IMG/VR virus record: IMGVR_UViG_3300048591_000212
Strand: one strand, 5' to 3'
DNA length: 64,000 bases
Origin: a virus
Lineage: Duplodnaviria; Heunggongvirae; Uroviricota; Caudoviricetes
In this document: one piece after another, positions 1-64,000 of the stretch
How the letters are laid out: each line of letters opens with the position of its first letter
Numbering within the stretch: the first letter of the stretch is position 1
Program-made: the position numbers and the translations under genes
Notes under the pieces: model-generated
Seen by the model: only the letters and a program-made list of their open reading frames with translations
Told to the model about the DNA's origin: nothing
Databases searched by the model: none

Positions 1-1
1 C

Positions 2-397
2 TTCAGAATCAAGATCAAGGTCGGTGCAAATGGTATGCCGAACTATGAAAGTTCCGCCTTTGAGTCGCCAAGCCCGCTTCTGGGTGGTGATGACGCAAAG
101 CTGGAGGCGATTTACAATCAGCAATATGATCTTGGGGAATTTATTGATCCCAAGAACTACAAGTCCTATGATGAACTCAAGACCAAGCTGATGAAGGTTC
201 TGGGAAAGGGTTCTTCAATCGTTTCGAGACCGAAGACCGCTGAGTCCTTGGGTAACGAAAATGATGAACAGACTTTTGAAGAATTGGCTGCTTCGATGAA
301 GTCTTCGGATTCCAAGATGCCTTGGAAGACCGATGAAGAGGAAACCGAGGAAGATGGGGACGACGAATTGGAATACTTCAAACAATTCCAGTCCTAA
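2..397 (+). CDS. gp32: T4-like ssDNA-binding protein gp32, C-terminal part (5' truncated by the window edge)
   Basis: Open frame from nt 2 (FRIKIKV..PNYESSAF..LEAIYNQQYDL..F..KSYDELKTKL) with an acidic tail ending ELEYFKQF, typical of gp32. Confidence 0.9.
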   Translation, partial: FRIKIKVGANGMPNYESSAFESPSPLLGGDDAKLEAIYNQQYDLGEFIDPKNYKSYDELKTKLMKVLGKGSSIVSRPKTAESLGNENDEQTFEELAASMKSSDSKMPWKTDEEETEEDGDDELEYFKQFQS

Positions 398-412
398 ATA
401 GTGAGGTAATTT

Positions 413-643
413 ATGAACACAAATGGAACAACTCAACTGAAACGTCTGGCTGTTCTCTTTCTGGAAGGAAAGAAGATCACGGTCAGACAGGCGGAAAGTT
501 TTTACGGAATGAAGAATCTTCGGGCAAGAGTCTCGGAACTTCGGGATATGGGTTATGATATCCGTTCTGAGATGGCGAAGATTTCTAAGGACGACACCCG
601 AAAGCGGGCCAGATATTTTCTGGCCCGTCAGAGAGCTTGGTAA
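413..643 (+). CDS. small helix-turn-helix protein
   Basis: 76 aa, ITVRQAESFYGMKNLRARVSELRDMGYDI is a winged-HTH-like pattern; SD gagg upstream. Confidence 0.6.
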   Translation: MNTNGTTQLKRLAVLFLEGKKITVRQAESFYGMKNLRARVSELRDMGYDIRSEMAKISKDDTRKRARYFLARQRAW

Positions 644-687
644 AAGCGAAGAGGCTCTTGAGTGGGCCTTTATTCGCTCCATAAAGT

Positions 688-1113
688 ATGATCAAAATAA
701 AAGGTCTGACATCATCTGAAATCATTCTTCAGAAAATAATTGATAATGACTGTGACGTTGAAGCGGCCATTCAATTCATGAAGAAAGTGTTTTGGTTTGT
801 TTCTATTTCATGGATTGTCTCTATGATTCTGTCTGTGGTTTTTCTTTTCGTGGTACAGTCTGTCTGGGGCTATGTAATATCTTCTATAGTATTCATGGTA
901 TCAACCAGAGCCATATTTCGAATCATGAGACATGTGACTCAGAGCATAGATTATTTGGCCTTGGTGTTCTTGATGTTTTTTCATTTTGCCAGAAATGATG
1001 AGACCTTTACTTTCAAACAATTCATTGAAAGTCTGCCTGAATATTATAAATATAGTATGAAGGACGTTGGTTCTTTTTACTCCGAATATCGAAAGGGGAC
1101 TGAAAATGAATAA
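688..1113 (+). CDS. hypothetical membrane protein
   Basis: 141 aa ORF with 2-3 hydrophobic segments. Confidence 0.6.
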   Translation: MIKIKGLTSSEIILQKIIDNDCDVEAAIQFMKKVFWFVSISWIVSMILSVVFLFVVQSVWGYVISSIVFMVSTRAIFRIMRHVTQSIDYLALVFLMFFHFARNDETFTFKQFIESLPEYYKYSMKDVGSFYSEYRKGTENE

Positions 1114-1357
1114 AACAGATTTTAGGAATATTCTCAATCTTCAGAGAACCTATGTGGTGAGTATTGCGGCGGTCCTTGATTCAATGGAAGATGTTGATCT
1201 AGAAAAAAGAAGAATGTTAGCAGATGACCTGAAGCATATTTGGTTAATGGGAGAAATTCTATCAAAATCTGTTGGGGTTGAACTCGACTCCGTAAATGAT
1301 ATAATTAAAATCGGTGAAGAGATTATAGAGTTACAGAGGATGTATGCTCTCGAATAG
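1106..1357 (+). CDS. hypothetical protein
   Basis: ATG at 1106 with SD aagggg, overlapping the upstream stop. Confidence 0.6.
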   Translation: MNKTDFRNILNLQRTYVVSIAAVLDSMEDVDLEKRRMLADDLKHIWLMGEILSKSVGVELDSVNDIIKIGEEIIELQRMYALE

Positions 1358-1589
1358 ACAGATCGGAACTGAGAATATTCTCGTTGGTGCCAGAACTGGT
1401 CTGGCGACGGCTAAGTTGCGGGAGATTTTGAATAATAGAAATATTCCGTATAGCTATGTTTGTTATGATGATAATAAGGCAAAAATGATAGAACTGAATA
1501 TTCGAACTGTTCCTGTTTTGTTAGTTTTTGTTGATGGAATGTTAACTAAGGTAATGAATTTTTCGGAAGTAAAGAATGGAACGGTTTAG
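1344..1589 (+). CDS. glutaredoxin-like protein lacking CxxC
   Basis: C-terminal NIRTVPVLLVFVDG matches the thioredoxin-fold cis-Pro motif; no redox Cys pair. Confidence 0.45.
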   Translation: MLSNRQIGTENILVGARTGLATAKLREILNNRNIPYSYVCYDDNKAKMIELNIRTVPVLLVFVDGMLTKVMNFSEVKNGTV

Positions 1590-2268
1590 TCAATTTTGTA
1601 AAGGAATTCTTTTTCTGAGTATTGCCGGATGTCTGATTTTTCTGACGTTTGCCGCCAATCAGACTTTGAATAATATTGAGGCGGATGTTCTTAGAACAAC
1701 GGAATTTTCTAGAAATGAGATCAGCCAGCTTCGAGAAGATACTTTTGAATTTCTGGAAACTACTTCAACCCGGCTGGATCGACGAGTGGCCTCAATCGAA
1801 ACGAAAACATTTACTCGGATAGACTCAATTGAGTCCAACACCTTCGCCTCATTGGAAAGAATGGAATCGAATATTAATCGAATTACTGACGAAACCATTC
1901 TGCTGAGTCAGGATTACCGAAAAGTTGCAAACACCGTTGATCGTTTGGAACCATTTTTGAATTGTGAGGAAAATGATTTCTGCTGGCAGAATCTTGCCAC
2001 GGACTCGATGATCTCTTTCAGAAATGTGTCTATTGATGCCAATAAGACTTTTCTTCTGGTGAATGAAAATGTTCCGCGCCTGACTGAAGATTTTACCAGA
2101 ATTTCTAATTCACTTTCTCTTGGAGTTCCGAAAATTGTGGAGAATTCAGGAGAGATCACAAAGAATATTAATGCCCTGACTAAGCCACGCTGGTACGACC
2201 GATTGATTGGTTGGGGCGTAAATAGTAGTCTAATTTGGTTTAATATAAATAGAAGTTTGATTAAGTAG
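1576..2268 (+). CDS. membrane-anchored coiled-coil protein
   Basis: N-terminal TM segment followed by heptad-rich helices. Confidence 0.65.
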   Translation: MERFSQFCKGILFLSIAGCLIFLTFAANQTLNNIEADVLRTTEFSRNEISQLREDTFEFLETTSTRLDRRVASIETKTFTRIDSIESNTFASLERMESNINRITDETILLSQDYRKVANTVDRLEPFLNCEENDFCWQNLATDSMISFRNVSIDANKTFLLVNENVPRLTEDFTRISNSLSLGVPKIVENSGEITKNINALTKPRWYDRLIGWGVNSSLIWFNINRSLIK

Positions 2269-2285
2269 CAGGAGAGAATACACAC

Positions 2286-2660
2286 ATGAATTGGTTAAAG
2301 AATTTGTTTACGTCCGCTAAGGGATTTTTCGTCAAGTTGTTCAGTAAGCAACTGGCGGATGGTATTATGAGAGTAGTTTCGGTGGTTTCGCCTTGGGTGG
2401 TAGAAATTTATCCGATTGTGGTCAGAGTTGCCGAACTTACTCCGACCAGAGCAGATGACGAGATTCTGAAACTGGCGAAAAAGTATGCCCTAAAGTTCAC
2501 CAAGACGACACCGAAGGATTTTGCTTTGAGAGAGATTGCCAAGGCAATGTTTAAGGCAGAGATTCCTGAAGGCGCGAATACTCAGGATTATATTCTAAAT
2601 CTTGCTATCGAAATGGCCTATGCCAAGTTCAAGCAAGAGACCACTCAGCAACCACAATAA
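2286..2660 (+). CDS. hypothetical protein
   Basis: 124 aa ORF, SD ggag. Confidence 0.65.
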   Translation: MNWLKNLFTSAKGFFVKLFSKQLADGIMRVVSVVSPWVVEIYPIVVRVAELTPTRADDEILKLAKKYALKFTKTTPKDFALREIAKAMFKAEIPEGANTQDYILNLAIEMAYAKFKQETTQQPQ

Positions 2661-2694
2661 ATTTAGATTATGACATATTTGAAATACAGGAAAT

Positions 2695-2940
2695 ATGTCA
2701 CAGGAATTATATAACAAAAAAGAAATCGCGGAGTTCAGACACATGAGAAAGTGGTATGAATTTCTGAGAACATTAGAGACCGAGGGTGGAGCAGTAGTTG
2801 TCTTAATGATGATTCTGGTGCTGTTCTTTGTTCCATCTTTATACGGATTTGTCTGGGCCAAGGAACACATGGTTTTGATTCTTGGGGCAATTCTTGGTCT
2901 ACTGAAATCGAATGTTAAGACTGAAAAAAAGGATGATTAA
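2695..2940 (+). CDS. small two-TM membrane protein (holin-like, speculative)
   Basis: Two hydrophobic segments and a basic C-terminus. Confidence 0.45.
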   Translation: MSQELYNKKEIAEFRHMRKWYEFLRTLETEGGAVVVLMMILVLFFVPSLYGFVWAKEHMVLILGAILGLLKSNVKTEKKDD

Positions 2941-3449
2941 TGAAACAAATTCTTGGTTATTATAAGTGCCGTTCGGAGGCCGAGGCTCCGGTGTTTGGTA
3001 CAGGAGAATCGGCCTGCTTTGATATTAAGGCACATCTGAAGTTTGGGGATAAAGTTAAACTGTTCACACAGTTCAATAAGGAAATGACTTCAGTCATTCG
3101 GGAAAACGGAAGTATTATTCTAAAGCCGGGTGATAGAGTCTTGGTTCCAACTGGTCTCGTTTTTGATATTCCTGTCGGATATAGTGTGAGGCTTCATGCT
3201 CGTTCGGGTCTGTCCCTGAAAAGCGGCCTTCTCTTGGCGAACTCTGAGGCGGTTATTGATTCGGATTATTTTAATGAAACATTCATTTTGCTCTATAACA
3301 GGTCCGAAACAACGGTCACGGTTTCGGATGGTGACCGCATTGCTCAGGGAGAACTGGTGGCGGTGACTCCGACCGAACTAAGAGAAGTTCCATTGGCCCC
3401 GGCCCAAAGAACGGATCGAGTTGGTGGATTTGGATCTACTGGTAATTAG
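2940..3449 (+). CDS. dut: dUTPase (trimeric type)
   Basis: Motifs ACFDIKA, HARSGL, VIDSDY, RIAQG, RVGGFGSTG. Confidence 0.96.
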   Translation: MKQILGYYKCRSEAEAPVFGTGESACFDIKAHLKFGDKVKLFTQFNKEMTSVIRENGSIILKPGDRVLVPTGLVFDIPVGYSVRLHARSGLSLKSGLLLANSEAVIDSDYFNETFILLYNRSETTVTVSDGDRIAQGELVAVTPTELREVPLAPAQRTDRVGGFGSTGN

Positions 3450-3451
3450 TC

Positions 3452-4504
3452 ATGAAGTATATCATAAACAGAGATAGTTCTGGGCCACGCGAGTTGGATT
3501 TTTCTGACGTTTTAATTTCGCCCCAATTTGGGCCTGATAATGACATTATCAATTCCCGGAAGGATGTTGGATTGATTGTAAATCGATTCAATAAAACAGA
3601 TACTTGTCAGTGGTCGGGTGTGCCGATCATTGCCGCAAACATGACAAAGATTGGAACATTTGAGGTTGCCGAGATTCTTCAAAAGTTCAGAATGTTAACT
3701 GCCCTTCATAAGTTCTATTCGGTAAATGATTATATAAACCAGAAAATTGGCGACAAGATCGATCCAGAGCATCTAATGGTTTCATGTGGCTCATCAATAG
3801 ATGATGTGGAACGATGCTCGGACATTTTGGATTGGTTTGGGAGCGAGATTAAATTTATTTGTCTGGATGTGGCAAACGGTTATACTCCTCGTTTTCGTGA
3901 GGCCATGGGAATTCTGAGAGATAGATATCCCACCCATATTATTGTTGCCGGGAATGTTGCTGTTTTGGAATCACGTCCATTCCCAGTCACTAATTTGGAG
4001 GCCGTCGATATTATGAAAAACTGTGATTATTTGAAAGTTGGAATAGGTTCTGGTTCGGTATGTACTACTCGCATTATGAGCGGAGTAGGATATCCTCAAT
4101 TTTCATTAATTGAAGAAACTACGAGATACGCCAGTGTGGTATCAGACGGCGGCTGCGTCTATCCCGGTGACATTGCCAAGGCTTTCGGTATTGGAGCATC
4201 TTTCGTGATGATCGGTGGCCTGTTGGCAAATCATATCGAAACTGGTTCAGAATATTACGGAATGTCTTCAACTCATGCCAGAAAAACACATTTTCAGGAA
4301 ATGACTGACTATCGAGCTTCGGAAGGAAGGTATATTCAGTTCGAAAAGGAACCAGAAAGACACCTAGAAGAGACGATTACTGAGATTCTTGGTGGCCTAA
4401 GATCGGCTCTCACCTATACCGGGCACGCAACTTTAGACGACTTCATTGAAGGGGATCTGGCCTTTCGTCTTGTAAACCGTACTCACAATACTATGTTTGG
4501 TTGA
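3452..4504 (+). CDS. guaC: GMP reductase
   Basis: LDFSDVLI, PIIAANM, CLDVANGY, KVGIGSGSVCTTR, GVGYPQ, SDGGC, YGMSS, YRASEG, LGGLRSALTY. Confidence 0.92.
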   Translation: MKYIINRDSSGPRELDFSDVLISPQFGPDNDIINSRKDVGLIVNRFNKTDTCQWSGVPIIAANMTKIGTFEVAEILQKFRMLTALHKFYSVNDYINQKIGDKIDPEHLMVSCGSSIDDVERCSDILDWFGSEIKFICLDVANGYTPRFREAMGILRDRYPTHIIVAGNVAVLESRPFPVTNLEAVDIMKNCDYLKVGIGSGSVCTTRIMSGVGYPQFSLIEETTRYASVVSDGGCVYPGDIAKAFGIGASFVMIGGLLANHIETGSEYYGMSSTHARKTHFQEMTDYRASEGRYIQFEKEPERHLEETITEILGGLRSALTYTGHATLDDFIEGDLAFRLVNRTHNTMFG

Positions 4505-4516
4505 GAAAATTGTTAT

Positions 4517-4524
4517 TATAAATA
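4517..4524 (+). promoter_or_regulatory. T4-type late promoter TATAAATA
   Basis: Exact TATAAATA in the intergenic gap upstream of 4568; gp55 is encoded in the window. Confidence 0.7.
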
Positions 4525-4567
4525 TAGATGAATGTATTCAAAAATATCTAGGAGATAATAACAAACT

Positions 4568-5074
4568 ATGGCAAGATGGGGCAAGAAAGAAAAGCTGGAC
4601 CTAATTGGTTCTGTTAGACTGACAACTGGTTCTGCAACTGTTCTTGGGGCAACAGGACCAAACATGGTAGCCGGATCGACCGGACCAACACAATTTTTAA
4701 CACAAGTAAAGGCCGGAAATACTATTACGGTTCCTCTGGCTGCGGCAACTGGAGTCTTCGTGGTGGCCTCGGTTGAGTCGAACACTTCTTTGACTCTTAC
4801 CGAAAATGTCACCGGAGCAACAGGCGTTTATGTGACTGGTGCCTTCGCAACACAGGTTCCAAATTATCTGTCTGATGCAGAAAAGAAAGAGAGTGTTTTC
4901 GGTGTTGATATTACTGAAGCTGGCGTTACTCCTGTGGCTCATGCTGGTTGGGTAAAGGTAACTCACGGAACCGGAAACCGGACGGGCAGAGTAAAGCGCG
5001 AAACTTTGGTCGCCATGGGTGTTCCGGCAGCGGAAATGGGTGATGCGGAAGACACAGAATTTCCAAATTCCTAA
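4568..5074 (+). CDS. probable virion structural protein
   Basis: Late promoter and SD ggag; Gly/Thr-rich beta-type sequence with GATG motifs; ends AEDTEFPNS. Confidence 0.6.
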   Translation: MARWGKKEKLDLIGSVRLTTGSATVLGATGPNMVAGSTGPTQFLTQVKAGNTITVPLAAATGVFVVASVESNTSLTLTENVTGATGVYVTGAFATQVPNYLSDAEKKESVFGVDITEAGVTPVAHAGWVKVTHGTGNRTGRVKRETLVAMGVPAAEMGDAEDTEFPNS

Positions 5075-5081
5075 GTCTTTT

Positions 5082-5113
5082 TATTTGACACAGAAGGAAT
5101 TTTGTGTCAAATA
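5082..5113. promoter_or_regulatory. 11-bp perfect inverted repeat (hairpin) covering the next start region
   Basis: tatttgacaca-[gaaggaattt]-tgtgtcaaata; the GTG at 5104 lies in the 3' arm. Confidence 0.55.
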
Positions 5114-6789
5114 CTATACATAAACCTATGCAAAATATTCTATTAGAATTTCCGGTCCAAAATATAGAACGAACTGTTATCTTCATGGCTGGATCTCCAG
5201 CATCAGGAAAGTCGGAACTGGTTGAGCAATTAAAGAGCGTTTTTGGATTTATTGAGATAAATCCAGATATATTTCAGGAGTTATTGAATAAGACAAAAAT
5301 TGTTTCTGATACCCTCGTTCTAAAAAAACTTCGCATGGCTGTCGAGGCTGGGAAAGGAATAATCGTAAACTACACCGGAAAGTCGGGGCAATACGATAAC
5401 CTGATTCCAGAAATAGAAAAGCATGGCTATCGCTCGTTTATGATATACATGTGGATAGATGATATGGAAATCCTGAAAAGACGAGAAACAAAGCGGGCCG
5501 AAAAGATAAACAGGAAGGTCGATCCAGAGTATCTTTCAAATGTGTTTAAGTCTATTCAATGGAATATGAAGAAATATAAGGACTTATTCACTAAAAATGG
5601 ACGCGGGTTCTTTCTCTTCAATTCATTTCATGATTTGGATTCTGTCGAGTATACCGAACAGTCTAACCTATTATTCAATAAATTGAATAGGTGGCTGCTG
5701 GCAGATAATCAAAGTCCAACGAACGATCCCACAAAGAAAAAATTTTTGAGACATATCATATCTGAAGATGAACAGAAAAAACTGATCACTCAAGATATCA
5801 TAGAGACAATTAAGGAAGAGTGTTCTGACTTCTTTCAGCAATTGGGCGACGGTCTGTTATATCGAGGAGTTCCGGGTGGGGATGATGACTTCTTGTATCA
5901 GGAATACCCAACAAATAGAAAACCTACTGCCTCGTCTGAGGAATTTCATAATTTTCTGAATAAAGTTTTCAAGGCAAAGGGATTTAAGACGAATAGATCG
6001 AATTCAGTTTTTTGTACTGGAGACTGGACCGAAGCGGCCTCCTATGGTAATGTTTATGTGGTCTTTCCTAAAAATGGATTCAATTTTCTTTGGTCTCCGA
6101 AGATAACAGACGCATACAATAACCCCGCTATATTTAAGGAAACAAAAATAGGCAAAAAGATTTATGACACTCTTGATTCCTTAATGAATAAAATACCATA
6201 TCATGACACCTTTGACATAAAATATCATCTATCGGCCACATGTGGCATCGTTTTGCGTAGCGTGCTTCTTTTTAGTTATGGATTGTTTGGAAAACCTCCC
6301 ATCTATTTTTATGGGTCTGGAGACAAATATTCCAAAAACTTATTTACTAGTAATCCAAAGTACGAAATCATCGCAGATGGTGCTACCATACATGACGTTT
6401 TTCCGTTCATTGAGAATCTGAGTGATCCGTCCGGTCTTCCAAATAAAGAGATAATCGAAAAACATGTTCATGACTTCTTGAGTAAAACAACACAGAAAAG
6501 TAAATTTTCAACAGAATACATAAACATGACTGGTGACATTTTTGATATGTTGCTGATGTTTTTTTTGAATAAGTTTTTACCGAAATCGAAAACCGAAAAA
6601 CTGCCAGATATTTCTCCTAGTGAAATAGATGTTGATTATAGAGAAAATGATGATCTATATGCAGCTATGGCCTCAAGAAACGAAATAATGCTCTCTGGTT
6701 CGGATGGTGTGTATCTGATTAGGAACGGGTCATCTTTATTGGATGAAGTATTAGATGCGGCTGCTGATGCAAATAGAAGACGAAAGTAA
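5104..6789 (+). CDS. P-loop kinase (zeta-toxin/AAA_33-like) fused to an ADP-ribosyltransferase-like domain
   Basis: N-domain MAGSPASGKS..INPD; C-domain LLYRG..RSNSVFCTG..YGNVYVVFP..NEIML (R-S-E-like triad); ILLE and IISE sites. Confidence 0.6.
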   Translation: MSNTIHKPMQNILLEFPVQNIERTVIFMAGSPASGKSELVEQLKSVFGFIEINPDIFQELLNKTKIVSDTLVLKKLRMAVEAGKGIIVNYTGKSGQYDNLIPEIEKHGYRSFMIYMWIDDMEILKRRETKRAEKINRKVDPEYLSNVFKSIQWNMKKYKDLFTKNGRGFFLFNSFHDLDSVEYTEQSNLLFNKLNRWLLADNQSPTNDPTKKKFLRHIISEDEQKKLITQDIIETIKEECSDFFQQLGDGLLYRGVPGGDDDFLYQEYPTNRKPTASSEEFHNFLNKVFKAKGFKTNRSNSVFCTGDWTEAASYGNVYVVFPKNGFNFLWSPKITDAYNNPAIFKETKIGKKIYDTLDSLMNKIPYHDTFDIKYHLSATCGIVLRSVLLFSYGLFGKPPIYFYGSGDKYSKNLFTSNPKYEIIADGATIHDVFPFIENLSDPSGLPNKEIIEKHVHDFLSKTTQKSKFSTEYINMTGDIFDMLLMFFLNKFLPKSKTEKLPDISPSEIDVDYRENDDLYAAMASRNEIMLSGSDGVYLIRNGSSLLDEVLDAAADANRRRK

Positions 6790-6814
6790 TCGGTGTCGGC
6801 CCAAATTAAACCTA

Positions 6815-6845
6815 TTGACAAACACATCAAACTGTGATATAAATA
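6815..6845 (+). promoter_or_regulatory. sigma70-type promoter overlapping a late promoter
   Basis: TTGACA-17-TG-a-TATAAA; the -10 box extends into TATAAATA. Confidence 0.75.
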
Positions 6846-6928
6846 GATCATGATAGGAACGTGTTCAAAGAAATGAAGTGTTCCACTTAAATATAAACTC
6901 GCTTAAAGAAAAAAGGAGAACAAACACT

Positions 6929-7327
6929 ATGTTTATTCATTCAACTACCTATGACTACCTGAATCAGATTGAGAAGTATTGGGGTTCAACCATTGAGAAG
7001 TTGAGTCTGCCGTCCTCAATCGAAAAGAACGCTGACCGCACGAAAATGAGAATTAAGATCGCTGCGGCTGGTTTTTCAAAGGACGAGCTTTCCGTCTCGA
7101 CTTATGATAACATTCTGGTTGTTAAGGGAGAAAAGAAGACCAAGGAAAAGACCGACGAATTTGTTTGTTTTTCCGGCAATCTCGCATTTCGGGATTTTGA
7201 GAAGAGATTCACTCTCGGAGAACACGTTGAGGTCGCGGACGTGAGGTTCGAAAATGGTCTGCTGATTATTCAGCTTGAGGTCCGACTGCCGGAATCCAAG
7301 AGACCAAAAACCTTCAATATTCGTTAA
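6929..7327 (+). CDS. small heat-shock protein Hsp20
   Basis: IKIAAAGFSKDELSV..LVVKGEK..AFRDFEKRFTL..ADVRFENGLLII..PESKRPK; SD aaggag before ATG 6929. Confidence 0.92.
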   Translation: MFIHSTTYDYLNQIEKYWGSTIEKLSLPSSIEKNADRTKMRIKIAAAGFSKDELSVSTYDNILVVKGEKKTKEKTDEFVCFSGNLAFRDFEKRFTLGEHVEVADVRFENGLLIIQLEVRLPESKRPKTFNIR

Positions 7328-7339
7328 TACCGCGTAATT

Positions 7340-7372
7340 AAAGGAAAGAGCAAAGGAATTTCTCTTTCCTTT
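7340..7372 (+). terminator. hairpin (terminator or RBS-occluding structure)
   Basis: Perfect 11-bp stem aaaggaaagag/ctctttccttt, loop caaaggaattt, 2 nt before ATG 7375. Confidence 0.5.
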
Positions 7373-7374
7373 CT

Positions 7375-7932
7375 ATGTACCACAAAATTATTGATTTCTT
7401 CGAAAATATTAGATGGTGGTTTGTCCATAGGTTGCATCCTAAAAAGAAATATCATCTAGTTGATACCAAACTGAAGCCGGGTTACTATGACAAGGATAAG
7501 CTGATGCTTCATGCCAATTTTTCCTTGCTTCAGGATTTTGTTGAAATTGAGTGTGCCGCTTTGTATAATATCATGGAAGACAAGCCCAAAAAGTTGCATC
7601 CCGGTTCCGCTGGTCTAATGCACATCGACGAAATGATTGAATTATACCAGAACATGAAATCCGGCACCAAGAAGTTTCGGCAGGATCGAATTAAGATGTA
7701 CGAGACAATGAAAAGTCTGTACTTGTGGTGGATGATTGAGCGGCCCAATCGAGTTGATCCTTATGAGAATTTTTCGGAATTTGTGCGATTCGAAAATGGC
7801 AAGCTCACCTACTCGGATGATAAGTCCAAGCAGAATATTGATGCTGCCGGAAAACTGGAAGCTCAATACGAAAAGGAAGATACCGAAAAGCTGATTGCTC
7901 TCATGAGAATTCGTCCCTATCTCTGGACCTAA
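7375..7932 (+). CDS. hypothetical phage protein
   Basis: 185 aa, ends LIALMRIRPYLWT. Confidence 0.7.
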   Translation: MYHKIIDFFENIRWWFVHRLHPKKKYHLVDTKLKPGYYDKDKLMLHANFSLLQDFVEIECAALYNIMEDKPKKLHPGSAGLMHIDEMIELYQNMKSGTKKFRQDRIKMYETMKSLYLWWMIERPNRVDPYENFSEFVRFENGKLTYSDDKSKQNIDAAGKLEAQYEKEDTEKLIALMRIRPYLWT

Positions 7933-7945
7933 ATATTGACTGAAT

Positions 7946-8554
7946 ATGAGACAAACTATAGAAAAGGTTCTCGACGAATTTGGAGTAACCGATAAATTCC
8001 TACGAGCAGCGATTCTGGCTAATATCGAAAAAGAATCTGGCCTGAAACCAATAGAAGAAAATCTGAACTATTCGCGTACATCGAATGAGCGCATTCGGAA
8101 AATCTTTACGACCAGAGTATCCCATCTTTCTGATTCGGAATTGGATTCGGTAAAGAAGAATGTTCCTCAATTTGCCGAACTGATCTACGGGCATAATACT
8201 CGAATCGGAAAAGGAATGGGGAACCTTCAGGAGGGGGATGGTTGGATGTATCGGGGGCGAGGATTCATTCAGATTACGGGACGGGCAAACTATAAGAGAA
8301 TTGGGGACATGATTGGAGTGAATCTGGTTCAAAGTCCTGACCTACTTATTTCAGATCCTTCGATTTCGGCCAAGGCATCGATTCAGTTTATCATGAATGA
8401 TCTTTCCAAGAAGTCTGGATTTACATCGTCAGAGGAAGCCAACCGTGCCGTTACTCAGGTAATCGGTGGACGCGGCCTGAGCCTCAATGCTGGCTATGGT
8501 AAGGAACTTTTGGATAAGGTGAATTCTCTTTCTAAGAAATACCTCACTACTTGA
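7946..8554 (+). CDS. glycoside hydrolase family 19 (endolysin-like)
   Basis: ANIEKESGL..EENLNY..DGWMYRGRGFIQITGRANY. Confidence 0.9.
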   Translation: MRQTIEKVLDEFGVTDKFLRAAILANIEKESGLKPIEENLNYSRTSNERIRKIFTTRVSHLSDSELDSVKKNVPQFAELIYGHNTRIGKGMGNLQEGDGWMYRGRGFIQITGRANYKRIGDMIGVNLVQSPDLLISDPSISAKASIQFIMNDLSKKSGFTSSEEANRAVTQVIGGRGLSLNAGYGKELLDKVNSLSKKYLTT

Positions 8555-8579
8555 CATTCCAGTCGTAGTGTGTTATAAT
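8551..8579 (+). promoter_or_regulatory. consensus sigma70 early promoter
   Basis: TTGACA-17-TG-t-TATAAT; ATG 8586 is 7 nt downstream. Confidence 0.85.
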
Positions 8580-8585
8580 ATTAGA

Positions 8586-9071
8586 ATGAACATCTTTCAT
8601 CTCGACGAAGACTTCGAGCAGTCTGCCGCCTATCACATTGACAAACATATCGTCAAGATTCCTCTGGAGTGTGCCCAGATGTTGTCCACGGCTAACCGTT
8701 CTCTGGGGCTGAATGAGGGCTACAGGTCGGCCTATCTCAATCATCCCATGACGGTCTGGTCCCGGACTTGTATCGAGAACTGGCTTTGGATGAAGTCGTA
8801 TGCTCTGGCTCTAAATGAGGAGTGGCGGTTTAGGTATGATCATTCCCATAACCACAAGGCAATTCAGATGATTCTCAGTCTTACCGAACCTTTGGGTCTG
8901 CTGCCGAGCCTTGGACGCATTACTCTTCATCCTCTGTGTATGCCGGAATATTGTCAAATTCCCGGCAACACAGTTGAGTCCTATCGAAATTATTATATTT
9001 TGGAAAAATCCAAAATTGCTTCTTGGAAATCTCCGCGCACTCAGCCGGAATGGTTTTCTCCCCGAATTTGA
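8586..9071 (+). CDS. pyrimidine-dimer DNA glycosylase / endonuclease V-like protein
   Basis: MNIFHLD..DKHIVKIPLECAQMLST..HPMTVW..P.CMPE..YRNYY..W..R..PEWF. Confidence 0.85.
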   Translation: MNIFHLDEDFEQSAAYHIDKHIVKIPLECAQMLSTANRSLGLNEGYRSAYLNHPMTVWSRTCIENWLWMKSYALALNEEWRFRYDHSHNHKAIQMILSLTEPLGLLPSLGRITLHPLCMPEYCQIPGNTVESYRNYYILEKSKIASWKSPRTQPEWFSPRI

Positions 9072-9103
9072 ATATAGACAAATTAGCGGCATTATGCTAC
9101 TAT
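9071..9103 (+). promoter_or_regulatory. candidate middle-class promoter (AATATAGACAAAT box)
   Basis: TAGACA-17-TG-c-TACTAT; the same 13-mer occurs at 29396 and 52085. Confidence 0.65.
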
Positions 9104-9113
9104 AGAAAGGAAT

Positions 9114-11654
9114 ATGGAATTTTACACAAACGTAGTTACATGGGGTGATAATGTTTTATTGAGAGGAGTGGATGCCAGGGGCACTCGCTTCAATAAGAAG
9201 ATCGAAAACTTTCGTCCTTATGTCTGGATTCCCACATCAGAAACTAACCGAGACCCCGAAGATTATCGAACTATATCAGGAGATCCGGTTCGGAAACTAT
9301 GTCCCGGTTCGATTAAAGAAACTCGTAAATTCATTGAACAAAATTCTGAGATTGACAACTTTGCGGTGTATGGGGACATACAGCCACAGTATCAGTATAT
9401 CCAAAGAAACTACTCTTCTGAAATTCAGTGGGACGCAACCAAGATCAACGTAGTCTATTTTGATATTGAAACGGCCCGCGCTCCAAGTGGCAATTGGGCC
9501 ACCATCGAGGATGCCGATGGCGAAATTCTTTCCATTTCAGTAAAGTCCTCGATTGATGGAGTAATGTATTATTTCGGTCGAAAGGAATCCCAAAGAAAAT
9601 TTGAAGGCACTAATTACATTTATTGTGATACCGAAGAGAAGCTAATTCTGAAGTTTCTGGAATATTGGTCAAAGGATTATCCTGATATTATCACTGGATA
9701 TAATTGTAATACCTATGACACTCCATACTTAATCAATAGAACATTCCTGCTTCTGGGTGAAAAGGTCGCCCGCAAGTTTTCACCTTGGGGAGTCCTGAGA
9801 GAGCGAGAAGTCTTCTTTCACGGAAAGGCCCAGAAGACTTATTCTATGATGGGAATAGCCATCTTGGACTACATGGAACTATATAAGAAATTCACCTATA
9901 AGGTTCATGAAAGTTATACTCTGGACTATATCGCTTTTGTCGAATTGGGTAAAAAGAAGGTTTCCTATGCCCATATCGGCGGTCTGGATGATCTATATGA
10001 AAAGGACTATGACCTGTTCGTCGAGTATAACATCTTTGACACTCAGCTTGTTGTAGAACTGGAAGAAAAGTTGGGTTTAATTCAACAGGCCATTACCATC
10101 GCCTATGATTCGAAAATTAATTATGAAGACGTGTATTCAGAAATTCGAATGTGGGACGTGATCATCTATGATTATCTATTGAAGAAAAATATCGTGATTC
10201 CTCCACGAAAGGACAATATTCCTGTCAAAATTCCGGGCGGATTTGTAAAAGAACCTGTTCCGAATATGTACTTTTGGGTGGCCTCGATGGACCTGACATC
10301 TCTGTATCCACACCTGATCATGCAGTATAATATTTCCCCGGATACAATTGTGTCTTCCAAAAAATTGAAACTGGATCTGGATAAACTGGTCTCCAAAACA
10401 GAAGTCTTTGAAATAGAGCCAGATGAGTGTATTGCCGGAAACGGACAGGTCTTCAGAAAGGACCGGGCCGGATTTCTTTCTGAACTGATGGCGTGGATGT
10501 TCAAGCAGAGAAAGGTCTACAAGAACAAGATGCTTGAGGCCGAAAAGGAACTTGAGCTTCTGAAAGAATCAGGAGCCTCCAAGGAGGAGATTTTCGAAAA
10601 ACAAAAAACTATTTCAAAATTCAATAATCTTCAGATGGCAAAAAAGATTGGTCTGAACTCGGCCTATGGTGCATGTGCTTCTCAGTATTTTAGGTACTTT
10701 AATCCATCAATTGCCTCGGCAATTACTCTTTCGGGTCAACTCTCGATTCGCTGGATTGAACGAAAGATGAATGAATTTCTGAATCGAATCATGGAAACCT
10801 CTGGCGTCGATTACATTATCACCTGCGATACTGACTCAATTTATATGAACATGGCTCCTGTGGTGGAGAAATTCTATAAAGGAAATCCGACTGTAGAAGA
10901 CACAGCAAACTTCGTATCCAAGATAAGCCAAGAGAAGATTTCGGATTATATTCTGAAGTCCTATAAAGAATTGGCATCCTATATGATGTGCAATGAAAAT
11001 AAGATGTTCATGAAACTTGAGGCCATTTGTGACCGGACGATTTTTCAGGCCAAGAAACAGTATGTGCTTCGAGTGGTTGAAAATGAGGGTGTTCACTATG
11101 CCAAGCCGAAGATTAAACTAAAGGGAATTCAGGCAGTCAAGTCATCTACGCCATACTCTTGCCGTGAGAAGTTGAAGGAAGCTCTGGGTGTAATTCTGTC
11201 TGGAACCAATTCGGATGTGTGGGAGTTTATTGAAGCCTTCCGAAAAGAATTCTATTCTATGAGGCCGCATGAGGTTGCCTTTCCTCGCTCGGTAAAGGGT
11301 CTGTCTAAATACCGAGATCCAGTGAAATTGTATGGCAAAGGAACTCCAATTCATGTTCGGGGATCTTTGGTCTATAACAATTATCTGAAAAAGTTTGGCC
11401 TTGAGAAAAAGTATTCTCAGATATACGAAGGCGATAAAATTCGATTCGTGTATCTGTCATTACCAAATAAACTTGGTGAGAATATTATTGCCTTTCCATC
11501 ATCAATGGAATTACCGGAGGAGCTTGGGCTTCATGACTTCATTGACTATAAGAAGCAATTTGAGAAGAGTTTTATGAGTCCATTGAAATTGACCTTGGAT
11601 GCAATTCGGTGGTCACAAAAAGAAATAACAACATTGGAACAATTTTTTGTATAA
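9114..11654 (+). CDS. gp43: family B DNA polymerase gp43
   Basis: FDIET exonuclease motif, SMDLTSLYPH, KKIGLNSAYG, CDTDS, LKGIQAVKSSTP; no intein seen. Confidence 0.98.
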   Translation: MEFYTNVVTWGDNVLLRGVDARGTRFNKKIENFRPYVWIPTSETNRDPEDYRTISGDPVRKLCPGSIKETRKFIEQNSEIDNFAVYGDIQPQYQYIQRNYSSEIQWDATKINVVYFDIETARAPSGNWATIEDADGEILSISVKSSIDGVMYYFGRKESQRKFEGTNYIYCDTEEKLILKFLEYWSKDYPDIITGYNCNTYDTPYLINRTFLLLGEKVARKFSPWGVLREREVFFHGKAQKTYSMMGIAILDYMELYKKFTYKVHESYTLDYIAFVELGKKKVSYAHIGGLDDLYEKDYDLFVEYNIFDTQLVVELEEKLGLIQQAITIAYDSKINYEDVYSEIRMWDVIIYDYLLKKNIVIPPRKDNIPVKIPGGFVKEPVPNMYFWVASMDLTSLYPHLIMQYNISPDTIVSSKKLKLDLDKLVSKTEVFEIEPDECIAGNGQVFRKDRAGFLSELMAWMFKQRKVYKNKMLEAEKELELLKESGASKEEIFEKQKTISKFNNLQMAKKIGLNSAYGACASQYFRYFNPSIASAITLSGQLSIRWIERKMNEFLNRIMETSGVDYIITCDTDSIYMNMAPVVEKFYKGNPTVEDTANFVSKISQEKISDYILKSYKELASYMMCNENKMFMKLEAICDRTIFQAKKQYVLRVVENEGVHYAKPKIKLKGIQAVKSSTPYSCREKLKEALGVILSGTNSDVWEFIEAFRKEFYSMRPHEVAFPRSVKGLSKYRDPVKLYGKGTPIHVRGSLVYNNYLKKFGLEKKYSQIYEGDKIRFVYLSLPNKLGENIIAFPSSMELPEELGLHDFIDYKKQFEKSFMSPLKLTLDAIRWSQKEITTLEQFFV

Positions 11655-11668
11655 GGGGAAAAGAATAA

Positions 11669-12757
11669 ATGAGTTTTCTGAATGATATCATCAAAAGTCT
11701 GGATAATGAGTATGCCTGTATTGCGGATGATGGAATTGCCGCTGGTGATGTGGTCGGATTTATTTCGACTGGATCTCTGCTATTTAATGCTCTATTGGGT
11801 GGGTCATTATTTAATGGATTACCCGACAATAAGATCACTGCCTTCGCTGGCGAAGAAAGTACCGGGAAAACCTTTCTGCTATTGGATGCGGTCAAGAATT
11901 TTCTTATAGAAAATTTAGATGGAGTAGCTATCATCTTTGAGACTGAGGGAGCAATTTCCAAAAAAATGCTGGTAGAGCGAGGAATCGATGCCAAGCGGGT
12001 TTTGATTATTCCCGTACAGACGGTTCAGGAATTTCGAACGAGTATTCATAATGTTCTGGATGTTTATATAGAACAAAAGAAGTCCGAAAAAAAGCCGATG
12101 TTTCTCGGTCTGGACTCAGTTGGAATGTTGTCCACCACAAAGGAAATGGAGGACACCGAGGCCGGAAAGGAAACTCAGGACATGACCCGCGCCCGGTTGT
12201 TAAAGGGAGTTTTTCGAACGATTACTCTGAAGCTGGCGAAAGCTGGAGTTCCGTTGGTTCTTACAAATCACACCTATCTTGAACAAGGAGTTATGTATCC
12301 GAGACAAATTATGGGTGGAGGAAAGGGCGCGGCCTATGCTGCCTCCACAGTAATTTTTCTCTCGAAGTCCAAGGACAAGGACGGCAAGGAAGTCATCGGC
12401 GTCAAACTGCGGGCAAAACTTCAGAAGGGCAGAATCGTTAAGGAAAATACTGAAGTCGAATTGCTTCTTAACTACAAGACTGGTCTGTATAAGTATTTTG
12501 GATTATTGGAATTTGCCCAAGAAGCCGGAATCGTTGAAAGAATTGGTAATAAGTACAAGTTTCCTCATATTGAAGAAAAGGTCTGGGAAAAGGAAATTAA
12601 TCGAAATCCAGAAACCTACTTCACTCGCGAAGTTCTCGAAGAGCTTGATGAATATATTAAAACAAAATTCACCTATGGCTCGGTAAATTCAATATTGACA
12701 AATAACGAAGATGATGATATGCTGGATGACGAAGAGGTAAATGATGCCGAAGAATAA
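11669..12757 (+). CDS. uvsX: RecA-like recombinase UvsX
   Basis: AFAGEESTGKT, FLGLDSVGML, DMTRAR, GGGKGAAYAAS. Confidence 0.95.
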   Translation: MSFLNDIIKSLDNEYACIADDGIAAGDVVGFISTGSLLFNALLGGSLFNGLPDNKITAFAGEESTGKTFLLLDAVKNFLIENLDGVAIIFETEGAISKKMLVERGIDAKRVLIIPVQTVQEFRTSIHNVLDVYIEQKKSEKKPMFLGLDSVGMLSTTKEMEDTEAGKETQDMTRARLLKGVFRTITLKLAKAGVPLVLTNHTYLEQGVMYPRQIMGGGKGAAYAASTVIFLSKSKDKDGKEVIGVKLRAKLQKGRIVKENTEVELLLNYKTGLYKYFGLLEFAQEAGIVERIGNKYKFPHIEEKVWEKEINRNPETYFTREVLEELDEYIKTKFTYGSVNSILTNNEDDDMLDDEEVNDAEE

Positions 12758-13121
12758 AAAAGAATTAATTGAAGTGAATGAGGATGCCTTTATCTTCTTT
12801 CATGATCTCAATGCTTCCATATATATCGCCACAACCACTATTGATGGACATAAGATCGACAACATTATGGTGAGACTGGAAGAGGGTCGATTTAAGGGAA
12901 CCATTCTGAAAATTTCGAATATTCGATTTGATGAATCCAAACCAGAAGAAAAGACGGTTATGCTTCTTTTTGATATGGACGTTCTCGCTGACCCGAATGA
13001 AAACAAGAGAATCAATCGGAAGTACATAAACACGATTGCTAAGAACATCATGACCAAAATTCTGGATAATGCCGTAAGGCAAGCCACGGAGAATAATGAC
13101 GACAGAAACTCTAATTCTTAA
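12741..13121 (+). CDS. hypothetical protein at the syntenic position of T4 gp40
   Basis: Lies between uvsX and gp41; size similar to gp40; assignment is by position only. Confidence 0.45.
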   Translation: MMPKNKKELIEVNEDAFIFFHDLNASIYIATTTIDGHKIDNIMVRLEEGRFKGTILKISNIRFDESKPEEKTVMLLFDMDVLADPNENKRINRKYINTIAKNIMTKILDNAVRQATENNDDRNSNS

Positions 13122-13743
13122 AAACCTGATCCATAATGAGGACTACATGAGAGTGGTCCTCCCCTATCTCAAGGAAGAATACTTCAAGGATTCTCCGGGG
13201 GAATTTCCCAAGACGGTGTTTGGATTTATCGATTCTTTTATCGGCATCTACAACGAGAGGCCAAGTCTGGAAGCCATTCGTATTTCGATGAACGAAATGA
13301 TTGCCGACTCCACGAAGGTTTCTAATATTAATGAATATCTGAATGCTCTTACTCCACCGGAGCCATCCTCCGATGATCGCTGGATTATCGACAAGACAGA
13401 GAAGTATTGTAAGGATCGGGCAATTGAAAATGCTCTGCTGGAATCTATTCATATTATTAATGATCCGAAGGAAAAGAGAGATCGGGGAGCCATTCCGACA
13501 ATTCTAACCGATGCTCTGTCGGTGTCGTTTGATCCTTCGGTTGGGCATGATTACTTTCTGGACGCCGAAAAGCGTTATGACTTCTATAATCGTAAAGAGG
13601 CCAAGATTGCATTTGGAGTGGAATACTTCAATAAGATTACGAATGGGGGTCTGGCCCGAAAAACATTAAATGTAATTTTGGGTGGCTGTGTTCACCCAGA
13701 AACACCAGTAAAAATTAGAATTAAGAAGAAGGTTTCTTCTTAA
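13096..13743 (+). CDS. gp41: replicative helicase gp41, N-terminal piece plus 18-aa N-intein
   Basis: EDYMRVVLPYLKEEYF..SVSFDPSVGHDYF..FNKITNGGLARKTLNVILGG, then CVHPETPVKIRIKKKVSS and stop. Confidence 0.93.
   Translation: MTTETLILKNLIHNEDYMRVVLPYLKEEYFKDSPGEFPKTVFGFIDSFIGIYNERPSLEAIRISMNEMIADSTKVSNINEYLNALTPPEPSSDDRWIIDKTEKYCKDRAIENALLESIHIINDPKEKRDRGAIPTILTDALSVSFDPSVGHDYFLDAEKRYDFYNRKEAKIAFGVEYFNKITNGGLARKTLNVILGGCVHPETPVKIRIKKKVSS
13687..13740 (+). mobile_element. split intein N-half (18 aa) in gp41
   Basis: Block A C-V-H-P-E-T starts inside the Walker A loop and the ORF ends 18 residues later. Confidence 0.85.
13721..13743. repeat. perfect palindrome containing both convergent stop codons
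   Basis: TTAAGAAGAA-ggt-TTCTTCTTAA. Confidence 0.9.
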
Positions 13744-14379
13744 GGCGGGGGTTAATTGGAGATCCATATATGTATCCCTTTTCTTCAAATTCTTTCAATT
13801 TTTCTGGTGGGACTCGAATAAATGATGGGTCTCCGGGACGATACATGCACTTTTTTCCTAAATTTGCCTTGCCGCCGAGAGAGGATCTGGCTTTTCTGCC
13901 CTCTTTAGACGCCCAAAACAAAAATTTTTTGTTGTTTCCAGATTGGAATGATGCTTTGCCACCTAATCTAGCATACTCTTTATGTGCAATGGGATCATGT
14001 ATTCCTATTTGTCGTGATTTTTGTGTCTTAACGCCTTTTCGTGTCCACTCCCTTCTTTCTTCCTTGGTGGCACCCCATATTCCAATATTATTGTTTTTAC
14101 AAAATATTCCTATTTCTCTTCGGTGGCTGGACGACAGCCTAGCTCCCAACATCTTCATTGACCTCAAATCATTTGGGATTTTGAATATTTTCCACAGCAA
14201 AAGTGTGCCAATATATGCTCTCTTATTGAAAGATATGTTAAATTGGTTTCGATATCGGTTCCGCCACTATGTCTGGGAGTTATATGATGTTTATGAATAT
14301 TGGAACCATACCCATAATTAATGATATTACTTTTTCTGGACTCACACAAATTGATATAAATTTTTTCGTAAAATTTCAT
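13721..14379 (-). pseudogene. free-standing HNH homing endonuclease, antisense, one frameshift
   Basis: HKHHITPRHSGGTD..NLTYLSIREHILAHF continues as LLWKIF..NDLRSM in another frame; a T4 run (plus strand AAAA 14199-14202) is one T short. Confidence 0.8.
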
Positions 14380-14384
14380 GTTGA

Positions 14385-14392
14385 TATTTATA
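14385..14392 (-). promoter_or_regulatory. late promoter TATAAATA for the HNH gene
   Basis: Minus-strand TATAAATA 5 nt before ATG 14379, inside a 7-bp inverted repeat (14381-14401). Confidence 0.65.
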
Positions 14393-14416
14393 ACATATCA
14401 AAAAGGTTGGTGTTTA

Positions 14417-14797
14417 ATGTATAATGAATGGCAAGAACTGACTGTCCCAATATCAGAAATAGAAAATTTTTTGTTGGACGATTATGAAATTGAAGTTGAT
14501 TCCCCTGATGGATATGTTCCCGTAACAGCCTTTGTTGATAAGGGATATTGGGAAGAGTATGTTCTAAAAACGGAAACTGGTTTGGTGATTAGGTGCAACG
14601 GAAATCACCTTTTCCAAACGACAGCCGGATGGACTATGGCTAAAGATATGATCCACCAAACACACAAAGTTCTTAATAATGTGGGTGAGTGGATTTCATG
14701 TGCCGTATACGAAACAGGGGATTATATTCCAATTGTTGATATACAAGTTGGACACCCCAACCATAGGTACTACACCAATAAAATTTCTTCACATAAT
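14417..14797 (+). mobile_element. split intein C-half in gp41
   Basis: Block B CNGNHLF; blocks F/G IVDIQV..HRYYTNKISSHN; +1 residue Thr; no endonuclease domain. Confidence 0.88.
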
Positions 14798-15592
14798 ACG
14801 AACGTAGGAAAAACTTTGGCGATGTGTAGCTTTACGACCGACTTTCTGACAGCCGGAAAGAATGTTCTTTACATCACTCTCGAAATGTCAGAAGAAAGAA
14901 TTTCTGAAAGAATTGATGCTAATTTGTTGGATATTAGTCTGGAAACTTTGAGACAGGTTTCTAAGGCCCAATATACCAAGATGATCAATAATGCCAAGAA
15001 AAATATCTCTGGTCGGTTATTTGTGAAGGAATATCCAACAGCCTCGGCAAGCGTACTGCATTTTCGAAAACTTCTTACCGAATTACAGTTGAAGAAGAAG
15101 TTTATTCCTGATGTTATTGTGGTAGATTATCTGAGTATTTGTGCCTCGTCTCGAATCAAGGGAGCGGGAGTTTCCAATACCTATGTTTTAGTGAAATCCA
15201 TTGCCGAAGAATTAAGAGGTCTGGCGGTTGAAAATGATGTGGCTTTATTGACCGGGGCACAGGTGACTCGTTCCGGCTTCAATGATTCAGATTTTGACAT
15301 GACTCATGTCGCGGAATCATGGGGCATTGCTACTTCGGCTGACTTAATGTTTGCCTTGGTATCAACAGAGGAGTTGGAGAAATCTTCACAATATTTGGTG
15401 AAGCAACTGAAGAATAGATATTCGGATAAGGTTCTGAATAAGAAGCATATCGTTGGAGTGAATAAATCAAAAATGAGAATCTTTGATGTGAAGAATGATT
15501 CTTCCAATTTGGAATATTCTGAGCCGACGATTTTATTGGAAGGCGCTGGTGGAAGAGCGCAGAAATTCGAGGACTGGTTTAATGATGACTAA
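14417..15592 (+). CDS. gp41: 127-aa C-intein plus C-terminal piece of helicase gp41
   Basis: After SSHN comes TNVGKTLAMC, then YITLEMSEERI, KEYPT, IVVDYL, AEELRGLA, QVTRSG, ESWG, KQLKNRY. Confidence 0.93.
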   Translation: MYNEWQELTVPISEIENFLLDDYEIEVDSPDGYVPVTAFVDKGYWEEYVLKTETGLVIRCNGNHLFQTTAGWTMAKDMIHQTHKVLNNVGEWISCAVYETGDYIPIVDIQVGHPNHRYYTNKISSHNTNVGKTLAMCSFTTDFLTAGKNVLYITLEMSEERISERIDANLLDISLETLRQVSKAQYTKMINNAKKNISGRLFVKEYPTASASVLHFRKLLTELQLKKKFIPDVIVVDYLSICASSRIKGAGVSNTYVLVKSIAEELRGLAVENDVALLTGAQVTRSGFNDSDFDMTHVAESWGIATSADLMFALVSTEELEKSSQYLVKQLKNRYSDKVLNKKHIVGVNKSKMRIFDVKNDSSNLEYSEPTILLEGAGGRAQKFEDWFNDD

Positions 15593-16169
15593 ATTTTGCT
15601 TTGTTGATATGGATGGAGTGCTGGCTGATTTTGTTGGTGGGATCTTGCGTGCCTATGATAAACCGAATCCATATACTCCAGATGAAATGGGCCTGTGGAA
15701 TCTGGGCGACTATTGGGGTATGACCAATGATGAGATGATGTCTGTGACCCATCAGCCGGGATTTTGGGAAAACTTGGAGATCATTCCGGGTTCTCAAAAA
15801 ATGATGGAAGAACTATATTCCATTTTCGGAGTTGATAACGTCTGTATTCTTTCTTCTCCAGCTATGAATAGTTCCAACTGTATTCCAGAGAAGGTTAACT
15901 GGTTGGAAAAATATTTTTCTGAATTAACCAAACGGAAGAATCACTTCTTCGGTTCCAGAAAGGGCTTCATGGGCGGGGTCGGAAACTGGCTGATCGATGA
16001 TGCCGACTTTAATGTTGCCGACTTTCGGAAGTCTGGAGGAAGCGCGGTACTGTTTCCTCAGCCGTGGAACAGCGATTTCAAACTATATTACGAAATATTG
16101 GAATATTATACGTTGTGGGATTATGTTTCTGAAACGTTGACCTTCAAGATTCCTTACGCAGAACCATAA
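15582..16169 (+). CDS. HAD-family 5'(3')-deoxyribonucleotidase
   Basis: FVDMDGVLADF, ILSSP, EKVNWL, LIDD, PQPWN. Confidence 0.85.
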   Translation: MMTKFCFVDMDGVLADFVGGILRAYDKPNPYTPDEMGLWNLGDYWGMTNDEMMSVTHQPGFWENLEIIPGSQKMMEELYSIFGVDNVCILSSPAMNSSNCIPEKVNWLEKYFSELTKRKNHFFGSRKGFMGGVGNWLIDDADFNVADFRKSGGSAVLFPQPWNSDFKLYYEILEYYTLWDYVSETLTFKIPYAEP

Positions 16170-16188
16170 AAATTTCTTCGGTTGCCTC

Positions 16189-16217
16189 TTGACATCCCAT
16201 CCTCCATCTGATAACAT
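16189..16217 (+). promoter_or_regulatory. sigma70 early promoter
   Basis: TTGACA-17-TG-a-TAACAT; ATG at +7. Confidence 0.7.
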
Positions 16218-16223
16218 AGAGGT

Positions 16224-16484
16224 ATGGAAACGAACTTGTTAGTAGTCAAGGCAACCAACAGCGTCGGCAACGTAGTGGAGGCATATTCTTATGTTGTTTC
16301 AATTCAAACTCTTCAGGAAGTTGAGTCTTTTGTTGAACTTCAGGAGAAGTGGCTCGAAAAGAACTCCACTCAGGAGGGGCTTCCTGAAGTGCGGGCAGTG
16401 AACTTTTCGTGGAGTGGCAGCAACGGAGAATTTTTCAAAAAGACTTGGGTGCCGTTTATCGTCAAGTTTATGCAAACTTTTTGA
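16224..16484 (+). CDS. hypothetical early protein
   Basis: 86 aa directly after a promoter. Confidence 0.65.
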   Translation: METNLLVVKATNSVGNVVEAYSYVVSIQTLQEVESFVELQEKWLEKNSTQEGLPEVRAVNFSWSGSNGEFFKKTWVPFIVKFMQTF

Positions 16485-16494
16485 TTGTAAGAAC

Positions 16495-16523
16495 TTGATA
16501 TCTTCAGTGGAAAGTGATATACT
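16495..16523 (+). promoter_or_regulatory. sigma70 early promoter
   Basis: TTGATA-17-TG-a-TATACT; ATG at +7. Confidence 0.7.
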
Positions 16524-16529
16524 ATAAAC

Positions 16530-16946
16530 ATGAGACAAGCAACCAACATCTCCGAAGATCAGTTCAAAGACGTTCTTGGTGGATACAACGATCCTCTACC
16601 TAACATGGTCGAATTGACTGAAAAGGAATTTGCGCGGGCGTCCGCTCTGACCTACCCCGAACAACTGTCTGGTTATCGTCAGATAGTCAATCCGAAGTTC
16701 AATAATGGTAAGGTTCTATCTCTCACCTTCTTCGTGACAAATCGGCAGGATATGTCCGGTTGGGCAATCAGCACGGACTATTGGGCCGGTAAGGTCCGTT
16801 TCTTCAAGTTTGCTGCCTGTCGGCACGAGTTTCGGGAGTCTGGACCCGAAGATTGGGCGAACGGCGTCCCGAAGTCCCGCATGTGTCTGAGTGTTTCGGT
16901 CTGTAAGAAGTGCGGTTACGTTCGGGAGATTGATTCTTCTGACTAG
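16530..16946 (+). CDS. hypothetical early protein with C-terminal Zn-ribbon-like motif
   Basis: C.H.F ... CKKCG pattern. Confidence 0.7.
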   Translation: MRQATNISEDQFKDVLGGYNDPLPNMVELTEKEFARASALTYPEQLSGYRQIVNPKFNNGKVLSLTFFVTNRQDMSGWAISTDYWAGKVRFFKFAACRHEFRESGPEDWANGVPKSRMCLSVSVCKKCGYVREIDSSD

Positions 16947-16951
16947 AACGC

Positions 16952-16980
16952 TTGACATTCCTGTTTGTGCCTGATATAAT
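16952..16980 (+). promoter_or_regulatory. consensus sigma70 early promoter
   Basis: TTGACA-17-TG-a-TATAAT; GTG at +7. Confidence 0.85.
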
Positions 16981-16986
16981 AGAAGA

Positions 16987-17280
16987 GTGAAAGAGAACAG
17001 CATGAACAACAACAACAAGTTCGAAGTCGAGGTTGGCGGCGTCTATGTCTTTGAGGATTTCGCTCCGAGGCCGGGGGTTGGAACGTGTGCTATGATCGGA
17101 GAAGTGACCGAGCCTGATATTTATGCGAAGACCAACGGACTCATCCGTTACAAGGTTTTAGTTGAAGTATGGCAAGGAAAAGTGCTTGGTGATTCCGAGC
17201 TTCGTTACGAAGCGGGCGATATTTTATATACTCGTCCTGCGCTTGAGAACGACTGGCCCACTCGAATCCGAAAGGTGTAA
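16987..17280 (+). CDS. hypothetical early protein
   Basis: 97 aa after a promoter. Confidence 0.65.
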   Translation: MKENSMNNNNKFEVEVGGVYVFEDFAPRPGVGTCAMIGEVTEPDIYAKTNGLIRYKVLVEVWQGKVLGDSELRYEAGDILYTRPALENDWPTRIRKV

Positions 17281-17283
17281 ACC

Positions 17284-17460
17284 ATGTTAGAATATTATTT
17301 TGTAGTCTTTTTATAGTATTTTGTAGTCTTTGTGATTATCTTAGCAGTCTCGTTTCTTCAGGCAATTCTTTTGGTGGTTCTCGCTGTCCTTATCGAAGAA
17401 TCATGTAATAGAGCGGATAGACGCAGGAGTGCGTTCTTGCACTCCAGAGAGGATGATTGA
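17284..17460 (+). pseudogene. small membrane-protein gene interrupted by TAG
   Basis: A 21-nt-period duplication (tattttgtagtcttt twice) places an in-frame TAG at 17314. Confidence 0.45.
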
Positions 17461-17461
17461 T

Positions 17462-17650
17462 ATGAAAATCTACGTTGTGTACACCAGTGAACAATACGAA
17501 GGTTGCGACATTCCCGAAGCTGCATTTAGATCCGAAACGGAGGCGAAGGAATATATTGCAGAACAGGTTGAGGAAAAAATTCGTTCGGGGCGCTGCCCAG
17601 AATATGATTATGTGGAATTGAATCTTCCGGGGAGGAAAAAGAGATCATGA
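17462..17650 (+). CDS. small phage protein (MKxYxV...AF family)
   Basis: MKIYVVYTSEQYEG..EAAFRSETEAKEY. Confidence 0.65.
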   Translation: MKIYVVYTSEQYEGCDIPEAAFRSETEAKEYIAEQVEEKIRSGRCPEYDYVELNLPGRKKRS

Positions 17651-17817
17651 TTGTTTATATTGTATTTCGAGTAACTACCAAAAATACAGTCGCCGCTCCC
17701 GCCCCGGTTGCTGTCTTCTCTAATGAGAGAGCGGTGCGCGACTTTATCGAAAAAAGACCGGGAAAATATTTGAATTATCAGTGGTACACTTACGGAGTTC
17801 TCGACACGGCTGATTAG
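17647..17817 (+). CDS. small phage protein, paralog of its neighbours
   Basis: MIVYIVF..VAVFSNERAVRDF; 56 aa, below the ORF-track cutoff. Confidence 0.55.
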   Translation: MIVYIVFRVTTKNTVAAPAPVAVFSNERAVRDFIEKRPGKYLNYQWYTYGVLDTAD

Positions 17818-17828
17818 GAGAAGAAGAG

Positions 17829-18020
17829 ATGAAGGTCTATATTGTTATTGAGTTTCACAACTACCAAGGTTATGATGAACCTTTTGGGGTCTTTTTTGAT
17901 AAAGAAAAGGCAGAACGGTGTGCAAAGGAAATGGACGATGGCGCACGGGAAGCTAGAGTACATTCATTATCGGTCTGCCTATTGACAGCCGGATCGGGAT
18001 GTGCTATACTGGAAGAGTAG
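17829..18020 (+). CDS. small phage protein, paralog of its neighbours
   Basis: MKVYIVIEFHNYQGY..FGVFFDKEKAE. Confidence 0.6.
   Translation: MKVYIVIEFHNYQGYDEPFGVFFDKEKAERCAKEMDDGAREARVHSLSVCLLTAGSGCAILEE
17982..18010 (+). promoter_or_regulatory. sigma70 promoter for pseT
   Basis: TTGACA-17-TG-c-TATACT. Confidence 0.7.
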
Positions 18021-18027
18021 GAAAATT

Positions 18028-18984
18028 ATGAAGGCATACATCACAATCGGTCTTCCGGCATCAGGAAAGTCCACTTGGGCGAAGAACTTCGTTCGGGAGA
18101 ATCCCAATACGATTCGCATCAACAATGATGATATTCGGAACGCGATCTATCGATCAATTTTTGAAAGCGATGAAGATCGTGTCTGGTCTCCCGAAATTGA
18201 GTCTCGCGTTCGGGCCGAACGATCTGAAGCAATCCTGCTTGCCTATGAAGCTGGACGAGATATCATTATTGATAATACTCATTGTAATTCTAAACCCCTT
18301 AGGGCAACTCAGGAAGAGTGCCGGAATCTTGGATTTGAAATCGAAATCAAGGATTTTCGACACGTCACTGCCGAAGAATGTATTCGTCGGGACTCTTTGC
18401 GTGAAGGTCATGAACGAGTTGGGGAGGAAGTGATTCGTCGTATGGAAAAGCTGCTGCTGGCAGAGAAGCCGAAACAAAAACGCGAACGTAAGACCAGTAA
18501 GTATGCCGATTCTCTTCCTGATCTGGAGGATACTGGAAAGCCGAAGTGTATTATTGTGGATGCGGACGGAACAATTTTTGCCCGCGTTAACCGCTCTCCC
18601 TACGACGAAACCAAGGTCTATGATGACGTGACCCGAAACTTCGTTGTCGGGACCGTGGACATGTTTGTTCAGGCCGACGAATTCGCTCAGGTCTTCATCT
18701 TCTCTGGGCGCTCTGAGGCTTGCCGCGCCGATACCGTCAAATGGCTAAATGATAAGTGCGGCTGGCGTGTTGATAGCGACACCAAGGTCAAGCTGTTCAT
18801 GCGAGGAGCAAACGACAGGCGGCGGGATTCTTTGGTGAAATTGGATCTCTATAACGAACACGTCAAGGATAAGTTCGATGTGGTTGCAGTATTTGATGAC
18901 CGGGCGCAGGTTATTCGAGAGTGCTGGAAGCCTCTGGGTCTTCCGGTGTTTCGGTGCGGCCTGATCGACGAGGATGAATTCTAA
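18028..18984 (+). CDS. pseT: polynucleotide 5'-kinase / 3'-phosphatase
   Basis: IGLPASGKSTW..RINNDDIR..IIDNT; HAD domain IVDADGT, FSGRS, MR..DRRRDS.VK, VFDDR.QV. Confidence 0.93.
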   Translation: MKAYITIGLPASGKSTWAKNFVRENPNTIRINNDDIRNAIYRSIFESDEDRVWSPEIESRVRAERSEAILLAYEAGRDIIIDNTHCNSKPLRATQEECRNLGFEIEIKDFRHVTAEECIRRDSLREGHERVGEEVIRRMEKLLLAEKPKQKRERKTSKYADSLPDLEDTGKPKCIIVDADGTIFARVNRSPYDETKVYDDVTRNFVVGTVDMFVQADEFAQVFIFSGRSEACRADTVKWLNDKCGWRVDSDTKVKLFMRGANDRRRDSLVKLDLYNEHVKDKFDVVAVFDDRAQVIRECWKPLGLPVFRCGLIDEDEF

Positions 18985-19121
18985 TGGAAATCTTGTTATA
19001 TCTTTTGAAGATTGTTCCCCTTGTTGTTGGGTTTTTTGTTGGGTTTTTTGTTGTTCAGATATTTCTTAGTTTTTTCGGTTACGAATACATTGTAGAAATC
19101 AGAAAGAAGAATCCAAAATGA
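18984..19121 (+). CDS. 45-aa single-TM protein
   Basis: Fills the gap between pseT and the HD gene with coupled start and stop codons. Confidence 0.5.
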   Translation: MEILLYLLKIVPLVVGFFVGFFVVQIFLSFFGYEYIVEIRKKNPK

Positions 19122-19747
19122 ACGATAAGCTATTCTCTAAATTTTACTTTCCTATTATGGACCTTTATCCAGAGGATTCCAGTATCTACCATAACAGGGA
19201 TCATATTCGGAACTGTTTGTCGTGCGCTCAAGTTTTTCTTGGATATGATTATTGCAAAAAAGATTGGCCTTATGGGGAACACGCTTATAATGTTGTCCGA
19301 TTCGCTCTTCTGTTTCATGATATCAGATATTGGGAAGCGAAAAGTGGGCACGAATTTCTATCCGCTATTTTATGGCTTGATTATGTATACCAAGAAAAGG
19401 AAGTGCCTTATCATTTTGCTGTAGATGTTCATGATGCCATTCTCGAAACAGAGAAACATGACCACTATCATCACAGCGAAGAAACATCTAATAGCTTCGT
19501 TCGGGATATTGACCTATTGGTCGGTCTCGGTTGGGGCGATTATAATAAATTTGTGGATATTTCGGAAAGAATTCGGAGAGAATATTTTTTTGAGCTATCC
19601 GATTCCGAATTTATGAACAAGAGACTGGAGTTTCTGAAAGCTCTTTTAGGGCGAGATAAATTATTTGGTGTTTATGAAATTTCCGCCGCTTATGAAACAA
19701 ACACCAGAAAAATGCTAGAGAGGTATATTAATGAACACTCGGTATAG
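19118..19747 (+). CDS. HD-domain phosphohydrolase
   Basis: YHNRDHI, LLFHDI, ILETEKH, RDIDL, IRREY. Confidence 0.8.
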   Translation: MNDKLFSKFYFPIMDLYPEDSSIYHNRDHIRNCLSCAQVFLGYDYCKKDWPYGEHAYNVVRFALLFHDIRYWEAKSGHEFLSAILWLDYVYQEKEVPYHFAVDVHDAILETEKHDHYHHSEETSNSFVRDIDLLVGLGWGDYNKFVDISERIRREYFFELSDSEFMNKRLEFLKALLGRDKLFGVYEISAAYETNTRKMLERYINEHSV

Positions 19748-20314
19748 TAAGGTCTATTACCCGCCTTCAGAATGTGTAGATTGGTATCATCACGGAATTT
19801 TTCTGGCTGGCTCCATTGAGATGGATACCGCCGAGAATTGGCAGGACGAATTCATTAAACGGTTTCAGGAAGTTTATCCTGACGTTTCCAATATCAAAGA
19901 ACGGGGTCTTCGGCCCTATGTGGATAAGTTTTCGATCATGAACCCGCGCCGAAAGGATTGGAACTCGGACCCGGACCCGGACCCGGAATATATGAAAGAG
20001 CAGGTTAAGTGGGAATTGAAGTATCTAAGACATTGCCCCCCCATATTTTCATGAATTTCTGCTCAGGAACCAAAAGTCCGATCACTCTTCTGGAATTCGG
20101 AATTCTTATGGGATACGTCGGAGACGACGAAATTGATCCACCTACCATTATTGTGTGCTGTCCAGACGACTTCTGGCGCGTAGAAAATGTTCGGATTACT
20201 TTTGATTATTTCAGTGAACTTGGTGGAAGAAATTTTTCTCCACAGCTTCAACTTCACAACAATTTCAACGATGGTTTTGGTGCTTTCGTGGAGCAAATGA
20301 AATATGTACAATAA
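19731..20314 (+). pseudogene. nucleoside 2-deoxyribosyltransferase-like gene split by a frameshift in a C7 tract
   Basis: IFLAGSI..WQ..NPRR..QVKWEL in frame 1 continues as IFMNF..SPITLLEFG..VCCP..FWR..NV in frame 2; the break is at C7, 20036-20042. Confidence 0.8.
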
Positions 20315-20513
20315 ACCGGAAGATTACTTCAAAAATAACAATACCATCTCCGTGTCCGAGGTCATTGAGATGTTGAATACTCTCGAAGAGTATGCCCGAT
20401 CCAGCACGAAGAGTACCCAAGTCAATAAGGATCTGCTGGCTATGATCGAGTCCAAGCGCAGATTCTTGATGAGTCGTCTGAAAAACAATGAAAGGTGGAC
20501 GCTAACTAAATGA
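20304..20513 (+). CDS. hypothetical protein
   Basis: 69 aa, translationally coupled to its neighbours. Confidence 0.55.
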   Translation: MYNKPEDYFKNNNTISVSEVIEMLNTLEEYARSSTKSTQVNKDLLAMIESKRRFLMSRLKNNERWTLTK

Positions 20514-21154
20514 ACACAAGAACCGCTAACCCTCAAGATTTTGGATATAAATGTTTTCGCTCCAATCCAGTAAGGATCTGGGCCAAAGACGGCAAATTTT
20601 TCTTCGAAACCGATGAATGGAGATTGGTAGAGGATCTTCCATTTAATACCATCGAAGACGCGACGGAGGCTTTTGAAAAAATTCGTTGCGTTCGGGAGAA
20701 TACCACTGTAGCCAAAGAAAGGACTCTTCTCGAAGAAATTGAAGATGATGTGGACGATATTGATGATCTGAATATTCAAAATGTTCTTTCGGATATTGTA
20801 TATGGCCTCAAGGAACTCGGCCCAGAATCTTGGGCGCATATTGAGGATGCTCCAATGTTTGTCGGGGTGGCAGACAAGGTAATTGGTCCTCAAGAAGATA
20901 TTTCGTCCAGAGTGGGAGATAATGAAAAGGTTCGATCCGAACTTCGATTTATTGCCAACGCCAAGACTGACGTTCCTCTGCTGTGTTTTCTTGTGGCAAA
21001 ATTGATGAAAATTATTCAGAGTGATTCGATCATTTTTACGGACAATTCCGTCGAAGCTGTTTCGGAGCGACTAGAAAAGCTGTATGTGACGGCACAGTTG
21101 GAGATGGACGACAGGAGAGTGAAATATGAGAAATATCATAAACAGGATTATTAA
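20510..21154 (+). CDS. hypothetical protein
   Basis: 214 aa, coupled start. Confidence 0.65.
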   Translation: MNTRTANPQDFGYKCFRSNPVRIWAKDGKFFFETDEWRLVEDLPFNTIEDATEAFEKIRCVRENTTVAKERTLLEEIEDDVDDIDDLNIQNVLSDIVYGLKELGPESWAHIEDAPMFVGVADKVIGPQEDISSRVGDNEKVRSELRFIANAKTDVPLLCFLVAKLMKIIQSDSIIFTDNSVEAVSERLEKLYVTAQLEMDDRRVKYEKYHKQDY

Positions 21155-21179
21155 ATGGTGAAATGACCTAAATAGTTTT

Positions 21180-21304
21180 TACACTCTAGCTCAACGGACA
21201 GAGCGGCGGCGTTACATTGCTGTGGTGAGTAGGGTAGGAGAATAACTAGTCCCTGTTCTCTGAGAGTATCTCCTGTGCTGGTTCAAATCCAGCGGGTGCG
21301 ACTA
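21180..21304 (+). ncRNA. tRNA-like RNA with a 53-nt variable arm
   Basis: T8-A9, D-arm gctc/gagc, T-arm gctgg-ttcaaat-ccagc, acceptor TACACTC/GGGTGCG (one mismatch, two G-U), 8-nt anticodon loop gttacatt; late-promoter-like cctaaata 6 nt upstream. Confidence 0.65.
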
Positions 21305-21306
21305 AA

Positions 21307-21450
21307 ATGAGAAAAATAAATAGAATAAAGAAATTAACTTCGAATAAATCAAAGTGGTGGTGTTCTAATTGTGATTGAGCATTAGTTGGTTATATTGGAA
21401 AATGTCGCTGTTGCGGTAAAAAGGAACCAACAAAAAAGAAAAAATTTTGA
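21307..21450 (+). pseudogene. small Zn-finger-like ORF with an in-frame TGA
   Basis: KWWCSNCD*ALVGYIGKCRCCG; the TGA at 21376 separates two Cys pairs. Confidence 0.5.
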
Positions 21451-21471
21451 GGCTAACGTACCTCGGTTTTC

Positions 21472-21505
21472 AAGCCATCGGGCCTTCCGGTGGCTTTTTT
21501 GTTTT
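21472..21505 (+). terminator. Rho-independent terminator
   Basis: aagccatcgg-gcctt-ccggtggctt followed by a T run. Confidence 0.85.
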
Positions 21506-21520
21506 GCATAAATAGACTAT

Positions 21521-21694
21521 ATGACTATTAATAGCGCAACAAATGTAAATGACAGAACTCTGACCAACTACTACAACAAACTGCTGAGGGATGCCATCAT
21601 GAAGGCTAAGACCGAGGCAACTCGTTCGACCAGAGAAAAGCGGGAGTTTGTCATAGAGGTTAGAATTCTGGAGAAAAAGACTTCCAAGAAATGA
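21521..21694 (+). CDS. 57-aa late protein
   Basis: cataaata at 21507-21514, ATG 7 nt later; stop overlaps the next ATG. Confidence 0.55.
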   Translation: MTINSATNVNDRTLTNYYNKLLRDAIMKAKTEATRSTREKREFVIEVRILEKKTSKK

Positions 21695-22698
21695 CAAAAA
21701 ACTTCAGGCAATTCTGTTTATTGAACGAAGGTGGGGCCGCTGGAGTGATGCAGCATCCTTATCATATAGCCACAAATGGAAAAGAACTGGTGGATATTTT
21801 TCGAAAATCCATCAAATCCATTTCAGGTGGTCTGGCATCCCTGAAAATAGACGGAATCAATGTTTCTCTTCGAGTCGTAGACGGTCAATTTGTGATGGAC
21901 CGTGGTTCCAAGAAGGATCTTGATGTAAAGGGAATTCGTCCCGAAGACCTGAAGAATCGCTTTCCGGCTGGACATGGCCTAATCAAAATCGGTAAAGAGG
22001 TCATCGAAATGTTCGATAATTCCTTCTCTCTGATTCGTCCCGAACTGAATAAGTTAGGTTTACTGAAAAATCCAAACCTTCTTCTGAATATTGAATATGT
22101 TGACGGAAAGACGAATGTGATTGACATGAAAGGAAAATCGATCACCATTCATGGAATTTTGAAGGTTATCGTGAACGAAAAAACTGGCTCCAGAGACACA
22201 GTAGAGATCGATCATGATTCTGATGCCCTGCTCGAATTAATCGAAAAACTCAAGCCAGTTTTCAAGAAGAAGTATGGATATGAGATCATCTCGAATGTTC
22301 CGGTGTATTCTTGGGAATCGACGGCCCTGAAGCTCAATGATGCTCTTTCGGAAAAATACACAATCAACGGAGAAACGAAAACTCTATGGCAGTGGATTTC
22401 TGGAGTACAGGAGATCAAACTTCCTCTTATTAATCGAGAGAAATTCTCTGAATATTTATTCAGTTTATCCGAAATTGATGATCCGAAGCACACAAATGAT
22501 GTTATCATTTATTTGACCACGACAAAACTCGGAGACGAAATACTCTCAAAACTGAGTTCGGACATGGGAAATGTAGCCAAGCACGAAGGCATTGTAATTC
22601 GGGACACCACAATTTCAGAAAAACCTTTCAAGATTACCGGATCATTCATTCTAAAGGGTCTTTATTCCAAGTTCAATAAGAAGAAAAAAGATGAATAA
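21691..22698 (+). CDS. ligase-fold (covalent nucleotidyltransferase-like) protein with capsid-targeting-like N-terminus
   Basis: LLNE|GGAAGVMQHP; KxDG (SLKIDG), NIEYV, HEGIVIR and PFKITG resemble ligase motifs I, III, IV and V. Confidence 0.6.
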   Translation: MTKNFRQFCLLNEGGAAGVMQHPYHIATNGKELVDIFRKSIKSISGGLASLKIDGINVSLRVVDGQFVMDRGSKKDLDVKGIRPEDLKNRFPAGHGLIKIGKEVIEMFDNSFSLIRPELNKLGLLKNPNLLLNIEYVDGKTNVIDMKGKSITIHGILKVIVNEKTGSRDTVEIDHDSDALLELIEKLKPVFKKKYGYEIISNVPVYSWESTALKLNDALSEKYTINGETKTLWQWISGVQEIKLPLINREKFSEYLFSLSEIDDPKHTNDVIIYLTTTKLGDEILSKLSSDMGNVAKHEGIVIRDTTISEKPFKITGSFILKGLYSKFNKKKKDE

Positions 22699-23758
22699 AA
22701 TAGTAATATATTCAGGTGGCTTTCATCCATTTACTCCTGCCCACAAACAAGTCTATGACCACATAGGCGAGAAGTTTGAGGACTTTGATGTCTGGGTTGC
22801 CACATCAAATTCCACCAAGAATCGTCCCTTTAATTTCGAGCAAAAACGGACAATCATGATAGAGTCTGGAGTATTTGAAGACGAGATTGTTCAGGTGGAA
22901 CAGCCATATTCTCCCAAGGAGATTTTGGACAATTATGATCCCAATATGGACATTTGTGTTTTCGTTGTGTCCAAAAAAGACTCGGACAGATTTGAAGGAG
23001 ATGACGGCGGCAAGTACCTAGAATTTCCAGAAAATTCCGAAGACCTAAAACCATTTGGTAAAAACTATTATGTATATTACTGTCCAGAATATTCCTTCAA
23101 GATAGACGAAACCGAGATTCGGGATGCCTCCTTTGTTCGGGAGATGTACAAGAAGGCCAATTCCGAGGTAAGAGAAAACATTCTTCAACTCATGTATCCA
23201 AATAGTAAGGATATTCCACTACTTCAAAGAATTTTCGACGAGGCTCTTGGTAAAAAGAGTTTTTCGGATATTCTAAATGAGGTAAAGGCTGGTTATGATG
23301 ATTGGGGATTCGTCACTCAAAACGGAACCATTATTGATGGAACCAAGGACAGGACGGCCCGGTTTCATCGAGAATTACTTCAGAAAATTGTGCTGGATAA
23401 AAAACTGGCCTCAAAGTATTTTACTTCTGAACAACATGAGGATATCATGAAGAATGAGGTCGAAGGCGTCGGAACGAATTGGCTTCATGTTCCTATGTCC
23501 GTCGCCTTTGATTATGGCTGGTGTCGGTGGTATTTTAAGGACAGCCGAGAAGTCACCTTCGATATGGTAATGGGTGAGATTACTCGCGCAAAAGGAATTC
23601 AAAGAGAACTGACCTATAGACAGAGAAGGGCCATTCTTGGAATTATAAATAAATATCCAAATAAGGAAAGGCTGATGTACAGTCTGTATACATCCACATT
23701 AATGAGCGGAAGATTCGAGGGACTAAAATACTCAGAATTTCTGAGTATTTTACTGTAA
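22691..23758 (+). CDS. HIGH-superfamily nucleotidyltransferase fused to a GWxRW-family module
   Basis: IYSGGFHPFTPAH..VATS..RPFNFEQK..FVVSKKDSDRF..RDASFVR; internal KKSFSDILNE then DWGF..G..H..GWCRW. Confidence 0.7.
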   Translation: MNKIVIYSGGFHPFTPAHKQVYDHIGEKFEDFDVWVATSNSTKNRPFNFEQKRTIMIESGVFEDEIVQVEQPYSPKEILDNYDPNMDICVFVVSKKDSDRFEGDDGGKYLEFPENSEDLKPFGKNYYVYYCPEYSFKIDETEIRDASFVREMYKKANSEVRENILQLMYPNSKDIPLLQRIFDEALGKKSFSDILNEVKAGYDDWGFVTQNGTIIDGTKDRTARFHRELLQKIVLDKKLASKYFTSEQHEDIMKNEVEGVGTNWLHVPMSVAFDYGWCRWYFKDSREVTFDMVMGEITRAKGIQRELTYRQRRAILGIINKYPNKERLMYSLYTSTLMSGRFEGLKYSEFLSILL

Positions 23759-23776
23759 CATATAAATATATAAGGT

Positions 23777-25075
23777 ATGACGGAACACATGGAACCAACA
23801 AATAATTCAAAAAACTACTCTCAGATTTTCGAAGAAATGAAGTCTGATATTCGCCTATTAAATGAATCTCAGAGAATGAGTACCAATGTCGGAATCATTC
23901 GGCCTTTGTTTGAGGCGGCGGAAGAGTGTAATTGTCTCAAGAAAGGAATCAGCCCAAACTCTACTGATGAAGAAGTTCTGGAGGCCATTGATGTTCTTTC
24001 AGAAAAATACCTTTCATATCTTCTGTCTTCTGAGTTTCTAGCCGAGGCTGAGGAAGAAGAAAACACAGAACCGGACCCGCCCACAGAAGAAGAACCACTT
24101 CCCAACGAAGAAGAAACTGAACCGGAAGAAACCAATATTGAAAAAGAGATTGCAGACGAAACCGACGAAGAAAAGAAAGAGCGACTTCAAGTACTGGATT
24201 CCATCATAAAGCAGAAACTTATTCATAAATTCGCCAAGACTCCGGTCGATATTAATAGAATCACCAAGACTCTTATTAACTTCATTACCAAGGGACACGA
24301 CGAGGCCCAGATTAAAAATGAACTCGATCAGAGAGCCTTTATTGATTTCTCCTTGGATGTTATGAATGTTCTACTAAAGAACAAAAGAATTGCCTCTTTG
24401 GTTGGACTGGAAGCCATCACCGAAGAAAAGGAAGTAATTACCGAAGCGGCGAAAGGAAAGAATCCAATTAAAAAGAAACGCCGGGAAAAGAATGCTCCAA
24501 AGAAGGTGGACACTATTTCTCCTAAATTGGATATGCTTTTGCGTCTGGGTCTGGTGGACAAGAAACTTTATGCCAGAGCCAAAAGAGCCTTGGCGAACAA
24601 GAAGGCAACCGGATCGATTTCGATTTATCGGAATATTCTCTTTGATCTTCTGGATGATATCATTCAGTATATTCAGAAAGACCCGACTCTCTATAATCGA
24701 ATGAGAATTAATGTCATGAAGGAAATGAAGAATTCTTTGCCGAAAAAGGAAGACTTGATTGCTGCATATGAAAGCGGTCAGGACTGTCGCAGAAAAGGGC
24801 TTACTGAGGACGAATTGCCAGAGGAGTTTATGACCGACGAATTTCTGAAAGAGGCTTGGTACAAGGGATTTAATAACAAAGAGAAGCCACAATTCAAGAA
24901 GCCGCAGGAAAAGGATTCTCCTCATTACCGAACCGATCACCACTATGGAGACGGGGACATTGATCCAGAAACGGTTCCAATATTTAAGTCGTCTTTGAAT
25001 AAGGATGAGGACGATATCGACGAAAAGAAATCCAGATTCAGGGATATTCTTCAGAAAATTCGTGGAAGGGAGTAA
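23777..25075 (+). CDS. acidic late protein, probably head-associated
   Basis: TATAAATA 9 nt upstream; LLNE, AITE and VITE sites; KLDMLLRLGL motif. Confidence 0.6.
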   Translation: MTEHMEPTNNSKNYSQIFEEMKSDIRLLNESQRMSTNVGIIRPLFEAAEECNCLKKGISPNSTDEEVLEAIDVLSEKYLSYLLSSEFLAEAEEEENTEPDPPTEEEPLPNEEETEPEETNIEKEIADETDEEKKERLQVLDSIIKQKLIHKFAKTPVDINRITKTLINFITKGHDEAQIKNELDQRAFIDFSLDVMNVLLKNKRIASLVGLEAITEEKEVITEAAKGKNPIKKKRREKNAPKKVDTISPKLDMLLRLGLVDKKLYARAKRALANKKATGSISIYRNILFDLLDDIIQYIQKDPTLYNRMRINVMKEMKNSLPKKEDLIAAYESGQDCRRKGLTEDELPEEFMTDEFLKEAWYKGFNNKEKPQFKKPQEKDSPHYRTDHHYGDGDIDPETVPIFKSSLNKDEDDIDEKKSRFRDILQKIRGRE

Positions 25076-25080
25076 TACAC

Positions 25081-27039
25081 ATGAAAAACTTTTCCTCATT
25101 TAATGAAGAACTAAAGATGGCCGAAATTGATGTTCTATCGGATATTCTGGATTCAATTGAACTAATTGCCGATGAATCCTATGAAAGCAATGAGGCTGCT
25201 CTTGATGAGGTTGCTGGATTGCTGGCTCAGGTTGGTCTTTCCTTTAATAAGGAAGAAGTTCTGTCGGCCCTAGAAGCCGGGGAAGAGATTGAGATTGCCT
25301 TGGTAGATTCTGAGGATTCCGAAGAAACCAGTCTGGAAGTCTTTGTGGATGAGTCACTTGGAAAGAAAATTGATGGTGATATTGTTCTTCGAGTCGAACC
25401 GGGGTCCGAGGCCGGAAAGATTATTCCGTCTGTGATGATCTATTTCGATGACGAAGGCGCACAGGAATTGGCTGATGTGGAATTTGAGCCAATTGATGAT
25501 TCTGAAGAAGAGGATGATGATGAATCATTAAATGAAGATCCCCATAAAGAAATGCCTTATGATTTTTATGGTTGGATCACACAAAATGAAATAGTCGATT
25601 TAACTGAAATTAGTGGCGCAAGAACTCATGCAAGATTTCCAAAAGAAATAAAAGACAAATATGGAATCGAAGGAAATCATGATCGTTATGATTTTAATCC
25701 AATAAGTTCAACATCATTTTATAAAAAGAATTATGCTAAGGGGTTTTTGAGATGGATGATTCGGCAGGGCAAAATTACATTTGAAAATTCTTTGTTTGAT
25801 GATATGAATAAAATTTCAGAAAAACAGATGGAATTAATTCAGAATTTATGTAAGAAATATGACGATTATCTTCCCGTTGGAATTAGATTAGATTTTCAAA
25901 AATTCAATAATTATGATAAACCCTTCAAAAATTTTGGAAACTTTTTGAAGGAATATAAAAAGAAAATTAAAAGAGAATCCACATTAAATGAAGACCGACA
26001 TTCTCAGATGTCCTATGAAGCCTATGGCTGGATTACTCGAAGGGGTCCAGAGATTGTTTACTTGGATGAAGTCGATGGGGCGGTGTCCCATACCGATTTT
26101 CCATTTGAATTAGAAGACCAATTTGATGGCCTAGTCTATGCCGGGTATGATGCTAATTATCGAAAAGGAAACCTGAGATGGCAGGTTTGGAGGGGATATC
26201 TCACTATTGAGAATTCCATGATAGAATCGAAAACGGATATTCCAGAGAATCAGTTCATGTTAATCAAGGAACTATATGATAAATATGAAGACATGATTCC
26301 GAACGGAATCCGTCTGGATTTCAGTCGAGATACCTATCTAACTGGTTCGGATCTGAGAAAATATGGATCATTTAATGATCTACTTCGGGCCTATAAACAT
26401 GAAAAAGACCCACACAGACTAATTTACAAAAAGACAACAGCAGAGGGAGAAGTAATGAGCAACAAGAAATTTTCTGATTTATTGAGTGAGACGGAAGAGG
26501 ATCTTTTCAAAGACGACCCAGAGGCAGAAGAAGAAACTCCAGAAACACCGGAACCGGAAGAAGAAGATGATGATGGCAACGACGATAAAGAGGAAGAGGA
26601 AGAATCCAAGGTCGAGAAGTATTTGAAAAAGGCCGTCAAGGAACTTGGAAAAGAATTGGACAAGAGTGACGAAGAGTTGTCCGATGAAATGATCGATTCG
26701 ATTACTCTGAATCTCAAGATGGAACTGGAAACTTTGATTAATGGTGAGGAAGAGGAAACCGAGTCCGACGAGCAATCCGAAACTACCAATGAAGTTCCAG
26801 AAGAGGGAACAGAGACTTTGGAACAGCAGGACGCCAATTCCGATGTGATCATTTATGAGGCATTTGAGGCAAAGGATCTCTTTAATGTTATTCTATTTAA
26901 GCCGACTTCAAGACTGACAATCAGTAGAATCTTCAAGGCTCCGTCCACAAAGACTCTCGAAAAGATGGTCAAGGATGAATATCCTGAATTTTTGATTCAG
27001 CATGTGACACCAATTGCGGAGTATTTTCCAGAATTCTAA
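25081..27039 (+). CDS. multi-module internal-head-like polyprotein with two GWxRW modules
   Basis: MKNFSSFNEE start; SLNE|DPH and TLNE|DRH modules; MSNKKFSDLLSE segment; acidic linkers. Confidence 0.7.
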   Translation: MKNFSSFNEELKMAEIDVLSDILDSIELIADESYESNEAALDEVAGLLAQVGLSFNKEEVLSALEAGEEIEIALVDSEDSEETSLEVFVDESLGKKIDGDIVLRVEPGSEAGKIIPSVMIYFDDEGAQELADVEFEPIDDSEEEDDDESLNEDPHKEMPYDFYGWITQNEIVDLTEISGARTHARFPKEIKDKYGIEGNHDRYDFNPISSTSFYKKNYAKGFLRWMIRQGKITFENSLFDDMNKISEKQMELIQNLCKKYDDYLPVGIRLDFQKFNNYDKPFKNFGNFLKEYKKKIKRESTLNEDRHSQMSYEAYGWITRRGPEIVYLDEVDGAVSHTDFPFELEDQFDGLVYAGYDANYRKGNLRWQVWRGYLTIENSMIESKTDIPENQFMLIKELYDKYEDMIPNGIRLDFSRDTYLTGSDLRKYGSFNDLLRAYKHEKDPHRLIYKKTTAEGEVMSNKKFSDLLSETEEDLFKDDPEAEEETPETPEPEEEDDDGNDDKEEEEESKVEKYLKKAVKELGKELDKSDEELSDEMIDSITLNLKMELETLINGEEEETESDEQSETTNEVPEEGTETLEQQDANSDVIIYEAFEAKDLFNVILFKPTSRLTISRIFKAPSTKTLEKMVKDEYPEFLIQHVTPIAEYFPEF

Positions 27040-27431
27040 TGGCCCAACCATCCAAGGAAAAAAGTGAGATTCGGCGTTTTGCTGAAACTGTTTATAGTAA
27101 TCCTTCATGTAATTCAACCCTAGAATTTGATGAGGATTACCAAAAAATAAAGTACATCAAAATTCTGATCAACAAGCTATTGAAGAATAAGGAGTCGAAT
27201 ATCCGGCTCCTACTCAACCATATTATTTGCTTTGATAATGTATTTCCGGGTTCGACTTCTCTCTTTATTCTGCTGTCGGAATGTAATCAGATTGAACAAC
27301 AGAAGATGATTGTGTCTATTTTTCATTTTCTGAAACGAGGCTTGCCAGAAGTTATCAGAGTTCGTGGAATCGATATACATACGAGTGCCTATATAGAGAA
27401 TTCTATTTTGGAGAAATTGAAAAGACAATGA
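27039..27431 (+). CDS. conserved T4-like hypothetical protein
   Basis: EFDEDYQKIKYIKIL..NIRLLLNHII.F.NVF, a motif common in T4-like phages. Confidence 0.7.
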   Translation: MAQPSKEKSEIRRFAETVYSNPSCNSTLEFDEDYQKIKYIKILINKLLKNKESNIRLLLNHIICFDNVFPGSTSLFILLSECNQIEQQKMIVSIFHFLKRGLPEVIRVRGIDIHTSAYIENSILEKLKRQ

Positions 27432-28255
27432 GAATTAAGTACTATCTTTTTGAAGGAACCTTTTCCTCATTCTCTGTTTCCGAAAATTCCTTAAATCTAA
27501 TTGAGGAATATCAGAACGGAAGAAACAATTTATCCGAAAAGATAGTAAATCCGACGGCACGAGAAAATATTCATGTGTCTATGATCTTCTCCCCGGATAA
27601 GGAAGTTGATCCTTCCTATGAAAAATATGCCGAAAAGAGAGACTCTTCCAACAAGATTCGTCTGGAGAAGGAAACCTTTGCCCTCAATTTTCGACACTAT
27701 GGTTCGGCCTTGGCCCTGACCTTTAAGTCCCGCCGCCTCGAAAACGAATTTCGTAGAATATTCAATATTAAGGGGGACGTGATTAATCTGAAGTATGTAA
27801 ACCCAAGGGATCTTCATGATCGGTCCATTTTCGGCCTAAGTCCGAATGATTACAAATACGCCTCATTCAAGTCTCATATTTCCTTGTCCTATTCGGCATC
27901 TAAAAATCTTCACCTGAAACGGGCTGGTCTGATGCCACCCAATTTTGATATTGTTCTGGATTCGGAATCACTTGAGGAATACAAGGAAAAGGTCATGTAT
28001 GCCACCGAGGACGGAGAGGTAGCCAATGTAACTGCCAATGTTGCCACGGTCGAAAAGCCTCTTCAGACTCAAAAAAGAAAGAAGCCGAATGATATCAAAA
28101 CCTTTGTTGCGGTTGATAATGAAACATGGAAAAATCATAAATATAAATTGATTGAAGAAAGCAACTACCTGTTACAGAATATTCAGTCTCCGATAGTCCT
28201 ATTGAATGATGACACCGGAGAGACCACCTATATTAAATATGGAAAGTTGGTATGA
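27428..28255 (+). CDS. hypothetical late protein
   Basis: 275 aa; LFEG N-terminal site; C-terminal NVTANVA and PIVLLNDDTGE. Confidence 0.6.
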   Translation: MRIKYYLFEGTFSSFSVSENSLNLIEEYQNGRNNLSEKIVNPTARENIHVSMIFSPDKEVDPSYEKYAEKRDSSNKIRLEKETFALNFRHYGSALALTFKSRRLENEFRRIFNIKGDVINLKYVNPRDLHDRSIFGLSPNDYKYASFKSHISLSYSASKNLHLKRAGLMPPNFDIVLDSESLEEYKEKVMYATEDGEVANVTANVATVEKPLQTQKRKKPNDIKTFVAVDNETWKNHKYKLIEESNYLLQNIQSPIVLLNDDTGETTYIKYGKLV

Positions 28256-28280
28256 CTAGTTAGTAGAGAATAGATATGTC

Positions 28281-28799
28281 ATGGAAAAGAATACCATTAC
28301 CAAAACATGCGAAACCACAATAAATGATCATCTATGCCCCTTTACCGAAAAATTCGAAGATACGAAAAAGTACCAAATGCAACTTCAAAAACAGATAAAC
28401 GATATCAATAAAAACATTAATGATATTGACAGAAAGATTGATTCCAACCAAAAGGACACGGCAAATGCCTTGGCTCTTTATCATAAGGAAAGCGAAATCT
28501 ACGCCCAAAAGGTCATAGAACATTCGGAGCGTCTTTCTACTCTGCCGGACATTTTGAATGACCTGAAGATTATTCTGGCGAAGATTTCTTCCGAGGCCAG
28601 TTTTTCTAATAGCAAAATTGATAAGCTGGAGAGAATTTTCGAGAATCATGAAAAGGAAGTCAAAGATCGGGAAAAGACCATTCAGACCATTAAGGACGAG
28701 ACCAACAAAAGAATCGACAAACTGGAGAAATTTCAGTATTGGATGTTGGGTGGTATGGCGGTAGTGGCCCTTGTTTTGAGAATGTTTTTTGGTGGATAA
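28281..28799 (+). CDS. coiled-coil protein with C-terminal TM anchor
   Basis: Heptads followed by YWMLGGMAVVALVLRMFF. Confidence 0.65.
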   Translation: MEKNTITKTCETTINDHLCPFTEKFEDTKKYQMQLQKQINDINKNINDIDRKIDSNQKDTANALALYHKESEIYAQKVIEHSERLSTLPDILNDLKIILAKISSEASFSNSKIDKLERIFENHEKEVKDREKTIQTIKDETNKRIDKLEKFQYWMLGGMAVVALVLRMFFGG

Positions 28800-28807
28800 G
28801 GTATTTT

Positions 28808-29395
28808 ATGAGGAATCATCTAAGGCACATCATCACCGAAAGATTTTCTGATTATTCAAAACATTCTCAAAATTGGATTGACCTGAAGCAACAAGAATTG
28901 GAGAAAGATCAGGAACTAAAGAAAGAGCTTTTCGATCTAATAGATAAGTCCTATTCCTATATCGGTGGTCACGTGAACATCAAAGATCCGGCTGATATTC
29001 CAGCAGATTATACCATCTGGGTTTCGAGAGACGTTGACGGAGACGACGAACCTGATGTGGTCAAGTTTGCAAAATACACTCCATTCGGAATCAAGTGGGC
29101 TGGTTCGGCAACCGATGGAACCAGAGAGGCCAAGACGGAGTTAGTACAAAAAACCGTGAATCTTCTTTTCCAAAAAGGAAACTATGCCGAAGTGTCTGGT
29201 GCCATTGCTCATATTCTTTTGAAGAAATTTGGTGTGCCAGAGGTCAATGATCCAGAATTGGTGAGAGATATTTTAGGAAAAGAAGTAGAATGGGTGGGCA
29301 AACACCCAGAAGGTTTATACCCAGAATATTCGGGCTGGTACTATCGAAAATTCAGTGATGGTCATAAACACATGAAAATTCTCGTCGGCAATTAA
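28808..29395 (+). CDS. hypothetical protein with capsid-targeting-like N-terminus
   Basis: MRNHLRHIITE|RF; LIDKSYSYIGGH..DVDGDDEPD..ATDG..YYRK. Confidence 0.65.
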   Translation: MRNHLRHIITERFSDYSKHSQNWIDLKQQELEKDQELKKELFDLIDKSYSYIGGHVNIKDPADIPADYTIWVSRDVDGDDEPDVVKFAKYTPFGIKWAGSATDGTREAKTELVQKTVNLLFQKGNYAEVSGAIAHILLKKFGVPEVNDPELVRDILGKEVEWVGKHPEGLYPEYSGWYYRKFSDGHKHMKILVGN

Positions 29396-29428
29396 AATAT
29401 AGACAAATACCACTAGATATGGTATGAT
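29396..29428 (+). promoter_or_regulatory. candidate middle-class promoter
   Basis: AATATAGACAAAT; TAGACA-17-TATGAT. Confidence 0.65.
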
Positions 29429-29436
29429 TGTATTTT

Positions 29437-30063
29437 GTGAACACAATGACCAAAAAACGAGAAAAAATAAAAAACAGAAAGACGGACAGAGACTATGTGG
29501 ATAATAAGTCCATGACTCGCTCCCTCTCAGAGTACAAAAGACAGAGAATTCATGCCGAACAGAATGGTCTTCCGAAGCCAAAGGTGCCAGAGGATGTCGG
29601 GACCGCAATCATAAAGATTGCCGAGAACCTAGCCAAGAAGCCAATGTTCTCAGGTTATACCTACAAGGAAGACATGATCGGGGACGGAATTATTAACTGT
29701 CTGCTCTATATAGACAACTTCGATCCAGACATTTCAAGTAATAGTTTTTCGTACTTTACTCGAATTATCTGGAATGCCTTTCTGAGACGCCTCGAAGCCG
29801 AACAGAAAGAGTCCTATGTAAAGTTTAAGTCCCTGACAAACACCAACCTATTCAACAGCATGGAAGGTGAGGACAATAAGAACGTGAATCTTCTGAAGAC
29901 TGTCCTCAACGAAAATACTGATGGTATTATCACGAAATTTGAGACTCGCATGGAAAACAAAAAGAACAAAAGAAAGGCCGCGATTGCAGAGGCCGCACTT
30001 ACCAGCGTTCAGGTAAGTACATTATTTGACGAGGATATTAATGAGAACTCTTCTACTGACTGA
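29437..30063 (+). CDS. gp55: late-transcription sigma factor gp55
   Basis: DYVDNK..IGTAIIKIAENLAKKPMFSGYTYKEDMIGDGIINC..NFDP..FSYFTRII.NAFLRR...EQK; start codon uncertain (29428, 29437 or 29446). Confidence 0.95.
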   Translation: MNTMTKKREKIKNRKTDRDYVDNKSMTRSLSEYKRQRIHAEQNGLPKPKVPEDVGTAIIKIAENLAKKPMFSGYTYKEDMIGDGIINCLLYIDNFDPDISSNSFSYFTRIIWNAFLRRLEAEQKESYVKFKSLTNTNLFNSMEGEDNKNVNLLKTVLNENTDGIITKFETRMENKKNKRKAAIAEAALTSVQVSTLFDEDINENSSTD

Positions 30064-31117
30064 TACTCATTTTGGGGCCAAAAAGAACTCAGAGATTTTT
30101 TTAGAATACTTTGCCAAATGCTTTCAGGAAACAATTCTTCCAAAGATTCGGGAATACAATCCAGACAAGATTATTCATCTCGGTGACGTATTCGATGAAC
30201 GAAAGTCAATTAATGTAAATACTCTAAGTTTCGTCTATAAAAACATTTTTGATCATCTTCGAGACTATCCGCTGGATATTATCGTCGGCAACCATGACTG
30301 CGCCTTTCGAAATACCAATGATGTGAATAGTCCGTCTCTGCTTCTTGAGGACTATGATAATATTCGAGTGTTTTCGGAGACGACAGAGGTTGACGGAATC
30401 CTATATATTCCGTGGATCAATTCGAGCAATGAAAAGGAATCCAAGGAAAGAATTTGGACCTCGGAGTGTAATCTGGCAATGGGTCATCTTGAATTAAATG
30501 GCTATGTCATGCACAGCGGAGTCTTATGTGAATCAGGCCACAACCCAGATATTCTTCATAAATTCGACATGGTTCTAAGTGGACACTTTCACACCAAAAA
30601 CTCCAAGGATAATATTCATTATCTGGGATCGCCTTGGGACATTCTGTTCAATGATATGAGTCTGGTGAAGTGCTTTCATACTCTGGATACCGAAACTCTG
30701 GAACTGGATTCATTTGAGAATCCTCATAAGATATATACTCGAATTTTCTATAATGACTTTGAACGAGAGAAATTCGAAGATGTTTATCCGAATGAGGAAA
30801 CACTTCAATCCATTCAGAATACATTCCTGAGAGTATTCGTCACGAATAAAAACAATCCAGTCTGGTATGATCGCTTTCGGGACATGATCTATGAGGCTGG
30901 CGCGGCCTCGGTTCTGTTTGATGAATTAGACGACACGACGGGAGAAGAGCTTAAAAAGATGACCTCTGCCCAGATTGAGAAATATATCAAGCAGGATACT
31001 CTTTCGATTATTCGAAATTCCGTAAGCGAGTATGAACAGTTATTTCCAGACAAAGAAAAACAAAAAAAGGCCGAAAACATTTTAACTGATATGTACATGA
31101 GGGCGCTCCAACTATGA
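30041..31117 (+). CDS. gp47: recombination endonuclease gp47 (Mre11/SbcD-like)
   Basis: LTDTHFG, HLGDVFD, IVGNHD, MGHLEL.G, SGHFH, YLGSP. Confidence 0.95.
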   Translation: MRTLLLTDTHFGAKKNSEIFLEYFAKCFQETILPKIREYNPDKIIHLGDVFDERKSINVNTLSFVYKNIFDHLRDYPLDIIVGNHDCAFRNTNDVNSPSLLLEDYDNIRVFSETTEVDGILYIPWINSSNEKESKERIWTSECNLAMGHLELNGYVMHSGVLCESGHNPDILHKFDMVLSGHFHTKNSKDNIHYLGSPWDILFNDMSLVKCFHTLDTETLELDSFENPHKIYTRIFYNDFEREKFEDVYPNEETLQSIQNTFLRVFVTNKNNPVWYDRFRDMIYEAGAASVLFDELDDTTGEELKKMTSAQIEKYIKQDTLSIIRNSVSEYEQLFPDKEKQKKAENILTDMYMRALQL

Positions 31118-31365
31118 CAATCTTCGAGAAGATTCGATACAAGAATATTCTTTCTATTGGTAATACAGCAGTCGAGGTTAATCTAAAAGAATTTTCAACA
31201 AATGTGATTCTCGGTAAGAATAACGGAGTAGGTAAGTCGAACGGATGCGGCAAGTGTCTTCGTGGTTCGACCGAAATAGACATAGAATTTTCTGATGAGG
31301 AAACGAAGAGAAAATTCTTAGCGTTTCTTTCCGATACCGTTACAAAATCAAAAGATTATAAATAA
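31114..31365 (+). CDS. gp46: gp46 (Rad50/SbcC-like) N-terminal piece plus 36-aa N-intein
   Basis: FEKIRYKNILSIGN..NVILGKNNGVGKSNGCGK, then CLRGSTEIDI and stop. Confidence 0.9.
   Translation: MTIFEKIRYKNILSIGNTAVEVNLKEFSTNVILGKNNGVGKSNGCGKCLRGSTEIDIEFSDEETKRKFLAFLSDTVTKSKDYK
31255..31362 (+). mobile_element. split intein N-half (36 aa) in gp46
   Basis: Block A CLRGST directly follows the Walker A Lys. Confidence 0.85.
31357..31364 (+). promoter_or_regulatory. late promoter TATAAATA for the endonuclease gene
   Basis: Formed by the last codons and stop (TAT AAA TAA) of gp46-N; ATG 31370 is the 6th nt downstream. Confidence 0.65.
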
Positions 31366-31369
31366 TGGT

Positions 31370-32422
31370 ATGGGAAAACACGCTAGTCCATTTTCATTAG
31401 AGTTTTGGTTGTCTAAAGGTTTGACGCCGGAAGAAGCCGAATATAAAAGAAATTCCATCAGACCAATTAAAAAGGAATACTGGATGGAAAAGGGATTTTC
31501 CGAAGAAGAAGCGACGGCATTAGCTAAAAATAAAAAAGAGCAGAACAATCGCGCTGGCGCTGAAAAGAGTAAAAATAGAACCCAAACCGAAATTAGACAA
31601 GCCAATGCAAGATGTGTTGAATATTGGATTCATCGATACGGACAAACTCCCGAAGAAGCAAGGCTATCGGTGAGCAGACAACAGTCCACATTTTCTCTGG
31701 AAAAGTGTGTATTGAAATATGGAGTCGAAGAGGGTCAACGAATATGGAGCGAACGCCAGCAAAAATGGCAAGACACCCTAAACTCTAAAAGCACAGAAGA
31801 AAGGAAAATCATTGACAAGAAAAAGAAAAGTATAATTTTATATGATAATGTACCAAAAAGCGAAACCATTTCGATTCTCAAAAGAACTAGGAACATGGAT
31901 TTGGTTGAGACGACAGAACAACTAATAAACAAAATTGAAAATGATTTACGAAACAATCCACTCAAAAGATATTATCTTATCGAAAAGTATATTGATGATA
32001 TACCAACAATTCAATTTGAGATTATTGGAGAAGATTCGACATCAATTTTACCGAAAATAAAAGATTTGTTTTCAAAAAAAGCCAATCTCTTAAAGAGAGG
32101 AAACCGACAGGCGTGGAGACGTTGGGAGAAGGAAGGATTGCTCAGGTCGTCATTTGAAATATATTTTTATGATAGATTTACGGACAAATTTCCAGATAAA
32201 GAAATTAAAATCGATAAGAAATATCCGAACTCTTCAATGAGATATGACTTTTCATTTGATGATAAATTTGTGGAAATATGTCCCTTATATGGAGTAGACA
32301 AAAAATATACAACGAAAATGCAAAAGAAGAAACAATTATTTGGATGTGTTCTTCTTTCTAATATTGAACAAATAGATCGTTTTATTGACACTTATGAAAA
32401 CAACATTAAAAAACATAATTGA
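31370..32422 (+). CDS. free-standing homing endonuclease (PD-(D/E)xK / Vsr-like C-domain)
   Basis: Repeated EYW..kG.seEEA helical units; C-terminal RSSFE..RYDF..KFVEI; sits between the split-intein halves. Confidence 0.75.
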   Translation: MGKHASPFSLEFWLSKGLTPEEAEYKRNSIRPIKKEYWMEKGFSEEEATALAKNKKEQNNRAGAEKSKNRTQTEIRQANARCVEYWIHRYGQTPEEARLSVSRQQSTFSLEKCVLKYGVEEGQRIWSERQQKWQDTLNSKSTEERKIIDKKKKSIILYDNVPKSETISILKRTRNMDLVETTEQLINKIENDLRNNPLKRYYLIEKYIDDIPTIQFEIIGEDSTSILPKIKDLFSKKANLLKRGNRQAWRRWEKEGLLRSSFEIYFYDRFTDKFPDKEIKIDKKYPNSSMRYDFSFDDKFVEICPLYGVDKKYTTKMQKKKQLFGCVLLSNIEQIDRFIDTYENNIKKHN

Positions 32423-32762
32423 CTTCTATAATGAATATCCAGAAGAAATTGGCAACATTTCAGTATTGGGTCGCTTTGGTTATAAAACCATTGAGTTTGC
32501 TGACACCACGGCCTTCGATAGTGAAGTCATTCGCGTCGAAACGGAGTCAGGAAAATTCATAGAAGGTTCACCAGAACACTTATTACTCAGTGAAGACAAT
32601 TGGAAAAAGATTAATGAGTTATCCGTCGGCATGTGTATTGAAACTGAATTCGGCCCCGAAGAAGTAGTATCAATTTTGAGACTACCAGAAACAGAAGACC
32701 TTTATGATTTACAGGTTGCCGATGTCAAGGAATTTTACGCAAATGGCATTGTGTCACACAAT
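32394..32762 (+). mobile_element. split intein C-half in gp46
   Basis: Block B EGSPEHLLL; blocks F/G LYDLQV..FYANGIVSHN; +1 residue Ser. Confidence 0.9.
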
Positions 32763-34361
32763 TCGACCTTCATCGAGGCCATTACTTTTGCCCTGTACGG
32801 AAAACCATTTCGAAATATCAACAAGCCTCAGCTAGTCAATAGTCGTAATGGTGGAGACCTTCTTACTGAAATTGAATTTTCTACCAATGGCAAATCATAT
32901 AAAGTAATTCGAGGAATCAAGCCCAATATTTTCGAAGTCTATGAAAACGGTAAACTACTGAACCAACCATCCGAATCCAAGGACTATCAGGATATTCTTG
33001 AGAACAAGATTCTGAAAATGAATTACCGGGCCTTTACTCATATCGTGGTCATTGGAAATGCAATTCATACTCCGTTCATGCAGTTGAAACCAGCCGAGCG
33101 TCGAGGAATTATCGAGAATCTTCTGGATATTGATATATTTTCGAAAATGAATGTTGTCCTTAAACAGCAGATATCCGACCTGAAGATTCAATTAGACGAA
33201 TGTCAGACCGAGCATCGGCTGGTCTCCGAGAAGATCAAAATTCATGAAAAGACTCTTCAAAATTCTCGAAATAATATCGACGCCAAGATCGATAAGAATA
33301 ATATGGATATTCAAAATCTTCAGAATACCCTAGAGATCAAGCAGTCCAATCTAGCCGAACTTCAACAAAATGTTCTGGATATTTCAGAATATTCTAAGAC
33401 GCTCAAGAAGACCAATGAGAAAATTATGAAGGTGCGGGAATTTCGGTCATCCTTTGAAACTACCATTCGAGCCTTGAATAAGGATATTGAGTTTGTGTCA
33501 AATAATGAGGAGTGTTCCTCTTGTCATAGAGAGTTTTCTGAGTACTACCGGGCCGAGTTTCTGTCCGAGAAAAATCAGGAACACCAGAAGTTTACAGAGG
33601 CTCTATCCAAGTCCGAGGATAAACTGAAAGAATTGTTGGACGAATTGAACTCAATTTCAGAAATTATGTCCCAACAGAACGACATTTCACAGAGAATTAC
33701 TAAAATTCAGGCCGATATCTCCTCTATTGAAAAAGAGATTTCGGTTATCATGAAGACGAATGAAACTCTGCTGAAGGAGAGCCGAAATGATCTGAAAGAG
33801 ACTCAGGCCGAATATGATGCCCTCAATTCGGAACTGGCGGAATATTCCAGAAAAAAGGAATCCCTGATTGAGGAAAATCATATTCATTCTCTGGTATCAG
33901 TGATGCTCAAGGATGACGGAATTAAGACCCGAATTATCAAGAACTACTTGCCGGAAATGAATCGTCTGATTAATCGGTACATGAAGATGATGGACTTTCA
34001 TGTGTCCTTTAATCTGGAAGAGAACTTTTCCGAGACAATCAAGACCGCCAACAGGGAATCCTTTTCCTATAATTCCTTTTCAGAGGGAGAAAAAATGCGA
34101 ATCGACTTGGCGATTCTGTTCACATGGAGAGAAATCGCCCGCATCAAGAACTCTGCCAACACGAATCTTCTGATTCTGGACGAAGTATTTGATTCCTCTC
34201 TGGACTCCAATGGCATCGAGGACTTCATGAGAATCATCAATTCCTTTGGACATAAGATGAATATTTTCATCATTTCCCACAAGGAAGAAGTGCTGTCGGA
34301 TCGGTTTCAGAATACAATTAAGTTCGAAAAAGTGAAGGGCTTTACTCGAAGAGTGGCCTAA
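32394..34361 (+). CDS. gp46: 123-aa C-intein plus C-terminal piece of gp46
   Basis: VSHN|STFIEAITFALYGKPFRNINKPQLVN; coiled coil, CSSC hook, FSEGEKMRIDLA, LILDEVFDSSLD, ISH. Confidence 0.95.
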   Translation: MKTTLKNIIDFYNEYPEEIGNISVLGRFGYKTIEFADTTAFDSEVIRVETESGKFIEGSPEHLLLSEDNWKKINELSVGMCIETEFGPEEVVSILRLPETEDLYDLQVADVKEFYANGIVSHNSTFIEAITFALYGKPFRNINKPQLVNSRNGGDLLTEIEFSTNGKSYKVIRGIKPNIFEVYENGKLLNQPSESKDYQDILENKILKMNYRAFTHIVVIGNAIHTPFMQLKPAERRGIIENLLDIDIFSKMNVVLKQQISDLKIQLDECQTEHRLVSEKIKIHEKTLQNSRNNIDAKIDKNNMDIQNLQNTLEIKQSNLAELQQNVLDISEYSKTLKKTNEKIMKVREFRSSFETTIRALNKDIEFVSNNEECSSCHREFSEYYRAEFLSEKNQEHQKFTEALSKSEDKLKELLDELNSISEIMSQQNDISQRITKIQADISSIEKEISVIMKTNETLLKESRNDLKETQAEYDALNSELAEYSRKKESLIEENHIHSLVSVMLKDDGIKTRIIKNYLPEMNRLINRYMKMMDFHVSFNLEENFSETIKTANRESFSYNSFSEGEKMRIDLAILFTWREIARIKNSANTNLLILDEVFDSSLDSNGIEDFMRIINSFGHKMNIFIISHKEEVLSDRFQNTIKFEKVKGFTRRVA

Positions 34362-34882
34362 TCCTTTAGTGCCACAATTGCATTTGTGGTCCCCTTGACT
34401 CTGGAAAAAGAACCAAGTACTTTTTTAAGCAGAGGAAAATATTCCTTTAATTTTTTATTGTGTTGGAAACCTTTTGTTGTCTTTTTGCCCTCACCGGACT
34501 CGTCTCCAATATAAACAGACACATAAATTTTTCCGCCGTCTTTGGTAAGTTTCTTAGCAAGCCGCAATACTTCTTCTTGGGCATCATCCTCCTGAATAAC
34601 ATTCAGAACATTATTCACTGTGGAAGTGTCGAACGGAGCCTTGGATAAAACCATTGAGTTATGTTTTTCGGAACGATTGTACTGATCATAAACATAATTT
34701 TCAACTCCTTTAGACTCAAGAAATTCGGTGGCGAGATCATATTTTCCGCCACCGATATCTATATTGGTTGTTCCTTCTTTCCATTCGACCTTTTTGAATA
34801 ATGCTGCAACAATTTTCTGAGATGTGTCGGCAGAAGATATTTCTTGTTTAGTCTCAACCAAAAATGTGTTGAATGTTTTCAT
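34358..34882 (-). CDS. class I SAM-dependent methyltransferase with capsid-targeting-like N-terminus
   Basis: MKTFNTFLVE; NIDIGGGKY, YVYDQYN, NNVLNVI. Confidence 0.75.
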   Translation of the reverse strand: MKTFNTFLVETKQEISSADTSQKIVAALFKKVEWKEGTTNIDIGGGKYDLATEFLESKGVENYVYDQYNRSEKHNSMVLSKAPFDTSTVNNVLNVIQEDDAQEEVLRLAKKLTKDGGKIYVSVYIGDESGEGKKTTKGFQHNKKLKEYFPLLKKVLGSFSRVKGTTNAIVALKD

Positions 34883-34883
34883 G

Positions 34884-36098
34884 TTAGTGAGCCAGAAGGT
34901 ATGTCCCAAGAACATCCTTACGATTTGCTGCATCGTCTCCGTCTTTTGTCATAACAATAACATTCCATTTCTGTTTATCACCAACAGGAGTATCCATCAT
35001 CTCAGAATAGGTCAGAATGGTGTCTCGATCTATATTATATTTCTCAGCAATTCGATCCTTTAGAGTCTCAATCTTTTCGGGATCTTCAACTCTATTCGTT
35101 CCTTTCTTGGTAACTAAATCATTAAATAGATCACTCTTAACAACCTTTGAGTGTTTGATATTTACAAAATCAATTTTCTTTTGTTGTTGTGGAGTTGCGC
35201 CTTGTGAAAAATTGATAGTAAAGTTTTCTGGTTTATCGGACGTAGCCACATCAGCCATCTTCGTGTAGGCATAAAAATCAACATTAGGAAACTTTTCTGC
35301 TACAGCATAGGCCAATTTTAGATAGTCTGGCGAGAAGAAATCTCCAGCATCATGCCAACGAATCACGATTTTGATTCCCTTCTTACCTTTATTTTTCACT
35401 TCTTTGGTTATCTCTGTCTCTAATTGTTTCTTGAATCCTTCTGGATCATTTACTAAAAAATTCAGAATTCTTGTCTGGGAAATAGATGATGCCGTATACT
35501 GAACAAATCCACCCTTGGTGGCATAGCAGAATACTTTACACTCTCCAGCACCGGGACATGTATTTACTACAACAAATTCTTTCTTTTTTTCATCAAAAAC
35601 CAATCCCTTAATTGCAGGAAGGCCGACGTTGTAGAACATACTATAGGTTCCGTCGCTGTGTTCCATTTTTTCATTTTGTTTTAATATATTTTTGGGGCGA
35701 ATTGTTATTTGTTTGGCTAACTTATCCAAGTCATATTCTTTCTTGGTATCTTCATCTTTAATGATAATTCTTGGTGCCTTGTAGGATTTCGAGTCAACCC
35801 CAACAATATTCGATTTATGAATATAGGGCATCTTGTATTTGTCGCCTTTTTCCTTTTCTCCAGAAACAACTTTATCTAGGTAGCCACTAAGTTTATCCTT
35901 CGAAAGAGTATCCCGCTCGATACCCAAGAGATTGTCATCTTTGGCCTCATCAATTTTTTCGTCTGGATCAACTCCGGTTTCGCTTCTGACGAAATCTTCC
36001 AGACTCATAAAATCGAAGCCGGAAATGTAAGAAGACTCACCATCTTTCTTTTCTGTGACAACACCTTCCGACAAAATGAAATCTTTTAATCTTTTCAT
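34884..36098 (-). CDS. GP88-like (radical-SAM-related) protein with capsid-targeting-like N-terminus
   Basis: MKRLKDFILSE; TCPGAGECKVFCYA Cys cluster, IRWHDAGDF, FYAYTK. Confidence 0.75.
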   Translation of the reverse strand: MKRLKDFILSEGVVTEKKDGESSYISGFDFMSLEDFVRSETGVDPDEKIDEAKDDNLLGIERDTLSKDKLSGYLDKVVSGEKEKGDKYKMPYIHKSNIVGVDSKSYKAPRIIIKDEDTKKEYDLDKLAKQITIRPKNILKQNEKMEHSDGTYSMFYNVGLPAIKGLVFDEKKKEFVVVNTCPGAGECKVFCYATKGGFVQYTASSISQTRILNFLVNDPEGFKKQLETEITKEVKNKGKKGIKIVIRWHDAGDFFSPDYLKLAYAVAEKFPNVDFYAYTKMADVATSDKPENFTINFSQGATPQQQKKIDFVNIKHSKVVKSDLFNDLVTKKGTNRVEDPEKIETLKDRIAEKYNIDRDTILTYSEMMDTPVGDKQKWNVIVMTKDGDDAANRKDVLGTYLLAH

Positions 36099-36105
36099 AT
36101 AAACA

Positions 36106-36161
36106 AAATTCCTCTGTATTATTTACTATTTCCAAGTAGTATTTATAATACAGAGGAATTT
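36106..36161 (-). promoter_or_regulatory. 16-bp RBS-sequestering hairpin containing a late promoter
   Basis: aaattcctctgtatta/taatacagaggaattt; minus-strand TATAAATA at 36147-36140; SD GAGG lies in the 3' arm. Confidence 0.8.
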
Positions 36162-36173
36162 CGAAATTTATGT

Positions 36174-36653
36174 TTAATTATCTGAAATCAGTCGATAAAA
36201 GACATGATTGCCAACAATCTTTGTCTTTTCTATGTTCATTCTCCACCCCGGTTCAATACTCTTTTCATGAAAAAATGTGGAACCATTGGTAGGATCTTTA
36301 TATAGATTGAAGTTTTCGGCAACGTACAACGACTCTTTCCATCGCCAGTCTTGGTCAGAAATGGGATGAAGGCTCTGATAATAATCGTTGCTCGTCCAGC
36401 TAAATTGCTTTCGTTGGTAAACTACTTCACAATAATTCACTGGAAATACTGAAGATTTCATTCTGTTATGTGTCACATAGGCAACAGCAATCTTTCCCTG
36501 AATCGACTCAGAGCCGGATTCATAGAAGATATTTTTTGCCAGACATGACAGATTTTTGGTTCTTTCGGCTTTCGAGGAGTCTGTTCCGGTCATGGTCTGA
36601 GAACCAATTCCGGCGCAGAACACCAAGGCCAAGAGAACTACTTTAAGTAACAT
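36174..36653 (-). CDS. SleB-like cell-wall hydrolase
   Basis: Signal peptide; CLAKNIFYESGSE..GKIAVAYVTHNR..CEVVYQ..QFSW..GSTFFH..VGNHVFY. Confidence 0.9.
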   Translation of the reverse strand: MLLKVVLLALVFCAGIGSQTMTGTDSSKAERTKNLSCLAKNIFYESGSESIQGKIAVAYVTHNRMKSSVFPVNYCEVVYQRKQFSWTSNDYYQSLHPISDQDWRWKESLYVAENFNLYKDPTNGSTFFHEKSIEPGWRMNIEKTKIVGNHVFYRLISDN

Positions 36654-36687
36654 TATTGAATTTTCTTCTCCTATTCTCTAAAAGTAA

Positions 36688-36915
36688 AAGGGGATTTTCT
36701 GTTGCCGAGATATCCCCTGAATCTCCGCTTTTGCTACTGTTTAGGCAGCATAGGCATATGCAAAATTGTTATTTGCAGTTATGGTTTTGCTCTAATTTAA
36801 CGTGAGTGCTTCACGATTAGCTCCTCTTTCCTATCTACGCCCGTCGAAACCTTTTCGCCCCCAAAGCGATGAATAAGTGGAGGCGGCGGAAGTCGAATCC
36901 GCGTCCGAACGTCCT
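36688..36915 (-). ncRNA. ssrA: circularly permuted (two-piece) tmRNA
   Basis: The 3' part (T-arm GCGGA-TTCGACT-TCCGC, CGCCTCC-A73; 36902-36878) precedes the 5' end GGGGGCGAAAAGGTTTCGAC (36862); G3-U70; AUAACU resume context; tag ANNNFAYAYAA* at 36776-36741. Confidence 0.93.
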
Positions 36916-37401
36916 TCAGTCTGAATCAACACTAATGTATTTTTCTGGTATAATATCCAGAAATTCCTTGTAATCGACCTCTTCCAATTGTTCTTTTTTA
37001 TGTGGACTTGAGACCGTAAATGTCTTAATTAGATTCTTGTGTTTATTGACGAGGCCCAAGAGAGCCACTATCTGCTTCTTCGGTGCCCGTCTTATTGGAT
37101 TCGCGATCTCCATATCAAAATCTTTTCCGGTGTCAATGTACCAATGAATCCAGCCAATTCTCATGGGTGCGTCTGGGTGAGCGGTGATGTCTTCTTCTGC
37201 GAATTTATTAAAAAACTCACGCTCCTTTTCAGTCAACAGATCGGAGTGTTCCTGAATTATCTCAAAAAGTAGATCACCATGAGAATTTGACTTGGACGGA
37301 TTGCCGTCAAACACCACTCCATTCAAAGAGATATAACCCCACTCCAAATAGTATTTTGTGAAATGGACAACCTCGTTAAGAAAATTGGAAAACTTTTTCA
37401 T
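36916..37401 (-). CDS. stand-alone GWxRW-family protein
   Basis: MKKFSNFLNE; EWGYISLNG..DG..H..GWIHWY; TATAAATA upstream. Confidence 0.75.
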   Translation of the reverse strand: MKKFSNFLNEVVHFTKYYLEWGYISLNGVVFDGNPSKSNSHGDLLFEIIQEHSDLLTEKEREFFNKFAEEDITAHPDAPMRIGWIHWYIDTGKDFDMEIANPIRRAPKKQIVALLGLVNKHKNLIKTFTVSSPHKKEQLEEVDYKEFLDIIPEKYISVDSD

Positions 37402-37413
37402 ATATTGAAGTAT

Positions 37414-37731
37414 TTATATGATTCCCTTTTCTTTCAGAAGCCAAAGTTTTTGGTCGAATACATACTCAATAATAGGAATTGTGGAATATTCTGATAGTTC
37501 TAATATTCCGGTACTATAACATTTTGCACAATGGTAATCTTCTTCACAATCGTCGAAATAATCAGGATCATCAACCGATGGGGGTCCACCACACATACAT
37601 TCGCATTCGAAGTCGTCCAACTCTTCAAGACAGGCATACATGAATAGAATGTTCCTGTAATAAATGTCAGTCGAGTTCCCGAATTCCGGCTTTCTTGTTT
37701 GGTATAATTCTATGATATCTTTTATTCTCAA
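37414..37731 (-). CDS. hypothetical Cys-rich protein
   Basis: CECMCGG..CEEDYHCAKC. Confidence 0.55.
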   Translation of the reverse strand: MRIKDIIELYQTRKPEFGNSTDIYYRNILFMYACLEELDDFECECMCGGPPSVDDPDYFDDCEEDYHCAKCYSTGILELSEYSTIPIIEYVFDQKLWLLKEKGII

Positions 37732-38306
37732 TTGGAAAAATCCTCCAGCGAAATAATCTTACAGGTTTCGGACAGTGGCACATCAAATCGTTCATCGAAT
37801 TTCGAGAAATTCAGAATAAAGATATGTGAATAATAGTGCAGATCACTTTTCAAAACTGCCTGTCCAGAACTTGAGAAGTTGATTCCGTAGCCGTTTTCAT
37901 CGTTCAGAATCCAGTTTGCCAAATCCTGATTCTTCTCAAAAATATTCAGAATATCATTCATGACATAGTAGGCATCATCGAAGTTCGGACAGACCAGCTT
38001 GATTTTCTTGGAATTATCCTTAAAGAGAATTCGAGTATATAGAAGCAGAGCGATGAAAAACTCTCTGCCCCCGACTGGCAGTTTGGAATCCGATACCCGA
38101 ACCACATTGACTTCACTGTCTGGATTTGTGACTTCGGAAAACAGGCTACTGTACTTTCGGAAAGTCTTTAGGTCCAAGGAAGTCCTCAAAAATGGTTGAA
38201 CTTCCTTGACAAAGAATTCCTCAAATTTGTCGATCTGCTGAGTATAGGCGATTGCTCTCAGAGGATCAGATAGGACGGCAATCGCCATCAATTGCCGTCG
38301 AGTCAT
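37728..38306 (-). CDS. hypothetical protein
   Basis: ATG 38306 follows the stop of 38308-38475. Confidence 0.6.
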   Translation of the reverse strand: MTRRQLMAIAVLSDPLRAIAYTQQIDKFEEFFVKEVQPFLRTSLDLKTFRKYSSLFSEVTNPDSEVNVVRVSDSKLPVGGREFFIALLLYTRILFKDNSKKIKLVCPNFDDAYYVMNDILNIFEKNQDLANWILNDENGYGINFSSSGQAVLKSDLHYYSHIFILNFSKFDERFDVPLSETCKIISLEDFSN

Positions 38307-38307
38307 G

Positions 38308-38475
38308 CTACCGTACCTCCATTGGGTACGAAGACCAAGCAAACTTCTTATCTCCCCCGTGACGGGACTCGATCAACCGCCGCGCCTGAAACATATCATT
38401 CGCATAGACGACTTCATCAATTCGATCAACGCCGATTCCGTAACTAATAATATATCTACAACGAAACTTCTTCAT
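38308..38475 (-). CDS. 55-aa hypothetical protein
   Basis: MKKFRCRYIISYGIG..YANDMFQARRLIE fills the gap between flanking genes. Confidence 0.55.
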   Translation of the reverse strand: MKKFRCRYIISYGIGVDRIDEVVYANDMFQARRLIESRHGGDKKFAWSSYPMEVR

Positions 38476-38478
38476 AAT

Positions 38479-39243
38479 TTACCTTCTTTCTTTTACCGAA
38501 ACAACTGCCTCTCCATCAAATACTTCAACCACGGCATAGTGACTCATTTCGGTGTCAATACACACATTAAATGAAATACTATTCCCGTCATCAGAAAATC
38601 TCCACCGGGCCTCTTCTCCGATGGTATGTCCAACGATCTGGGTCAGACCATCAATGACCTCAAACTCTCTCCAGTCCTGCCAGACGACTCCACCTTTACG
38701 TTCCCAACCGCCGCGAAGTCTTCCCGGCCCAATTCGAGAGTCGTATCTACCCAACATAAATTCAGAAACCATCGATTCATTAAGTTTATCGAAGGTTTCC
38801 GCCTTCGTGATATCAGCCATCGGATTCAGCATTCCAGTATGAATTCCGGCATGGGAAAACAAAAGAACCTCGCCATCCTCCAACTGAATCGGGTAGATGA
38901 ATCGCTTGGGAAACCTGTTTCCATAATGACCAAACCATTTATCCATCAGTTGAACTTTTCGGGGAGCGAACCCCGAACAGGCATACTTGCCCTCTGAAGT
39001 CATATAATGAATATCATGGTTGCCGAGCAGAGGAATAACTCTTTCGTCTGCAAAAACGTTGGAAAGCCACGAGAAATAAAACTCTTCCTCTTCCACCGCC
39101 TTTTTATCAAAGGTGTCAAAGTAGTCCCCAAGCAGAACGATCTCGTCCACCCGCTCTTCATCAAAAAGAAACCGAATGAGATCGTGGGCAATTTGCTGCC
39201 TCTCATGAATATCGGGAATCACGCCAATTCTTTTATTTGTCAT
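38479..39243 (-). CDS. calcineurin-like metallophosphoesterase
   Basis: IPDIH, LLGDYFD, LLGNHD, FSHAG, QIVGHT, CIDT. Confidence 0.9.
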   Translation of the reverse strand: MTNKRIGVIPDIHERQQIAHDLIRFLFDEERVDEIVLLGDYFDTFDKKAVEEEEFYFSWLSNVFADERVIPLLGNHDIHYMTSEGKYACSGFAPRKVQLMDKWFGHYGNRFPKRFIYPIQLEDGEVLLFSHAGIHTGMLNPMADITKAETFDKLNESMVSEFMLGRYDSRIGPGRLRGGWERKGGVVWQDWREFEVIDGLTQIVGHTIGEEARWRFSDDGNSISFNVCIDTEMSHYAVVEVFDGEAVVSVKERR

Positions 39244-39251
39244 AGTAATAT

Positions 39252-39632
39252 TTATCGACTCAGCCTGTCGTACTCCTCAGCCGTCTCGTAACGATCATGA
39301 ATGGGAAGCGGGTAGTTCGCCGGAAATCGAGAATCCGAAGTGTAGGCGAAGTTTCCAGAAAACATTGGACCAACTCCATTAGCGGGAGGAAAAGCCATCT
39401 GCAAACAGAAGTGACCGGGCACGTTCTCAACCACATGATAAACCTGTTCCTTGCGCCAAGTGAGGCACGCAGGATGATCATGAAGATCGTTCGACGCCAC
39501 AAGGATTTGTTCGTGCAAATCCGAAGGCGTGCCGCGATGAGGTTCACAACCACTACGACGCGGACTCAGGACTGTCGCACCAATCGCGAAAGTTTTCTTG
39601 AGGTTATGATTCATCATTTCGTTCTTCATCAT
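39252..39632 (-). CDS. hypothetical early protein
   Basis: ATG 7 nt after TATACT; GPMFSGNFAYTSDSRF..PLPIHDRYE. Confidence 0.7.
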   Translation of the reverse strand: MMKNEMMNHNLKKTFAIGATVLSPRRSGCEPHRGTPSDLHEQILVASNDLHDHPACLTWRKEQVYHVVENVPGHFCLQMAFPPANGVGPMFSGNFAYTSDSRFPANYPLPIHDRYETAEEYDRLSR

Positions 39633-39638
39633 ACTTCT

Positions 39639-39726
39639 AGTATAGCAGGTATGGTAAGCCATGTCAAGCATCTGGGAGAAAAAATTTTAAGAAAGACTTG
39701 ACATCCGCCTTCGGGGGTGCTATCAT
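39639..39726. promoter_or_regulatory. back-to-back divergent sigma70 promoters
   Basis: Minus: TTGACA(39667)-17-TATACT(39644); plus: TTGACA(39698)-17-TATCAT(39721); both have TG extensions. Confidence 0.8.
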
Positions 39727-39732
39727 AGAGTT

Positions 39733-39912
39733 ATGGAAATGAGCAAAGAAGAATTTATTGAAGCCGTGCGGGAACACTGTTCGGATTATTATCCTATCGT
39801 TTTGGAGTAGGGACACACTTTCCTCACATATAACCGCGATGAAACCACCTACCACGTCAACATGTCATTTTATTATGTGGACGGAAAACTGATGCTAGTT
39901 TCTTCTCGGTGA
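39733..39912 (+). pseudogene. small early ORF with an in-frame TAG
   Basis: ATG at +7 of the promoter; TAG at 39808; the frame stays open to TGA at 39910. Confidence 0.45.
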
Positions 39913-39915
39913 CGC

Positions 39916-39944
39916 TTGACAAGACTCCAGAAAGCTGATATAAT
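39916..39944 (+). promoter_or_regulatory. consensus sigma70 early promoter
   Basis: TTGACA-17-TG-a-TATAAT; ATG at +7. Confidence 0.85.
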
Positions 39945-39950
39945 AAAAGC

Positions 39951-40160
39951 ATGAAGATGACAGAGGGCTTTCGGGCCAGATTCACGAACGAGACAGATCG
40001 CTCCCTCTATGGAGTGACGGGAAAGGCTTTTACGAACGTGGAAGTCATGGACGACTTTGATGGTAGCGCATACGTTACCACGATTTTCTTTCCTGATGAC
40101 GATACCACAGGCTTGGGAGTGTACTGCTCCGAGACGGATCTTGAGGAGATTAAGGGCTAA
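39951..40160 (+). CDS. hypothetical early protein
   Basis: 69 aa after a promoter. Confidence 0.65.
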   Translation: MKMTEGFRARFTNETDRSLYGVTGKAFTNVEVMDDFDGSAYVTTIFFPDDDTTGLGVYCSETDLEEIKG

Positions 40161-40163
40161 GAA

Positions 40164-40388
40164 ATGATGACAAATGAAATTTATCTCAAAATTGGTGATG
40201 AGTTCGACGCCTTATTTGATGCGTACATGGTCGAAGCCAGCAATCGCACGACTCTGGGGCAGGACGGACTAAATCGCCTACGCGCCGAGTTCGTTATCAA
40301 ACAAGATGCCATGTTCGCTAAGTATGGCACAACCTTCGAAGAGTTTGAGGCATTTTTGGATGCTCGGCTGTTCGGAGACCATTCTTGA
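40164..40388 (+). CDS. hypothetical early protein
   Basis: 74 aa. Confidence 0.6.
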   Translation: MMTNEIYLKIGDEFDALFDAYMVEASNRTTLGQDGLNRLRAEFVIKQDAMFAKYGTTFEEFEAFLDARLFGDHS

Positions 40389-40797
40389 GGAGATTAAGGA
40401 CCAACATGGGACGCTCATATACTGCCGTTGCTGGTTTTGTTTTGGATGCCCTCGCTGTGAGGCTTCGGGAACCAATCCTTCTTCAAACGTGATTGACCGA
40501 ATCGATGGATTTTGGGAATTGGGTCGGGAAAATTCCGATGGTGCCATCACCGGAACCATTTGGAAGGGTGTTGGCAAGAATGAGAAGGGGATTGACTGCG
40601 TTCGGCGGGCCGGAGGATTTCGTATCGAGGGCGATGGCACGATCTCTCGTTTTCCTTATGCCTCTCGGTATGATCGGGAGCGGGCCGAGATGGAAGGCAT
40701 GAAGCGATTTCATGAAACCTATGGTCCTCGTGGACAGGTGGTCCGTTATGAGAATCCTCGGAATACTGAGTATCGTTTTAATTTTGTTGTGGAATAA
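40306..40797 (+). CDS. hypothetical protein (start uncertain)
   Basis: ITGTIWK..RAGGFRIEGDGTISRFP resembles a small phage protein family. Confidence 0.55.
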   Translation: MPCSLSMAQPSKSLRHFWMLGCSETILEEIKDQHGTLIYCRCWFCFGCPRCEASGTNPSSNVIDRIDGFWELGRENSDGAITGTIWKGVGKNEKGIDCVRRAGGFRIEGDGTISRFPYASRYDRERAEMEGMKRFHETYGPRGQVVRYENPRNTEYRFNFVVE

Positions 40798-40801
40798 AAA
40801 C

Positions 40802-41182
40802 ATGAACACTTCTATGCGTGTTGACATTGATAAGTTGAATACTCTTCGGACTACTCTTTCCGAACGAGAACAGAAGATTCTTGATATTGTGGTCAAGAAG
40901 GATGGCACGATTCGGGCATCAAAGCCCACGAAGACAAAGAAGATCGAACCCGATCTTTGGGGTGAAGCCGCCTATGTCTGGCGTATGGTGGTCTTTCAGG
41001 TCAGTCGGAATCCGGTTCATCAGTGTATGCCAGTCTGCGCTGATTTTGATATTCGCCTCAAGTTTGACGAGCGGAGGAAAGTCACCCGCGTTCTGGATTC
41101 CTTGGTGGACAAGATTGTGGATCTCGTTCCGGTGACTCAGTGGCACGGAATTCTTCGGTGGGGGCGGGCATTGGGATATTAA
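40802..41182 (+). CDS. hypothetical phage protein
   Basis: G.IRASKP..GEAAYVWRMVVFQVSRNPVHQCMPVCADF..WHG..RWGRALG. Confidence 0.7.
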   Translation: MNTSMRVDIDKLNTLRTTLSEREQKILDIVVKKDGTIRASKPTKTKKIEPDLWGEAAYVWRMVVFQVSRNPVHQCMPVCADFDIRLKFDERRKVTRVLDSLVDKIVDLVPVTQWHGILRWGRALGY

Positions 41183-41183
41183 T

Positions 41184-41489
41184 ATGCAAGAAAAATGTAC
41201 AGATTTTTTCGGTAACGAGATTCATGAAGGGGACTGGCTTGTTCGGGCTATGTCCTATAGTAGCTCAAAGTGGCTGTCATTCTCTCGCGTCGAGTCCGAA
41301 CCAGTTTATGAACCAGAGGGAAGACACGAATGGAAAATGGACATTCGAACATTTTCTGGTGGCGGATGGGGCGGAATCGGCAGGTTCCAGACAAACAAAT
41401 CAGCAATCAAGATTCCTGAATATCAGGTTCCGGCTGAGATTCTTTTGGCCTATCGGCAGCTTCTTCATCCAACTCCCGATAAGACTTAG
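41184..41489 (+). CDS. hypothetical protein
   Basis: DFFGNEIHEGD N-terminal motif common in phage proteins. Confidence 0.65.
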   Translation: MQEKCTDFFGNEIHEGDWLVRAMSYSSSKWLSFSRVESEPVYEPEGRHEWKMDIRTFSGGGWGGIGRFQTNKSAIKIPEYQVPAEILLAYRQLLHPTPDKT

Positions 41490-41625
41490 AACTTCCCGGT
41501 GGGCACAGGTCACAGTACGGACACAGAACCGTCGGGAAAATGTCCCCAAACTTAATCTTTTGCGTTCCACAATAAGTACACTGTCCCGAAAATATTCGTT
41601 TGACTTTTTTGAAAAAGGATTTCAT
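41407..41625 (-). CDS. possible small Zn-ribbon protein
   Basis: CTYCG..CPYCD; overlaps the convergent gene by about 80 nt. Confidence 0.35.
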   Translation of the reverse strand: MKSFFKKVKRIFSGQCTYCGTQKIKFGDIFPTVLCPYCDLCPPGSSKSYRELDEEAADRPKESQPEPDIQES

Positions 41626-41729
41626 AGAAAATCGGAAGCCACATTCAAGACTTCCGATTTTTCTTATAGCCAAGTATCTGGCGGAAGAATAATGATGATA
41701 ATTGGTTCGTCCATAAGATTCCTCTCCTT

Positions 41730-42797
41730 TTAGGCTCCCGGCTCCATGTAAAAGACGCCGGAATCCAGATCGAACTGAATACCAAAGACCGAAATGGACT
41801 TCTCTCCGGTCTCAATTCTCAACATTCCCTCCATGCCGCGAACAACCGGAAAGATATTATCCAAAACAAAAACCTTTGAGCCAAGCGGAGGAACCACTAA
41901 GGATTCGACTGAAACAAGTTCTCCTGTCTTGGAATAAATCTTTACCATACATAGAATGAATTCCATTGAATTGTTTCCGACTGCCATACCAGTAGAATTT
42001 CTTCCAGTATTATTGAAATATAGGGAGAAGTCGTTTGAGGATGGAGTCAGGTTGACCGACGTTGAAAACTGTGGCTCGGCGGATGAATAAATTACATTCA
42101 CTCCAGCAACATTCTCGGATGCCGCCTTCACAATGGCAACTCCGGTTTCCAAGGCACCATCTGAATCAACAACCAGATCCATTACGGTATTTGGAGCCAA
42201 AACCAGAGGCAACTCAAATACTGTCTGACCATTTACTCTAAAAGTTTTGGTCTGACCGTTGTTATTCTTGAAAACAACGAACGTCTTCATCTGGGACGGA
42301 TACTTATTGGAAACACGAAGAGTCGTCTTCCAGCCACCACCAGCCGCCACATGGGAAACAAATCGGTCTGTTTCAACTGGAGTATCAGGAATATTCAAAA
42401 AAGAATTCATAACATTCAGTGTGACCGACAGGGACACGCTCATGTTATTTCCCAAAGTTCCAACAAAAATTACTGGAAAGTTATAGACGCCAACTGGAAC
42501 ATCCTGAACATTAAAGGTTAGAGAAAATTCTTTCTCCTGACCCGCCGACAGAAATCCACTTGTCGGTGTAATACTTAGAACATTCTGATAGGATTCTGGA
42601 ACCCAGACATTAAATGGAAAGTACCCAGATCCAGAAACCGCCAGCTTCACTGGATTTTCCAAGGTAAACTTTGTGGTAACTGCCTTGTCCACTGACACCG
42701 GAAGAGTTCCGGGGGCCACCGACGGAATCGCCGTCGCCTGTCCAAACATTAGGCCAGCACAGGCCACAATCATCAAAAGCATTTTACTGAAATTCAT
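41730..42797 (-). CDS. secreted beta-rich (Ig-like) protein
   Basis: Signal peptide MNFSKMLLMIVACAGLMFGQ; FVSHVAAGGGWKTTLRVSN and STGMAVGN modules; SD gaggag. Confidence 0.75.
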   Translation of the reverse strand: MNFSKMLLMIVACAGLMFGQATAIPSVAPGTLPVSVDKAVTTKFTLENPVKLAVSGSGYFPFNVWVPESYQNVLSITPTSGFLSAGQEKEFSLTFNVQDVPVGVYNFPVIFVGTLGNNMSVSLSVTLNVMNSFLNIPDTPVETDRFVSHVAAGGGWKTTLRVSNKYPSQMKTFVVFKNNNGQTKTFRVNGQTVFELPLVLAPNTVMDLVVDSDGALETGVAIVKAASENVAGVNVIYSSAEPQFSTSVNLTPSSNDFSLYFNNTGRNSTGMAVGNNSMEFILCMVKIYSKTGELVSVESLVVPPLGSKVFVLDNIFPVVRGMEGMLRIETGEKSISVFGIQFDLDSGVFYMEPGA

Positions 42798-43191
42798 TGT
42801 ATCTCCTCTTTGCATTATTCACTACTCGATAGTTATTTATCGCTGTATATCCCAAGAAACCCGCCACCACAAAGTTGATAATGGCATATTGTTTCTTAAA
42901 TCTCGGTTCTTTTTTCACTTCTCGACTATGAAGCCAATAATATCCACTGTGGACTCCAATTTTTACTGGAATCGCCAGATGTGGATTATAAGCCCCGGTT
43001 GATGTTCGGAACAGAGGATTTGCTTCTCTGGTTCCGGGAACGCCGACCGATCTCTGAGAGGTCCACAAGTCCAATCCGGCAGTTGTGGCAAGGCTAATAT
43101 GAGAAATGGTATATAGTCTATCCCACTTCGTCGTTTCCTGTGCCATCAAAGATCCGGCACATAATAACATTACTAAAAAAAGTTTTTTCAT
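42784..43191 (-). CDS. exported or membrane protein
   Basis: Signal peptide; GLDLWTS..REANPLF motif; promoter TTGACA-17-TATGCT at 43230-43202. Confidence 0.7.
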   Translation of the reverse strand: MKKLFLVMLLCAGSLMAQETTKWDRLYTISHISLATTAGLDLWTSQRSVGVPGTREANPLFRTSTGAYNPHLAIPVKIGVHSGYYWLHSREVKKEPRFKKQYAIINFVVAGFLGYTAINNYRVVNNAKRRYNEFQ

Positions 43192-43226
43192 ATACACTTC
43201 CAGCATACCACATTTTTCGTGGTTTG

Positions 43227-43631
43227 TCAATCATAAAATTCAGCTAGTGTCGCCGAGATGAATTTCTTTGCGGCTGAGACACTGATGTCTTCTCGCCCCC
43301 GATAAATTCTCTTGCTGGTATCCCGAATCTCAATTGAACATTCTCCGCTCACATCAGGAAGCGAATCCGCCGCCTTCAAAAGACCACTTAGACTTTTTTT
43401 GGAAAAGGCTCTCAGATGTAATTGGTTTTCGGCGGGATCAACCAGCCATTCGGCAATGTCTTCTCTCGGAATCTTTGGGTACATGTCCTTCAGCTTTGGG
43501 TGAGTTATGGCCCCCTTGACTCCAAGACCATCAATAATCTTTCCGTTTGGAAGAACGATTCCCCAATACTTAAATTTGAATCCGTGAACGTCTTCGTTCA
43601 ATGTTTGAAGATAATCAGAAAATGTTTTCAT
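43227..43631 (-). CDS. stand-alone GWxRW-family protein (divergent)
   Basis: MKTFSDYLQTLNE|DVH..KYWGIVLPNGKIIDG..THPKL; cataaata upstream. Confidence 0.7.
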   Translation of the reverse strand: MKTFSDYLQTLNEDVHGFKFKYWGIVLPNGKIIDGLGVKGAITHPKLKDMYPKIPREDIAEWLVDPAENQLHLRAFSKKSLSGLLKAADSLPDVSGECSIEIRDTSKRIYRGREDISVSAAKKFISATLAEFYD

Positions 43632-43735
43632 GTCTCGTATTCTATTTATGAAAAGTGCATGGGCCGCGTCCTTCAGGGAAACACGGCCCAAGATTTCCTT
43701 CTACGCTCGGTAGATGAAGCACTCTTATTTATGAA

Positions 43736-46700
43736 TCATTTCAGCGGACATGCTCCCTCGCATTCCAATGATTCCAAGTCTCCACCAGAAAGATCCTTTT
43801 CGAAAATATCATCAATGGTTTTGAGATTTTTGATCATTGATAGATATTGTTCTTCAGTAATCTCTTCGTATGGAGCCTGAGCAAAGCCGTGTTCGGAGTG
43901 AAGAAGAAAGGAAACCGACTTAATTGAATTATCATAATTATTCTTCAGCCACTCCTTAATTTCCGGCAACTCCTCCTTTCGATAATACACCGTCACTGAA
44001 ATTGCATTATCGGCCCAGACCGTCTGAATCTGTTTCACCAACTCCAACTGAGTCACGGCTGACATATTTTTGGAAATAAGAGTGTCCTTCAATTCACACG
44101 GAAATTCTACGACAACGGTGCTTCTGTCCTCGGACCCATCAAAGTTTTTCACATATTCAATATGGTATCCCATGTCCCTACAGACCTTTACCAACTTGTC
44201 ATCGGACGACATGCGAATTCTACGAATATAGTGTTCCGAAAAGCCGGGGTGAATTCCGGGTGTCGCTCCAGCCAACAGAGAAAGAGTTCCACTCGGTTTC
44301 ACAAGAGTCAGACGAATCGATTCGGGCCAGCCATTCAGCTTGGACCATTCCTTGTCGAATTTTTTCAGTTCTCTATAGACTTCATCCAACCACTCAATTT
44401 TGTCAAATGATTGGCAAATTCCAGTAATACCCAAACCAACTCTCATATTCTTGTGGACAATATTATTGGTCTTTTTGTGAAGGTATGGCATGGCAGCGAT
44501 AGCTTTTTGAGTCTTGTACAGAAGTTTAGCCGCCCGAATAGTCTCTTCCTTCGACTGTAAGTTGTTCAAAAATAAGTCACTTAGGTCGCACGTTTCTCCG
44601 TCAGCCAATGGTGTCTCTCCACAATTTGGTAAATATACTCCATCGTATATTTTGTTTCCATACTTATTATTCTTAATTGATGTAATAATTCCTACGGTAT
44701 GATTATCATCAACCGTGATATTATAGACCGTCTGCTTTTCTTGCAGTAATTCGACAGACACCACCTTATGATTATAGGTCTCGGCAACGCTCACCAATTC
44801 CTTGTAACCAGAAAACATTGTTTTGGACCCAAACCGAATCGGAACATTTTGTTCCCGACACTTCTGCTCCCATGTCTTTTTGAGAACTCTTCCGTTCTGC
44901 TCTCTTAGTTGGAAATAGATATCCAACTGTTGCTTCTTCTTTTGGGCGGATTCATTTTCGAAATAATTTCTCAATTCGGCCTTTCTCTTTTTGTTGACTG
45001 GTGAATTGGGCCGACCATTTCTATGTGCTAAAGCATTTTGAACACTGGCATAGGCCCGTTCTCTTTCCTGATAATTAATCCAAAATTCCGAACCATCATA
45101 TTCATCATATCTCTTGACCAAACACACACCATTTTCGATCTTGGCATCATAGCCCTGTTGAATTGCTTTTTGATATGTCTTTACTACTCTCGGATCAATA
45201 TTAACAATGGATTCAAAGCCACACTCAATTGCGGCCCATTTTGCTAAATCCGAAGGCGTTGCGAACCAATCGGTTCTTCTCCACTCAGAAAAGGAACTCG
45301 GCACTCCAGTTTCTTTGGAAAAATTTTCCCACTCTTTTGTAGAAAATCTTCTTCCGAGAGTCCTAGTCAAATCCAGAGCGGCCTTTTCTATGTCAGAATT
45401 CGAAAAGCCAGAATATTTTCCGTTCTTTTCTCCCTGAGTGTCCATTGAGGCATGAAGGGCACAGTGATCAGAAAAAGTCATAATTTCAAGATTTTCTGGT
45501 CTATTATCAAATGAATCATAGTTCTTGCGGTGAACGACCAATCCTCCGCTTATCCAGCCATTCTTTTGCTCTTCATCATGTCGAGCCTTCCATTTTTCTG
45601 CCTCAAAAAACTGAGAAATCAACCTATGTTCGAATAATCGTTTATTTTTCATATTAATAGAATCAGTATGAACCATAAAGTATTGTTTTCTGTTTTGTTG
45701 AGAGATTTTCTCTGGAGCTTTCCGAAAATGAAACAGGCTGTCATTCTTCTGAAGATCCTTTGCCAACTTCACTTCACCACCCAGAAGACATACTTTGTGA
45801 TCTGGAGTAACATCAAAATGAGAACCATTATCCAAAGTCACCCGAACAATATTCTTATTATATCCAGTCACTCTTGGATTGCGGCCCATTTTAATTGAGA
45901 CCTCTCCAGTATTGGGATCAACCGAATAAACAGGAACATCATTTCCTGTCTCGGCCAATTCTCGAATAGTAACAGAATTTCGTCCATCGGCTACTGCAAC
46001 GAGAGTGTCACCCGAAAAACACGGATTCAGGCCCTCACAATTATCCTTCTGTAATTCTCCCAATCTTCCGAATTTTTGGGTCAATGGAAGATTAAAGAAA
46101 CCATAGGGTTCTCCATTTCCGTTATATCCCTCCCATACACTCGGAAGAATATAATCATAGCTGTCGGCATAAATTGTGTTATTCGACATTGCCCGCCAGT
46201 TTGGAATATTTCCCAAATCCCATCTCTTCGCCCTCAAAAACAGAAAGTCATCCGCATCACCCAGAGCAATAGTGGCAGTTCTTCTTACGTTGCCACTAAC
46301 CACAATTTTACCAATAATATTACAAATATCCAAAACATCCAAAGAGCGCAGTTTCTTTCCTTCCCGGCTTTTCAGAATTTTGGAAATAGTTTCAATTCCT
46401 TCAATTAGGCTACCGGGGCCGGATGCCACACCACCAAATCCCTTGATCTTTTCTCCGTATCCCCGAACCAGAATAGTCGAATATGTAAATGATTCTCCAG
46501 TCTCAAGAAAAGCCTTAAAGGTCTTGCGGAGAAGTTTCACCCAACCTTCACGAGAATCAGGAACAATGAAATCGGCATCATTGGTTTTCTGGTGAGTAAT
46601 AGTCACATTTTTCTTCACTCTGGGTAGCTCATGAATATCTTCCTTTTTAACCGAGAACCCAACACCGCCACCCAACATTAGATTCTCAAAGAGGAAACAA

Positions 46701-47092
46701 AAATCCTCGTACTCCGAAATACGAGTAAAGAAACAATTAATCAAAGAGTTGGCACCAAATCTTTTAATCGTGCTGGTTCCAAGTTGCCACAACATTCTTC
46801 CGGCAAGAGTACACTTCAGATTAAACATCAAATCAAAAAGTTCTTGGGCTTCTTCTGAAGTATACTTCGCTCCGATCTCCTGAGCGCCATTAATGCAACG
46901 GGCAATTGTCTGCCACCACTCCTCGGTGATTTCTCCATCGGGCAACAGTCGAGCATAGGTCCGTTTATATACCAAATACCCAAGTGAGTTAAATCCCCAC
47001 TTTGGATTCTTTCCAACATACTTTCTCAAAAAGTCTTCCGGCAAAATGTCTGAAACGAAAGTTGAAAGGTAATTATCGTGAATTGTTGTCAT
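43736..47092 (-). CDS. nrdJ: class II (B12-dependent, monomeric-type) ribonucleotide reductase with intein
   Basis: VYKRTYAR, AGRMLW, NCF, GGGVGF, PDSREGW, VRRTATIALG, NP|C GE, KPSGTLSLL, QAPYE; likely start 47092. Confidence 0.95.
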   Translation of the reverse strand: MTTIHDNYLSTFVSDILPEDFLRKYVGKNPKWGFNSLGYLVYKRTYARLLPDGEITEEWWQTIARCINGAQEIGAKYTSEEAQELFDLMFNLKCTLAGRMLWQLGTSTIKRFGANSLINCFFTRISEYEDFCFLFENLMLGGGVGFSVKKEDIHELPRVKKNVTITHQKTNDADFIVPDSREGWVKLLRKTFKAFLETGESFTYSTILVRGYGEKIKGFGGVASGPGSLIEGIETISKILKSREGKKLRSLDVLDICNIIGKIVVSGNVRRTATIALGDADDFLFLRAKRWDLGNIPNWRAMSNNTIYADSYDYILPSVWEGYNGNGEPYGFFNLPLTQKFGRLGELQKDNCEGLNPCFSGDTLVAVADGRNSVTIRELAETGNDVPVYSVDPNTGEVSIKMGRNPRVTGYNKNIVRVTLDNGSHFDVTPDHKVCLLGGEVKLAKDLQKNDSLFHFRKAPEKISQQNRKQYFMVHTDSINMKNKRLFEHRLISQFFEAEKWKARHDEEQKNGWISGGLVVHRKNYDSFDNRPENLEIMTFSDHCALHASMDTQGEKNGKYSGFSNSDIEKAALDLTRTLGRRFSTKEWENFSKETGVPSSFSEWRRTDWFATPSDLAKWAAIECGFESIVNIDPRVVKTYQKAIQQGYDAKIENGVCLVKRYDEYDGSEFWINYQERERAYASVQNALAHRNGRPNSPVNKKRKAELRNYFENESAQKKKQQLDIYFQLREQNGRVLKKTWEQKCREQNVPIRFGSKTMFSGYKELVSVAETYNHKVVSVELLQEKQTVYNITVDDNHTVGIITSIKNNKYGNKIYDGVYLPNCGETPLADGETCDLSDLFLNNLQSKEETIRAAKLLYKTQKAIAAMPYLHKKTNNIVHKNMRVGLGITGICQSFDKIEWLDEVYRELKKFDKEWSKLNGWPESIRLTLVKPSGTLSLLAGATPGIHPGFSEHYIRRIRMSSDDKLVKVCRDMGYHIEYVKNFDGSEDRSTVVVEFPCELKDTLISKNMSAVTQLELVKQIQTVWADNAISVTVYYRKEELPEIKEWLKNNYDNSIKSVSFLLHSEHGFAQAPYEEITEEQYLSMIKNLKTIDDIFEKDLSGGDLESLECEGACPLK
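44624..46021 (-). mobile_element. contiguous 466-aa intein with HNH domain
   Basis: CFSGDT..VTPDH..EHRL..VVHRKN..DNRPENL..VYNITVDDNH..YLPN|C, inserted at the catalytic NPC motif. Confidence 0.92.
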
Positions 47093-47108
47093 ATTTGTCT
47101 CTTGTAAA

Positions 47109-47927
47109 TTAGTTCTCCTGTGTATTTTCCATAATGTATCGAATTGAAATCCAGTCATTAAAATTTGCAAATCTGGAAGCCTTGGGTGAGCAGACGGCAA
47201 CATGCTCAAATGGTGACAAATGCGGAGGGTTTGCGGTTCTCAGTTTTTCATATAACTCTAGATCCTTATCCACATCAATCTTTCCGTCATGGGACAGATA
47301 GGATGTTCTGGCGCACCGGGCCACGCCGATTTTCGTTAGCTCCTCAATATTCTCTTCTTCTTCGGTATAGCCGTCCACAATATAAGGAATATGATAATGT
47401 CTTGAAATCGGAGTCGATGAAATATAGGAGTCCCGAACCGCATTAGCAAAGGCTTGCATTTCCGGTTGGGCATCCGGGTGGCATCTCTGGTTGAAAAAAT
47501 TCTGAATCTCCGTGGTAGTAAAAACAATCGTATGCCACATAAATGGTTCCAGTAGGCGATTAATTACTTGTTTGTGAAGTCCGAGTTTTGTCAATCTTTG
47601 AGCAGACTCAACCGCATTGTCGCGGGCCTTTAACCATTCTTTCTGACACTCAGAAATTAGTTCGGGCGGAAGTTCTTCTCTGGCAGACATTCCGGCCTGA
47701 TTTTTGCCCCAATGAAGCGGCATCGCTAGATCATTTAGTACTCTTTCAATTTGCTTTGTAATCGGAATGGCTCTTGATGATGCCGAATTGCGGCTGTGCG
47801 CTCGGTGCGCATTTTTTTCTGGAAGAATAAATCTGTGCATTCGTCCTTCAAATGTTGTGATCCGAGTTCCGGTATAAGGGTTGGTACTATCTAAGATCAC
47901 TTTGGCAGTCGGCTTGCTATATTCCAT
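47109..47927 (-). CDS. thyX: ThyX-like flavin-dependent thymidylate synthase
   Basis: HRFI..AHRAHSRNSASSRAIP, KQVINRLLEPF, FFNQR.H.DAQPEM, RCARTSY, HLSPFEH. Confidence 0.85.
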   Translation of the reverse strand: MEYSKPTAKVILDSTNPYTGTRITTFEGRMHRFILPEKNAHRAHSRNSASSRAIPITKQIERVLNDLAMPLHWGKNQAGMSAREELPPELISECQKEWLKARDNAVESAQRLTKLGLHKQVINRLLEPFMWHTIVFTTTEIQNFFNQRCHPDAQPEMQAFANAVRDSYISSTPISRHYHIPYIVDGYTEEEENIEELTKIGVARCARTSYLSHDGKIDVDKDLELYEKLRTANPPHLSPFEHVAVCSPKASRFANFNDWISIRYIMENTQEN

Positions 47928-47928
47928 A

Positions 47929-48192
47929 CTAATTTTCTCCCAATACAATATTATCATTCGAATCGGACCATGCCCAATAGACATGAATCCAATCCTCAAT
48001 GCAGTTCTCTCGGTTAATGTCCGATTCCGGCTTTCCGTGTGACTTCATTCGGGATGACCAATAATCCCAATAGTCTTTCAGAATATCCTCTTCGGTCTTA
48101 TTCATGACGACATCCTGAACGACATCTCCGTCGTCGATCAATTCATTATAGTACCAGACGCGGCCCCGGTCATATACATGATTACTTTTCAT
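47929..48192 (-). CDS. hypothetical protein
   Basis: EDILKDYWDYW..M..CIEDWIHVYWAW. Confidence 0.65.
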   Translation of the reverse strand: MKSNHVYDRGRVWYYNELIDDGDVVQDVVMNKTEEDILKDYWDYWSSRMKSHGKPESDINRENCIEDWIHVYWAWSDSNDNIVLGEN

Positions 48193-49196
48193 TGAAATCT
48201 CCCTTTCCAGAACATAAATCGGGCCTGTGCATCCAAGCCCGAAAAAGTATTTTCTCTTATTTCCTTTTCAACATCGATATTATCAAGCACCATGTCATTG
48301 ATATCTTTCTGTTTAATGTGACGAGGCCAGATGACTATTTCCTTTCCGGCCTGAATGACCTTATTCATCATGGCAACCACTTCTTTGTTTTGTGGCTCGT
48401 TGTCGAAGATGAATATTGGGTGTTGGTATTTATACAGAACCGATCCTAGCTCGGCTCCAGCAATTGCGATTGAGTTATCAAGAAAAAGAGAATCTATAGG
48501 CCCCTCAACAACATACACAATCGAGTCTGGGTTGAGTCTTTCCAGCCCAAAAATTTTTTTTCGGGCCTTATCAAATTTTAATGAGATGTATCTCAGCTTT
48601 GAATTTCCTAGAGTTCGGCCCTGAAGCATGAAGATATTTTCGAACTCATCATAAAACGGAATCACTAACCTCATGTCTCCGTTGTACAGACTATTAATAT
48701 AGTCCTGTCCGAAATCCTTTAGAACGAAATCCTTGAAGTCCTCGGCAAAAAACAGCCTGTCCCAGAACTTTTCTGGAATTCTTCTATCCGAACACCACTG
48801 ACGGGCAAAGTGTTTTTCGGACAATTCTGATATGGAAGGAATGGACAGCTTCTTCTTAGAGGGGGCCGTTGCAAACACCGGAGGAGAAGACGGCGGATAA
48901 TGGACAGCAACGGCCCCCCGATCTTCCATCTTCTCTAACATGAAGCGAGAGTAGGAAGAAAAGTCCACAAATTTCAGAAATTCAGAAAAAGGCGCAGAGC
49001 GACCACAGTTATGACACTTGAAGAAGAGATAACCCAACTCGGTCTTTACTGCGTATCCACGAGCCTTGGTTCTCTTCTTCTTGGAGTCTCCACAGTAGGG
49101 ACAGGAAAAATTCCATAGACCGGGTTTCTTTTTCTTGAAATTCCGAAGACTGGTTGATATCTCGTTCAGATATTTCTCTTCAAGGTAGTAGCTCAT
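48189..49196 (-). CDS. gp61: DNA primase gp61
   Basis: NFSCPYCGDS..RGY..KCHNCG Zn finger; QGR, YVVEGPIDSLFL, FDNEP, KDINDM. Confidence 0.96.
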   Translation of the reverse strand: MSYYLEEKYLNEISTSLRNFKKKKPGLWNFSCPYCGDSKKKRTKARGYAVKTELGYLFFKCHNCGRSAPFSEFLKFVDFSSYSRFMLEKMEDRGAVAVHYPPSSPPVFATAPSKKKLSIPSISELSEKHFARQWCSDRRIPEKFWDRLFFAEDFKDFVLKDFGQDYINSLYNGDMRLVIPFYDEFENIFMLQGRTLGNSKLRYISLKFDKARKKIFGLERLNPDSIVYVVEGPIDSLFLDNSIAIAGAELGSVLYKYQHPIFIFDNEPQNKEVVAMMNKVIQAGKEIVIWPRHIKQKDINDMVLDNIDVEKEIRENTFSGLDAQARFMFWKGRFQ

Positions 49197-49275
49197 TCAA
49201 CAACCAGTCTAGCACGAAAGAATAAAAGAATCAATACGAAAAATCCTATTTCTTTTAATTCGAAAAGTGAATTAA

Positions 49276-49308
49276 AATATTGACAAACTTCGTTTTTTGT
49301 GCTATAAT
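49276..49308 (+). promoter_or_regulatory. consensus sigma70 promoter firing into a non-coding AT-rich tract
   Basis: AATATTGACA-17-TG-c-TATAAT; only a 12-codon ORF follows. Confidence 0.75.
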
Positions 49309-49380
49309 AAAAATGTCATTTTGGAGAGTATTATTTATATATAAGATATAGAGTAATATTGTACAATACTTAAAAGTGGA

Positions 49381-49489
49381 AAGAATAAACTGAAAAAACA
49401 GGAATATTCCAAAAGAATGAATAAACAGAAAGAACAGGAATATTCCAAAAGAATGAATAAACAGAAAGAACAGGAATATTCCAAAAGAA
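49381..49489. repeat. 36-bp tandem repeat (about 3 copies), each with the palindrome GGAATATTCC
   Basis: Units start at 49399, 49435 and 49471. Confidence 0.92.
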
Positions 49490-49495
49490 GAGAAA

Positions 49496-49503
49496 CATAA
49501 ATA
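49496..49503 (+). promoter_or_regulatory. late promoter CATAAATA for the neck genes
   Basis: 9 nt before the gp13 ATG. Confidence 0.65.
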
Positions 49504-49511
49504 CTCTCTAT

Positions 49512-50258
49512 ATGAACAGAGAAGAATTCGGATCATACTGTCTAAGAAAACTAGGCCATCCTGTAATCAATATTGAAGTGGACCCTCAGCAAGTAGAGGA
49601 TCGAATTGATGATGCTCTGAGAAAATTTCGAGAATATCACTATGATGCTCGAACTGAAGAGTACCTCTCTGTAGAACTGACTTCTCAGATCGAGACAGAT
49701 GGCTATGTGACTTTGGATGATAATGTCTATTCTGTAAAGAGAGTTCTCCCTGTCCTCAATACCGCCAATACTACCGGAGGAGCCTTGTTCTCGATGGAGT
49801 ATCAGTTTTTCATAAATGAGTTCTATAATACTTCTGGAATCACGACTGGCAATCTTTCGAATATTAGTTCAATTCGACAATATATTGAAACGATGTCCAG
49901 AGAGTTGATTCCTCTGGTGTCCTTTAATTTCAATAAAAAGACCAGTCGAGTATTCTTCAATGAGAACATGCCCCGGCTTCGAAGCCGAGCCACCTATCTG
50001 ATTTTCGAGATTGAGAGAATAGTGGACCCAGAGGAATTTCCGAATGTCTGGGAAGATGAATGGCTCATTGAATATACCACGTCCCTCATTAAGAAACAAT
50101 GGGGCCAGAATGTTTCGAAGTTCGGTTCTCTGTCCTTGCCGGGTGGAATTGTCATTAATGGGGAGGCAATTTATGGGCAGGCCGTGGAGGAAATTGCTGC
50201 CTTGGAGACTCGGCTTATTAATAGTCTTCAGCCGCCTCTTGGAGTCTATGTAGGATAA
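49512..50258 (+). CDS. gp13: neck protein gp13
   Basis: YCLRKLGHPVINIEVDPQQVEDRIDDAL..YHYD..W..EYTTSLIKKQWGQNVSKF..LPGG...NG. Confidence 0.95.
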   Translation: MNREEFGSYCLRKLGHPVINIEVDPQQVEDRIDDALRKFREYHYDARTEEYLSVELTSQIETDGYVTLDDNVYSVKRVLPVLNTANTTGGALFSMEYQFFINEFYNTSGITTGNLSNISSIRQYIETMSRELIPLVSFNFNKKTSRVFFNENMPRLRSRATYLIFEIERIVDPEEFPNVWEDEWLIEYTTSLIKKQWGQNVSKFGSLSLPGGIVINGEAIYGQAVEEIAALETRLINSLQPPLGVYVG

Positions 50259-50263
50259 TCCTC

Positions 50264-50902
50264 ATGCCAACAAATCATTACTTCAATCTGGGAACCGGAG
50301 TCGGTTCGCGTTCCGAACAAAATCTTCTTCAGATGCTCACCACCGAATCAATTCAGATTGGTGGAGCGGATTTTGTCTATTTACCCAGAACCATTGTGAA
50401 TCTCGATGAGCTTTTCAAAGAAGACTATATATCGAAATTTGAAAAGACCTATACCATTGAAATGTATATCGAGAACTATGATGACTTTCTTGGACAAGGT
50501 GAAATGATCGGTAAGTTTGGATTTCAGTTAGAGGAACAGCTTCGGCTATTTGTGTCCAGAGAAAGATTTATGCAGGTCGTCGGAACTCAATTTCCAACCG
50601 AGGGCGACCTTCTTTATTTTCCTGTCTCAAAGCATTTATTCGAAATTAAGTTTGTGGACGACAAGAAACCTCTGTTTCCTCTTGGGTCCAGATCATTCTT
50701 CGTTTTGGTATGTGACACATTCAAATATTCTCATGAGACCTTTAGTACCGGAACTGCGGCAGACGATCTTTTCACTAAATTCGGAGACGTTGGAGCGACC
50801 ACTCCTTATGTTGATCCATTTGCCAAGAATAAGGAAATTTCCGAAATTGCCGAGGATATTGTGAATTGGGACGAATCCAATCCTTTTGGAAAATTGGGAT
50901 AA
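50264..50902 (+). CDS. gp14: neck protein gp14
   Basis: NHYFN..EQNLL..ESIQIGG..YLPR..F.ED..SKF..IEMYIE..KFG..P.EGDLLYFP...LFEI.FV..E.NPFG. Confidence 0.95.
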   Translation: MPTNHYFNLGTGVGSRSEQNLLQMLTTESIQIGGADFVYLPRTIVNLDELFKEDYISKFEKTYTIEMYIENYDDFLGQGEMIGKFGFQLEEQLRLFVSRERFMQVVGTQFPTEGDLLYFPVSKHLFEIKFVDDKKPLFPLGSRSFFVLVCDTFKYSHETFSTGTAADDLFTKFGDVGATTPYVDPFAKNKEISEIAEDIVNWDESNPFGKLG

Positions 50903-50905
50903 TAT

Positions 50906-51679
50906 ATGGCCTTTGAAAATAATCATTACTATCATTCATCCATTCGAAGACTGACTGCGGCAATTGGTTCTCTTCTCAAGAATATGAGAATTGTTCGCCT
51001 AAATCCAGATGCCTCGATTCATTCCACGATTATTGTTCCACTGTCCTATGCCTCCGGGGATCGGGCAATCACCATGATTCAACAGCAAAAGGAACAGAGA
51101 ATTCGAGAGGACGTTGAGGTTCGAATTGCCTTGCCGAGAATTACCTTTTCCCTTACCGGAATGACCTATGATTCCCCTCGGCAGTCACAGCCTGTAATTA
51201 ATACTATCTACAATAATACAGTCAGTGGAATTGCCACAACTCAGTTCAAGCCGATTCCGTATGATTTTGAGTACACCGTGAATCTCTGGGTCAAGAACAT
51301 GGACGACGGCCTCCAGATTATTGAACAAATTGCTCCATACTTTAGGCCATTTTATACGGTGACATTGGAAGATATTCCTAGCCTAAATATCATTCGAGAC
51401 GTTCCGGTTGCTCTTACTTCAATTTCTCAGGAAGACATTTATGAGGGAATAGTTGAAGACGAGAGAATTATTAATTGGACTATTACTTTATTAGCGAAGG
51501 GTTGGTTATATCCTCCGATCTCAAGCTCGAATGTCATTAAGACTGCCTATACCAATCTTCTTGATTTGGATAATGAGGAAAGAATCTTTGGGTCGATTCT
51601 GACAATTGATCCAGCCAACGCGGAAAAGGATGACGAATACGAGGTAATCGAAACGATTGAGGATGGTCCGCCAGTATAG
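50906..51679 (+). CDS. gp15: tail sheath stabiliser / tail terminator gp15
   Basis: HYYHSSIRR..AIGSL..VPLSYA..LPRITF..YD..R..P.PYDF..DDGLQIIEQI.PYF.P. Confidence 0.93.
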   Translation: MAFENNHYYHSSIRRLTAAIGSLLKNMRIVRLNPDASIHSTIIVPLSYASGDRAITMIQQQKEQRIREDVEVRIALPRITFSLTGMTYDSPRQSQPVINTIYNNTVSGIATTQFKPIPYDFEYTVNLWVKNMDDGLQIIEQIAPYFRPFYTVTLEDIPSLNIIRDVPVALTSISQEDIYEGIVEDERIINWTITLLAKGWLYPPISSSNVIKTAYTNLLDLDNEERIFGSILTIDPANAEKDDEYEVIETIEDGPPV

Positions 51680-51697
51680 GCGTTGTCGAGGAGGAAG

Positions 51698-52084
51698 ATG
51701 ATTAGACAGAACGTATATTCCAACTTTGTGGTGAACGTGGGGACCACATTTCAGAAGACTCTGGATATTCGAAATGAGGACGGAACTGTTCCAGATTTAA
51801 CTAATTATTATGCCTTCTGTGCGGCCCAGAAATCATTTCATTCTGGAGTGGACCGATTTAGTCTTTCGGCCCAGATTGTTGCTCCCGCTCTAACATCAGG
51901 AAAGATCATGCTGAGTATTTCGGCAAATGACAGTCTTTCCATTAAGCCGGGACGATATGTTTACCAACTGAAGATTTCTCCGACGAATCTTGGGGCCACT
52001 GGTTTCTCTTCTGGAACATTGGTGTACTCGGTCTATGAAGGAATAATTTTAGTAAATTCAGACGTGGTGTTCGTCGCCAATTAA
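51698..52084 (+). CDS. hypothetical virion-associated protein
   Basis: Beta-rich; G.I.LSISA..S..IKPGRYVYQL; SD gaggagg. Confidence 0.6.
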   Translation: MIRQNVYSNFVVNVGTTFQKTLDIRNEDGTVPDLTNYYAFCAAQKSFHSGVDRFSLSAQIVAPALTSGKIMLSISANDSLSIKPGRYVYQLKISPTNLGATGFSSGTLVYSVYEGIILVNSDVVFVAN

Positions 52085-52117
52085 AATATAGACAAATTTC
52101 TCGTTGTGTGGTATGAT
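52085..52117 (+). promoter_or_regulatory. candidate middle-class promoter heading the glycosylation island
   Basis: AATATAGACAAAT; TAGACA-17-TATGAT. Confidence 0.65.
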
Positions 52118-52127
52118 GGAGTAAATT

Positions 52128-53309
52128 ATGCACAAGAACAAGTATCGCTTTCATATTTTGGGTCTGGCCCATACGGTAACAAATTCGGAATATACCGCAT
52201 GTGCCTATACTCAAAAGGTTCTCAAGTTTGGTAAAATGATGAAGGACTTGGGGCACACGATTATTCATTATGGTCACGAGGATTCCCAACTCGAATGTGA
52301 TGAGCATGTGACAGTGATCACCAATAAGGACCTTGAGATCGCCTACGGCAATTATGACTGGAGAAACAATTTCTTCAAATTTGATATGGAGGATCATGCC
52401 TACAGAACTTTTGATACCAACACGATTCGAGAAATAGAAAAGAGAAAGCAGCCAAATGATTTTCTGCTTCCTTTTTGGGGAATGGGACACTACAAAATCT
52501 GCGTTGCCCATAAGGACATGATTGTTGTGGAGCCGGGAATTGGTTATGCCACAGGCCAGTTTGCCCGTTGGAGAATCTTTGAATCCCATGCAATTCGGGC
52601 CGCAGTGAATGGAGCAATTTCGGTGGCCGAGACTGGTAAGGAAGACTGGTATCATGCCGTAATTCCAAATTATTTTGACCCGAACGAGTTTGAATATTCC
52701 GAAGAAAAGGATGATTACTTTCTGTACTTGGGTCGAGTCTACAGAGGCAAAGGGGCCGATATTGCCTATCAGGTCTGTCAGGCATTGGGCGAGAAACTGA
52801 TCTTTGCTGGTCAGGGGTCCATTGAGGATATTCATCGAAGAGAAGATAATAACGAACCAGTCTATCGTCCTATTCCGGGTCAGATTGAGCATGTTGGTTA
52901 TGCGAATTCCGAGAAGAGAAAGAAGCTCATGAGTCGGGCCAAGGGCTTTTTCTTACCGTCGATGTTTTGTGAACCTTTTGGTGGGGCCGCTCATGAGGCT
53001 CTATTTTCCGGCTGTCCGATTATCACAACTGATTGGGGCGTCTGGCCTGAGTCGAATATTCATGGCTACACAGGATATCGTTGCCGAACAATGGATCACT
53101 TTCTCTGGGCCGCAAAGAATATTTCGAATATTAAACCCGTCAATTGTCGCAATTGGGCAATCAATAATTTCTCTTTGGAAAAGGTTGGTGCAATGTACGA
53201 GGAATATTTTCGAATGGTCTATGATTGTTATACCGGAAATGGATTCTATCAGCTACATCCAGATCGGGAAAATCTGGACTGGCTGAAGAGGAGCTATGAT
53301 TTTGAATGA
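52128..53309 (+). CDS. GT-B (GT4-like) glycosyltransferase
   Basis: FLYLGRVYRGKG..FAGQG..VGYA..RKKLMSRAK..PS...EPFG...EA..SGCPIITTDWG. Confidence 0.9.
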   Translation: MHKNKYRFHILGLAHTVTNSEYTACAYTQKVLKFGKMMKDLGHTIIHYGHEDSQLECDEHVTVITNKDLEIAYGNYDWRNNFFKFDMEDHAYRTFDTNTIREIEKRKQPNDFLLPFWGMGHYKICVAHKDMIVVEPGIGYATGQFARWRIFESHAIRAAVNGAISVAETGKEDWYHAVIPNYFDPNEFEYSEEKDDYFLYLGRVYRGKGADIAYQVCQALGEKLIFAGQGSIEDIHRREDNNEPVYRPIPGQIEHVGYANSEKRKKLMSRAKGFFLPSMFCEPFGGAAHEALFSGCPIITTDWGVWPESNIHGYTGYRCRTMDHFLWAAKNISNIKPVNCRNWAINNFSLEKVGAMYEEYFRMVYDCYTGNGFYQLHPDRENLDWLKRSYDFE

Positions 53310-53911
53310 TCTATTGCCTAAATGTTTTTGATAGAGAGCAGATTCTTCGGGAGAATATTGAGACAATTGTGAAGATGTTGAATCCAGAGTTCATCTTCGT
53401 CTCCTCGAATGGTCTGAAGGATTTCTCCTGTGAATATCCACGGGTTCATTTTAGGAACTTCGGTCCCAATCAGGGTTGGCAACTTGGTGCCCTGAATGGT
53501 ATGCTGGACTCGCTTCGATTTGCTTGTGAGACAATTTCGAATATTGAGGATCATGTGGTCATTTTTTCGCATGATGATATTCTTCCTTGCAATGAGGCCG
53601 AGATTGATTATCTCTGCGGAATGATTGAACCTGAAGGATTTTTTGATATGGTTGCTCGGCATTATGTGCCAGATAACTATACAATGATAGAAAATTTGAT
53701 TATGTCTGGAAGAATGGTGAAGGCGTGTTTTTCAAATATTGAATTAATCAACCAAAACGATTTTGGTTCCAATGGTGCCGAAAGATGGTTTACTAATTTT
53801 ATCGGAAGTTCAGAAATCGAGTTTAAGTCGATACTATTGGGATTCCAGAAGAACTTTGATATGAGAGAAAATGAAATGGGGTTTATTCACAAACATGAAC
53901 ATAGTAAATGA
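53306..53911 (+). CDS. glycosyltransferase-like protein (GT-A-like, tentative)
   Basis: NQGWQLGA..VIFSHDDI (DxD-like)..AERW. Confidence 0.5.
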   Translation: MIYCLNVFDREQILRENIETIVKMLNPEFIFVSSNGLKDFSCEYPRVHFRNFGPNQGWQLGALNGMLDSLRFACETISNIEDHVVIFSHDDILPCNEAEIDYLCGMIEPEGFFDMVARHYVPDNYTMIENLIMSGRMVKACFSNIELINQNDFGSNGAERWFTNFIGSSEIEFKSILLGFQKNFDMRENEMGFIHKHEHSK

Positions 53912-53980
53912 TAATCTACAAAACATGAACATAGTAAATGATAATCTACAAAACATGAACATAGTAAATTATTATCTACA
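53891..53980. repeat. 30-bp tandem triplication at a gene junction
   Basis: aaacatgaacatagtaaatgataatctaca x3; the third copy has 2 changes. Confidence 0.95.
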
Positions 53981-54596
53981 GTTATTGGACATAAACGGCT
54001 TTGATAAGCCGAGCGGGACCGACAAGGCCACAGAACATTCCTACGACGAGTTTTATAGTAATGAATTATTTGATGGGGACCGCCGCAGAATTGATAGGCC
54101 AAACATATTGGAAATTGGGTCATACACTGGCGGGTCAATTATGCTGTGGACGATTCTTCTTAATCCAGCTAGATTGGTCAGTATAGACATTCAGGACAAT
54201 ATTAATGGGACTTTGGACGCCTTCATCAAACATAACGAAAAATGTCACTTTGATTTCATCATCGATGATGCCTATAGTCTTAGAAACAATACAAAGGAAC
54301 TGCTTTTGGATATTCAGGACAATCATGGAGGATTCGATTATATTTTTGAAGACGGTAGTCATGAATTCTTTCATCAGATGTATGTTCTTAGGCATTATTC
54401 GGATTTGTTGTCCAGAAATATCGGGGCTGCTCTGTATATAGAGGATATTCAGTCCATCGAAAACGCCGAAAGATTGGCGAATGTCTATTCCTCAAGTGAG
54501 TTTCTGAGAACAAATTTTGACCTCGCCATTTATGACTTTAGGCACATCAAAGGTCGGTATGATGACATTATTGTGAAGGTGTCCAGAAAACAATAA
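53895..54596 (+). CDS. class I SAM methyltransferase (sugar O-methyltransferase-like)
   Basis: GTDKATEHSYDEFY..ILEIGSYTGGS..SIDI..FDYIFEDGSH..IEDI. Confidence 0.8.
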   Translation: MNIVNDNLQNMNIVNDNLQNMNIVNYYLQLLDINGFDKPSGTDKATEHSYDEFYSNELFDGDRRRIDRPNILEIGSYTGGSIMLWTILLNPARLVSIDIQDNINGTLDAFIKHNEKCHFDFIIDDAYSLRNNTKELLLDIQDNHGGFDYIFEDGSHEFFHQMYVLRHYSDLLSRNIGAALYIEDIQSIENAERLANVYSSSEFLRTNFDLAIYDFRHIKGRYDDIIVKVSRKQ

Positions 54597-54597
54597 A

Positions 54598-55353
54598 ATG
54601 AAATTACTAGATAGAGTTCTATTCTTTAAGGAATTTGATGTATTCGAATTGCGTCTTGGAATTCTATATGATCATGTTGAGCGGTTCGTTGTAATAGAGT
54701 CTGATGTGACTTTTTCTGGAAAACCAAAGCCGTTCTATTTCACCGAAAATAGAAAACAATTTCTGGACCCGCAGCACAAAATTTGGGTATATAGAAATCA
54801 TCGCGCCCACTGCTTTGAGTTCGATCCTTGGAAAGAAGAGGCCGCCCAGAGAAATTATGATCAGGTCTATTATGGGGACGGAGATTTTGTTCTTATGTCA
54901 GACGTGGACGAAATTCCGAATCCAGATGAATTTCATAATCTGAAGTCGGGTGACTTGAATATTTTTGAGCAGAAGATTTATTACTATACAATTAATAACA
55001 GAATAAGAAATCTTCCGTGGCTCGGAACGCGGGCAGTAGACGTGAGTTCGTTTTCTCAGACTCCACAAGAATATCGGGACCAGAGAGGAGGAAACATCAT
55101 CAAAAACGGTGGCTGGCACTTTTCCTATCTTGGGGATAGTGACCTCATGAAAGAGAAAGTCGAAGCCTTTTCCCATCAGGAATATAATGATGAATATCAT
55201 AAAGGCCGAATTGCCGAACGAGTTCTAAATAATCAGGATCTCTTTGGAAGAGATGGCATCGAATTTGAACGGGAAGAGATCAATTCGGATAATTATCCGA
55301 AATATGTTTTGGAGAATATTGAGACATTATGCAAAAAGTCACTTGTGTACTGA
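54598..55353 (+). CDS. GT17-like N-acetylglucosaminyltransferase
   Basis: FFKEFDVFELRL..FVVIES..TFSGKPKP..E..QRN..MSDVDEIP..GGWHFSY..K..AFSHQEYN. Confidence 0.85.
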   Translation: MKLLDRVLFFKEFDVFELRLGILYDHVERFVVIESDVTFSGKPKPFYFTENRKQFLDPQHKIWVYRNHRAHCFEFDPWKEEAAQRNYDQVYYGDGDFVLMSDVDEIPNPDEFHNLKSGDLNIFEQKIYYYTINNRIRNLPWLGTRAVDVSSFSQTPQEYRDQRGGNIIKNGGWHFSYLGDSDLMKEKVEAFSHQEYNDEYHKGRIAERVLNNQDLFGRDGIEFEREEINSDNYPKYVLENIETLCKKSLVY

Positions 55354-56072
55354 ACGGCTATAGAAGACCTGAAAGATTGGTCGAACAGTATCATGCTGTC
55401 GTGGAGCAGTCCAATGTCAACGTTCAGGTAATGTACTGGCAGAACACAATGCCGGAAGTAAATTACTGTGCTCCCATTCACGGATTTCCTAACACAACCA
55501 CGGCAGTATCGAACAGAAATCTCGGTGTCTGGGCTAGATTCTATTATGCTCTGAATGCAAAGACGGATTGGATTTGTGTATTTGATGACGACACAATTCC
55601 CGGCCCGCTGTGGCTTCGAAATTGTCTCGATACTCACAAGACTCATGAAGGTCTTTTGGGTACGATTGGTGTGATCATTCCGCCAAATGGACGTTATCAT
55701 AATGTCATGAGATATGGTTGGGATGGTCCGAACGAGGTAGCAACACCAGTAGATTTTGTCGGGCACGCTTGGTTCTTTCATCGGGATTTGTTGTCGGTAT
55801 TCTGTAGAGAATTGCCTCCGATTGATCATGTCATGACAGTTGGGGAAGATATTCATTTCTCTCACATGATTCAAAAGTATACCGACTTAGGAACCTTTGT
55901 TCCTCCACATCCAAGAAATAACAAAGACCTGTGGGGATCTCTTTATGGTTGGCAGTTTGGAGATGACGGAAAGGCTACGGCATCCACAAACATGCCGCAC
56001 ATGGATTCCTTTCTTCAGAGAAAAATATCGGAAGGTTTTAGATTAATCTATGATGATGAAAGGAATATTTAA
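55329..56072 (+). CDS. GT-A glycosyltransferase
   Basis: VLNGYRRP..NLGVWARF..ICVFDDDTIPG..VDFVGHAWF..GEDIHFS. Confidence 0.8.
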   Translation: MQKVTCVLNGYRRPERLVEQYHAVVEQSNVNVQVMYWQNTMPEVNYCAPIHGFPNTTTAVSNRNLGVWARFYYALNAKTDWICVFDDDTIPGPLWLRNCLDTHKTHEGLLGTIGVIIPPNGRYHNVMRYGWDGPNEVATPVDFVGHAWFFHRDLLSVFCRELPPIDHVMTVGEDIHFSHMIQKYTDLGTFVPPHPRNNKDLWGSLYGWQFGDDGKATASTNMPHMDSFLQRKISEGFRLIYDDERNI

Positions 56073-56662
56073 TGATGCTTAAAGTGAACCCAAATTTTAA
56101 TTACACTGGTTGGGAATTAGCTCCCGATTGTTTGATGGCTGTTCAGGATATTATCTGTGATCATTATTCACATTTTGATCGAAGCGGAGAAAACAATTTT
56201 CATATTCTCGAATTTGGTTCCGGTAAGTCCACACAGTTCTTTGCTGATTTTTTGAATACAAATAAGGAAGAAGGATTTTTGAGTTCGTATAGTAATATTC
56301 TTTCTTTCGATGCTGATCCGAAGTTTGCTCACCCAGATGCCAAGATAGTTCCTCTACGAGAATATCCAAAAGAGATCTTCGGAGAGAATTTTCATTTTTA
56401 TGATATTCGAAGAATTGATGACTATCGCTCCAGTCGAGAGAACTTTGATTTGGTGATTGTTGACGGTCATGATGGGCCGGGAAGATCGATGGCCTTTTCT
56501 ATGATGTATAGAAACGTGTACCATTGTGGAACGATTGTTGTCATTGATGACTACGATCATTATCCTTTCGAAAGAGATTTTCTTATGGTATATCCAAATT
56601 CAAAATTGTTGGAGAGACGGTGGGAGAATAATAATAGGTGGTTGATATATGAAATTAAGTGA
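56072..56662 (+). CDS. class I SAM methyltransferase
   Basis: ILEFGSGKST..FDLVIVDG..VVIDD. Confidence 0.75.
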   Translation: MMLKVNPNFNYTGWELAPDCLMAVQDIICDHYSHFDRSGENNFHILEFGSGKSTQFFADFLNTNKEEGFLSSYSNILSFDADPKFAHPDAKIVPLREYPKEIFGENFHFYDIRRIDDYRSSRENFDLVIVDGHDGPGRSMAFSMMYRNVYHCGTIVVIDDYDHYPFERDFLMVYPNSKLLERRWENNNRWLIYEIK

Positions 56663-57380
56663 GCAGACATTTATTGGAGAATTTAACAAATTTCTGAATA
56701 AGGTGAGAGAGGGAACCAACTTCGCCTTAGTTCGATTTGGTGATGGAGAAATGAGAGCCATGAACGGAGAACACTTTGTTTCTGGAAATGGTGAATGGAA
56801 AACTGAACCAATCATTACGAACACTGTTGTTAATTTATTGAAACAATCATTTACATACAAAGACTATGAATATTACGTTGGTATAGTTTGCCCCTGTTGT
56901 CAGGGTCGAGAAAATTTTATTAAAATGGCAGATGGATGCGATCAAGAGCAAGATAATCTGACCTTTGCGAATGTGTTCGTAAATTCAAACTGGAAGCATT
57001 TCAGAGATCATTTTCTTCCACTACTGAAAAATAAAAAAGTTGTTTTGGTCGCACACAAAAATTCTGTTCCTAATTTAACCAATCTTCCTTTAGATGGAAT
57101 TTATTTACAAACAGAAGATAATGCGTGGGTTGAAGATTTTCCTTTTCTTCTGAACGAATTATTAGAACACGCCAAAGAAGATAATCAAATTTTTCTGATT
57201 TCCGCTGGACCTTATGCGAATATTCTAGTGAATCAATTGTGGCAATTTAATAAAAATAATACATATATTGATGTTGGTTCTGCTTTAAGTTATTGGTTGA
57301 AGTCGGACTTTCATAATCCAAGAGGATTCTATACAGAAGGATCTTACCATTACAATCTTGAATGTAAGTGGGGAGTATAA
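56649..57380 (+). CDS. GT-D-fold-like glycosyltransferase
   Basis: FALVRFGDGE..FANVFVNSN..LISAGP..YIDVGS. Confidence 0.7.
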   Translation: MKLSEQTFIGEFNKFLNKVREGTNFALVRFGDGEMRAMNGEHFVSGNGEWKTEPIITNTVVNLLKQSFTYKDYEYYVGIVCPCCQGRENFIKMADGCDQEQDNLTFANVFVNSNWKHFRDHFLPLLKNKKVVLVAHKNSVPNLTNLPLDGIYLQTEDNAWVEDFPFLLNELLEHAKEDNQIFLISAGPYANILVNQLWQFNKNNTYIDVGSALSYWLKSDFHNPRGFYTEGSYHYNLECKWGV

Positions 57381-57701
57381 ATGAAAAATATGAAAGCCAC
57401 TCCATGCGATGAATGTGGTTCTTATTTTCATTCTGAGATAGTTCCGTGTCGCAAATGCGGAGCTTTTAGAAACAACAAAAATAATGGGGATCAAATGAAA
57501 ATTGAACACATGAGCATCAAACCGATTGCCGGAAGACAGCTTGCTCCGGGTTGGACACTAGAAGTGAATAATATTGATCTTGAAGAATTTGAGCGACAGT
57601 GTAATGAGCTTAATGAGAAGCTAGGAATAGTTCCTTGTAGTATATGTAATTCATTTATTCACTCTTCGGAATCCCATATTTCACTGATAGAGGGAGAATA
57701 A
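57381..57701 (+). CDS. hypothetical protein with Zn-ribbon motifs
   Basis: CDECG..CRKCG; C-terminal CSICN..H. Confidence 0.55.
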   Translation: MKNMKATPCDECGSYFHSEIVPCRKCGAFRNNKNNGDQMKIEHMSIKPIAGRQLAPGWTLEVNNIDLEEFERQCNELNEKLGIVPCSICNSFIHSSESHISLIEGE

Positions 57702-57702
57702 A

Positions 57703-57954
57703 ATGTTTATCAAACCCGCATACCCACCTGATGCAAAATTCGTTCCGGTGAAATATAGATTTCGTTCTCCCTGTCGGCTAAGAATAGATGGCGTTTTACA
57801 TGGATTTGGTATCGGAGAAACCATAGACGTGATGATGCCAAGTCCTATATATCTGGTATGTACTTATGAACCTTGGGACAAAATTATGATGGCAGACGGA
57901 AGATGTATTGAAGTTCCAGATAATTATGAAGAATTTGATATTAGGAGAGCATGA
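57703..57954 (+). CDS. hypothetical protein
   Basis: 83 aa, SD gggag. Confidence 0.55.
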   Translation: MFIKPAYPPDAKFVPVKYRFRSPCRLRIDGVLHGFGIGETIDVMMPSPIYLVCTYEPWDKIMMADGRCIEVPDNYEEFDIRRA

Positions 57955-58895
57955 GAATGAAAAGAGTTGTATTCTTTACTGAACCTGAGTGGGCCTTCGG
58001 ACAGATTCATTTTTCTTTAATGAAGTATCTGTTCGCACATGGAATTTCCTGTGAGGTTCTGAATTTCTTCAAACAGTACGAAAAGGAAGAAATGAGAAGA
58101 ATCGCTGCCAATACGGATCTGTTCATCACAACTCCAGTTGGGGCGGCATGGCTGGTTAGCTATGGCGTCTCGATGTTTCAGATTCGGTGTGTCATTCATG
58201 CGAAGTGGGATCATTACTTGGGACATAAAATGTTCAGTGATTGGGGTTGTGAAGATTATACTAAATTACAATACATGCCAGTGGCAACAGTCTCGGAATA
58301 TCTTCGGGACGAATTGTTCGGAAAAGATTCAAATATTCCTGTTCTTAATTTAGGTGTGGAGAAAGATAGATATCAATCAATTCCTGCAACGGCCTCTGAA
58401 AAAGTAAGTCGTGTTGGTTATGCTGGATCGATGGAGTCGCATAATTTCTTCGGTGAGGAGATTAAAAGGGGAAGATTAGTAAAAGAAGTTTGTGATGAAT
58501 TGGGCCTCGAATTTGTAACACCGGGAGGAAAATACCATTATCTTTCTATGCCTGAATTCTATAAAGACATAGATTGTCTGGTTGTGTCCTCATTAGAGGA
58601 AGGTTTCGGTTTACCAATTCTTGAGGCGGGAATGATGGGAAAGATGGTTATGGGTACAAATGTTGGAATAATGTATGATTTATTTAAAGGATTAAAAACT
58701 GGACCAGTTCCATGCACACTTTTGGAAGTTGAGGAGAAATTGTTTCTACGGGATCTGAGAAAGAATTTGATGGAATTTAAAGAAATTTCTGTGGTAAATA
58801 GATTGGAACATTGTTCTTACACGAGATGGTTTTTTGAAAACGCCTTTGATTGGCCTCATGTAATCGAACCTTGGGTGAAGTTTATTATGTCATAA
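57951..58895 (+). CDS. GT-B (GT4-like) glycosyltransferase
   Basis: VGYAG..KRG..MPEFYKDID..VVSS..EGFGLPILEA..G..V..TNVG. Confidence 0.88.
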   Translation: MRMKRVVFFTEPEWAFGQIHFSLMKYLFAHGISCEVLNFFKQYEKEEMRRIAANTDLFITTPVGAAWLVSYGVSMFQIRCVIHAKWDHYLGHKMFSDWGCEDYTKLQYMPVATVSEYLRDELFGKDSNIPVLNLGVEKDRYQSIPATASEKVSRVGYAGSMESHNFFGEEIKRGRLVKEVCDELGLEFVTPGGKYHYLSMPEFYKDIDCLVVSSLEEGFGLPILEAGMMGKMVMGTNVGIMYDLFKGLKTGPVPCTLLEVEEKLFLRDLRKNLMEFKEISVVNRLEHCSYTRWFFENAFDWPHVIEPWVKFIMS

Positions 58896-58906
58896 ATACA
58901 TAATAC

Positions 58907-59134
58907 ATGGCTACAGAAGAAAAAGACTTTCTATTAGTAAACGCTGAAGAAGATCGGATCGATGTTCTGACAGAGATGGATTTTGGTGAAAAAAGAATCA
59001 TTAATCTAGCAGATCCAATCAATGAACAGGACGCAGCCACGAAAAAATATGTAGATGAAAATGGTGGAGGCGGCGGTTCCTCTATTGATATCAAAAAGGC
59101 TATGGCCTATTCCTTTATATTTGGAGCAAGATAA
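58907..59134 (+). CDS. small tail-fibre-associated protein
   Basis: RIINLADPINEQDAATKKYVD fibre motif; cataaata 9 nt upstream. Confidence 0.65.
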   Translation: MATEEKDFLLVNAEEDRIDVLTEMDFGEKRIINLADPINEQDAATKKYVDENGGGGGSSIDIKKAMAYSFIFGAR

Positions 59135-60907
59135 ATGTTTTTAACAGAAGTCATTGAAGTTACCACAGGCGATACTCTCATTTATACTTGTCCTTTAGCG
59201 AACGAAGGATCAACTCATTCACTTATTTTTTCCAATAAACATACCTCTTCGGCTTCAACTCTTACAATCAAATTCCAGAAAAATGGTTCGCCATCCGCTA
59301 AGGTTTTTTCGATAACTGATATTGATGCAAAGAAATCTTTAGTATGGGATAAGCCGATCAATCTTTCGGCTGGTGATAAGATATATGCCTCCGCATCGGA
59401 CACAAATATTGTCGCAATTCATTCCACATTTATAGATACAACAAATCCTACAAGACAGGGATTTACCGGAAAAGGCGAATGGTCTGGACTGACTTCTTAT
59501 GATGTGAATGATGTGGTGTATTATTCTGGTTCTGGTTATTTGTGTATAGAAGCGAATTTAAATCAAACTCCGAATACTCCGTCTTCTATCTATTGGATGA
59601 AGATTATTGATTTTGTTTTAATTGGTGCAACTGGCGTTTCTGGTACAATGGGTGCAACTGGTCTAACAGGAGCAACTGGAGTTCAGGGCGTTCCGGGTGA
59701 TCCGGGTGGCCCTATTGGAGCCACAGGATTTACCGGAGCCACAGGATTAATTGGGTCAACTGGCTTTACTGGTGCTACAGGAGCAGGATTTACTGGCTCA
59801 ACGGGACCAATCGGATTAATTGGTGCGACTGGTTTTACGGGCGCGACTGGTTTTGGTTTTCAGGGAGCAACTGGTATTGGAGCAACTGGAGCAACTGGTA
59901 TTCAAGGAAATCAGGGATCAACTGGATTTACTGGAGCTACTGGTATTGGAGCAACTGGAGCTACCGGACCACAAGGCATTCAAGGTTTTACTGGAGCTAC
60001 TGGAATAGGAGCCACAGGCGCAACCGGACCAACTGGACCACAGGGAAATCAGGGTGCTACCGGATTCACTGGAGCTACTGGTATTCAAGGAACTCAAGGA
60101 ACTCAAGGATTTATTGGAGCTACGGGTATTCAAGGAAATCAAGGCGCAACTGGTTTTACTGGTGCTACTGGTGTTCAAGGAATTCAAGGATTTATTGGAG
60201 CCACTGGTATTCAAGGTTTCAGCGGAGCTACGGGAATAGGAGCCACCGGAGCTACAGGAATTCAAGGTATTCAAGGATTTGATGGAGCTACTGGTATTGG
60301 ATTTACTGGTGCTACAGGACCACAAGGTATTCAGGGTATTCAGGGAAATCAGGGTGCTACCGGATTCACTGGCTCTACAGGCCCGCAAGGTATTCAAGGA
60401 GTTCAGGGATTTACTGGAGCTACGGGTATTCAGGGTGTCACTGGTCTAACTGGTGCTACTGGTGTTCAAGGACCAATAGGCGCAACCGGAACTCAGCCGT
60501 GGAATATTTCTGGCTCTGATATCAATTACACTGATGGAAAAGTTGGTATAGGTGCAACTGGTCCCATTACGACAATCGATCTTTCTGGAAACTATTCTCA
60601 GTATGTTTCTTCAATTTCTGGAGCAACGGGGTTGGCTACGGTCAATTGTTCTCTTTCCAATTATTACATCATTACAGTAAATGGAAATATTGAATTTGCT
60701 TTTGGAACTGTTCCTGATGGCAGAGTGTTTTACTTCATGTTAGAAGTTACTCATACTTCAGGAACGATCACATGGCCTAATTCTGTTAAATGGCCTTCCG
60801 ATACAGCACCATCAGTAACAACCGGAAAGACTCATATATTCTCATTCGTTACTGATGATGGTGGTTCAAGATGGCGTGGAGCGGTAAGCAAAGATTATGT
60901 TAATTAA
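59135..60907 (+). CDS. collagen-like tail fibre
   Basis: [17 protein letters not shown] sugar-binding-like motif; long G-X-Y tract; C-terminal ITWP.SVKWP..TAP..T.GK..IF.F.T.DGG..W. Confidence 0.85.
59624..60492 (+). repeat. Gly-X-Y collagen repeat rich in G-A-T
   Basis: GATG/GFTG/GIQG triplets with G-x-G interruptions. Confidence 0.9.
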
Positions 60908-61955
60908 TTTGTTTCCATTTCTGCATTCACAACTTCCTCCATTAGTTCCGGGGTATTCTTTTTATAGATCTATAACAATAGACTCCACTAATATAGGAAG
61001 CACCTTAACGGATTTCCCAATATTGGTTGCCGGAACATTTACATATTTGAGAACTGTTGCTAATGGTGGAAAGGTACAAAATGCTAGTGGGTTTGATATA
61101 GCATTTTATGATGGTGATGGTGTTCAGTTGAGTCATGAAACAGAAAGATGGATTGACACATCTGGTGAAGTGGTTTATTGGGTAAAGGTTCCATCAATTT
61201 CACATATAACGGATACCATTATCTATATGGTCTATGGTAACAGTTCTATTTCCGTAGATCAATCAAACAAGGCTGATGTGTGGTCGAATGGTTTTATTTG
61301 TGTTTATCATCTTCCTGACGGAACAACATTATCTGCTACTGATTCATTAGGGACTTATGATGGCACAATAACAGGTGTTTCGGCTGCTTCTGGTAAGTAT
61401 GGTGGTGGTGGTAGTTGGGCGGGTGGGGCTTCAACTAATAGAATTACGAGATCATCGGTTCCAGCATCAGGAACAATAAGAGTAAGATCGGCATGGATAT
61501 ACTTGGATTCTGTTGATTCAACGACACGAAGACTATATGAATTGGGTGGTACAAATTTTAGAGATGCTACTCAAATATCTACTGCTGGAATAGATATTGG
61601 TATTCAGTGGACAAATGTTCCATTATTTTCAACCACAACAGTTCCCGCAACCGGAACATGGCATCATTTCATGGTGACTTATGATGGAACATCAACGGCA
61701 AATTATCCGGCTATGTATTATAATGGTGTCGCTCAGACAGTAACAAGAAATCTTACGCCTTCTGGAACACTAGCAACAACAACACAAAGTCTATATATGG
61801 GAAACAGACCAGATAATGCCAGATGCTTCAGTGGCGATATTGATGAGTTCAGAGTGGCAAACGTCATGAGATCTGCTGATTGGGCGTATGCTGAATATGT
61901 GAATCAGGACAATCCAGCCAATTTCTATACGATAAGCGACGAGGTAGCACAATAA
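60897..61955 (+). CDS. DUF2341-like plus LamG/concanavalin-like adhesin
   Basis: [26 protein letters not shown]; C-terminal [19 protein letters not shown]...RSADW...EY.NQ. Confidence 0.85.
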
Positions 61956-62585
61956 ATGCAATATCTATACACAGATGGTTCAAGACTTTCAATTTCATAC
62001 AACCAAGTCAGACAAGAAAATAAGAATATTTCTTTTCCTATTGGTGAATATCCTATCATAAATGGCTATACCAGATACAGAATTACAGAAAAACCACAAA
62101 CAGGTATTTTAGAATCTTGCGTCGAGATCGAGCCGGAATTTGACGGACAAGAATATATTCAGAGATGGTCTGTGGTTCCTCTTCCTGAAGAAGAAATGAT
62201 TTCAATATTTGAAAGTGAAAAAGAAAATCTAAAGAATATTCTTACAGAAAAAAGAAGAGAAGTTGAAGAAGGCGGCACCACTGTAGTAGTAAACCAGTTT
62301 CTTTCCTTCAATGTTTCCACTGACAGCAAAAGTCAAAACAAATTATTGGGTGTCTTTGTTATGGCAATGCAGAATCCACAGTATACAGTTAACTGGAAAA
62401 TGTCAAATGGAAGATTTGTGTCGCTAAATGCAGCGATGATCGGACACATTTCCACCACAGTTCGTAATCATATTCAAAAATGTTTCGATAGGGAAGCCGT
62501 TCTTCTTCAACAAATCAATGAACTTCAAACCTTTGAAGAATTAAATTTATTAAAACAAGAAATAGAGCTATTTGAAATTACATAA
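61956..62585 (+). CDS. tail-fibre assembly-like protein (DUF4376-like C-terminus)
   Basis: KRREVEEGG..STD..SQ.KL..NWK..NG.FV.L....I......V..HIQ.CF.RE..L. Confidence 0.75.
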   Translation: MQYLYTDGSRLSISYNQVRQENKNISFPIGEYPIINGYTRYRITEKPQTGILESCVEIEPEFDGQEYIQRWSVVPLPEEEMISIFESEKENLKNILTEKRREVEEGGTTVVVNQFLSFNVSTDSKSQNKLLGVFVMAMQNPQYTVNWKMSNGRFVSLNAAMIGHISTTVRNHIQKCFDREAVLLQQINELQTFEELNLLKQEIELFEIT

Positions 62586-62594
62586 ATACTATGT

Positions 62595-63032
62595 ATGGTA
62601 AACGATAAACTTGACGAAATTTTTGATATAGAACCAATCTCAGAAACAAAGGACGCAGAATTAATAACTTACGAACCACAACAGGTTCCTGATCCAATTT
62701 CTTCTGAAGAAAAACTGAATCAGGACATTGATAATGTTCGTGAGACACAGTATCATTTAATGAAAGTTGGGAAAGAAGTTCTGGATGATCTTGTCGTTGT
62801 GGCGAGGCAGTCTGAGTCCGCAAGAGCCTATGAAGTTTTAGCTGGTCTAATCAAAACCACATCCGAAGTTGCACAGTCCTTAGCCGATACCTCCATAGAA
62901 AGACATAAGACTTTAGCCGTCAAGGAAAAGAAATCTGAAGGTGATACTGTCACAAATAATATTCTGTTTACTGGATCTACGGCAGAGCTACAAAAATTCC
63001 TAAAACAAAAAAGAGAGGAAGTGAATGATTAA
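62595..63032 (+). CDS. gp16: terminase small subunit gp16
   Basis: LDEIFDI..SESARAYEVLAGLIKT.SE..VTNNILFTGSTAELQKFLK. Confidence 0.88.
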   Translation: MVNDKLDEIFDIEPISETKDAELITYEPQQVPDPISSEEKLNQDIDNVRETQYHLMKVGKEVLDDLVVVARQSESARAYEVLAGLIKTTSEVAQSLADTSIERHKTLAVKEKKSEGDTVTNNILFTGSTAELQKFLKQKREEVND

Positions 63033-64000
63033 ATCGTTTAAGTCTTTTTCTATCAATGAGTCTGCCTTGGATAAGGATTGGGGTTGGTTTGACCCAGACT
63101 ATAAGCTGTACTCCTTCAGTAATTTAAAGAGATTGGTGGACGCCGGAAAGATTCAAAATCCGGGTATTCTGAGACGTATGAAGGATCATTATGATTTCAT
63201 TGGATATATAACAAACGGAAAGATAACCAGCAGCACCACTGCCATCAAGCAGGGTTGGGTTCGGTGGATGATTACTGAGGGAGAAAATCTCTATATTCAT
63301 TTCGAAAAAAATGTGACAGATAGAAAGAAATTTCTCGAATCATTTATGGCTAAGATGAAGACGCCATATAAGGGCGTGGTTATTGAGGTTCAGGACGGCT
63401 ATAATCTTCTGACTGATTATGGTATGGATCTTACTCCCGCTCAGTTTATTGAATATTTCGATACCGAAAAGTTGTGGTCCTTTAAGGATCGAAAGGAAAG
63501 AAGACTGGACGAAAGACAATATCATGATACATACAAGGAATGGGGCCTGATGTCTCCCTCTGGAAAATTCTATTCATCTCTTGATCCAATGTTTTCTGAG
63601 TTTATGGACGAGAATAATCCACTTAATTTTTTTCATGGTAGTATGTGGGAGTTTATTAGTACCGGAAAGATATCAAAATTCAATAATCGAGCAACTAGAG
63701 AGAAAAAAGCCAAAAAATTCGAACAGGCAGTAGACGACTCTGGCTGGATTCGGTGGGCGGTTGAGGACATTAAATGGAGAGACGCTGTATACTTAAATAT
63801 CGATATGAATTTGGGAAAGGTGTCTCTAAGAAATATTCTGAAATTACTGAAAAACATTTCGGCGGATTATAGAAAAATTCATCTGGACTTGACTGACCGT
63901 GGATATAATTTTGTGAATCGGACTCAGTTTCTTTCCTTTCTGAAGACGGAATTGTTGGATGAAAATGTTTCTGTGTTTAACGAAGACCCCCACGAAATTG
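63025..64000 (+). CDS. GWxRW-family polyprotein (3' truncated by the window edge; absent from the ORF track)
   Basis: MIKSFKSFSINE; module 1 DWGWF..H..GWVRW; LDE| module 2 EWGLMSPSG..H..GWIRW; FNE|DPHEI starts module 3; frame open to the end. Confidence 0.85.
   Translation, partial: MIKSFKSFSINESALDKDWGWFDPDYKLYSFSNLKRLVDAGKIQNPGILRRMKDHYDFIGYITNGKITSSTTAIKQGWVRWMITEGENLYIHFEKNVTDRKKFLESFMAKMKTPYKGVVIEVQDGYNLLTDYGMDLTPAQFIEYFDTEKLWSFKDRKERRLDERQYHDTYKEWGLMSPSGKFYSSLDPMFSEFMDENNPLNFFHGSMWEFISTGKISKFNNRATREKKAKKFEQAVDDSGWIRWAVEDIKWRDAVYLNIDMNLGKVSLRNILKLLKNISADYRKIHLDLTDRGYNFVNRTQFLSFLKTELLDENVSVFNEDPHEI

What the first reader, a model, noticed from the sequence alone, without database searches (positions are those of the whole stretch)
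23252..64000. Expanded family of an uncharacterised GWxRW module (at least 8 copies), apparently released by head protease
A ~120-170 aa module with the pattern [L/I/F]-x-E | ..(W/Y)G(W/F/Y/I/L)...G....H....G(W/F/N)xRW recurs at ~23252-23758 (fused to the NTase), 25537 and 25993 (tandem), 36916-37401, 43227-43631 (divergent), and 63061, 63514 and 63976 (tandem, truncated). Every copy follows an LxE-type site. Stand-alone copies start MKKFSNFLNE or MKTFSDYLQTLNE, like the T4 internal-protein capsid-targeting sequence MKTYQEFIAE. Copies are highly diverged yet keep the His and Trp positions. This resembles a diversified arsenal of injected effectors (compare T4 IPI, which inhibits GmrSD) built as polyproteins, possibly one variant per host defence target.
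Basis: partly seen in the sequence, partly recalled or inferred. Interest (0 to 1): 0.85.

Follow-up and report, generated by a model that had tools for sequence, protein, structure and literature searches.

The report
Repeated phage domain with head-packaging leaders
An uncultured relative of phage T4 carries at least eight copies of a previously undescribed 130-170-residue protein domain. Each copy follows a short tag that closely matches the signal T4 uses to load proteins into its head and cut them free, so the copies are probably injected cargo, though this is not proven.

Summary
The window holds seven complete modules in five genes, plus the start of an eighth that an identical public contig completes. 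A profile built only from 42 module segments of other phages hits all seven (E 2e-10 to 2e-18) and nothing else in the window.

The family is real but rare: 44 cluster representatives among 1.84 billion proteins. It has no Pfam, PHROG, PDB-sequence or isolate-phage match, T4 included. It folds confidently (pLDDT 88, pTM 0.83) without a convincing structural neighbour.

Glu10 of the phi-x-E site is as conserved (70 of 77 modules) as the core Gly, His and Trp, yet it lies in a segment that AlphaFold leaves disordered. That pattern fits a linear motif. N-terminal leaders have the consensus MKTFKQFLxE, against T4's MKTYQEFIAE, and also head unrelated enzymes. All five module genes sit in units headed by late-promoter-like boxes. 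Related module-bearing phages encode T4-type capsid protein and head protease.

Head packaging and cleavage are therefore the best reading (about 0.5), but untested. NTase-module fusions lack an N-terminal leader, which counts against it.

New here: modules are recurrently fused or adjacent to an HxGH nucleotidyltransferase, the anti-CBASS nuclease Acb1, Nudix and GNAT. This hints at a nucleotide-linked counter-defence role.

The scan had already flagged head-targeting-like leaders elsewhere in this genome.

The parts
22691..23758 (+). 355-aa protein. An HxGH (cytidylyltransferase-like) nucleotidyltransferase occupies residues 1-186. An internal leader-like junction, GKKSFSDILNE (23249-23281), follows, and then module M1 (to 23755).
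   Evidence: Pfam CTP_transf_like at E 8e-4. The external-only HMM hits M1 at 1.3e-17. The ortholog P0013 and four other NTase-module fusions were found.
25081..27039 (+). 652-aa polyprotein-like ORF. It comprises the leader MKNFSSFNEE, an acidic N-terminal region (pI 4.05), M2 (about 25528-25974), M3 (about 25975-26454), an internal leader-like MSNKKFSDLLSE (26455-26490), an acidic region and a short conserved C-terminal domain.
   Evidence: In relative L008 the homolog has residues 1-148 and 593-645 contiguous, so the two modules are an insertion here.
36916..37401 (-). Stand-alone module M4, 161 aa, with leader MKKFSNFLNE.
   Evidence: HMM 1.9e-18. AlphaFold pLDDT 85-88 with residues 1-13 or 1-15 disordered. 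Three close homologs in metagenomes.
43227..43631 (-). Stand-alone divergent module M5, 134 aa, with leader MKTFSDYLQTLNE.
   Evidence: HMM 2e-10 over the whole length. hhalign against the M4 group gives 6e-7.
63025..64000 (+). Tandem modules M6, M7 and the start of M8, with leader MIKSFKSFSINE. The gene runs off the window.
   Evidence: HMM 3.3e-14 and 6.6e-14. The identical contig L001 completes M8. Two further leader-bearing genes follow on it, one a CCA-adding enzyme beginning MKTFKQVLTE.
37411..37418 (-). TATAAATA late-promoter-like box, 9 nt before the ATG of M4.
   Evidence: TATAAATA occurs 12 times against 2.95 expected.
43643..43650 (-). CATAAATA late-promoter-like box, 11 nt before the ATG of M5.
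23761..23768 (+). TATAAATA box, 8 nt before the 432-aa ORF (23777-25075) that heads the unit containing the 652-aa module protein.
62581..62588 (+). CATAAATA box, 6 nt before ORF 62595-63032, which overlaps the start of the M6-M8 gene.
21507..21514 (+). CATAAATA box, 6 nt before a 57-aa ORF that heads the unit with the ligase-like gene and the NTase-M1 gene.
21691..22698 (+). 335-aa protein with leader MTKNFRQFCLLNE and a KxDG motif (possible ligase or nucleotidyltransferase). It is not a module, but it carries the same leader and lies directly upstream of NTase-M1.
   Evidence: Orthologs at 47-49% identity with leaders MLSFKSFLILE and MLSFLQFLAE sit at the same position in L008 and L004.
34358..36098 (-). 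Two further leader-bearing, non-module genes behind a TATAAATA box at 36140-36147. One is a 404-aa GP88-family protein (MKRLKDFILSE). The other is a 174-aa methyltransferase-like protein (MKTFNTFLVE, ATG at 34882).
27428..28255 (+). Acb1-like 2H phosphodiesterase in the same gene cluster. Its ortholog in relative L008 carries a module.
   Evidence: Pfam PF23474 Acb1 at 1.7e-9. L008:14070-14981 is Acb1 at 9.4e-29 plus a module at 8e-19.

Best explanation
The window comes from an uncultured, distant T4-type phage. Its DNA polymerase is 45% identical to those of cyanomyoviruses.

The phage has expanded a previously undescribed alpha/beta domain of about 130-170 residues to at least eight copies. 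Some stand alone, some are in tandem, and one is fused to an enzyme. Each copy is preceded by a conserved, structurally disordered phi-x-E motif. Copies at protein N-termini carry a 10-13-residue leader (consensus MKTFKQFLxE) that is homologous in pattern to the T4 capsid-targeting sequence.

Most likely mechanism:
1. The genes are transcribed late.
2. The leader docks the proteins onto the scaffolding core of the prohead.
3. The gp21-type head protease cuts after the Glu. This removes the leader and separates tandem modules, acidic spacers and fused units.
4. The folded modules stay in the head and enter the host with the DNA.

The module itself probably binds a nucleotide-type ligand or nucleic acid. 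It has invariant His41, an aromatic Tyr/Trp cluster and Arg86. It recurs with an HxGH nucleotidyltransferase, Acb1, Nudix, GNAT and ParB-N domains. A counter-defence role at the start of infection is therefore plausible.

Shown:
- The family is real, and its conservation pattern is as described.
- The segment carrying the motif is predicted to be disordered.
- The leader resembles the T4 sequence and occurs on unrelated proteins.
- Late-promoter-like boxes head the transcription units.
- The fusions and the synteny are present.
- Related module-bearing phages encode the T4-type head protease.

Inferred: packaging, cleavage, injection, ligand binding and the counter-defence role.
For: Family is real:
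- An external-only HMM hits all seven modules at 2e-10 to 2e-18 and nothing else in the window.
- 44 representatives among 1.84e9 proteins at E <= 1e-3.

Linear motif:
- Glu10 is present in 70 of 77 modules and L/I/V at position 8 in 62 of 77.
- Residues 1-15 (9-row alignment) and 1-13 (67-row alignment) stay below pLDDT 50, while the rest of the domain is above 90.

Leader:
- The consensus of 28 N-termini is M-K-T-F-K-Q-F-L-x-E. The T4 sequence is MKTYQEFIAE (PMC8442874).
- The leader pattern occurs on 5 of 90 N-termini against 0.26 expected.
- It also heads a KxDG protein, a GP88-family protein, a methyltransferase-like protein and a CCA-adding enzyme here. In relatives it heads a GH19 hydrolase and others.

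Late expression:
- [TC]ATAAATA boxes lie 6-11 nt before the first ATG of all five module transcription units.

Protease context:
- Relatives G001 and G003 carry modules together with gp23 and a Peptidase_S77 protease.
- Their capsid-protein propeptides carry IITE|S and VLNE|S upstream of the conserved core, comparable to T4's LTE|A.

Polyprotein logic:
- In L008 the homologs of ORF 23777 and of the 652-aa protein are fused, with an intact internal MKTFKEFNE at the junction.
- Modules are present or absent as cassettes in otherwise orthologous proteins.

Precedent from the literature:
- T-even internal proteins share only a packaging leader, and each blocks a specific GmrSD (PMC12373910, PMC3012670).
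- Giant phages have paralog families of processed head ejection proteins (PMC5694885).

Functional hint:
- Modules are fused or adjacent to an NTase (window, P0013, P0018, P0028, P0030, P0032, L017), Acb1 (L008/L009), Nudix (L010), GNAT (P0025, P0045) and ParB_N (P0017).
Against: - There is no virion, proteomic or expression evidence of any kind.
- The genome's own head protease, scaffold and capsid genes could not be examined, because no whole genome is held.
- All NTase-module fusions begin directly with the NTase fold and have no N-terminal leader. They still keep phi-x-E before the module. Either an internal leader suffices for packaging, which is untested even in T4, or the Glu serves the domain itself.
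- Fusion with the NTase in both orders, plus adjacency as separate genes, argues that the two act together rather than being cut apart.
- The Acb1-module junction in L008 has Glu but no canonical hydrophobic residue at P3.
- NMNAT-like, Acb1-like and CCA-adding enzymes have cytoplasmic roles that do not obviously need packaging.
- phi-x-E is short, and the proteins are Glu-rich.
Confidence: 0.5

Rival explanations
1. The module is a cytoplasmic accessory domain, for example a substrate-, nucleotide- or RNA-binding partner of the HxGH nucleotidyltransferase and of Acb1- or Nudix-type enzymes. Its conserved phi-x-E(-x-x-H) segment is a functional flexible N-terminal arm, not a protease site. The proteins are not packaged. 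The MKxFxxFL N-terminus is simply the start of that arm and was inherited when modules were duplicated or fused.
For: - Glu10 is as conserved as the core residues, including in NTase fusions that lack any N-terminal leader.
- A His follows the Glu within 2-6 residues in 38 of 70 modules.
- The NTase link holds across seven lineages, in both orders and as neighbouring genes.
- Modules are inserted inside Acb1-like and other proteins.
- The neighbourhood has an RNA-repair or nucleotide theme: a KxDG protein, PNK, an Acb1-like 2H enzyme and a CCA-adding enzyme.
Against: - AlphaFold leaves residues 1-13 unplaced even with 67 diverse sequences.
- The same leader heads proteins with no module at all: GP88, methyltransferase-like, KxDG protein, CCA enzyme and GH19.
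- The leader consensus is nearly the T4 capsid-targeting sequence.
- Late-promoter-like boxes and neighbouring virion genes fit a virion role.
Confidence: 0.27
2. The modules are packaged, but as bulk internal head or scaffold-associated proteins. Their role would be DNA condensation, charge balance or core building, like the general role of T4 IPII/IPIII or the giant-phage inner-body paralogs. They would not be specific anti-defence effectors. Copy-number expansion would then reflect dosage or structural needs.
For: - The 652-aa protein has strongly acidic flanks (pI 4.05), like scaffold-core proteins, and five of the eight modules here are basic (pI 8.6-9.1).
- Giant phages have up to 20 head paralogs of unknown function (PMC5694885).
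Against: - Module pI ranges from 4.6 to 9.6 with a median of 6.9, so there is no uniform DNA-binding charge.
- A near-invariant His/Arg/Trp constellation and the enzyme fusions suggest a specific ligand.
- The family is absent from T4 and from all 50,697 isolate genomes searched, so it is not a core structural component.
Confidence: 0.12
3. The shared N-termini reflect a constraint at the nucleotide level rather than a protein signal. One possibility is an AT-rich, unstructured start for near-leaderless late mRNAs. Another is a recombination hotspot that shuffles cassettes.
For: - Late boxes sit only 5-14 nt from the start codons.
- Modules behave as cassettes.
Against: - The conservation is at specific residues (Phe4, Phe7, Leu/Ile8, Glu10) across phages whose DNA differs.
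- It recurs at internal junctions, where translation initiation is irrelevant.
- A recombination role is compatible with the leader also being a protein signal, and does not replace it.
Confidence: 0.05

Closest known systems
T-even phage internal proteins (Ip1/IPI, Ip2, Ip3 and the ip-locus ORFs of related phages) with the capsid-targeting sequence MKTYQEFIAE
   Same: - A 10-residue N-terminal leader with the same pattern (M-K-T-aromatic-x-x-F-L/I-x-E), ending in the gp21-type phi-x-E site.
- Multiple small non-essential-looking genes, late promoters and a T4-type phage background.
- A documented role as injected, target-specific anti-defence proteins (PMC8442874, PMC3012670, PMC12373910).
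   Different: - T-even Ips share only the leader. Here the cargo is a single homologous domain family.
- Copies here are also arranged in tandem inside polyprotein-like ORFs and fused to enzymes.
- There is no sequence or fold similarity to IPI*, and T4 has no module.
- Packaging and cleavage are not demonstrated here.
Paralog families of processed head/ejection proteins in giant phages (phiKZ inner-body proteins and SPN3US gp53/54 with PF12699; SPN3US paralog family B with about 20 members)
   Same: - Expanded paralogous families of head proteins.
- Shared N-terminal propeptides carrying the prohead-protease motif.
- Copy number varies between related phages (PMC5694885).
   Different: - The protease motif differs: A/S/G-x-E there, L/I-x-E here.
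- The families are unrelated, with no Pfam hit.
- Those proteins were identified by virion mass spectrometry. These are known from sequence only.
Polyvalent proteins of phages and conjugative elements (Iyer et al. 2017, PMC5512222)
   Same: - Multi-domain proteins predicted to be delivered with the DNA and cut into separate effectors.
- Overlapping partner domains (ParB-N, GNAT, Nudix).
   Different: - Polyvalent proteins usually carry their own processing peptidase and many unrelated domains.
- Here processing would be done by the head protease at a conserved linker motif, and the repeated unit is a single domain family.
Phage anti-signalling proteins (the Acb1 nuclease; the nucleotide sponges Tad1, Tad2 and Acb2)
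   Same: - One relative has a full-length Acb1 fused to a module, and the window has an Acb1-like gene in the same cluster.
- They are small, diverse accessory proteins.
   Different: - No fold or sequence similarity to any of them was detected.
- Ligand binding by the module is only an inference from its fusion partners.

Membership tests
T4-type capsid-targeted internal head proteins | An N-terminal leader of about 10 residues resembling MKTYQEFIAE | tested here: met
   The window leaders are MKKFSNFLNE, MKTFSDYLQTLNE, MIKSFKSFSINE and MKNFSSFNEE. The consensus of 28 leaders is MKTFKQFLxE. The T4 sequence comes from PMC8442874.
T4-type capsid-targeted internal head proteins | The leader ends in an L/I-x-E site that the gp21 prohead protease cuts | not testable with these tools
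   The site is present before every module and lies in a predicted disordered segment. Cleavage itself cannot be tested by computation.
T4-type capsid-targeted internal head proteins | The phage encodes a gp21-type (Peptidase_S77) protease and gp23 processed at L/I-x-E | tested here: inconclusive
   Met in two module-bearing relatives, G001 and G003. The window's own head genes lie outside the window and no genome is held.
T4-type capsid-targeted internal head proteins | Late expression | tested here: inconclusive
   Late-promoter-like boxes head all five units. The motif TATAAATA occurs 12 times against 2.95 expected. No transcript data exist.
T4-type capsid-targeted internal head proteins | Physical presence in the virion and injection into the host | not testable with these tools
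   The phage is uncultured. No isolate phage carries the family.
Giant-phage inner-body/ejection paralogs (PF12699) | Sequence match to the family model | tested here: not met
   No Pfam family matches any module-bearing protein of the window at E <= 0.1, apart from the NTase part.
Polyvalent proteins | Several unrelated effector domains in one polypeptide, with a processing peptidase or virion-delivery context | tested here: inconclusive
   Some relatives combine modules with NTase, DUF5824, GNAT, ParB_N, or Nudix plus an HExxH-like motif. The window's proteins are mostly repeats of one domain and have no peptidase domain.
Acb1 / known nucleotide sponges (Tad1, Tad2, Acb2) | Fold or sequence similarity of the module itself | tested here: inconclusive
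   Foldseek against PDB gave no match at E <= 1e-3. The VIA wide search gave a best Z of 4.2, to gelsolin-like domains. The profile against PDB sequences found nothing below E 0.1.

The most novel reading that the evidence does not exclude
The module is a new, mobile cassette domain that binds nucleotide-derived immune signals or cofactors, such as NAD/ADPR-type or cyclic oligonucleotide ligands. It is delivered pre-made from the phage head. Protease sites at every junction let the phage string divergent copies and enzymes (an NMNAT-like NTase, Acb1) into polyproteins that the head protease resolves into a ready-to-inject counter-defence kit. As a corollary, the T4 capsid-targeting sequence is conserved across very deep T4-type diversity, so the packaged proteome of uncultured phages could be read directly from sequence.
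Probability: 0.2. Interest if true: 0.85.

Novelty: new variant of a known kind. Interest (0 to 1): 0.62.

Why it matters
If the leader works as in T4, this phage and its relatives would load their heads with far more than small inhibitors. The cargo would include a whole domain family and enzymes such as a ligase-like protein, a CCA-adding enzyme, a GP88-family protein, a methyltransferase-like protein and a GH19 hydrolase. That would widen the known scope of protein injection by T4-type phages.

It would also give a sequence rule (MKTFxxFLxE plus phi-x-E junctions) for predicting packaged proteins in metagenomes.

The module itself is an uncharacterised, confidently folding domain without a convincing structural neighbour. 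Its repeated fusion to Acb1 and to an HxGH nucleotidyltransferase makes it a concrete candidate for a new anti-defence activity.

The cassette behaviour, with modules inserted into otherwise orthologous proteins, shows how such arsenals could diversify.

Tried and rejected
- **Known families.** Pfam and PHROG scans of the five module proteins found nothing for the module.
- **Isolate phages.** tblastn of three different modules against 50,697 isolate phage genomes gave no match. Megablast of the region also gave no match.
- **Word-based homolog search.** Searching with the 161-aa protein returned only three close relatives.
- **Fold searches.** Foldseek against PDB gave nothing at E <= 1e-3. 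BFVD's best hit was an uncharacterised protein at 2e-3. The ESM Atlas search by shape gave TM <= 0.40. The VIA wide search gave a best Z of 4.2, to gelsolin-like domains, which is below the noise level stated by the tool.
- **Other look-ups.** The Atlas feature search gave no usable hit. The profile against PDB sequences found nothing significant.
- **Complex prediction.** The NTase domain against the M1 module returned no verdict. It counts neither for nor against binding.
- **Finding the genome.** No whole genome is held for the window. An exact 51-mer scan of viral contigs found nothing. The metagenome record behind L002 is not searchable by handle. The first alignment was too diverse for the search for related loci.
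- **Rejected: extra modules.** The leader-bearing ORFs at 34358-34882, 34884-36098 and 21691-22698 are not modules, because the HMM gives no hit there.
- **Rejected: uniformly basic DNA-binding proteins.** Module pI ranges from 4.6 to 9.6.
- **Not pursued: a metal-binding N-terminus after cleavage.** Only 23 of 70 modules have His exactly three residues after the Glu.

Full report
**What the window is.** Its genes include a T4-type DNA polymerase, UvsX, a gp41-type helicase, gp46/gp47, a gp61-type primase, ribonucleotide reductase, polynucleotide kinase and collagen-like tail-fibre proteins. The polymerase is at best 45% identical to any of 50,697 isolate phages, the nearest being cyanomyoviruses. 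The module region has no DNA match in that collection. This is therefore an uncultured, distant T4-type phage. No whole genome is held.

**Checking the observation.**
- Single-sequence comparisons link only M1 with M4 and M2 with M3.
- Profile-profile comparison joins the M4/M1 group to M2/M3 (E 3e-6), to M6/M7 (1.8e-5) and to M5 (6e-7, N-terminal 40 residues only).
- A profile of the window's modules was run by full HMMER against 1.84 billion cluster representatives. It found 44 proteins at E <= 1e-3, about 35 of them from other lineages.
- I then built an HMM from 42 module segments of those other lineages only. It hits all seven window modules at 2e-10 to 2e-18 and nothing else in the window below E = 1. 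The other leader-bearing ORFs are therefore not cryptic modules.
- The eighth copy starts at 63976. It is complete in contig L001, which is identical to the window over 759 bases and extends 2.3 kb beyond it.
- The partial relatives searched hold one to three copies per contig fragment, and T4 has none. The family is therefore expanded in this phage.

**The domain.** Two AlphaFold runs on the 161-aa stand-alone protein gave the same confident model. With 9 rows the scores were pLDDT 85 and pTM 0.81. With 67 rows they were pLDDT 88 and pTM 0.83. The fold is beta-hairpin, helices, beta-hairpin, helix, two strands.
- No library gave a convincing neighbour. Foldseek against PDB found nothing at 1e-3. 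BFVD's best hit was an uncharacterised protein at 2e-3. The Atlas gave TM <= 0.40. The exhaustive VIA search gave a best Z of 4.2 to gelsolin-like domains, below the tool's own noise level.
- Pfam, PHROGs, PDB sequences and the Atlas feature search also gave nothing.
- Over 77 module instances the most conserved positions are Glu10 (70), Tyr18, Trp21, Gly22 (73), Gly28 (68), His41 (75), Gly83, Trp84, Arg86 and Trp87.

**The junction motif.** Glu10, with a hydrophobic residue two positions earlier (62 of 77), is as conserved as the core. Yet residues 1-13 stay below pLDDT 50 even with the deep alignment. A near-invariant residue in a disordered segment is what a short linear motif looks like. 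The motif precedes N-terminal, internal and enzyme-fused copies alike.

**The leader.** Stand-alone family members and many unrelated proteins in the same phages begin with one pattern. The consensus over 28 N-termini is M-K-T-F-K-Q-F-L-x-E. The T4 capsid-targeting sequence is MKTYQEFIAE and is cut once by the head protease (PMC8442874).
- In the window the pattern occurs on 5 of 90 crude gene starts against 0.26 expected.
- Besides the modules it heads four other proteins here: a KxDG protein (21691), a GP88-family protein (ATG at 36098), a methyltransferase-like protein (ATG at 34882) and, just beyond the window, a CCA-adding enzyme.
- Relatives carry it on the orthologous KxDG protein, on a GH19 hydrolase and on others.
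- Another partial phage contig (L006) has a run of genes starting MRLTEF.., a different leader that also contains L-x-E.

**Expression and protease context.** TATAAATA is enriched four-fold in the window. A [TC]ATAAATA box lies 6-11 nt before the first start codon of every transcription unit that contains a module. The same spacing is seen before baseplate- and fibre-type genes. Two module-bearing IMG/VR contigs encode gp23 and a Peptidase_S77 protease. Their capsid-protein propeptides carry IITE|S and VLNE|S upstream of the conserved mature core, comparable to LTE|A in T4. A third member lies at the end of a baseplate/fibre operon on a 188-kb T4-type contig.

**Gene-cluster comparison.** The window shares a cluster with contigs L008 and L004, upstream of gp47/gp46. 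Its order is KxDG protein, NTase plus module, an acidic leader-bearing protein, DUF7207, an Acb1-like 2H enzyme and a coiled-coil protein. Three points follow.
- The homolog of the 652-aa protein in L008 lacks modules. Residues 1-148 and 593-645 are contiguous there, so M2, M3 and their acidic spacer are an insertion in the window phage.
- In L008 that homolog is fused to the homolog of ORF 23777, with an intact internal MKTFKEFNE at the junction.
- L008's Acb1 ortholog (PF23474, 9.4e-29) carries a module, whereas the window's Acb1-like protein (1.7e-9) does not.

Modules thus behave as cassettes, and the leader marks unit boundaries whether genes are separate or fused.

**Functional hints.** Modules are fused to an HxGH nucleotidyltransferase in six representatives, in both orders. 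In L017 a module gene sits directly downstream of such a gene. Other partners are Acb1, Nudix, GNAT, ParB_N and DUF5824. Contig G003 also encodes Nampt. All of these partners act on nucleotides or nucleic acids. Together with the invariant His, the Arg and the aromatic cluster, this makes a nucleotide-type ligand the most economical guess, but nothing here tests it. A complex prediction for the NTase and M1 returned no verdict and is not used as evidence.

**Weighing the readings.** For head packaging and processing, the supporting points are:
- the leader's near-identity to the T4 signal;
- its presence on unrelated proteins;
- the conserved but disordered phi-x-E;
- the late-promoter-like boxes;
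- the T4-type protease in relatives;
- the preserved internal leaders in fused genes.

Against it:
- there are no virion data;
- the head genes of this genome could not be seen;
- the NTase fusions have no N-terminal leader yet keep the Glu;
- the NTase-module linkage looks like cooperation within one protein.

I put packaging and cleavage at about 0.5, a cytoplasmic accessory domain with a functional N-terminal arm at about 0.27, and a bulk structural internal protein at about 0.12. The idea of one variant per defence target rests only on the T-even precedent, in which Ip1-3 each block one GmrSD (PMC12373910).

**Comparison with what is known.** Leader-directed internal proteins of T-even phages (PMC3012670, PMC12373910) and paralog families of processed ejection proteins in giant phages (PMC5694885) are established, and polyvalent delivered proteins are a published computational prediction (PMC5512222). 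This case differs in four ways.
- The cargo is a single new homologous domain.
- It is arranged in tandem and as cassettes with a conserved junction motif.
- It is tied to an NTase and to Acb1.
- It occurs in a lineage very far from T4, while the leader stays almost unchanged.

I classify it as a new variant of a known kind.

Noticed in passing
window 27428-28255 (+): An Acb1-like 2H phosphodiesterase (Pfam PF23474, E 1.7e-9, two HxS/T motifs) sits in the cluster with the module proteins. It is a candidate anti-CBASS/Pycsar nuclease in a distant T4-type phage.
   Followed up: partly
window 21691-22698 (+); L008:8167-9159; L004:8374-9366: A conserved 330-335-aa protein has a KxDG motif and the N-terminus leader-E-GG(x)GGHMxH. 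It has no Pfam, PHROG or PDB match and always lies directly upstream of the NTase-module gene. It may be a new ligase or nucleotidyltransferase.
   Followed up: partly
L001:1166-3036 (continues the window beyond 64000): Two more leader-bearing genes follow the M6-M8 gene. One is a 300-aa unknown protein (MKTFKEHANIYITE). The other is a CCA-adding enzyme with PolyA_pol and HD domains (MKTFKQVLTE).
   Followed up: partly
L006 (IMG/VR 3300034283_003118), whole locus: At least ten consecutive or nearby genes begin MRLTEF, MRLMELF, MKLTEF, MTIKEL, MLIKELLSE or MTIKQLITE. This is a different shared leader that also contains L-x-E. Three of the genes are modules, and several are preceded by TATAAATA-like boxes.
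   Followed up: no
window 43736-47209 (-): The ribonucleotide reductase large subunit is 1157 aa, with an HNH-endonuclease-like insert around residues 511-592. This is probably an intein or a homing-endonuclease insertion.
   Followed up: no
window 34884-36098 (-): The GP88-family protein has a 141-residue acidic N-terminal extension behind the leader MKRLKDFILSE, which resembles a removable propeptide.
   Followed up: no
L008:1150-2646 (-) and L008:15364-16683 (+): Relative G003 encodes a Nampt (NAMPT_N plus NAPRTase). With the NTase it may form an NAD-salvage pair. It also encodes a leader-bearing GH19 hydrolase (MKSFKQFLIE).
   Followed up: no
window 36174-36653 (-): A 159-aa protein has a signal-peptide-like N-terminus and a SleB-type cell-wall-hydrolase-like sequence (read by eye only). 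It lies next to stand-alone module M4.
   Followed up: no
module N-termini, family-wide: A His follows the junction Glu by exactly three residues in 23 of 70 modules (E|x-x-H). Cleavage there would create an amino-terminal X-X-His, the pattern of Cu/Ni-binding ATCUN motifs. This may be coincidence.
   Followed up: no

Follow-up and report, generated by a model that had tools for sequence, protein, structure and literature searches.

The stretch of DNA analysed here, hereafter the window, is 64 kb long and carries genes for a T4-type DNA polymerase (phrog_262, E 1e-294), a UvsX-like recombinase, a DnaB-like helicase, a tail fibre protein, an intein-bearing ribonucleotide reductase, a GP88-family protein and a cell wall hydrolase. 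Among isolated phages its polymerase is closest to those of cyanomyophages, with 45-46% identity at best, and the GC content of about 40% is even across the locus described below. Inteins touch two genes of the window: the large subunit of the ribonucleotide reductase (43736-47209, minus strand) is split by an intein that includes an HNH endonuclease domain, and a Rad50/SbcC-like gene (32385-34361, plus strand) contains an intein splicing-domain fragment.

A complete circularly permuted tmRNA gene occupies about 36963..36687 of the minus strand. It is the sole gene that ARAGORN calls in the window, as a permuted tmRNA (tmRNA*) at 36650..36967 with the tag ANNNFAYAYAA. The Rfam model RF04321 (tmRNA_permuted) matches over its full length (model positions 1-213) at 36936..36741, scoring 124.2 bits where the cut-off is 47 (E 8e-24), and RF01849 (alpha_tmRNA) matches at 36977..36687 with 66.6 bits against a cut-off of 50; both scores are far above chance. 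RF01850 (beta_tmRNA) gives 78.5 bits, the top bit score in the tmRNA clan, under its own cut-off of 84. An earlier note, made from the letters of the window, had proposed a circularly permuted two-piece tmRNA in a phage and a check of it with ARAGORN and covariance models. The permuted call, the RF04321 score and the setting among phage genes bear this proposal out, and the elements it had listed (P2, T arm, CGCCUCC-A73, missing CCA, GGGGGCG, G3:U70, tag and GGCAAC loop) are all found on the minus strand. The features of the locus, in the direction of the gene, are the following.

36916..37401, minus strand: upstream ORF, 161 aa, no family match; overlaps the tmRNA gene, at the 5′ part of the latter, by its last codons
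36942..36963, minus strand: 5′ hairpin with a 7-bp stem UUUCUGG/CCAGAAA and an 8-nt loop (inverted repeat, present in the MFE and centroid folds)
36878..36936, minus strand: acceptor-piece core (RF04321 alignment)
36936-36932, minus strand: 5′ strand of the outer helix, AUUAG, pairing with CUAAU 36820-36816 (RF04321 structure)
36912-36906, minus strand: 5′ strand of P2, ACGUUCG, pairing with CGGGCGU (ACG-U-UCG with CGG-G-CGU)
36902-36886, minus strand: T arm GCGGA-UUCGACU-UCCGC (RF04321 alignment)
36885-36879, minus strand: 3′ strand of the acceptor stem, CGCCUCC, pairing with GGGGGCG from 36862
36878, minus strand: discriminator A73, followed by CUU where CCA would stand
36863..36877, minus strand: intervening segment CUUAUUCAUCGCUUU, 15 nt, between A73 and G1
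36690..36862, minus strand: coding piece, starting GGGGGCG with G1 at 36862 (RF04321 alignment)
within the coding piece, minus strand: D-loop analogue GGUUUCGAC (RF04321 alignment)
36843-36837, minus strand: 3′ strand of P2, CGGGCGU, pairing with ACGUUCG
36820-36816, minus strand: 3′ strand of the outer helix, CUAAU (RF04321 structure)
36801..36815, minus strand: PK1-position hairpin CGUG-AAGCACU-CACG (also in the consensus structure of RF04321)
36741..36776, minus strand: tag frame with resume codon GCA, peptide ANNNFAYAYAA and stop UAA (ARAGORN)
36732..36750, minus strand: stop-codon helix UGCUGC/GUAGCA, whose loop contains the stop codon (MFE fold)
36690..36725, minus strand: 3′ H-type pseudoknot (covariation over 15 sequences)
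36725-36721 and 36711-36707, minus strand: pseudoknot stem S1, GAGAU/AUCUC, interleaved with S2
36717-36712 and 36695-36690, minus strand: pseudoknot stem S2, GGGGAU/AUCCCC, interleaved with S1
36706-36696, minus strand: pseudoknot loop GGCAACAGAAA, the GGCAAC-loop element
36680..36689, minus strand: U-rich tail UUUUACUUUU following stem 2 of the pseudoknot (read from the sequence)
36174..36653, minus strand: cell wall hydrolase gene (Pfam Hydrolase_2, E 1.6e-22), the downstream neighbour

The tRNA-like domain is complete, with a 7-bp acceptor stem containing G3:U70, the discriminator A73, a T arm and P2 in place of the anticodon arm. The order of its elements is permuted, A73 (36878) being followed by the spacer (36877-36863) and then by G1 (36862). 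The CCA end is not encoded (the acceptor stem is followed by ACUU), as is also the case in 15 of the 47 distinct permuted tmRNA genes compared; the tmRNA database paper likewise states that the CCA position of tmRNA genes is not always CCA (PMC11915505), and an unencoded CCA is usual for the two-piece gene form. Spacers in these 47 genes measure 5-34 nt, the upper bound being imposed by the search pattern; the 15 nt of the window spacer leave no room for a gene.

The limits of the acceptor piece were redrawn with the help of the sole relative found in IMG/VR, L163, which lies within an 80.9-kb T4-like contig; the polymerases of this contig and of the window are 39% identical. The two tmRNAs share about 71% identity over 172 nt. 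In L163 the strands of the outer helix read AAUGUC and GGCAUU (rows read by eye), so that both sides have changed and pairing is kept, which argues that AUUAG/CUAAU joins the two pieces. The 5′ hairpin also has a counterpart in L163, AUCUA/UAGAU (read by eye), and the RF01849 model contains a hairpin at the equivalent position; the acceptor piece probably has its 5′ end in this region, and the hairpin would belong to the mature RNA. The acceptor piece is consequently at least 59 nt long with the outer helix, probably about 86 nt with the hairpin, and overlaps the last 21-48 nt of the upstream ORF. The earlier note had placed the 5′ limit at 36915, which is too short given that both elements lie beyond it; its acceptor piece of about 38 nt and its gene of about 230 nt are corrected correspondingly, the gene extending over about 250-290 nt (318 nt by ARAGORN).

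In the coding piece, the stem at the PK1 position varies between relatives, with CAAGG/CCUUG in L163, CGUAG/CUACG in L088 and UCGUG/CACGA in L104. A search by eye for the second PK1 stem in nine relatives gave at best GCACU/AGAGC with an A-A mismatch, a pairing that is invariant and without covariation, so that support at PK1 extends to the hairpin alone.

At the 3′ end, what had been taken for a terminal hairpin turned out to be an H-type pseudoknot. It is backed by covariation in an alignment of 15 sequences having the loop in common, namely the window, eight viral contigs and six Alphaproteobacteria: 77.8% of the cells are paired against 56.6% after shuffling, a level reached by 0 of 500 shuffles, and cells with double changes number 39 against 13.2 in the shuffles, while control positions obtained by sliding are 44-57% paired. 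We relied on this covariation count since a mononucleotide-shuffle control on pseudoknot stem 2 in single sequences is uninformative, the strands being of low complexity. The loop GGCAACAGAA is invariant in all aligned sequences, the six alphaproteobacterial as well as the nine phage ones. The U-rich tail UUUUACUUUU behind stem 2 may represent the transcript end; the terminator scan did not call this pseudoknot and U-tail, because the loop is too long.

The gene had also been described as minimal, with most pseudoknots lost. Its length is ordinary, the 318 nt given by ARAGORN falling within the 310-486 nt of 65 other permuted phage calls, and the 3′ pseudoknot is present. Moreover, two-piece tmRNAs typically retain just PK1 and PK2 (PMC3985003), so the small number of pseudoknots is the norm of this gene form and nothing special, and fewer pseudoknots do not impair tagging (PMC3968760).

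The comparison with L163, whose tag reads ANNNFAYAFAA (ARAGORN), also bears on the function of the tag. Seven of the 33 tag nucleotides differ between the two genes; six of these differences are synonymous third-position changes and the remaining one replaces Tyr by Phe. The probability that seven random substitutions in the tag would change at most one residue is 0.0003, and the tag consequently appears to be translated. This constitutes good evidence, at the level of codons, that the tag peptide is translated and under purifying selection in the lineage of these two phages. Tags usually end in LAA, and the YAA of the window tag could weaken proteolytic targeting through ClpX recognition.

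The tmRNA-hydrolase locus is conserved in this distant phage: the hydrolase gene lies directly downstream of the tmRNA gene in both, with 35% identity between the two proteins (E 9e-19). When relatives were sought with a profile of the hydrolase, just the L163 contig was recovered. Both genes encode SleB-type hydrolases with a hydrophobic N-terminus (window 36174-36653, minus strand; L163:1042-1497, minus strand). The gap between tmRNA and hydrolase genes holds a canonical terminator hairpin in L163 and the pseudoknot with its U-rich tract alone in the window. On the other side of the gene, the ORF upstream of the L163 tmRNA is not homologous to ORF 36916..37401 of the window. The latter has no relatives found in IMG/VR and shows a weak similarity to repeats of a larger protein encoded in 25081-27039 (23% identity, E 0.001). 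Since the 5′ end of the tmRNA overlaps this protein gene, it is hidden by ORF-based annotation.

A consensus scan of the minus strand upstream of the tmRNA found no sigma-70 promoter, which makes read-through from the upstream gene likely. A promoter-like site is present on the plus strand at 36926-36963 (TCAACA, a 17-nt spacer and a TG-extended TATAAT, 10 of 12 matches); it sits in the palindrome of the tmRNA 5′ hairpin and is directed into ORF 36916..37401 in the antisense sense of that gene. SmpB was not detected in the window, which covers 64 kb of a larger phage genome (tblastn with the SmpB of an Acidocella MAG, G003; best E 0.19), nor in the 80.9-kb L163 contig (PF01668), and function would depend on the SmpB of the host. 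A search for the glutamine riboswitch in 36300-37300 gave nothing above noise with E values up to 10. ARAGORN found no tmRNA in 60 IMG/VR loci carrying a homologue of the GP88-family gene (49-55% identity); the tmRNA is thus dispensable in the wider group and accessory, in line with what Buchholz et al. reported for the phages they studied (PMC9004378).

Among cellular tmRNAs, the two-piece form of Alphaproteobacteria, reportedly described in Caulobacter by Keiler, Shapiro and Williams in 2000, is the one whose layout the window gene follows. It shares with this form (RF01849) the order of acceptor piece, spacer and coding piece, the 5′ hairpin and the helices joining the pieces, as well as the stop-codon helix and, at the 3′ end, the pseudoknot with its GGCAACAGAA loop. 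It differs in its D-loop analogue, GGUUUCGAC, which is the beta and general consensus where the alpha form has GGAUCGAC, in the missing encoded CCA, and in being located in a virus. The betaproteobacterial two-piece tmRNA (RF01850), said to have been described by Sharkady and Williams in 2004, is not a better fit: besides a score below the cut-off of this subtype, the window gene has no terminal hairpin and its pseudoknot loop deviates from the beta consensus. For comparison, a genuine Acidocella tmRNA reaches 265.8 bits on the alpha model; the 66.6 bits of the window gene pass the cut-off but are far below this value, which makes it a divergent member or an offshoot of alpha_tmRNA. In the Acidocella MAG contig, a suhB/mmgR sRNA (L176:1731-1801; RF00519, 54 bits) adjoins the tmRNA gene. 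The independent permutation contemplated by the earlier note is unlikely in view of the alphaproteobacterial-type layout and the invariant loop.

Searches for closer cellular relatives returned little. A search of 185,579 bacterial and archaeal species genomes gave no match to the exact tag ANNNFAYAYAA, and the sole match to the 11-residue form ANNNFAxxxAA there, in a Leptospira MAG, has no tmRNA at that place and was set aside as a chance match; the suggested resemblance to acidobacterial tags thus finds no support, neither the tag nor its looser form being present in a tmRNA of these genomes. A tag pattern tolerating Y or F had 0 matches in metagenome contigs. Likewise, the 5′ coding-piece motif in permuted order has 0 matches in the 185,579 species genomes, and when the gene was compared by blastn with 401 sampled Alphaproteobacteria, short T-arm or loop pieces matched at most. 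The 14-mer of the stop helix combined with the GGCAACAGAA loop is found, among cellular genomes, in six alphaproteobacterial genomes only. Nor did the gene, or the 20 kb surrounding it, match any of 50,697 phage records (blastn/megablast). A standard alphaproteobacterial ssrA as best match, which would have reduced the gene to simple host capture, is not what these comparisons returned; judged by them, the window tmRNA is not a fresh host capture.

Two-piece tmRNA genes of phages are already published and common, and the window gene adds a divergent example. The view that phage tmRNAs are one-piece is outdated: 53 of 133 distinct tmRNAs of public phage genomes are two-piece, of which 50 belong to marine or aquatic phages (Buchholz 2022, PMC9004378). 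The same study described a two-piece tmRNA in the OM43 phage Melnitz, reported that 17 of 47 Melnitz-like contigs carry a permuted tmRNA, and lists as permuted, in its Table S1, those of phiCbK-like Caulobacter phages, HTVC008M, Mosig, S-SSM7, S-CAM1, S-CAM3, S-CRM01 and others. We re-confirmed three isolates, HTVC008M, S-CRM01 and S-SSM7, which score 90.6, 82.5 and 78.5 bits with RF04321, above the cut-off, and are called permuted by ARAGORN. The window resembles the aquatic T4-like myophages Melnitz (a Methylophilales phage), HTVC008M and Mosig (both Pelagibacter phages; PMC9004378) in several respects: a T4-like phage carries a permuted ssrA, SmpB was not seen, occurrence is sporadic (the tmRNA is "common but not defining" in the Melnitz-like group; PMC9004378) and the nearest type is alphaproteobacterial. 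Its tmRNA differs from those of the isolates by the absence of nucleotide similarity detectable with blastn and by its tag (ANFNEYALAA in HTVC008M), and the glutamine riboswitch of Melnitz and Mosig was not found at its locus; the GC content of about 40% and the single relative in IMG/VR are further differences. S-SSM7, S-CRM01 and S-CAM1/3 have the most similar DNA polymerase (45%) and carry permuted tmRNAs as well, but the tags of S-SSM7 and S-CRM01 are long and unrelated and neither locus has the GGCAACAGAA loop motif. The one-piece tmRNAs of mycobacteriophage Bxz1 and cluster C and of Streptomyces phages (Table S1) are also phage-borne ssrA genes, presumably using host SmpB; unlike the window gene, they display the standard order and a four-pseudoknot architecture.

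The same picture emerges from a pattern scan of IMG/VR, in which ARAGORN called a permuted tmRNA in 65 of 88 stretches (L082-L169); the pattern, an acceptor end followed after 4-34 nt by the 5′ coding-piece motif, is restrictive. Tags among these 65 calls are very diverse and include a family of 28-29 residues beginning AE[ND/K]ADTFDF and a 26-residue tag in L157; the GGNSPLQNII calls (L094, L152) may be mis-called frames. Another family, with the tag AENHSSYALAA or AENHGSYALAA (L104, L111, L119, L135 and L178-L184; about 32% GC, IMG/VR and metagenome records up to 107 kb), has the 20-nt 5′ coding-piece motif of the window, which occurs in permuted order in no cellular genome. Seven metagenome matches to this permuted-order motif proved to belong to that other, marine family, ARAGORN calling six of the seven. 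The sole IMG/VR match to a 22-mer of the coding piece was rejected as an unrelated one-piece tmRNA. It lies at L081:895-1246 in a 58.6-kb contig, is of standard form (RF00023, 164 bits, 57% GC), and could belong either to a phage or to host DNA bordering a prophage.

When the subtype models were applied to the window and to L088, L096, L131, L163 and L182, beta was the best every time, with 62-95 bits; L163 and L088 pass the beta cut-off of 84, and the window with the other phage tmRNAs tested stays below. Several phage tmRNAs contain the alpha-type GGCAACAGAA loop despite beta being their best model. Phage two-piece tmRNAs thus look like a divergent group, by these scores poorly fitted by the subtype models. 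As the curated alpha and beta models fit them poorly, they are better annotated by RF04321 or ARAGORN.

Taken together, we consider it probable that the window tmRNA is a functional, phage-encoded two-piece ssrA of alphaproteobacterial-type layout in an uncultured T4-like myophage. By analogy with established tmRNA biology (PMC3985003, PMC11915505), its working could be pictured as follows. A single minus-strand precursor would be made, probably by read-through from the upstream gene, and may end at pseudoknot stem 2 and the U-rich tail. Host RNase P would cleave at G1 (36862), and host tRNA 3′-end enzymes would trim after A73 (36878), CCA being supplied by the host CCA-adding enzyme. The 15-nt spacer would be freed in this way. 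Two base-paired RNAs would remain, an acceptor piece of about 60-86 nt and a coding piece measuring about 175 nt, which acceptor stem, P2 and outer helix would hold together. Host AlaRS would charge the RNA via G3:U70 and, with host SmpB and EF-Tu, it would enter stalled ribosomes, resume translation on GCA and append ANNNFAYAYAA. The phage would probably benefit from more ribosome-rescue capacity at a time when it breaks down host mRNA and fills the cell with its own transcripts.

This extra rescue capacity is the simplest reading, and its main alternative is an altered fate of the tagged proteins. The RNA would then be functional without serving plain rescue: it could compete with the host tmRNA and add an aromatic-rich, YAA-ended tag changing what becomes of the product, for instance by escaping or redirecting ClpXP/SspB, or it could stand in for a host tmRNA which, in the course of infection or through a defence system, is destroyed or inhibited. 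The tag found in no tmRNA of the species genomes searched, its maintenance under purifying selection between two distant phages and the distance of the RNA from cellular tmRNAs would be in line with this, and selective tagging of host proteins has been raised as a possibility (PMC9004378). We nevertheless regard it as unlikely, for the sequence bears no sign of competition or changed fate, and tags ending in a hydrophobic residue and Ala-Ala vary widely among bacteria and the phage genes seen. The form resistant to host RNases or toxins that the earlier note contemplated is speculative. A wider proposal can be made tentatively, and appears possible though doubtful: the window and L163 would represent a phage-resident two-piece lineage, inherited in T4-like phages together with the hydrolase gene, having lost close cellular resemblance and mixing alpha-type with beta/general-type features, and its conserved tag ANNNFAYA[Y/F]AA, in none of the 185,579 genomes, would be tuned to a different product fate.

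The other explanations leave the phage no role or make the gene an oddity. As a frequent integration site, of which fragments occur in prophages (PMC9004378; PMC11915505), ssrA could have been captured recently from a host, for example by a prophage integrating there, and the sporadic occurrence of the gene among related phages would suit a passive passenger. Yet the gene is whole and not a fragment, close cellular matches are missing (0 for the permuted-order motif in the species genomes, short T-arm pieces in the 401 Alphaproteobacteria), the same locus recurs in a phage with a 39%-identical polymerase, and nearly all tag changes are synonymous (6 of 7), all of which renders such a passenger highly improbable. 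That the tmRNA is new in form, independently permuted or unusually minimal, is more improbable still: the low score on every curated subtype could be read so, but the element order, the piece-joining helices and the pseudoknot loop are those of alphaproteobacterial tmRNAs, and both the size and the few pseudoknots are what other permuted genes and the two-piece rule lead one to expect. The common pseudoknot and layout already largely refute this reading. Finally, a bacterial tmRNA gene mis-joined into a phage contig during assembly is scarcely credible. Phage genes stand close on both sides, one of them with overlap, GC is continuous, and the arrangement of tmRNA and hydrolase recurs in an independent contig of a different sample. 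Nothing specific speaks for a chimera; the source is uncultured, and the public sequencing runs containing words of the window comprised a single DNA run, with a small share of them, and no RNA run.

The window gene is a well-dissected addition to a known class and leaves the current understanding of trans-translation unchanged. In the collections searched, it is distinguished by having no close cellular relative and one distant phage relative at the same locus. Lytic T4-like phages that infect aquatic bacteria frequently have a ribosome-rescue RNA of their own. The near-synonymous divergence of the tag between distant phages provides, at the sequence level, evidence that the tags of phage tmRNAs are translated and selected.
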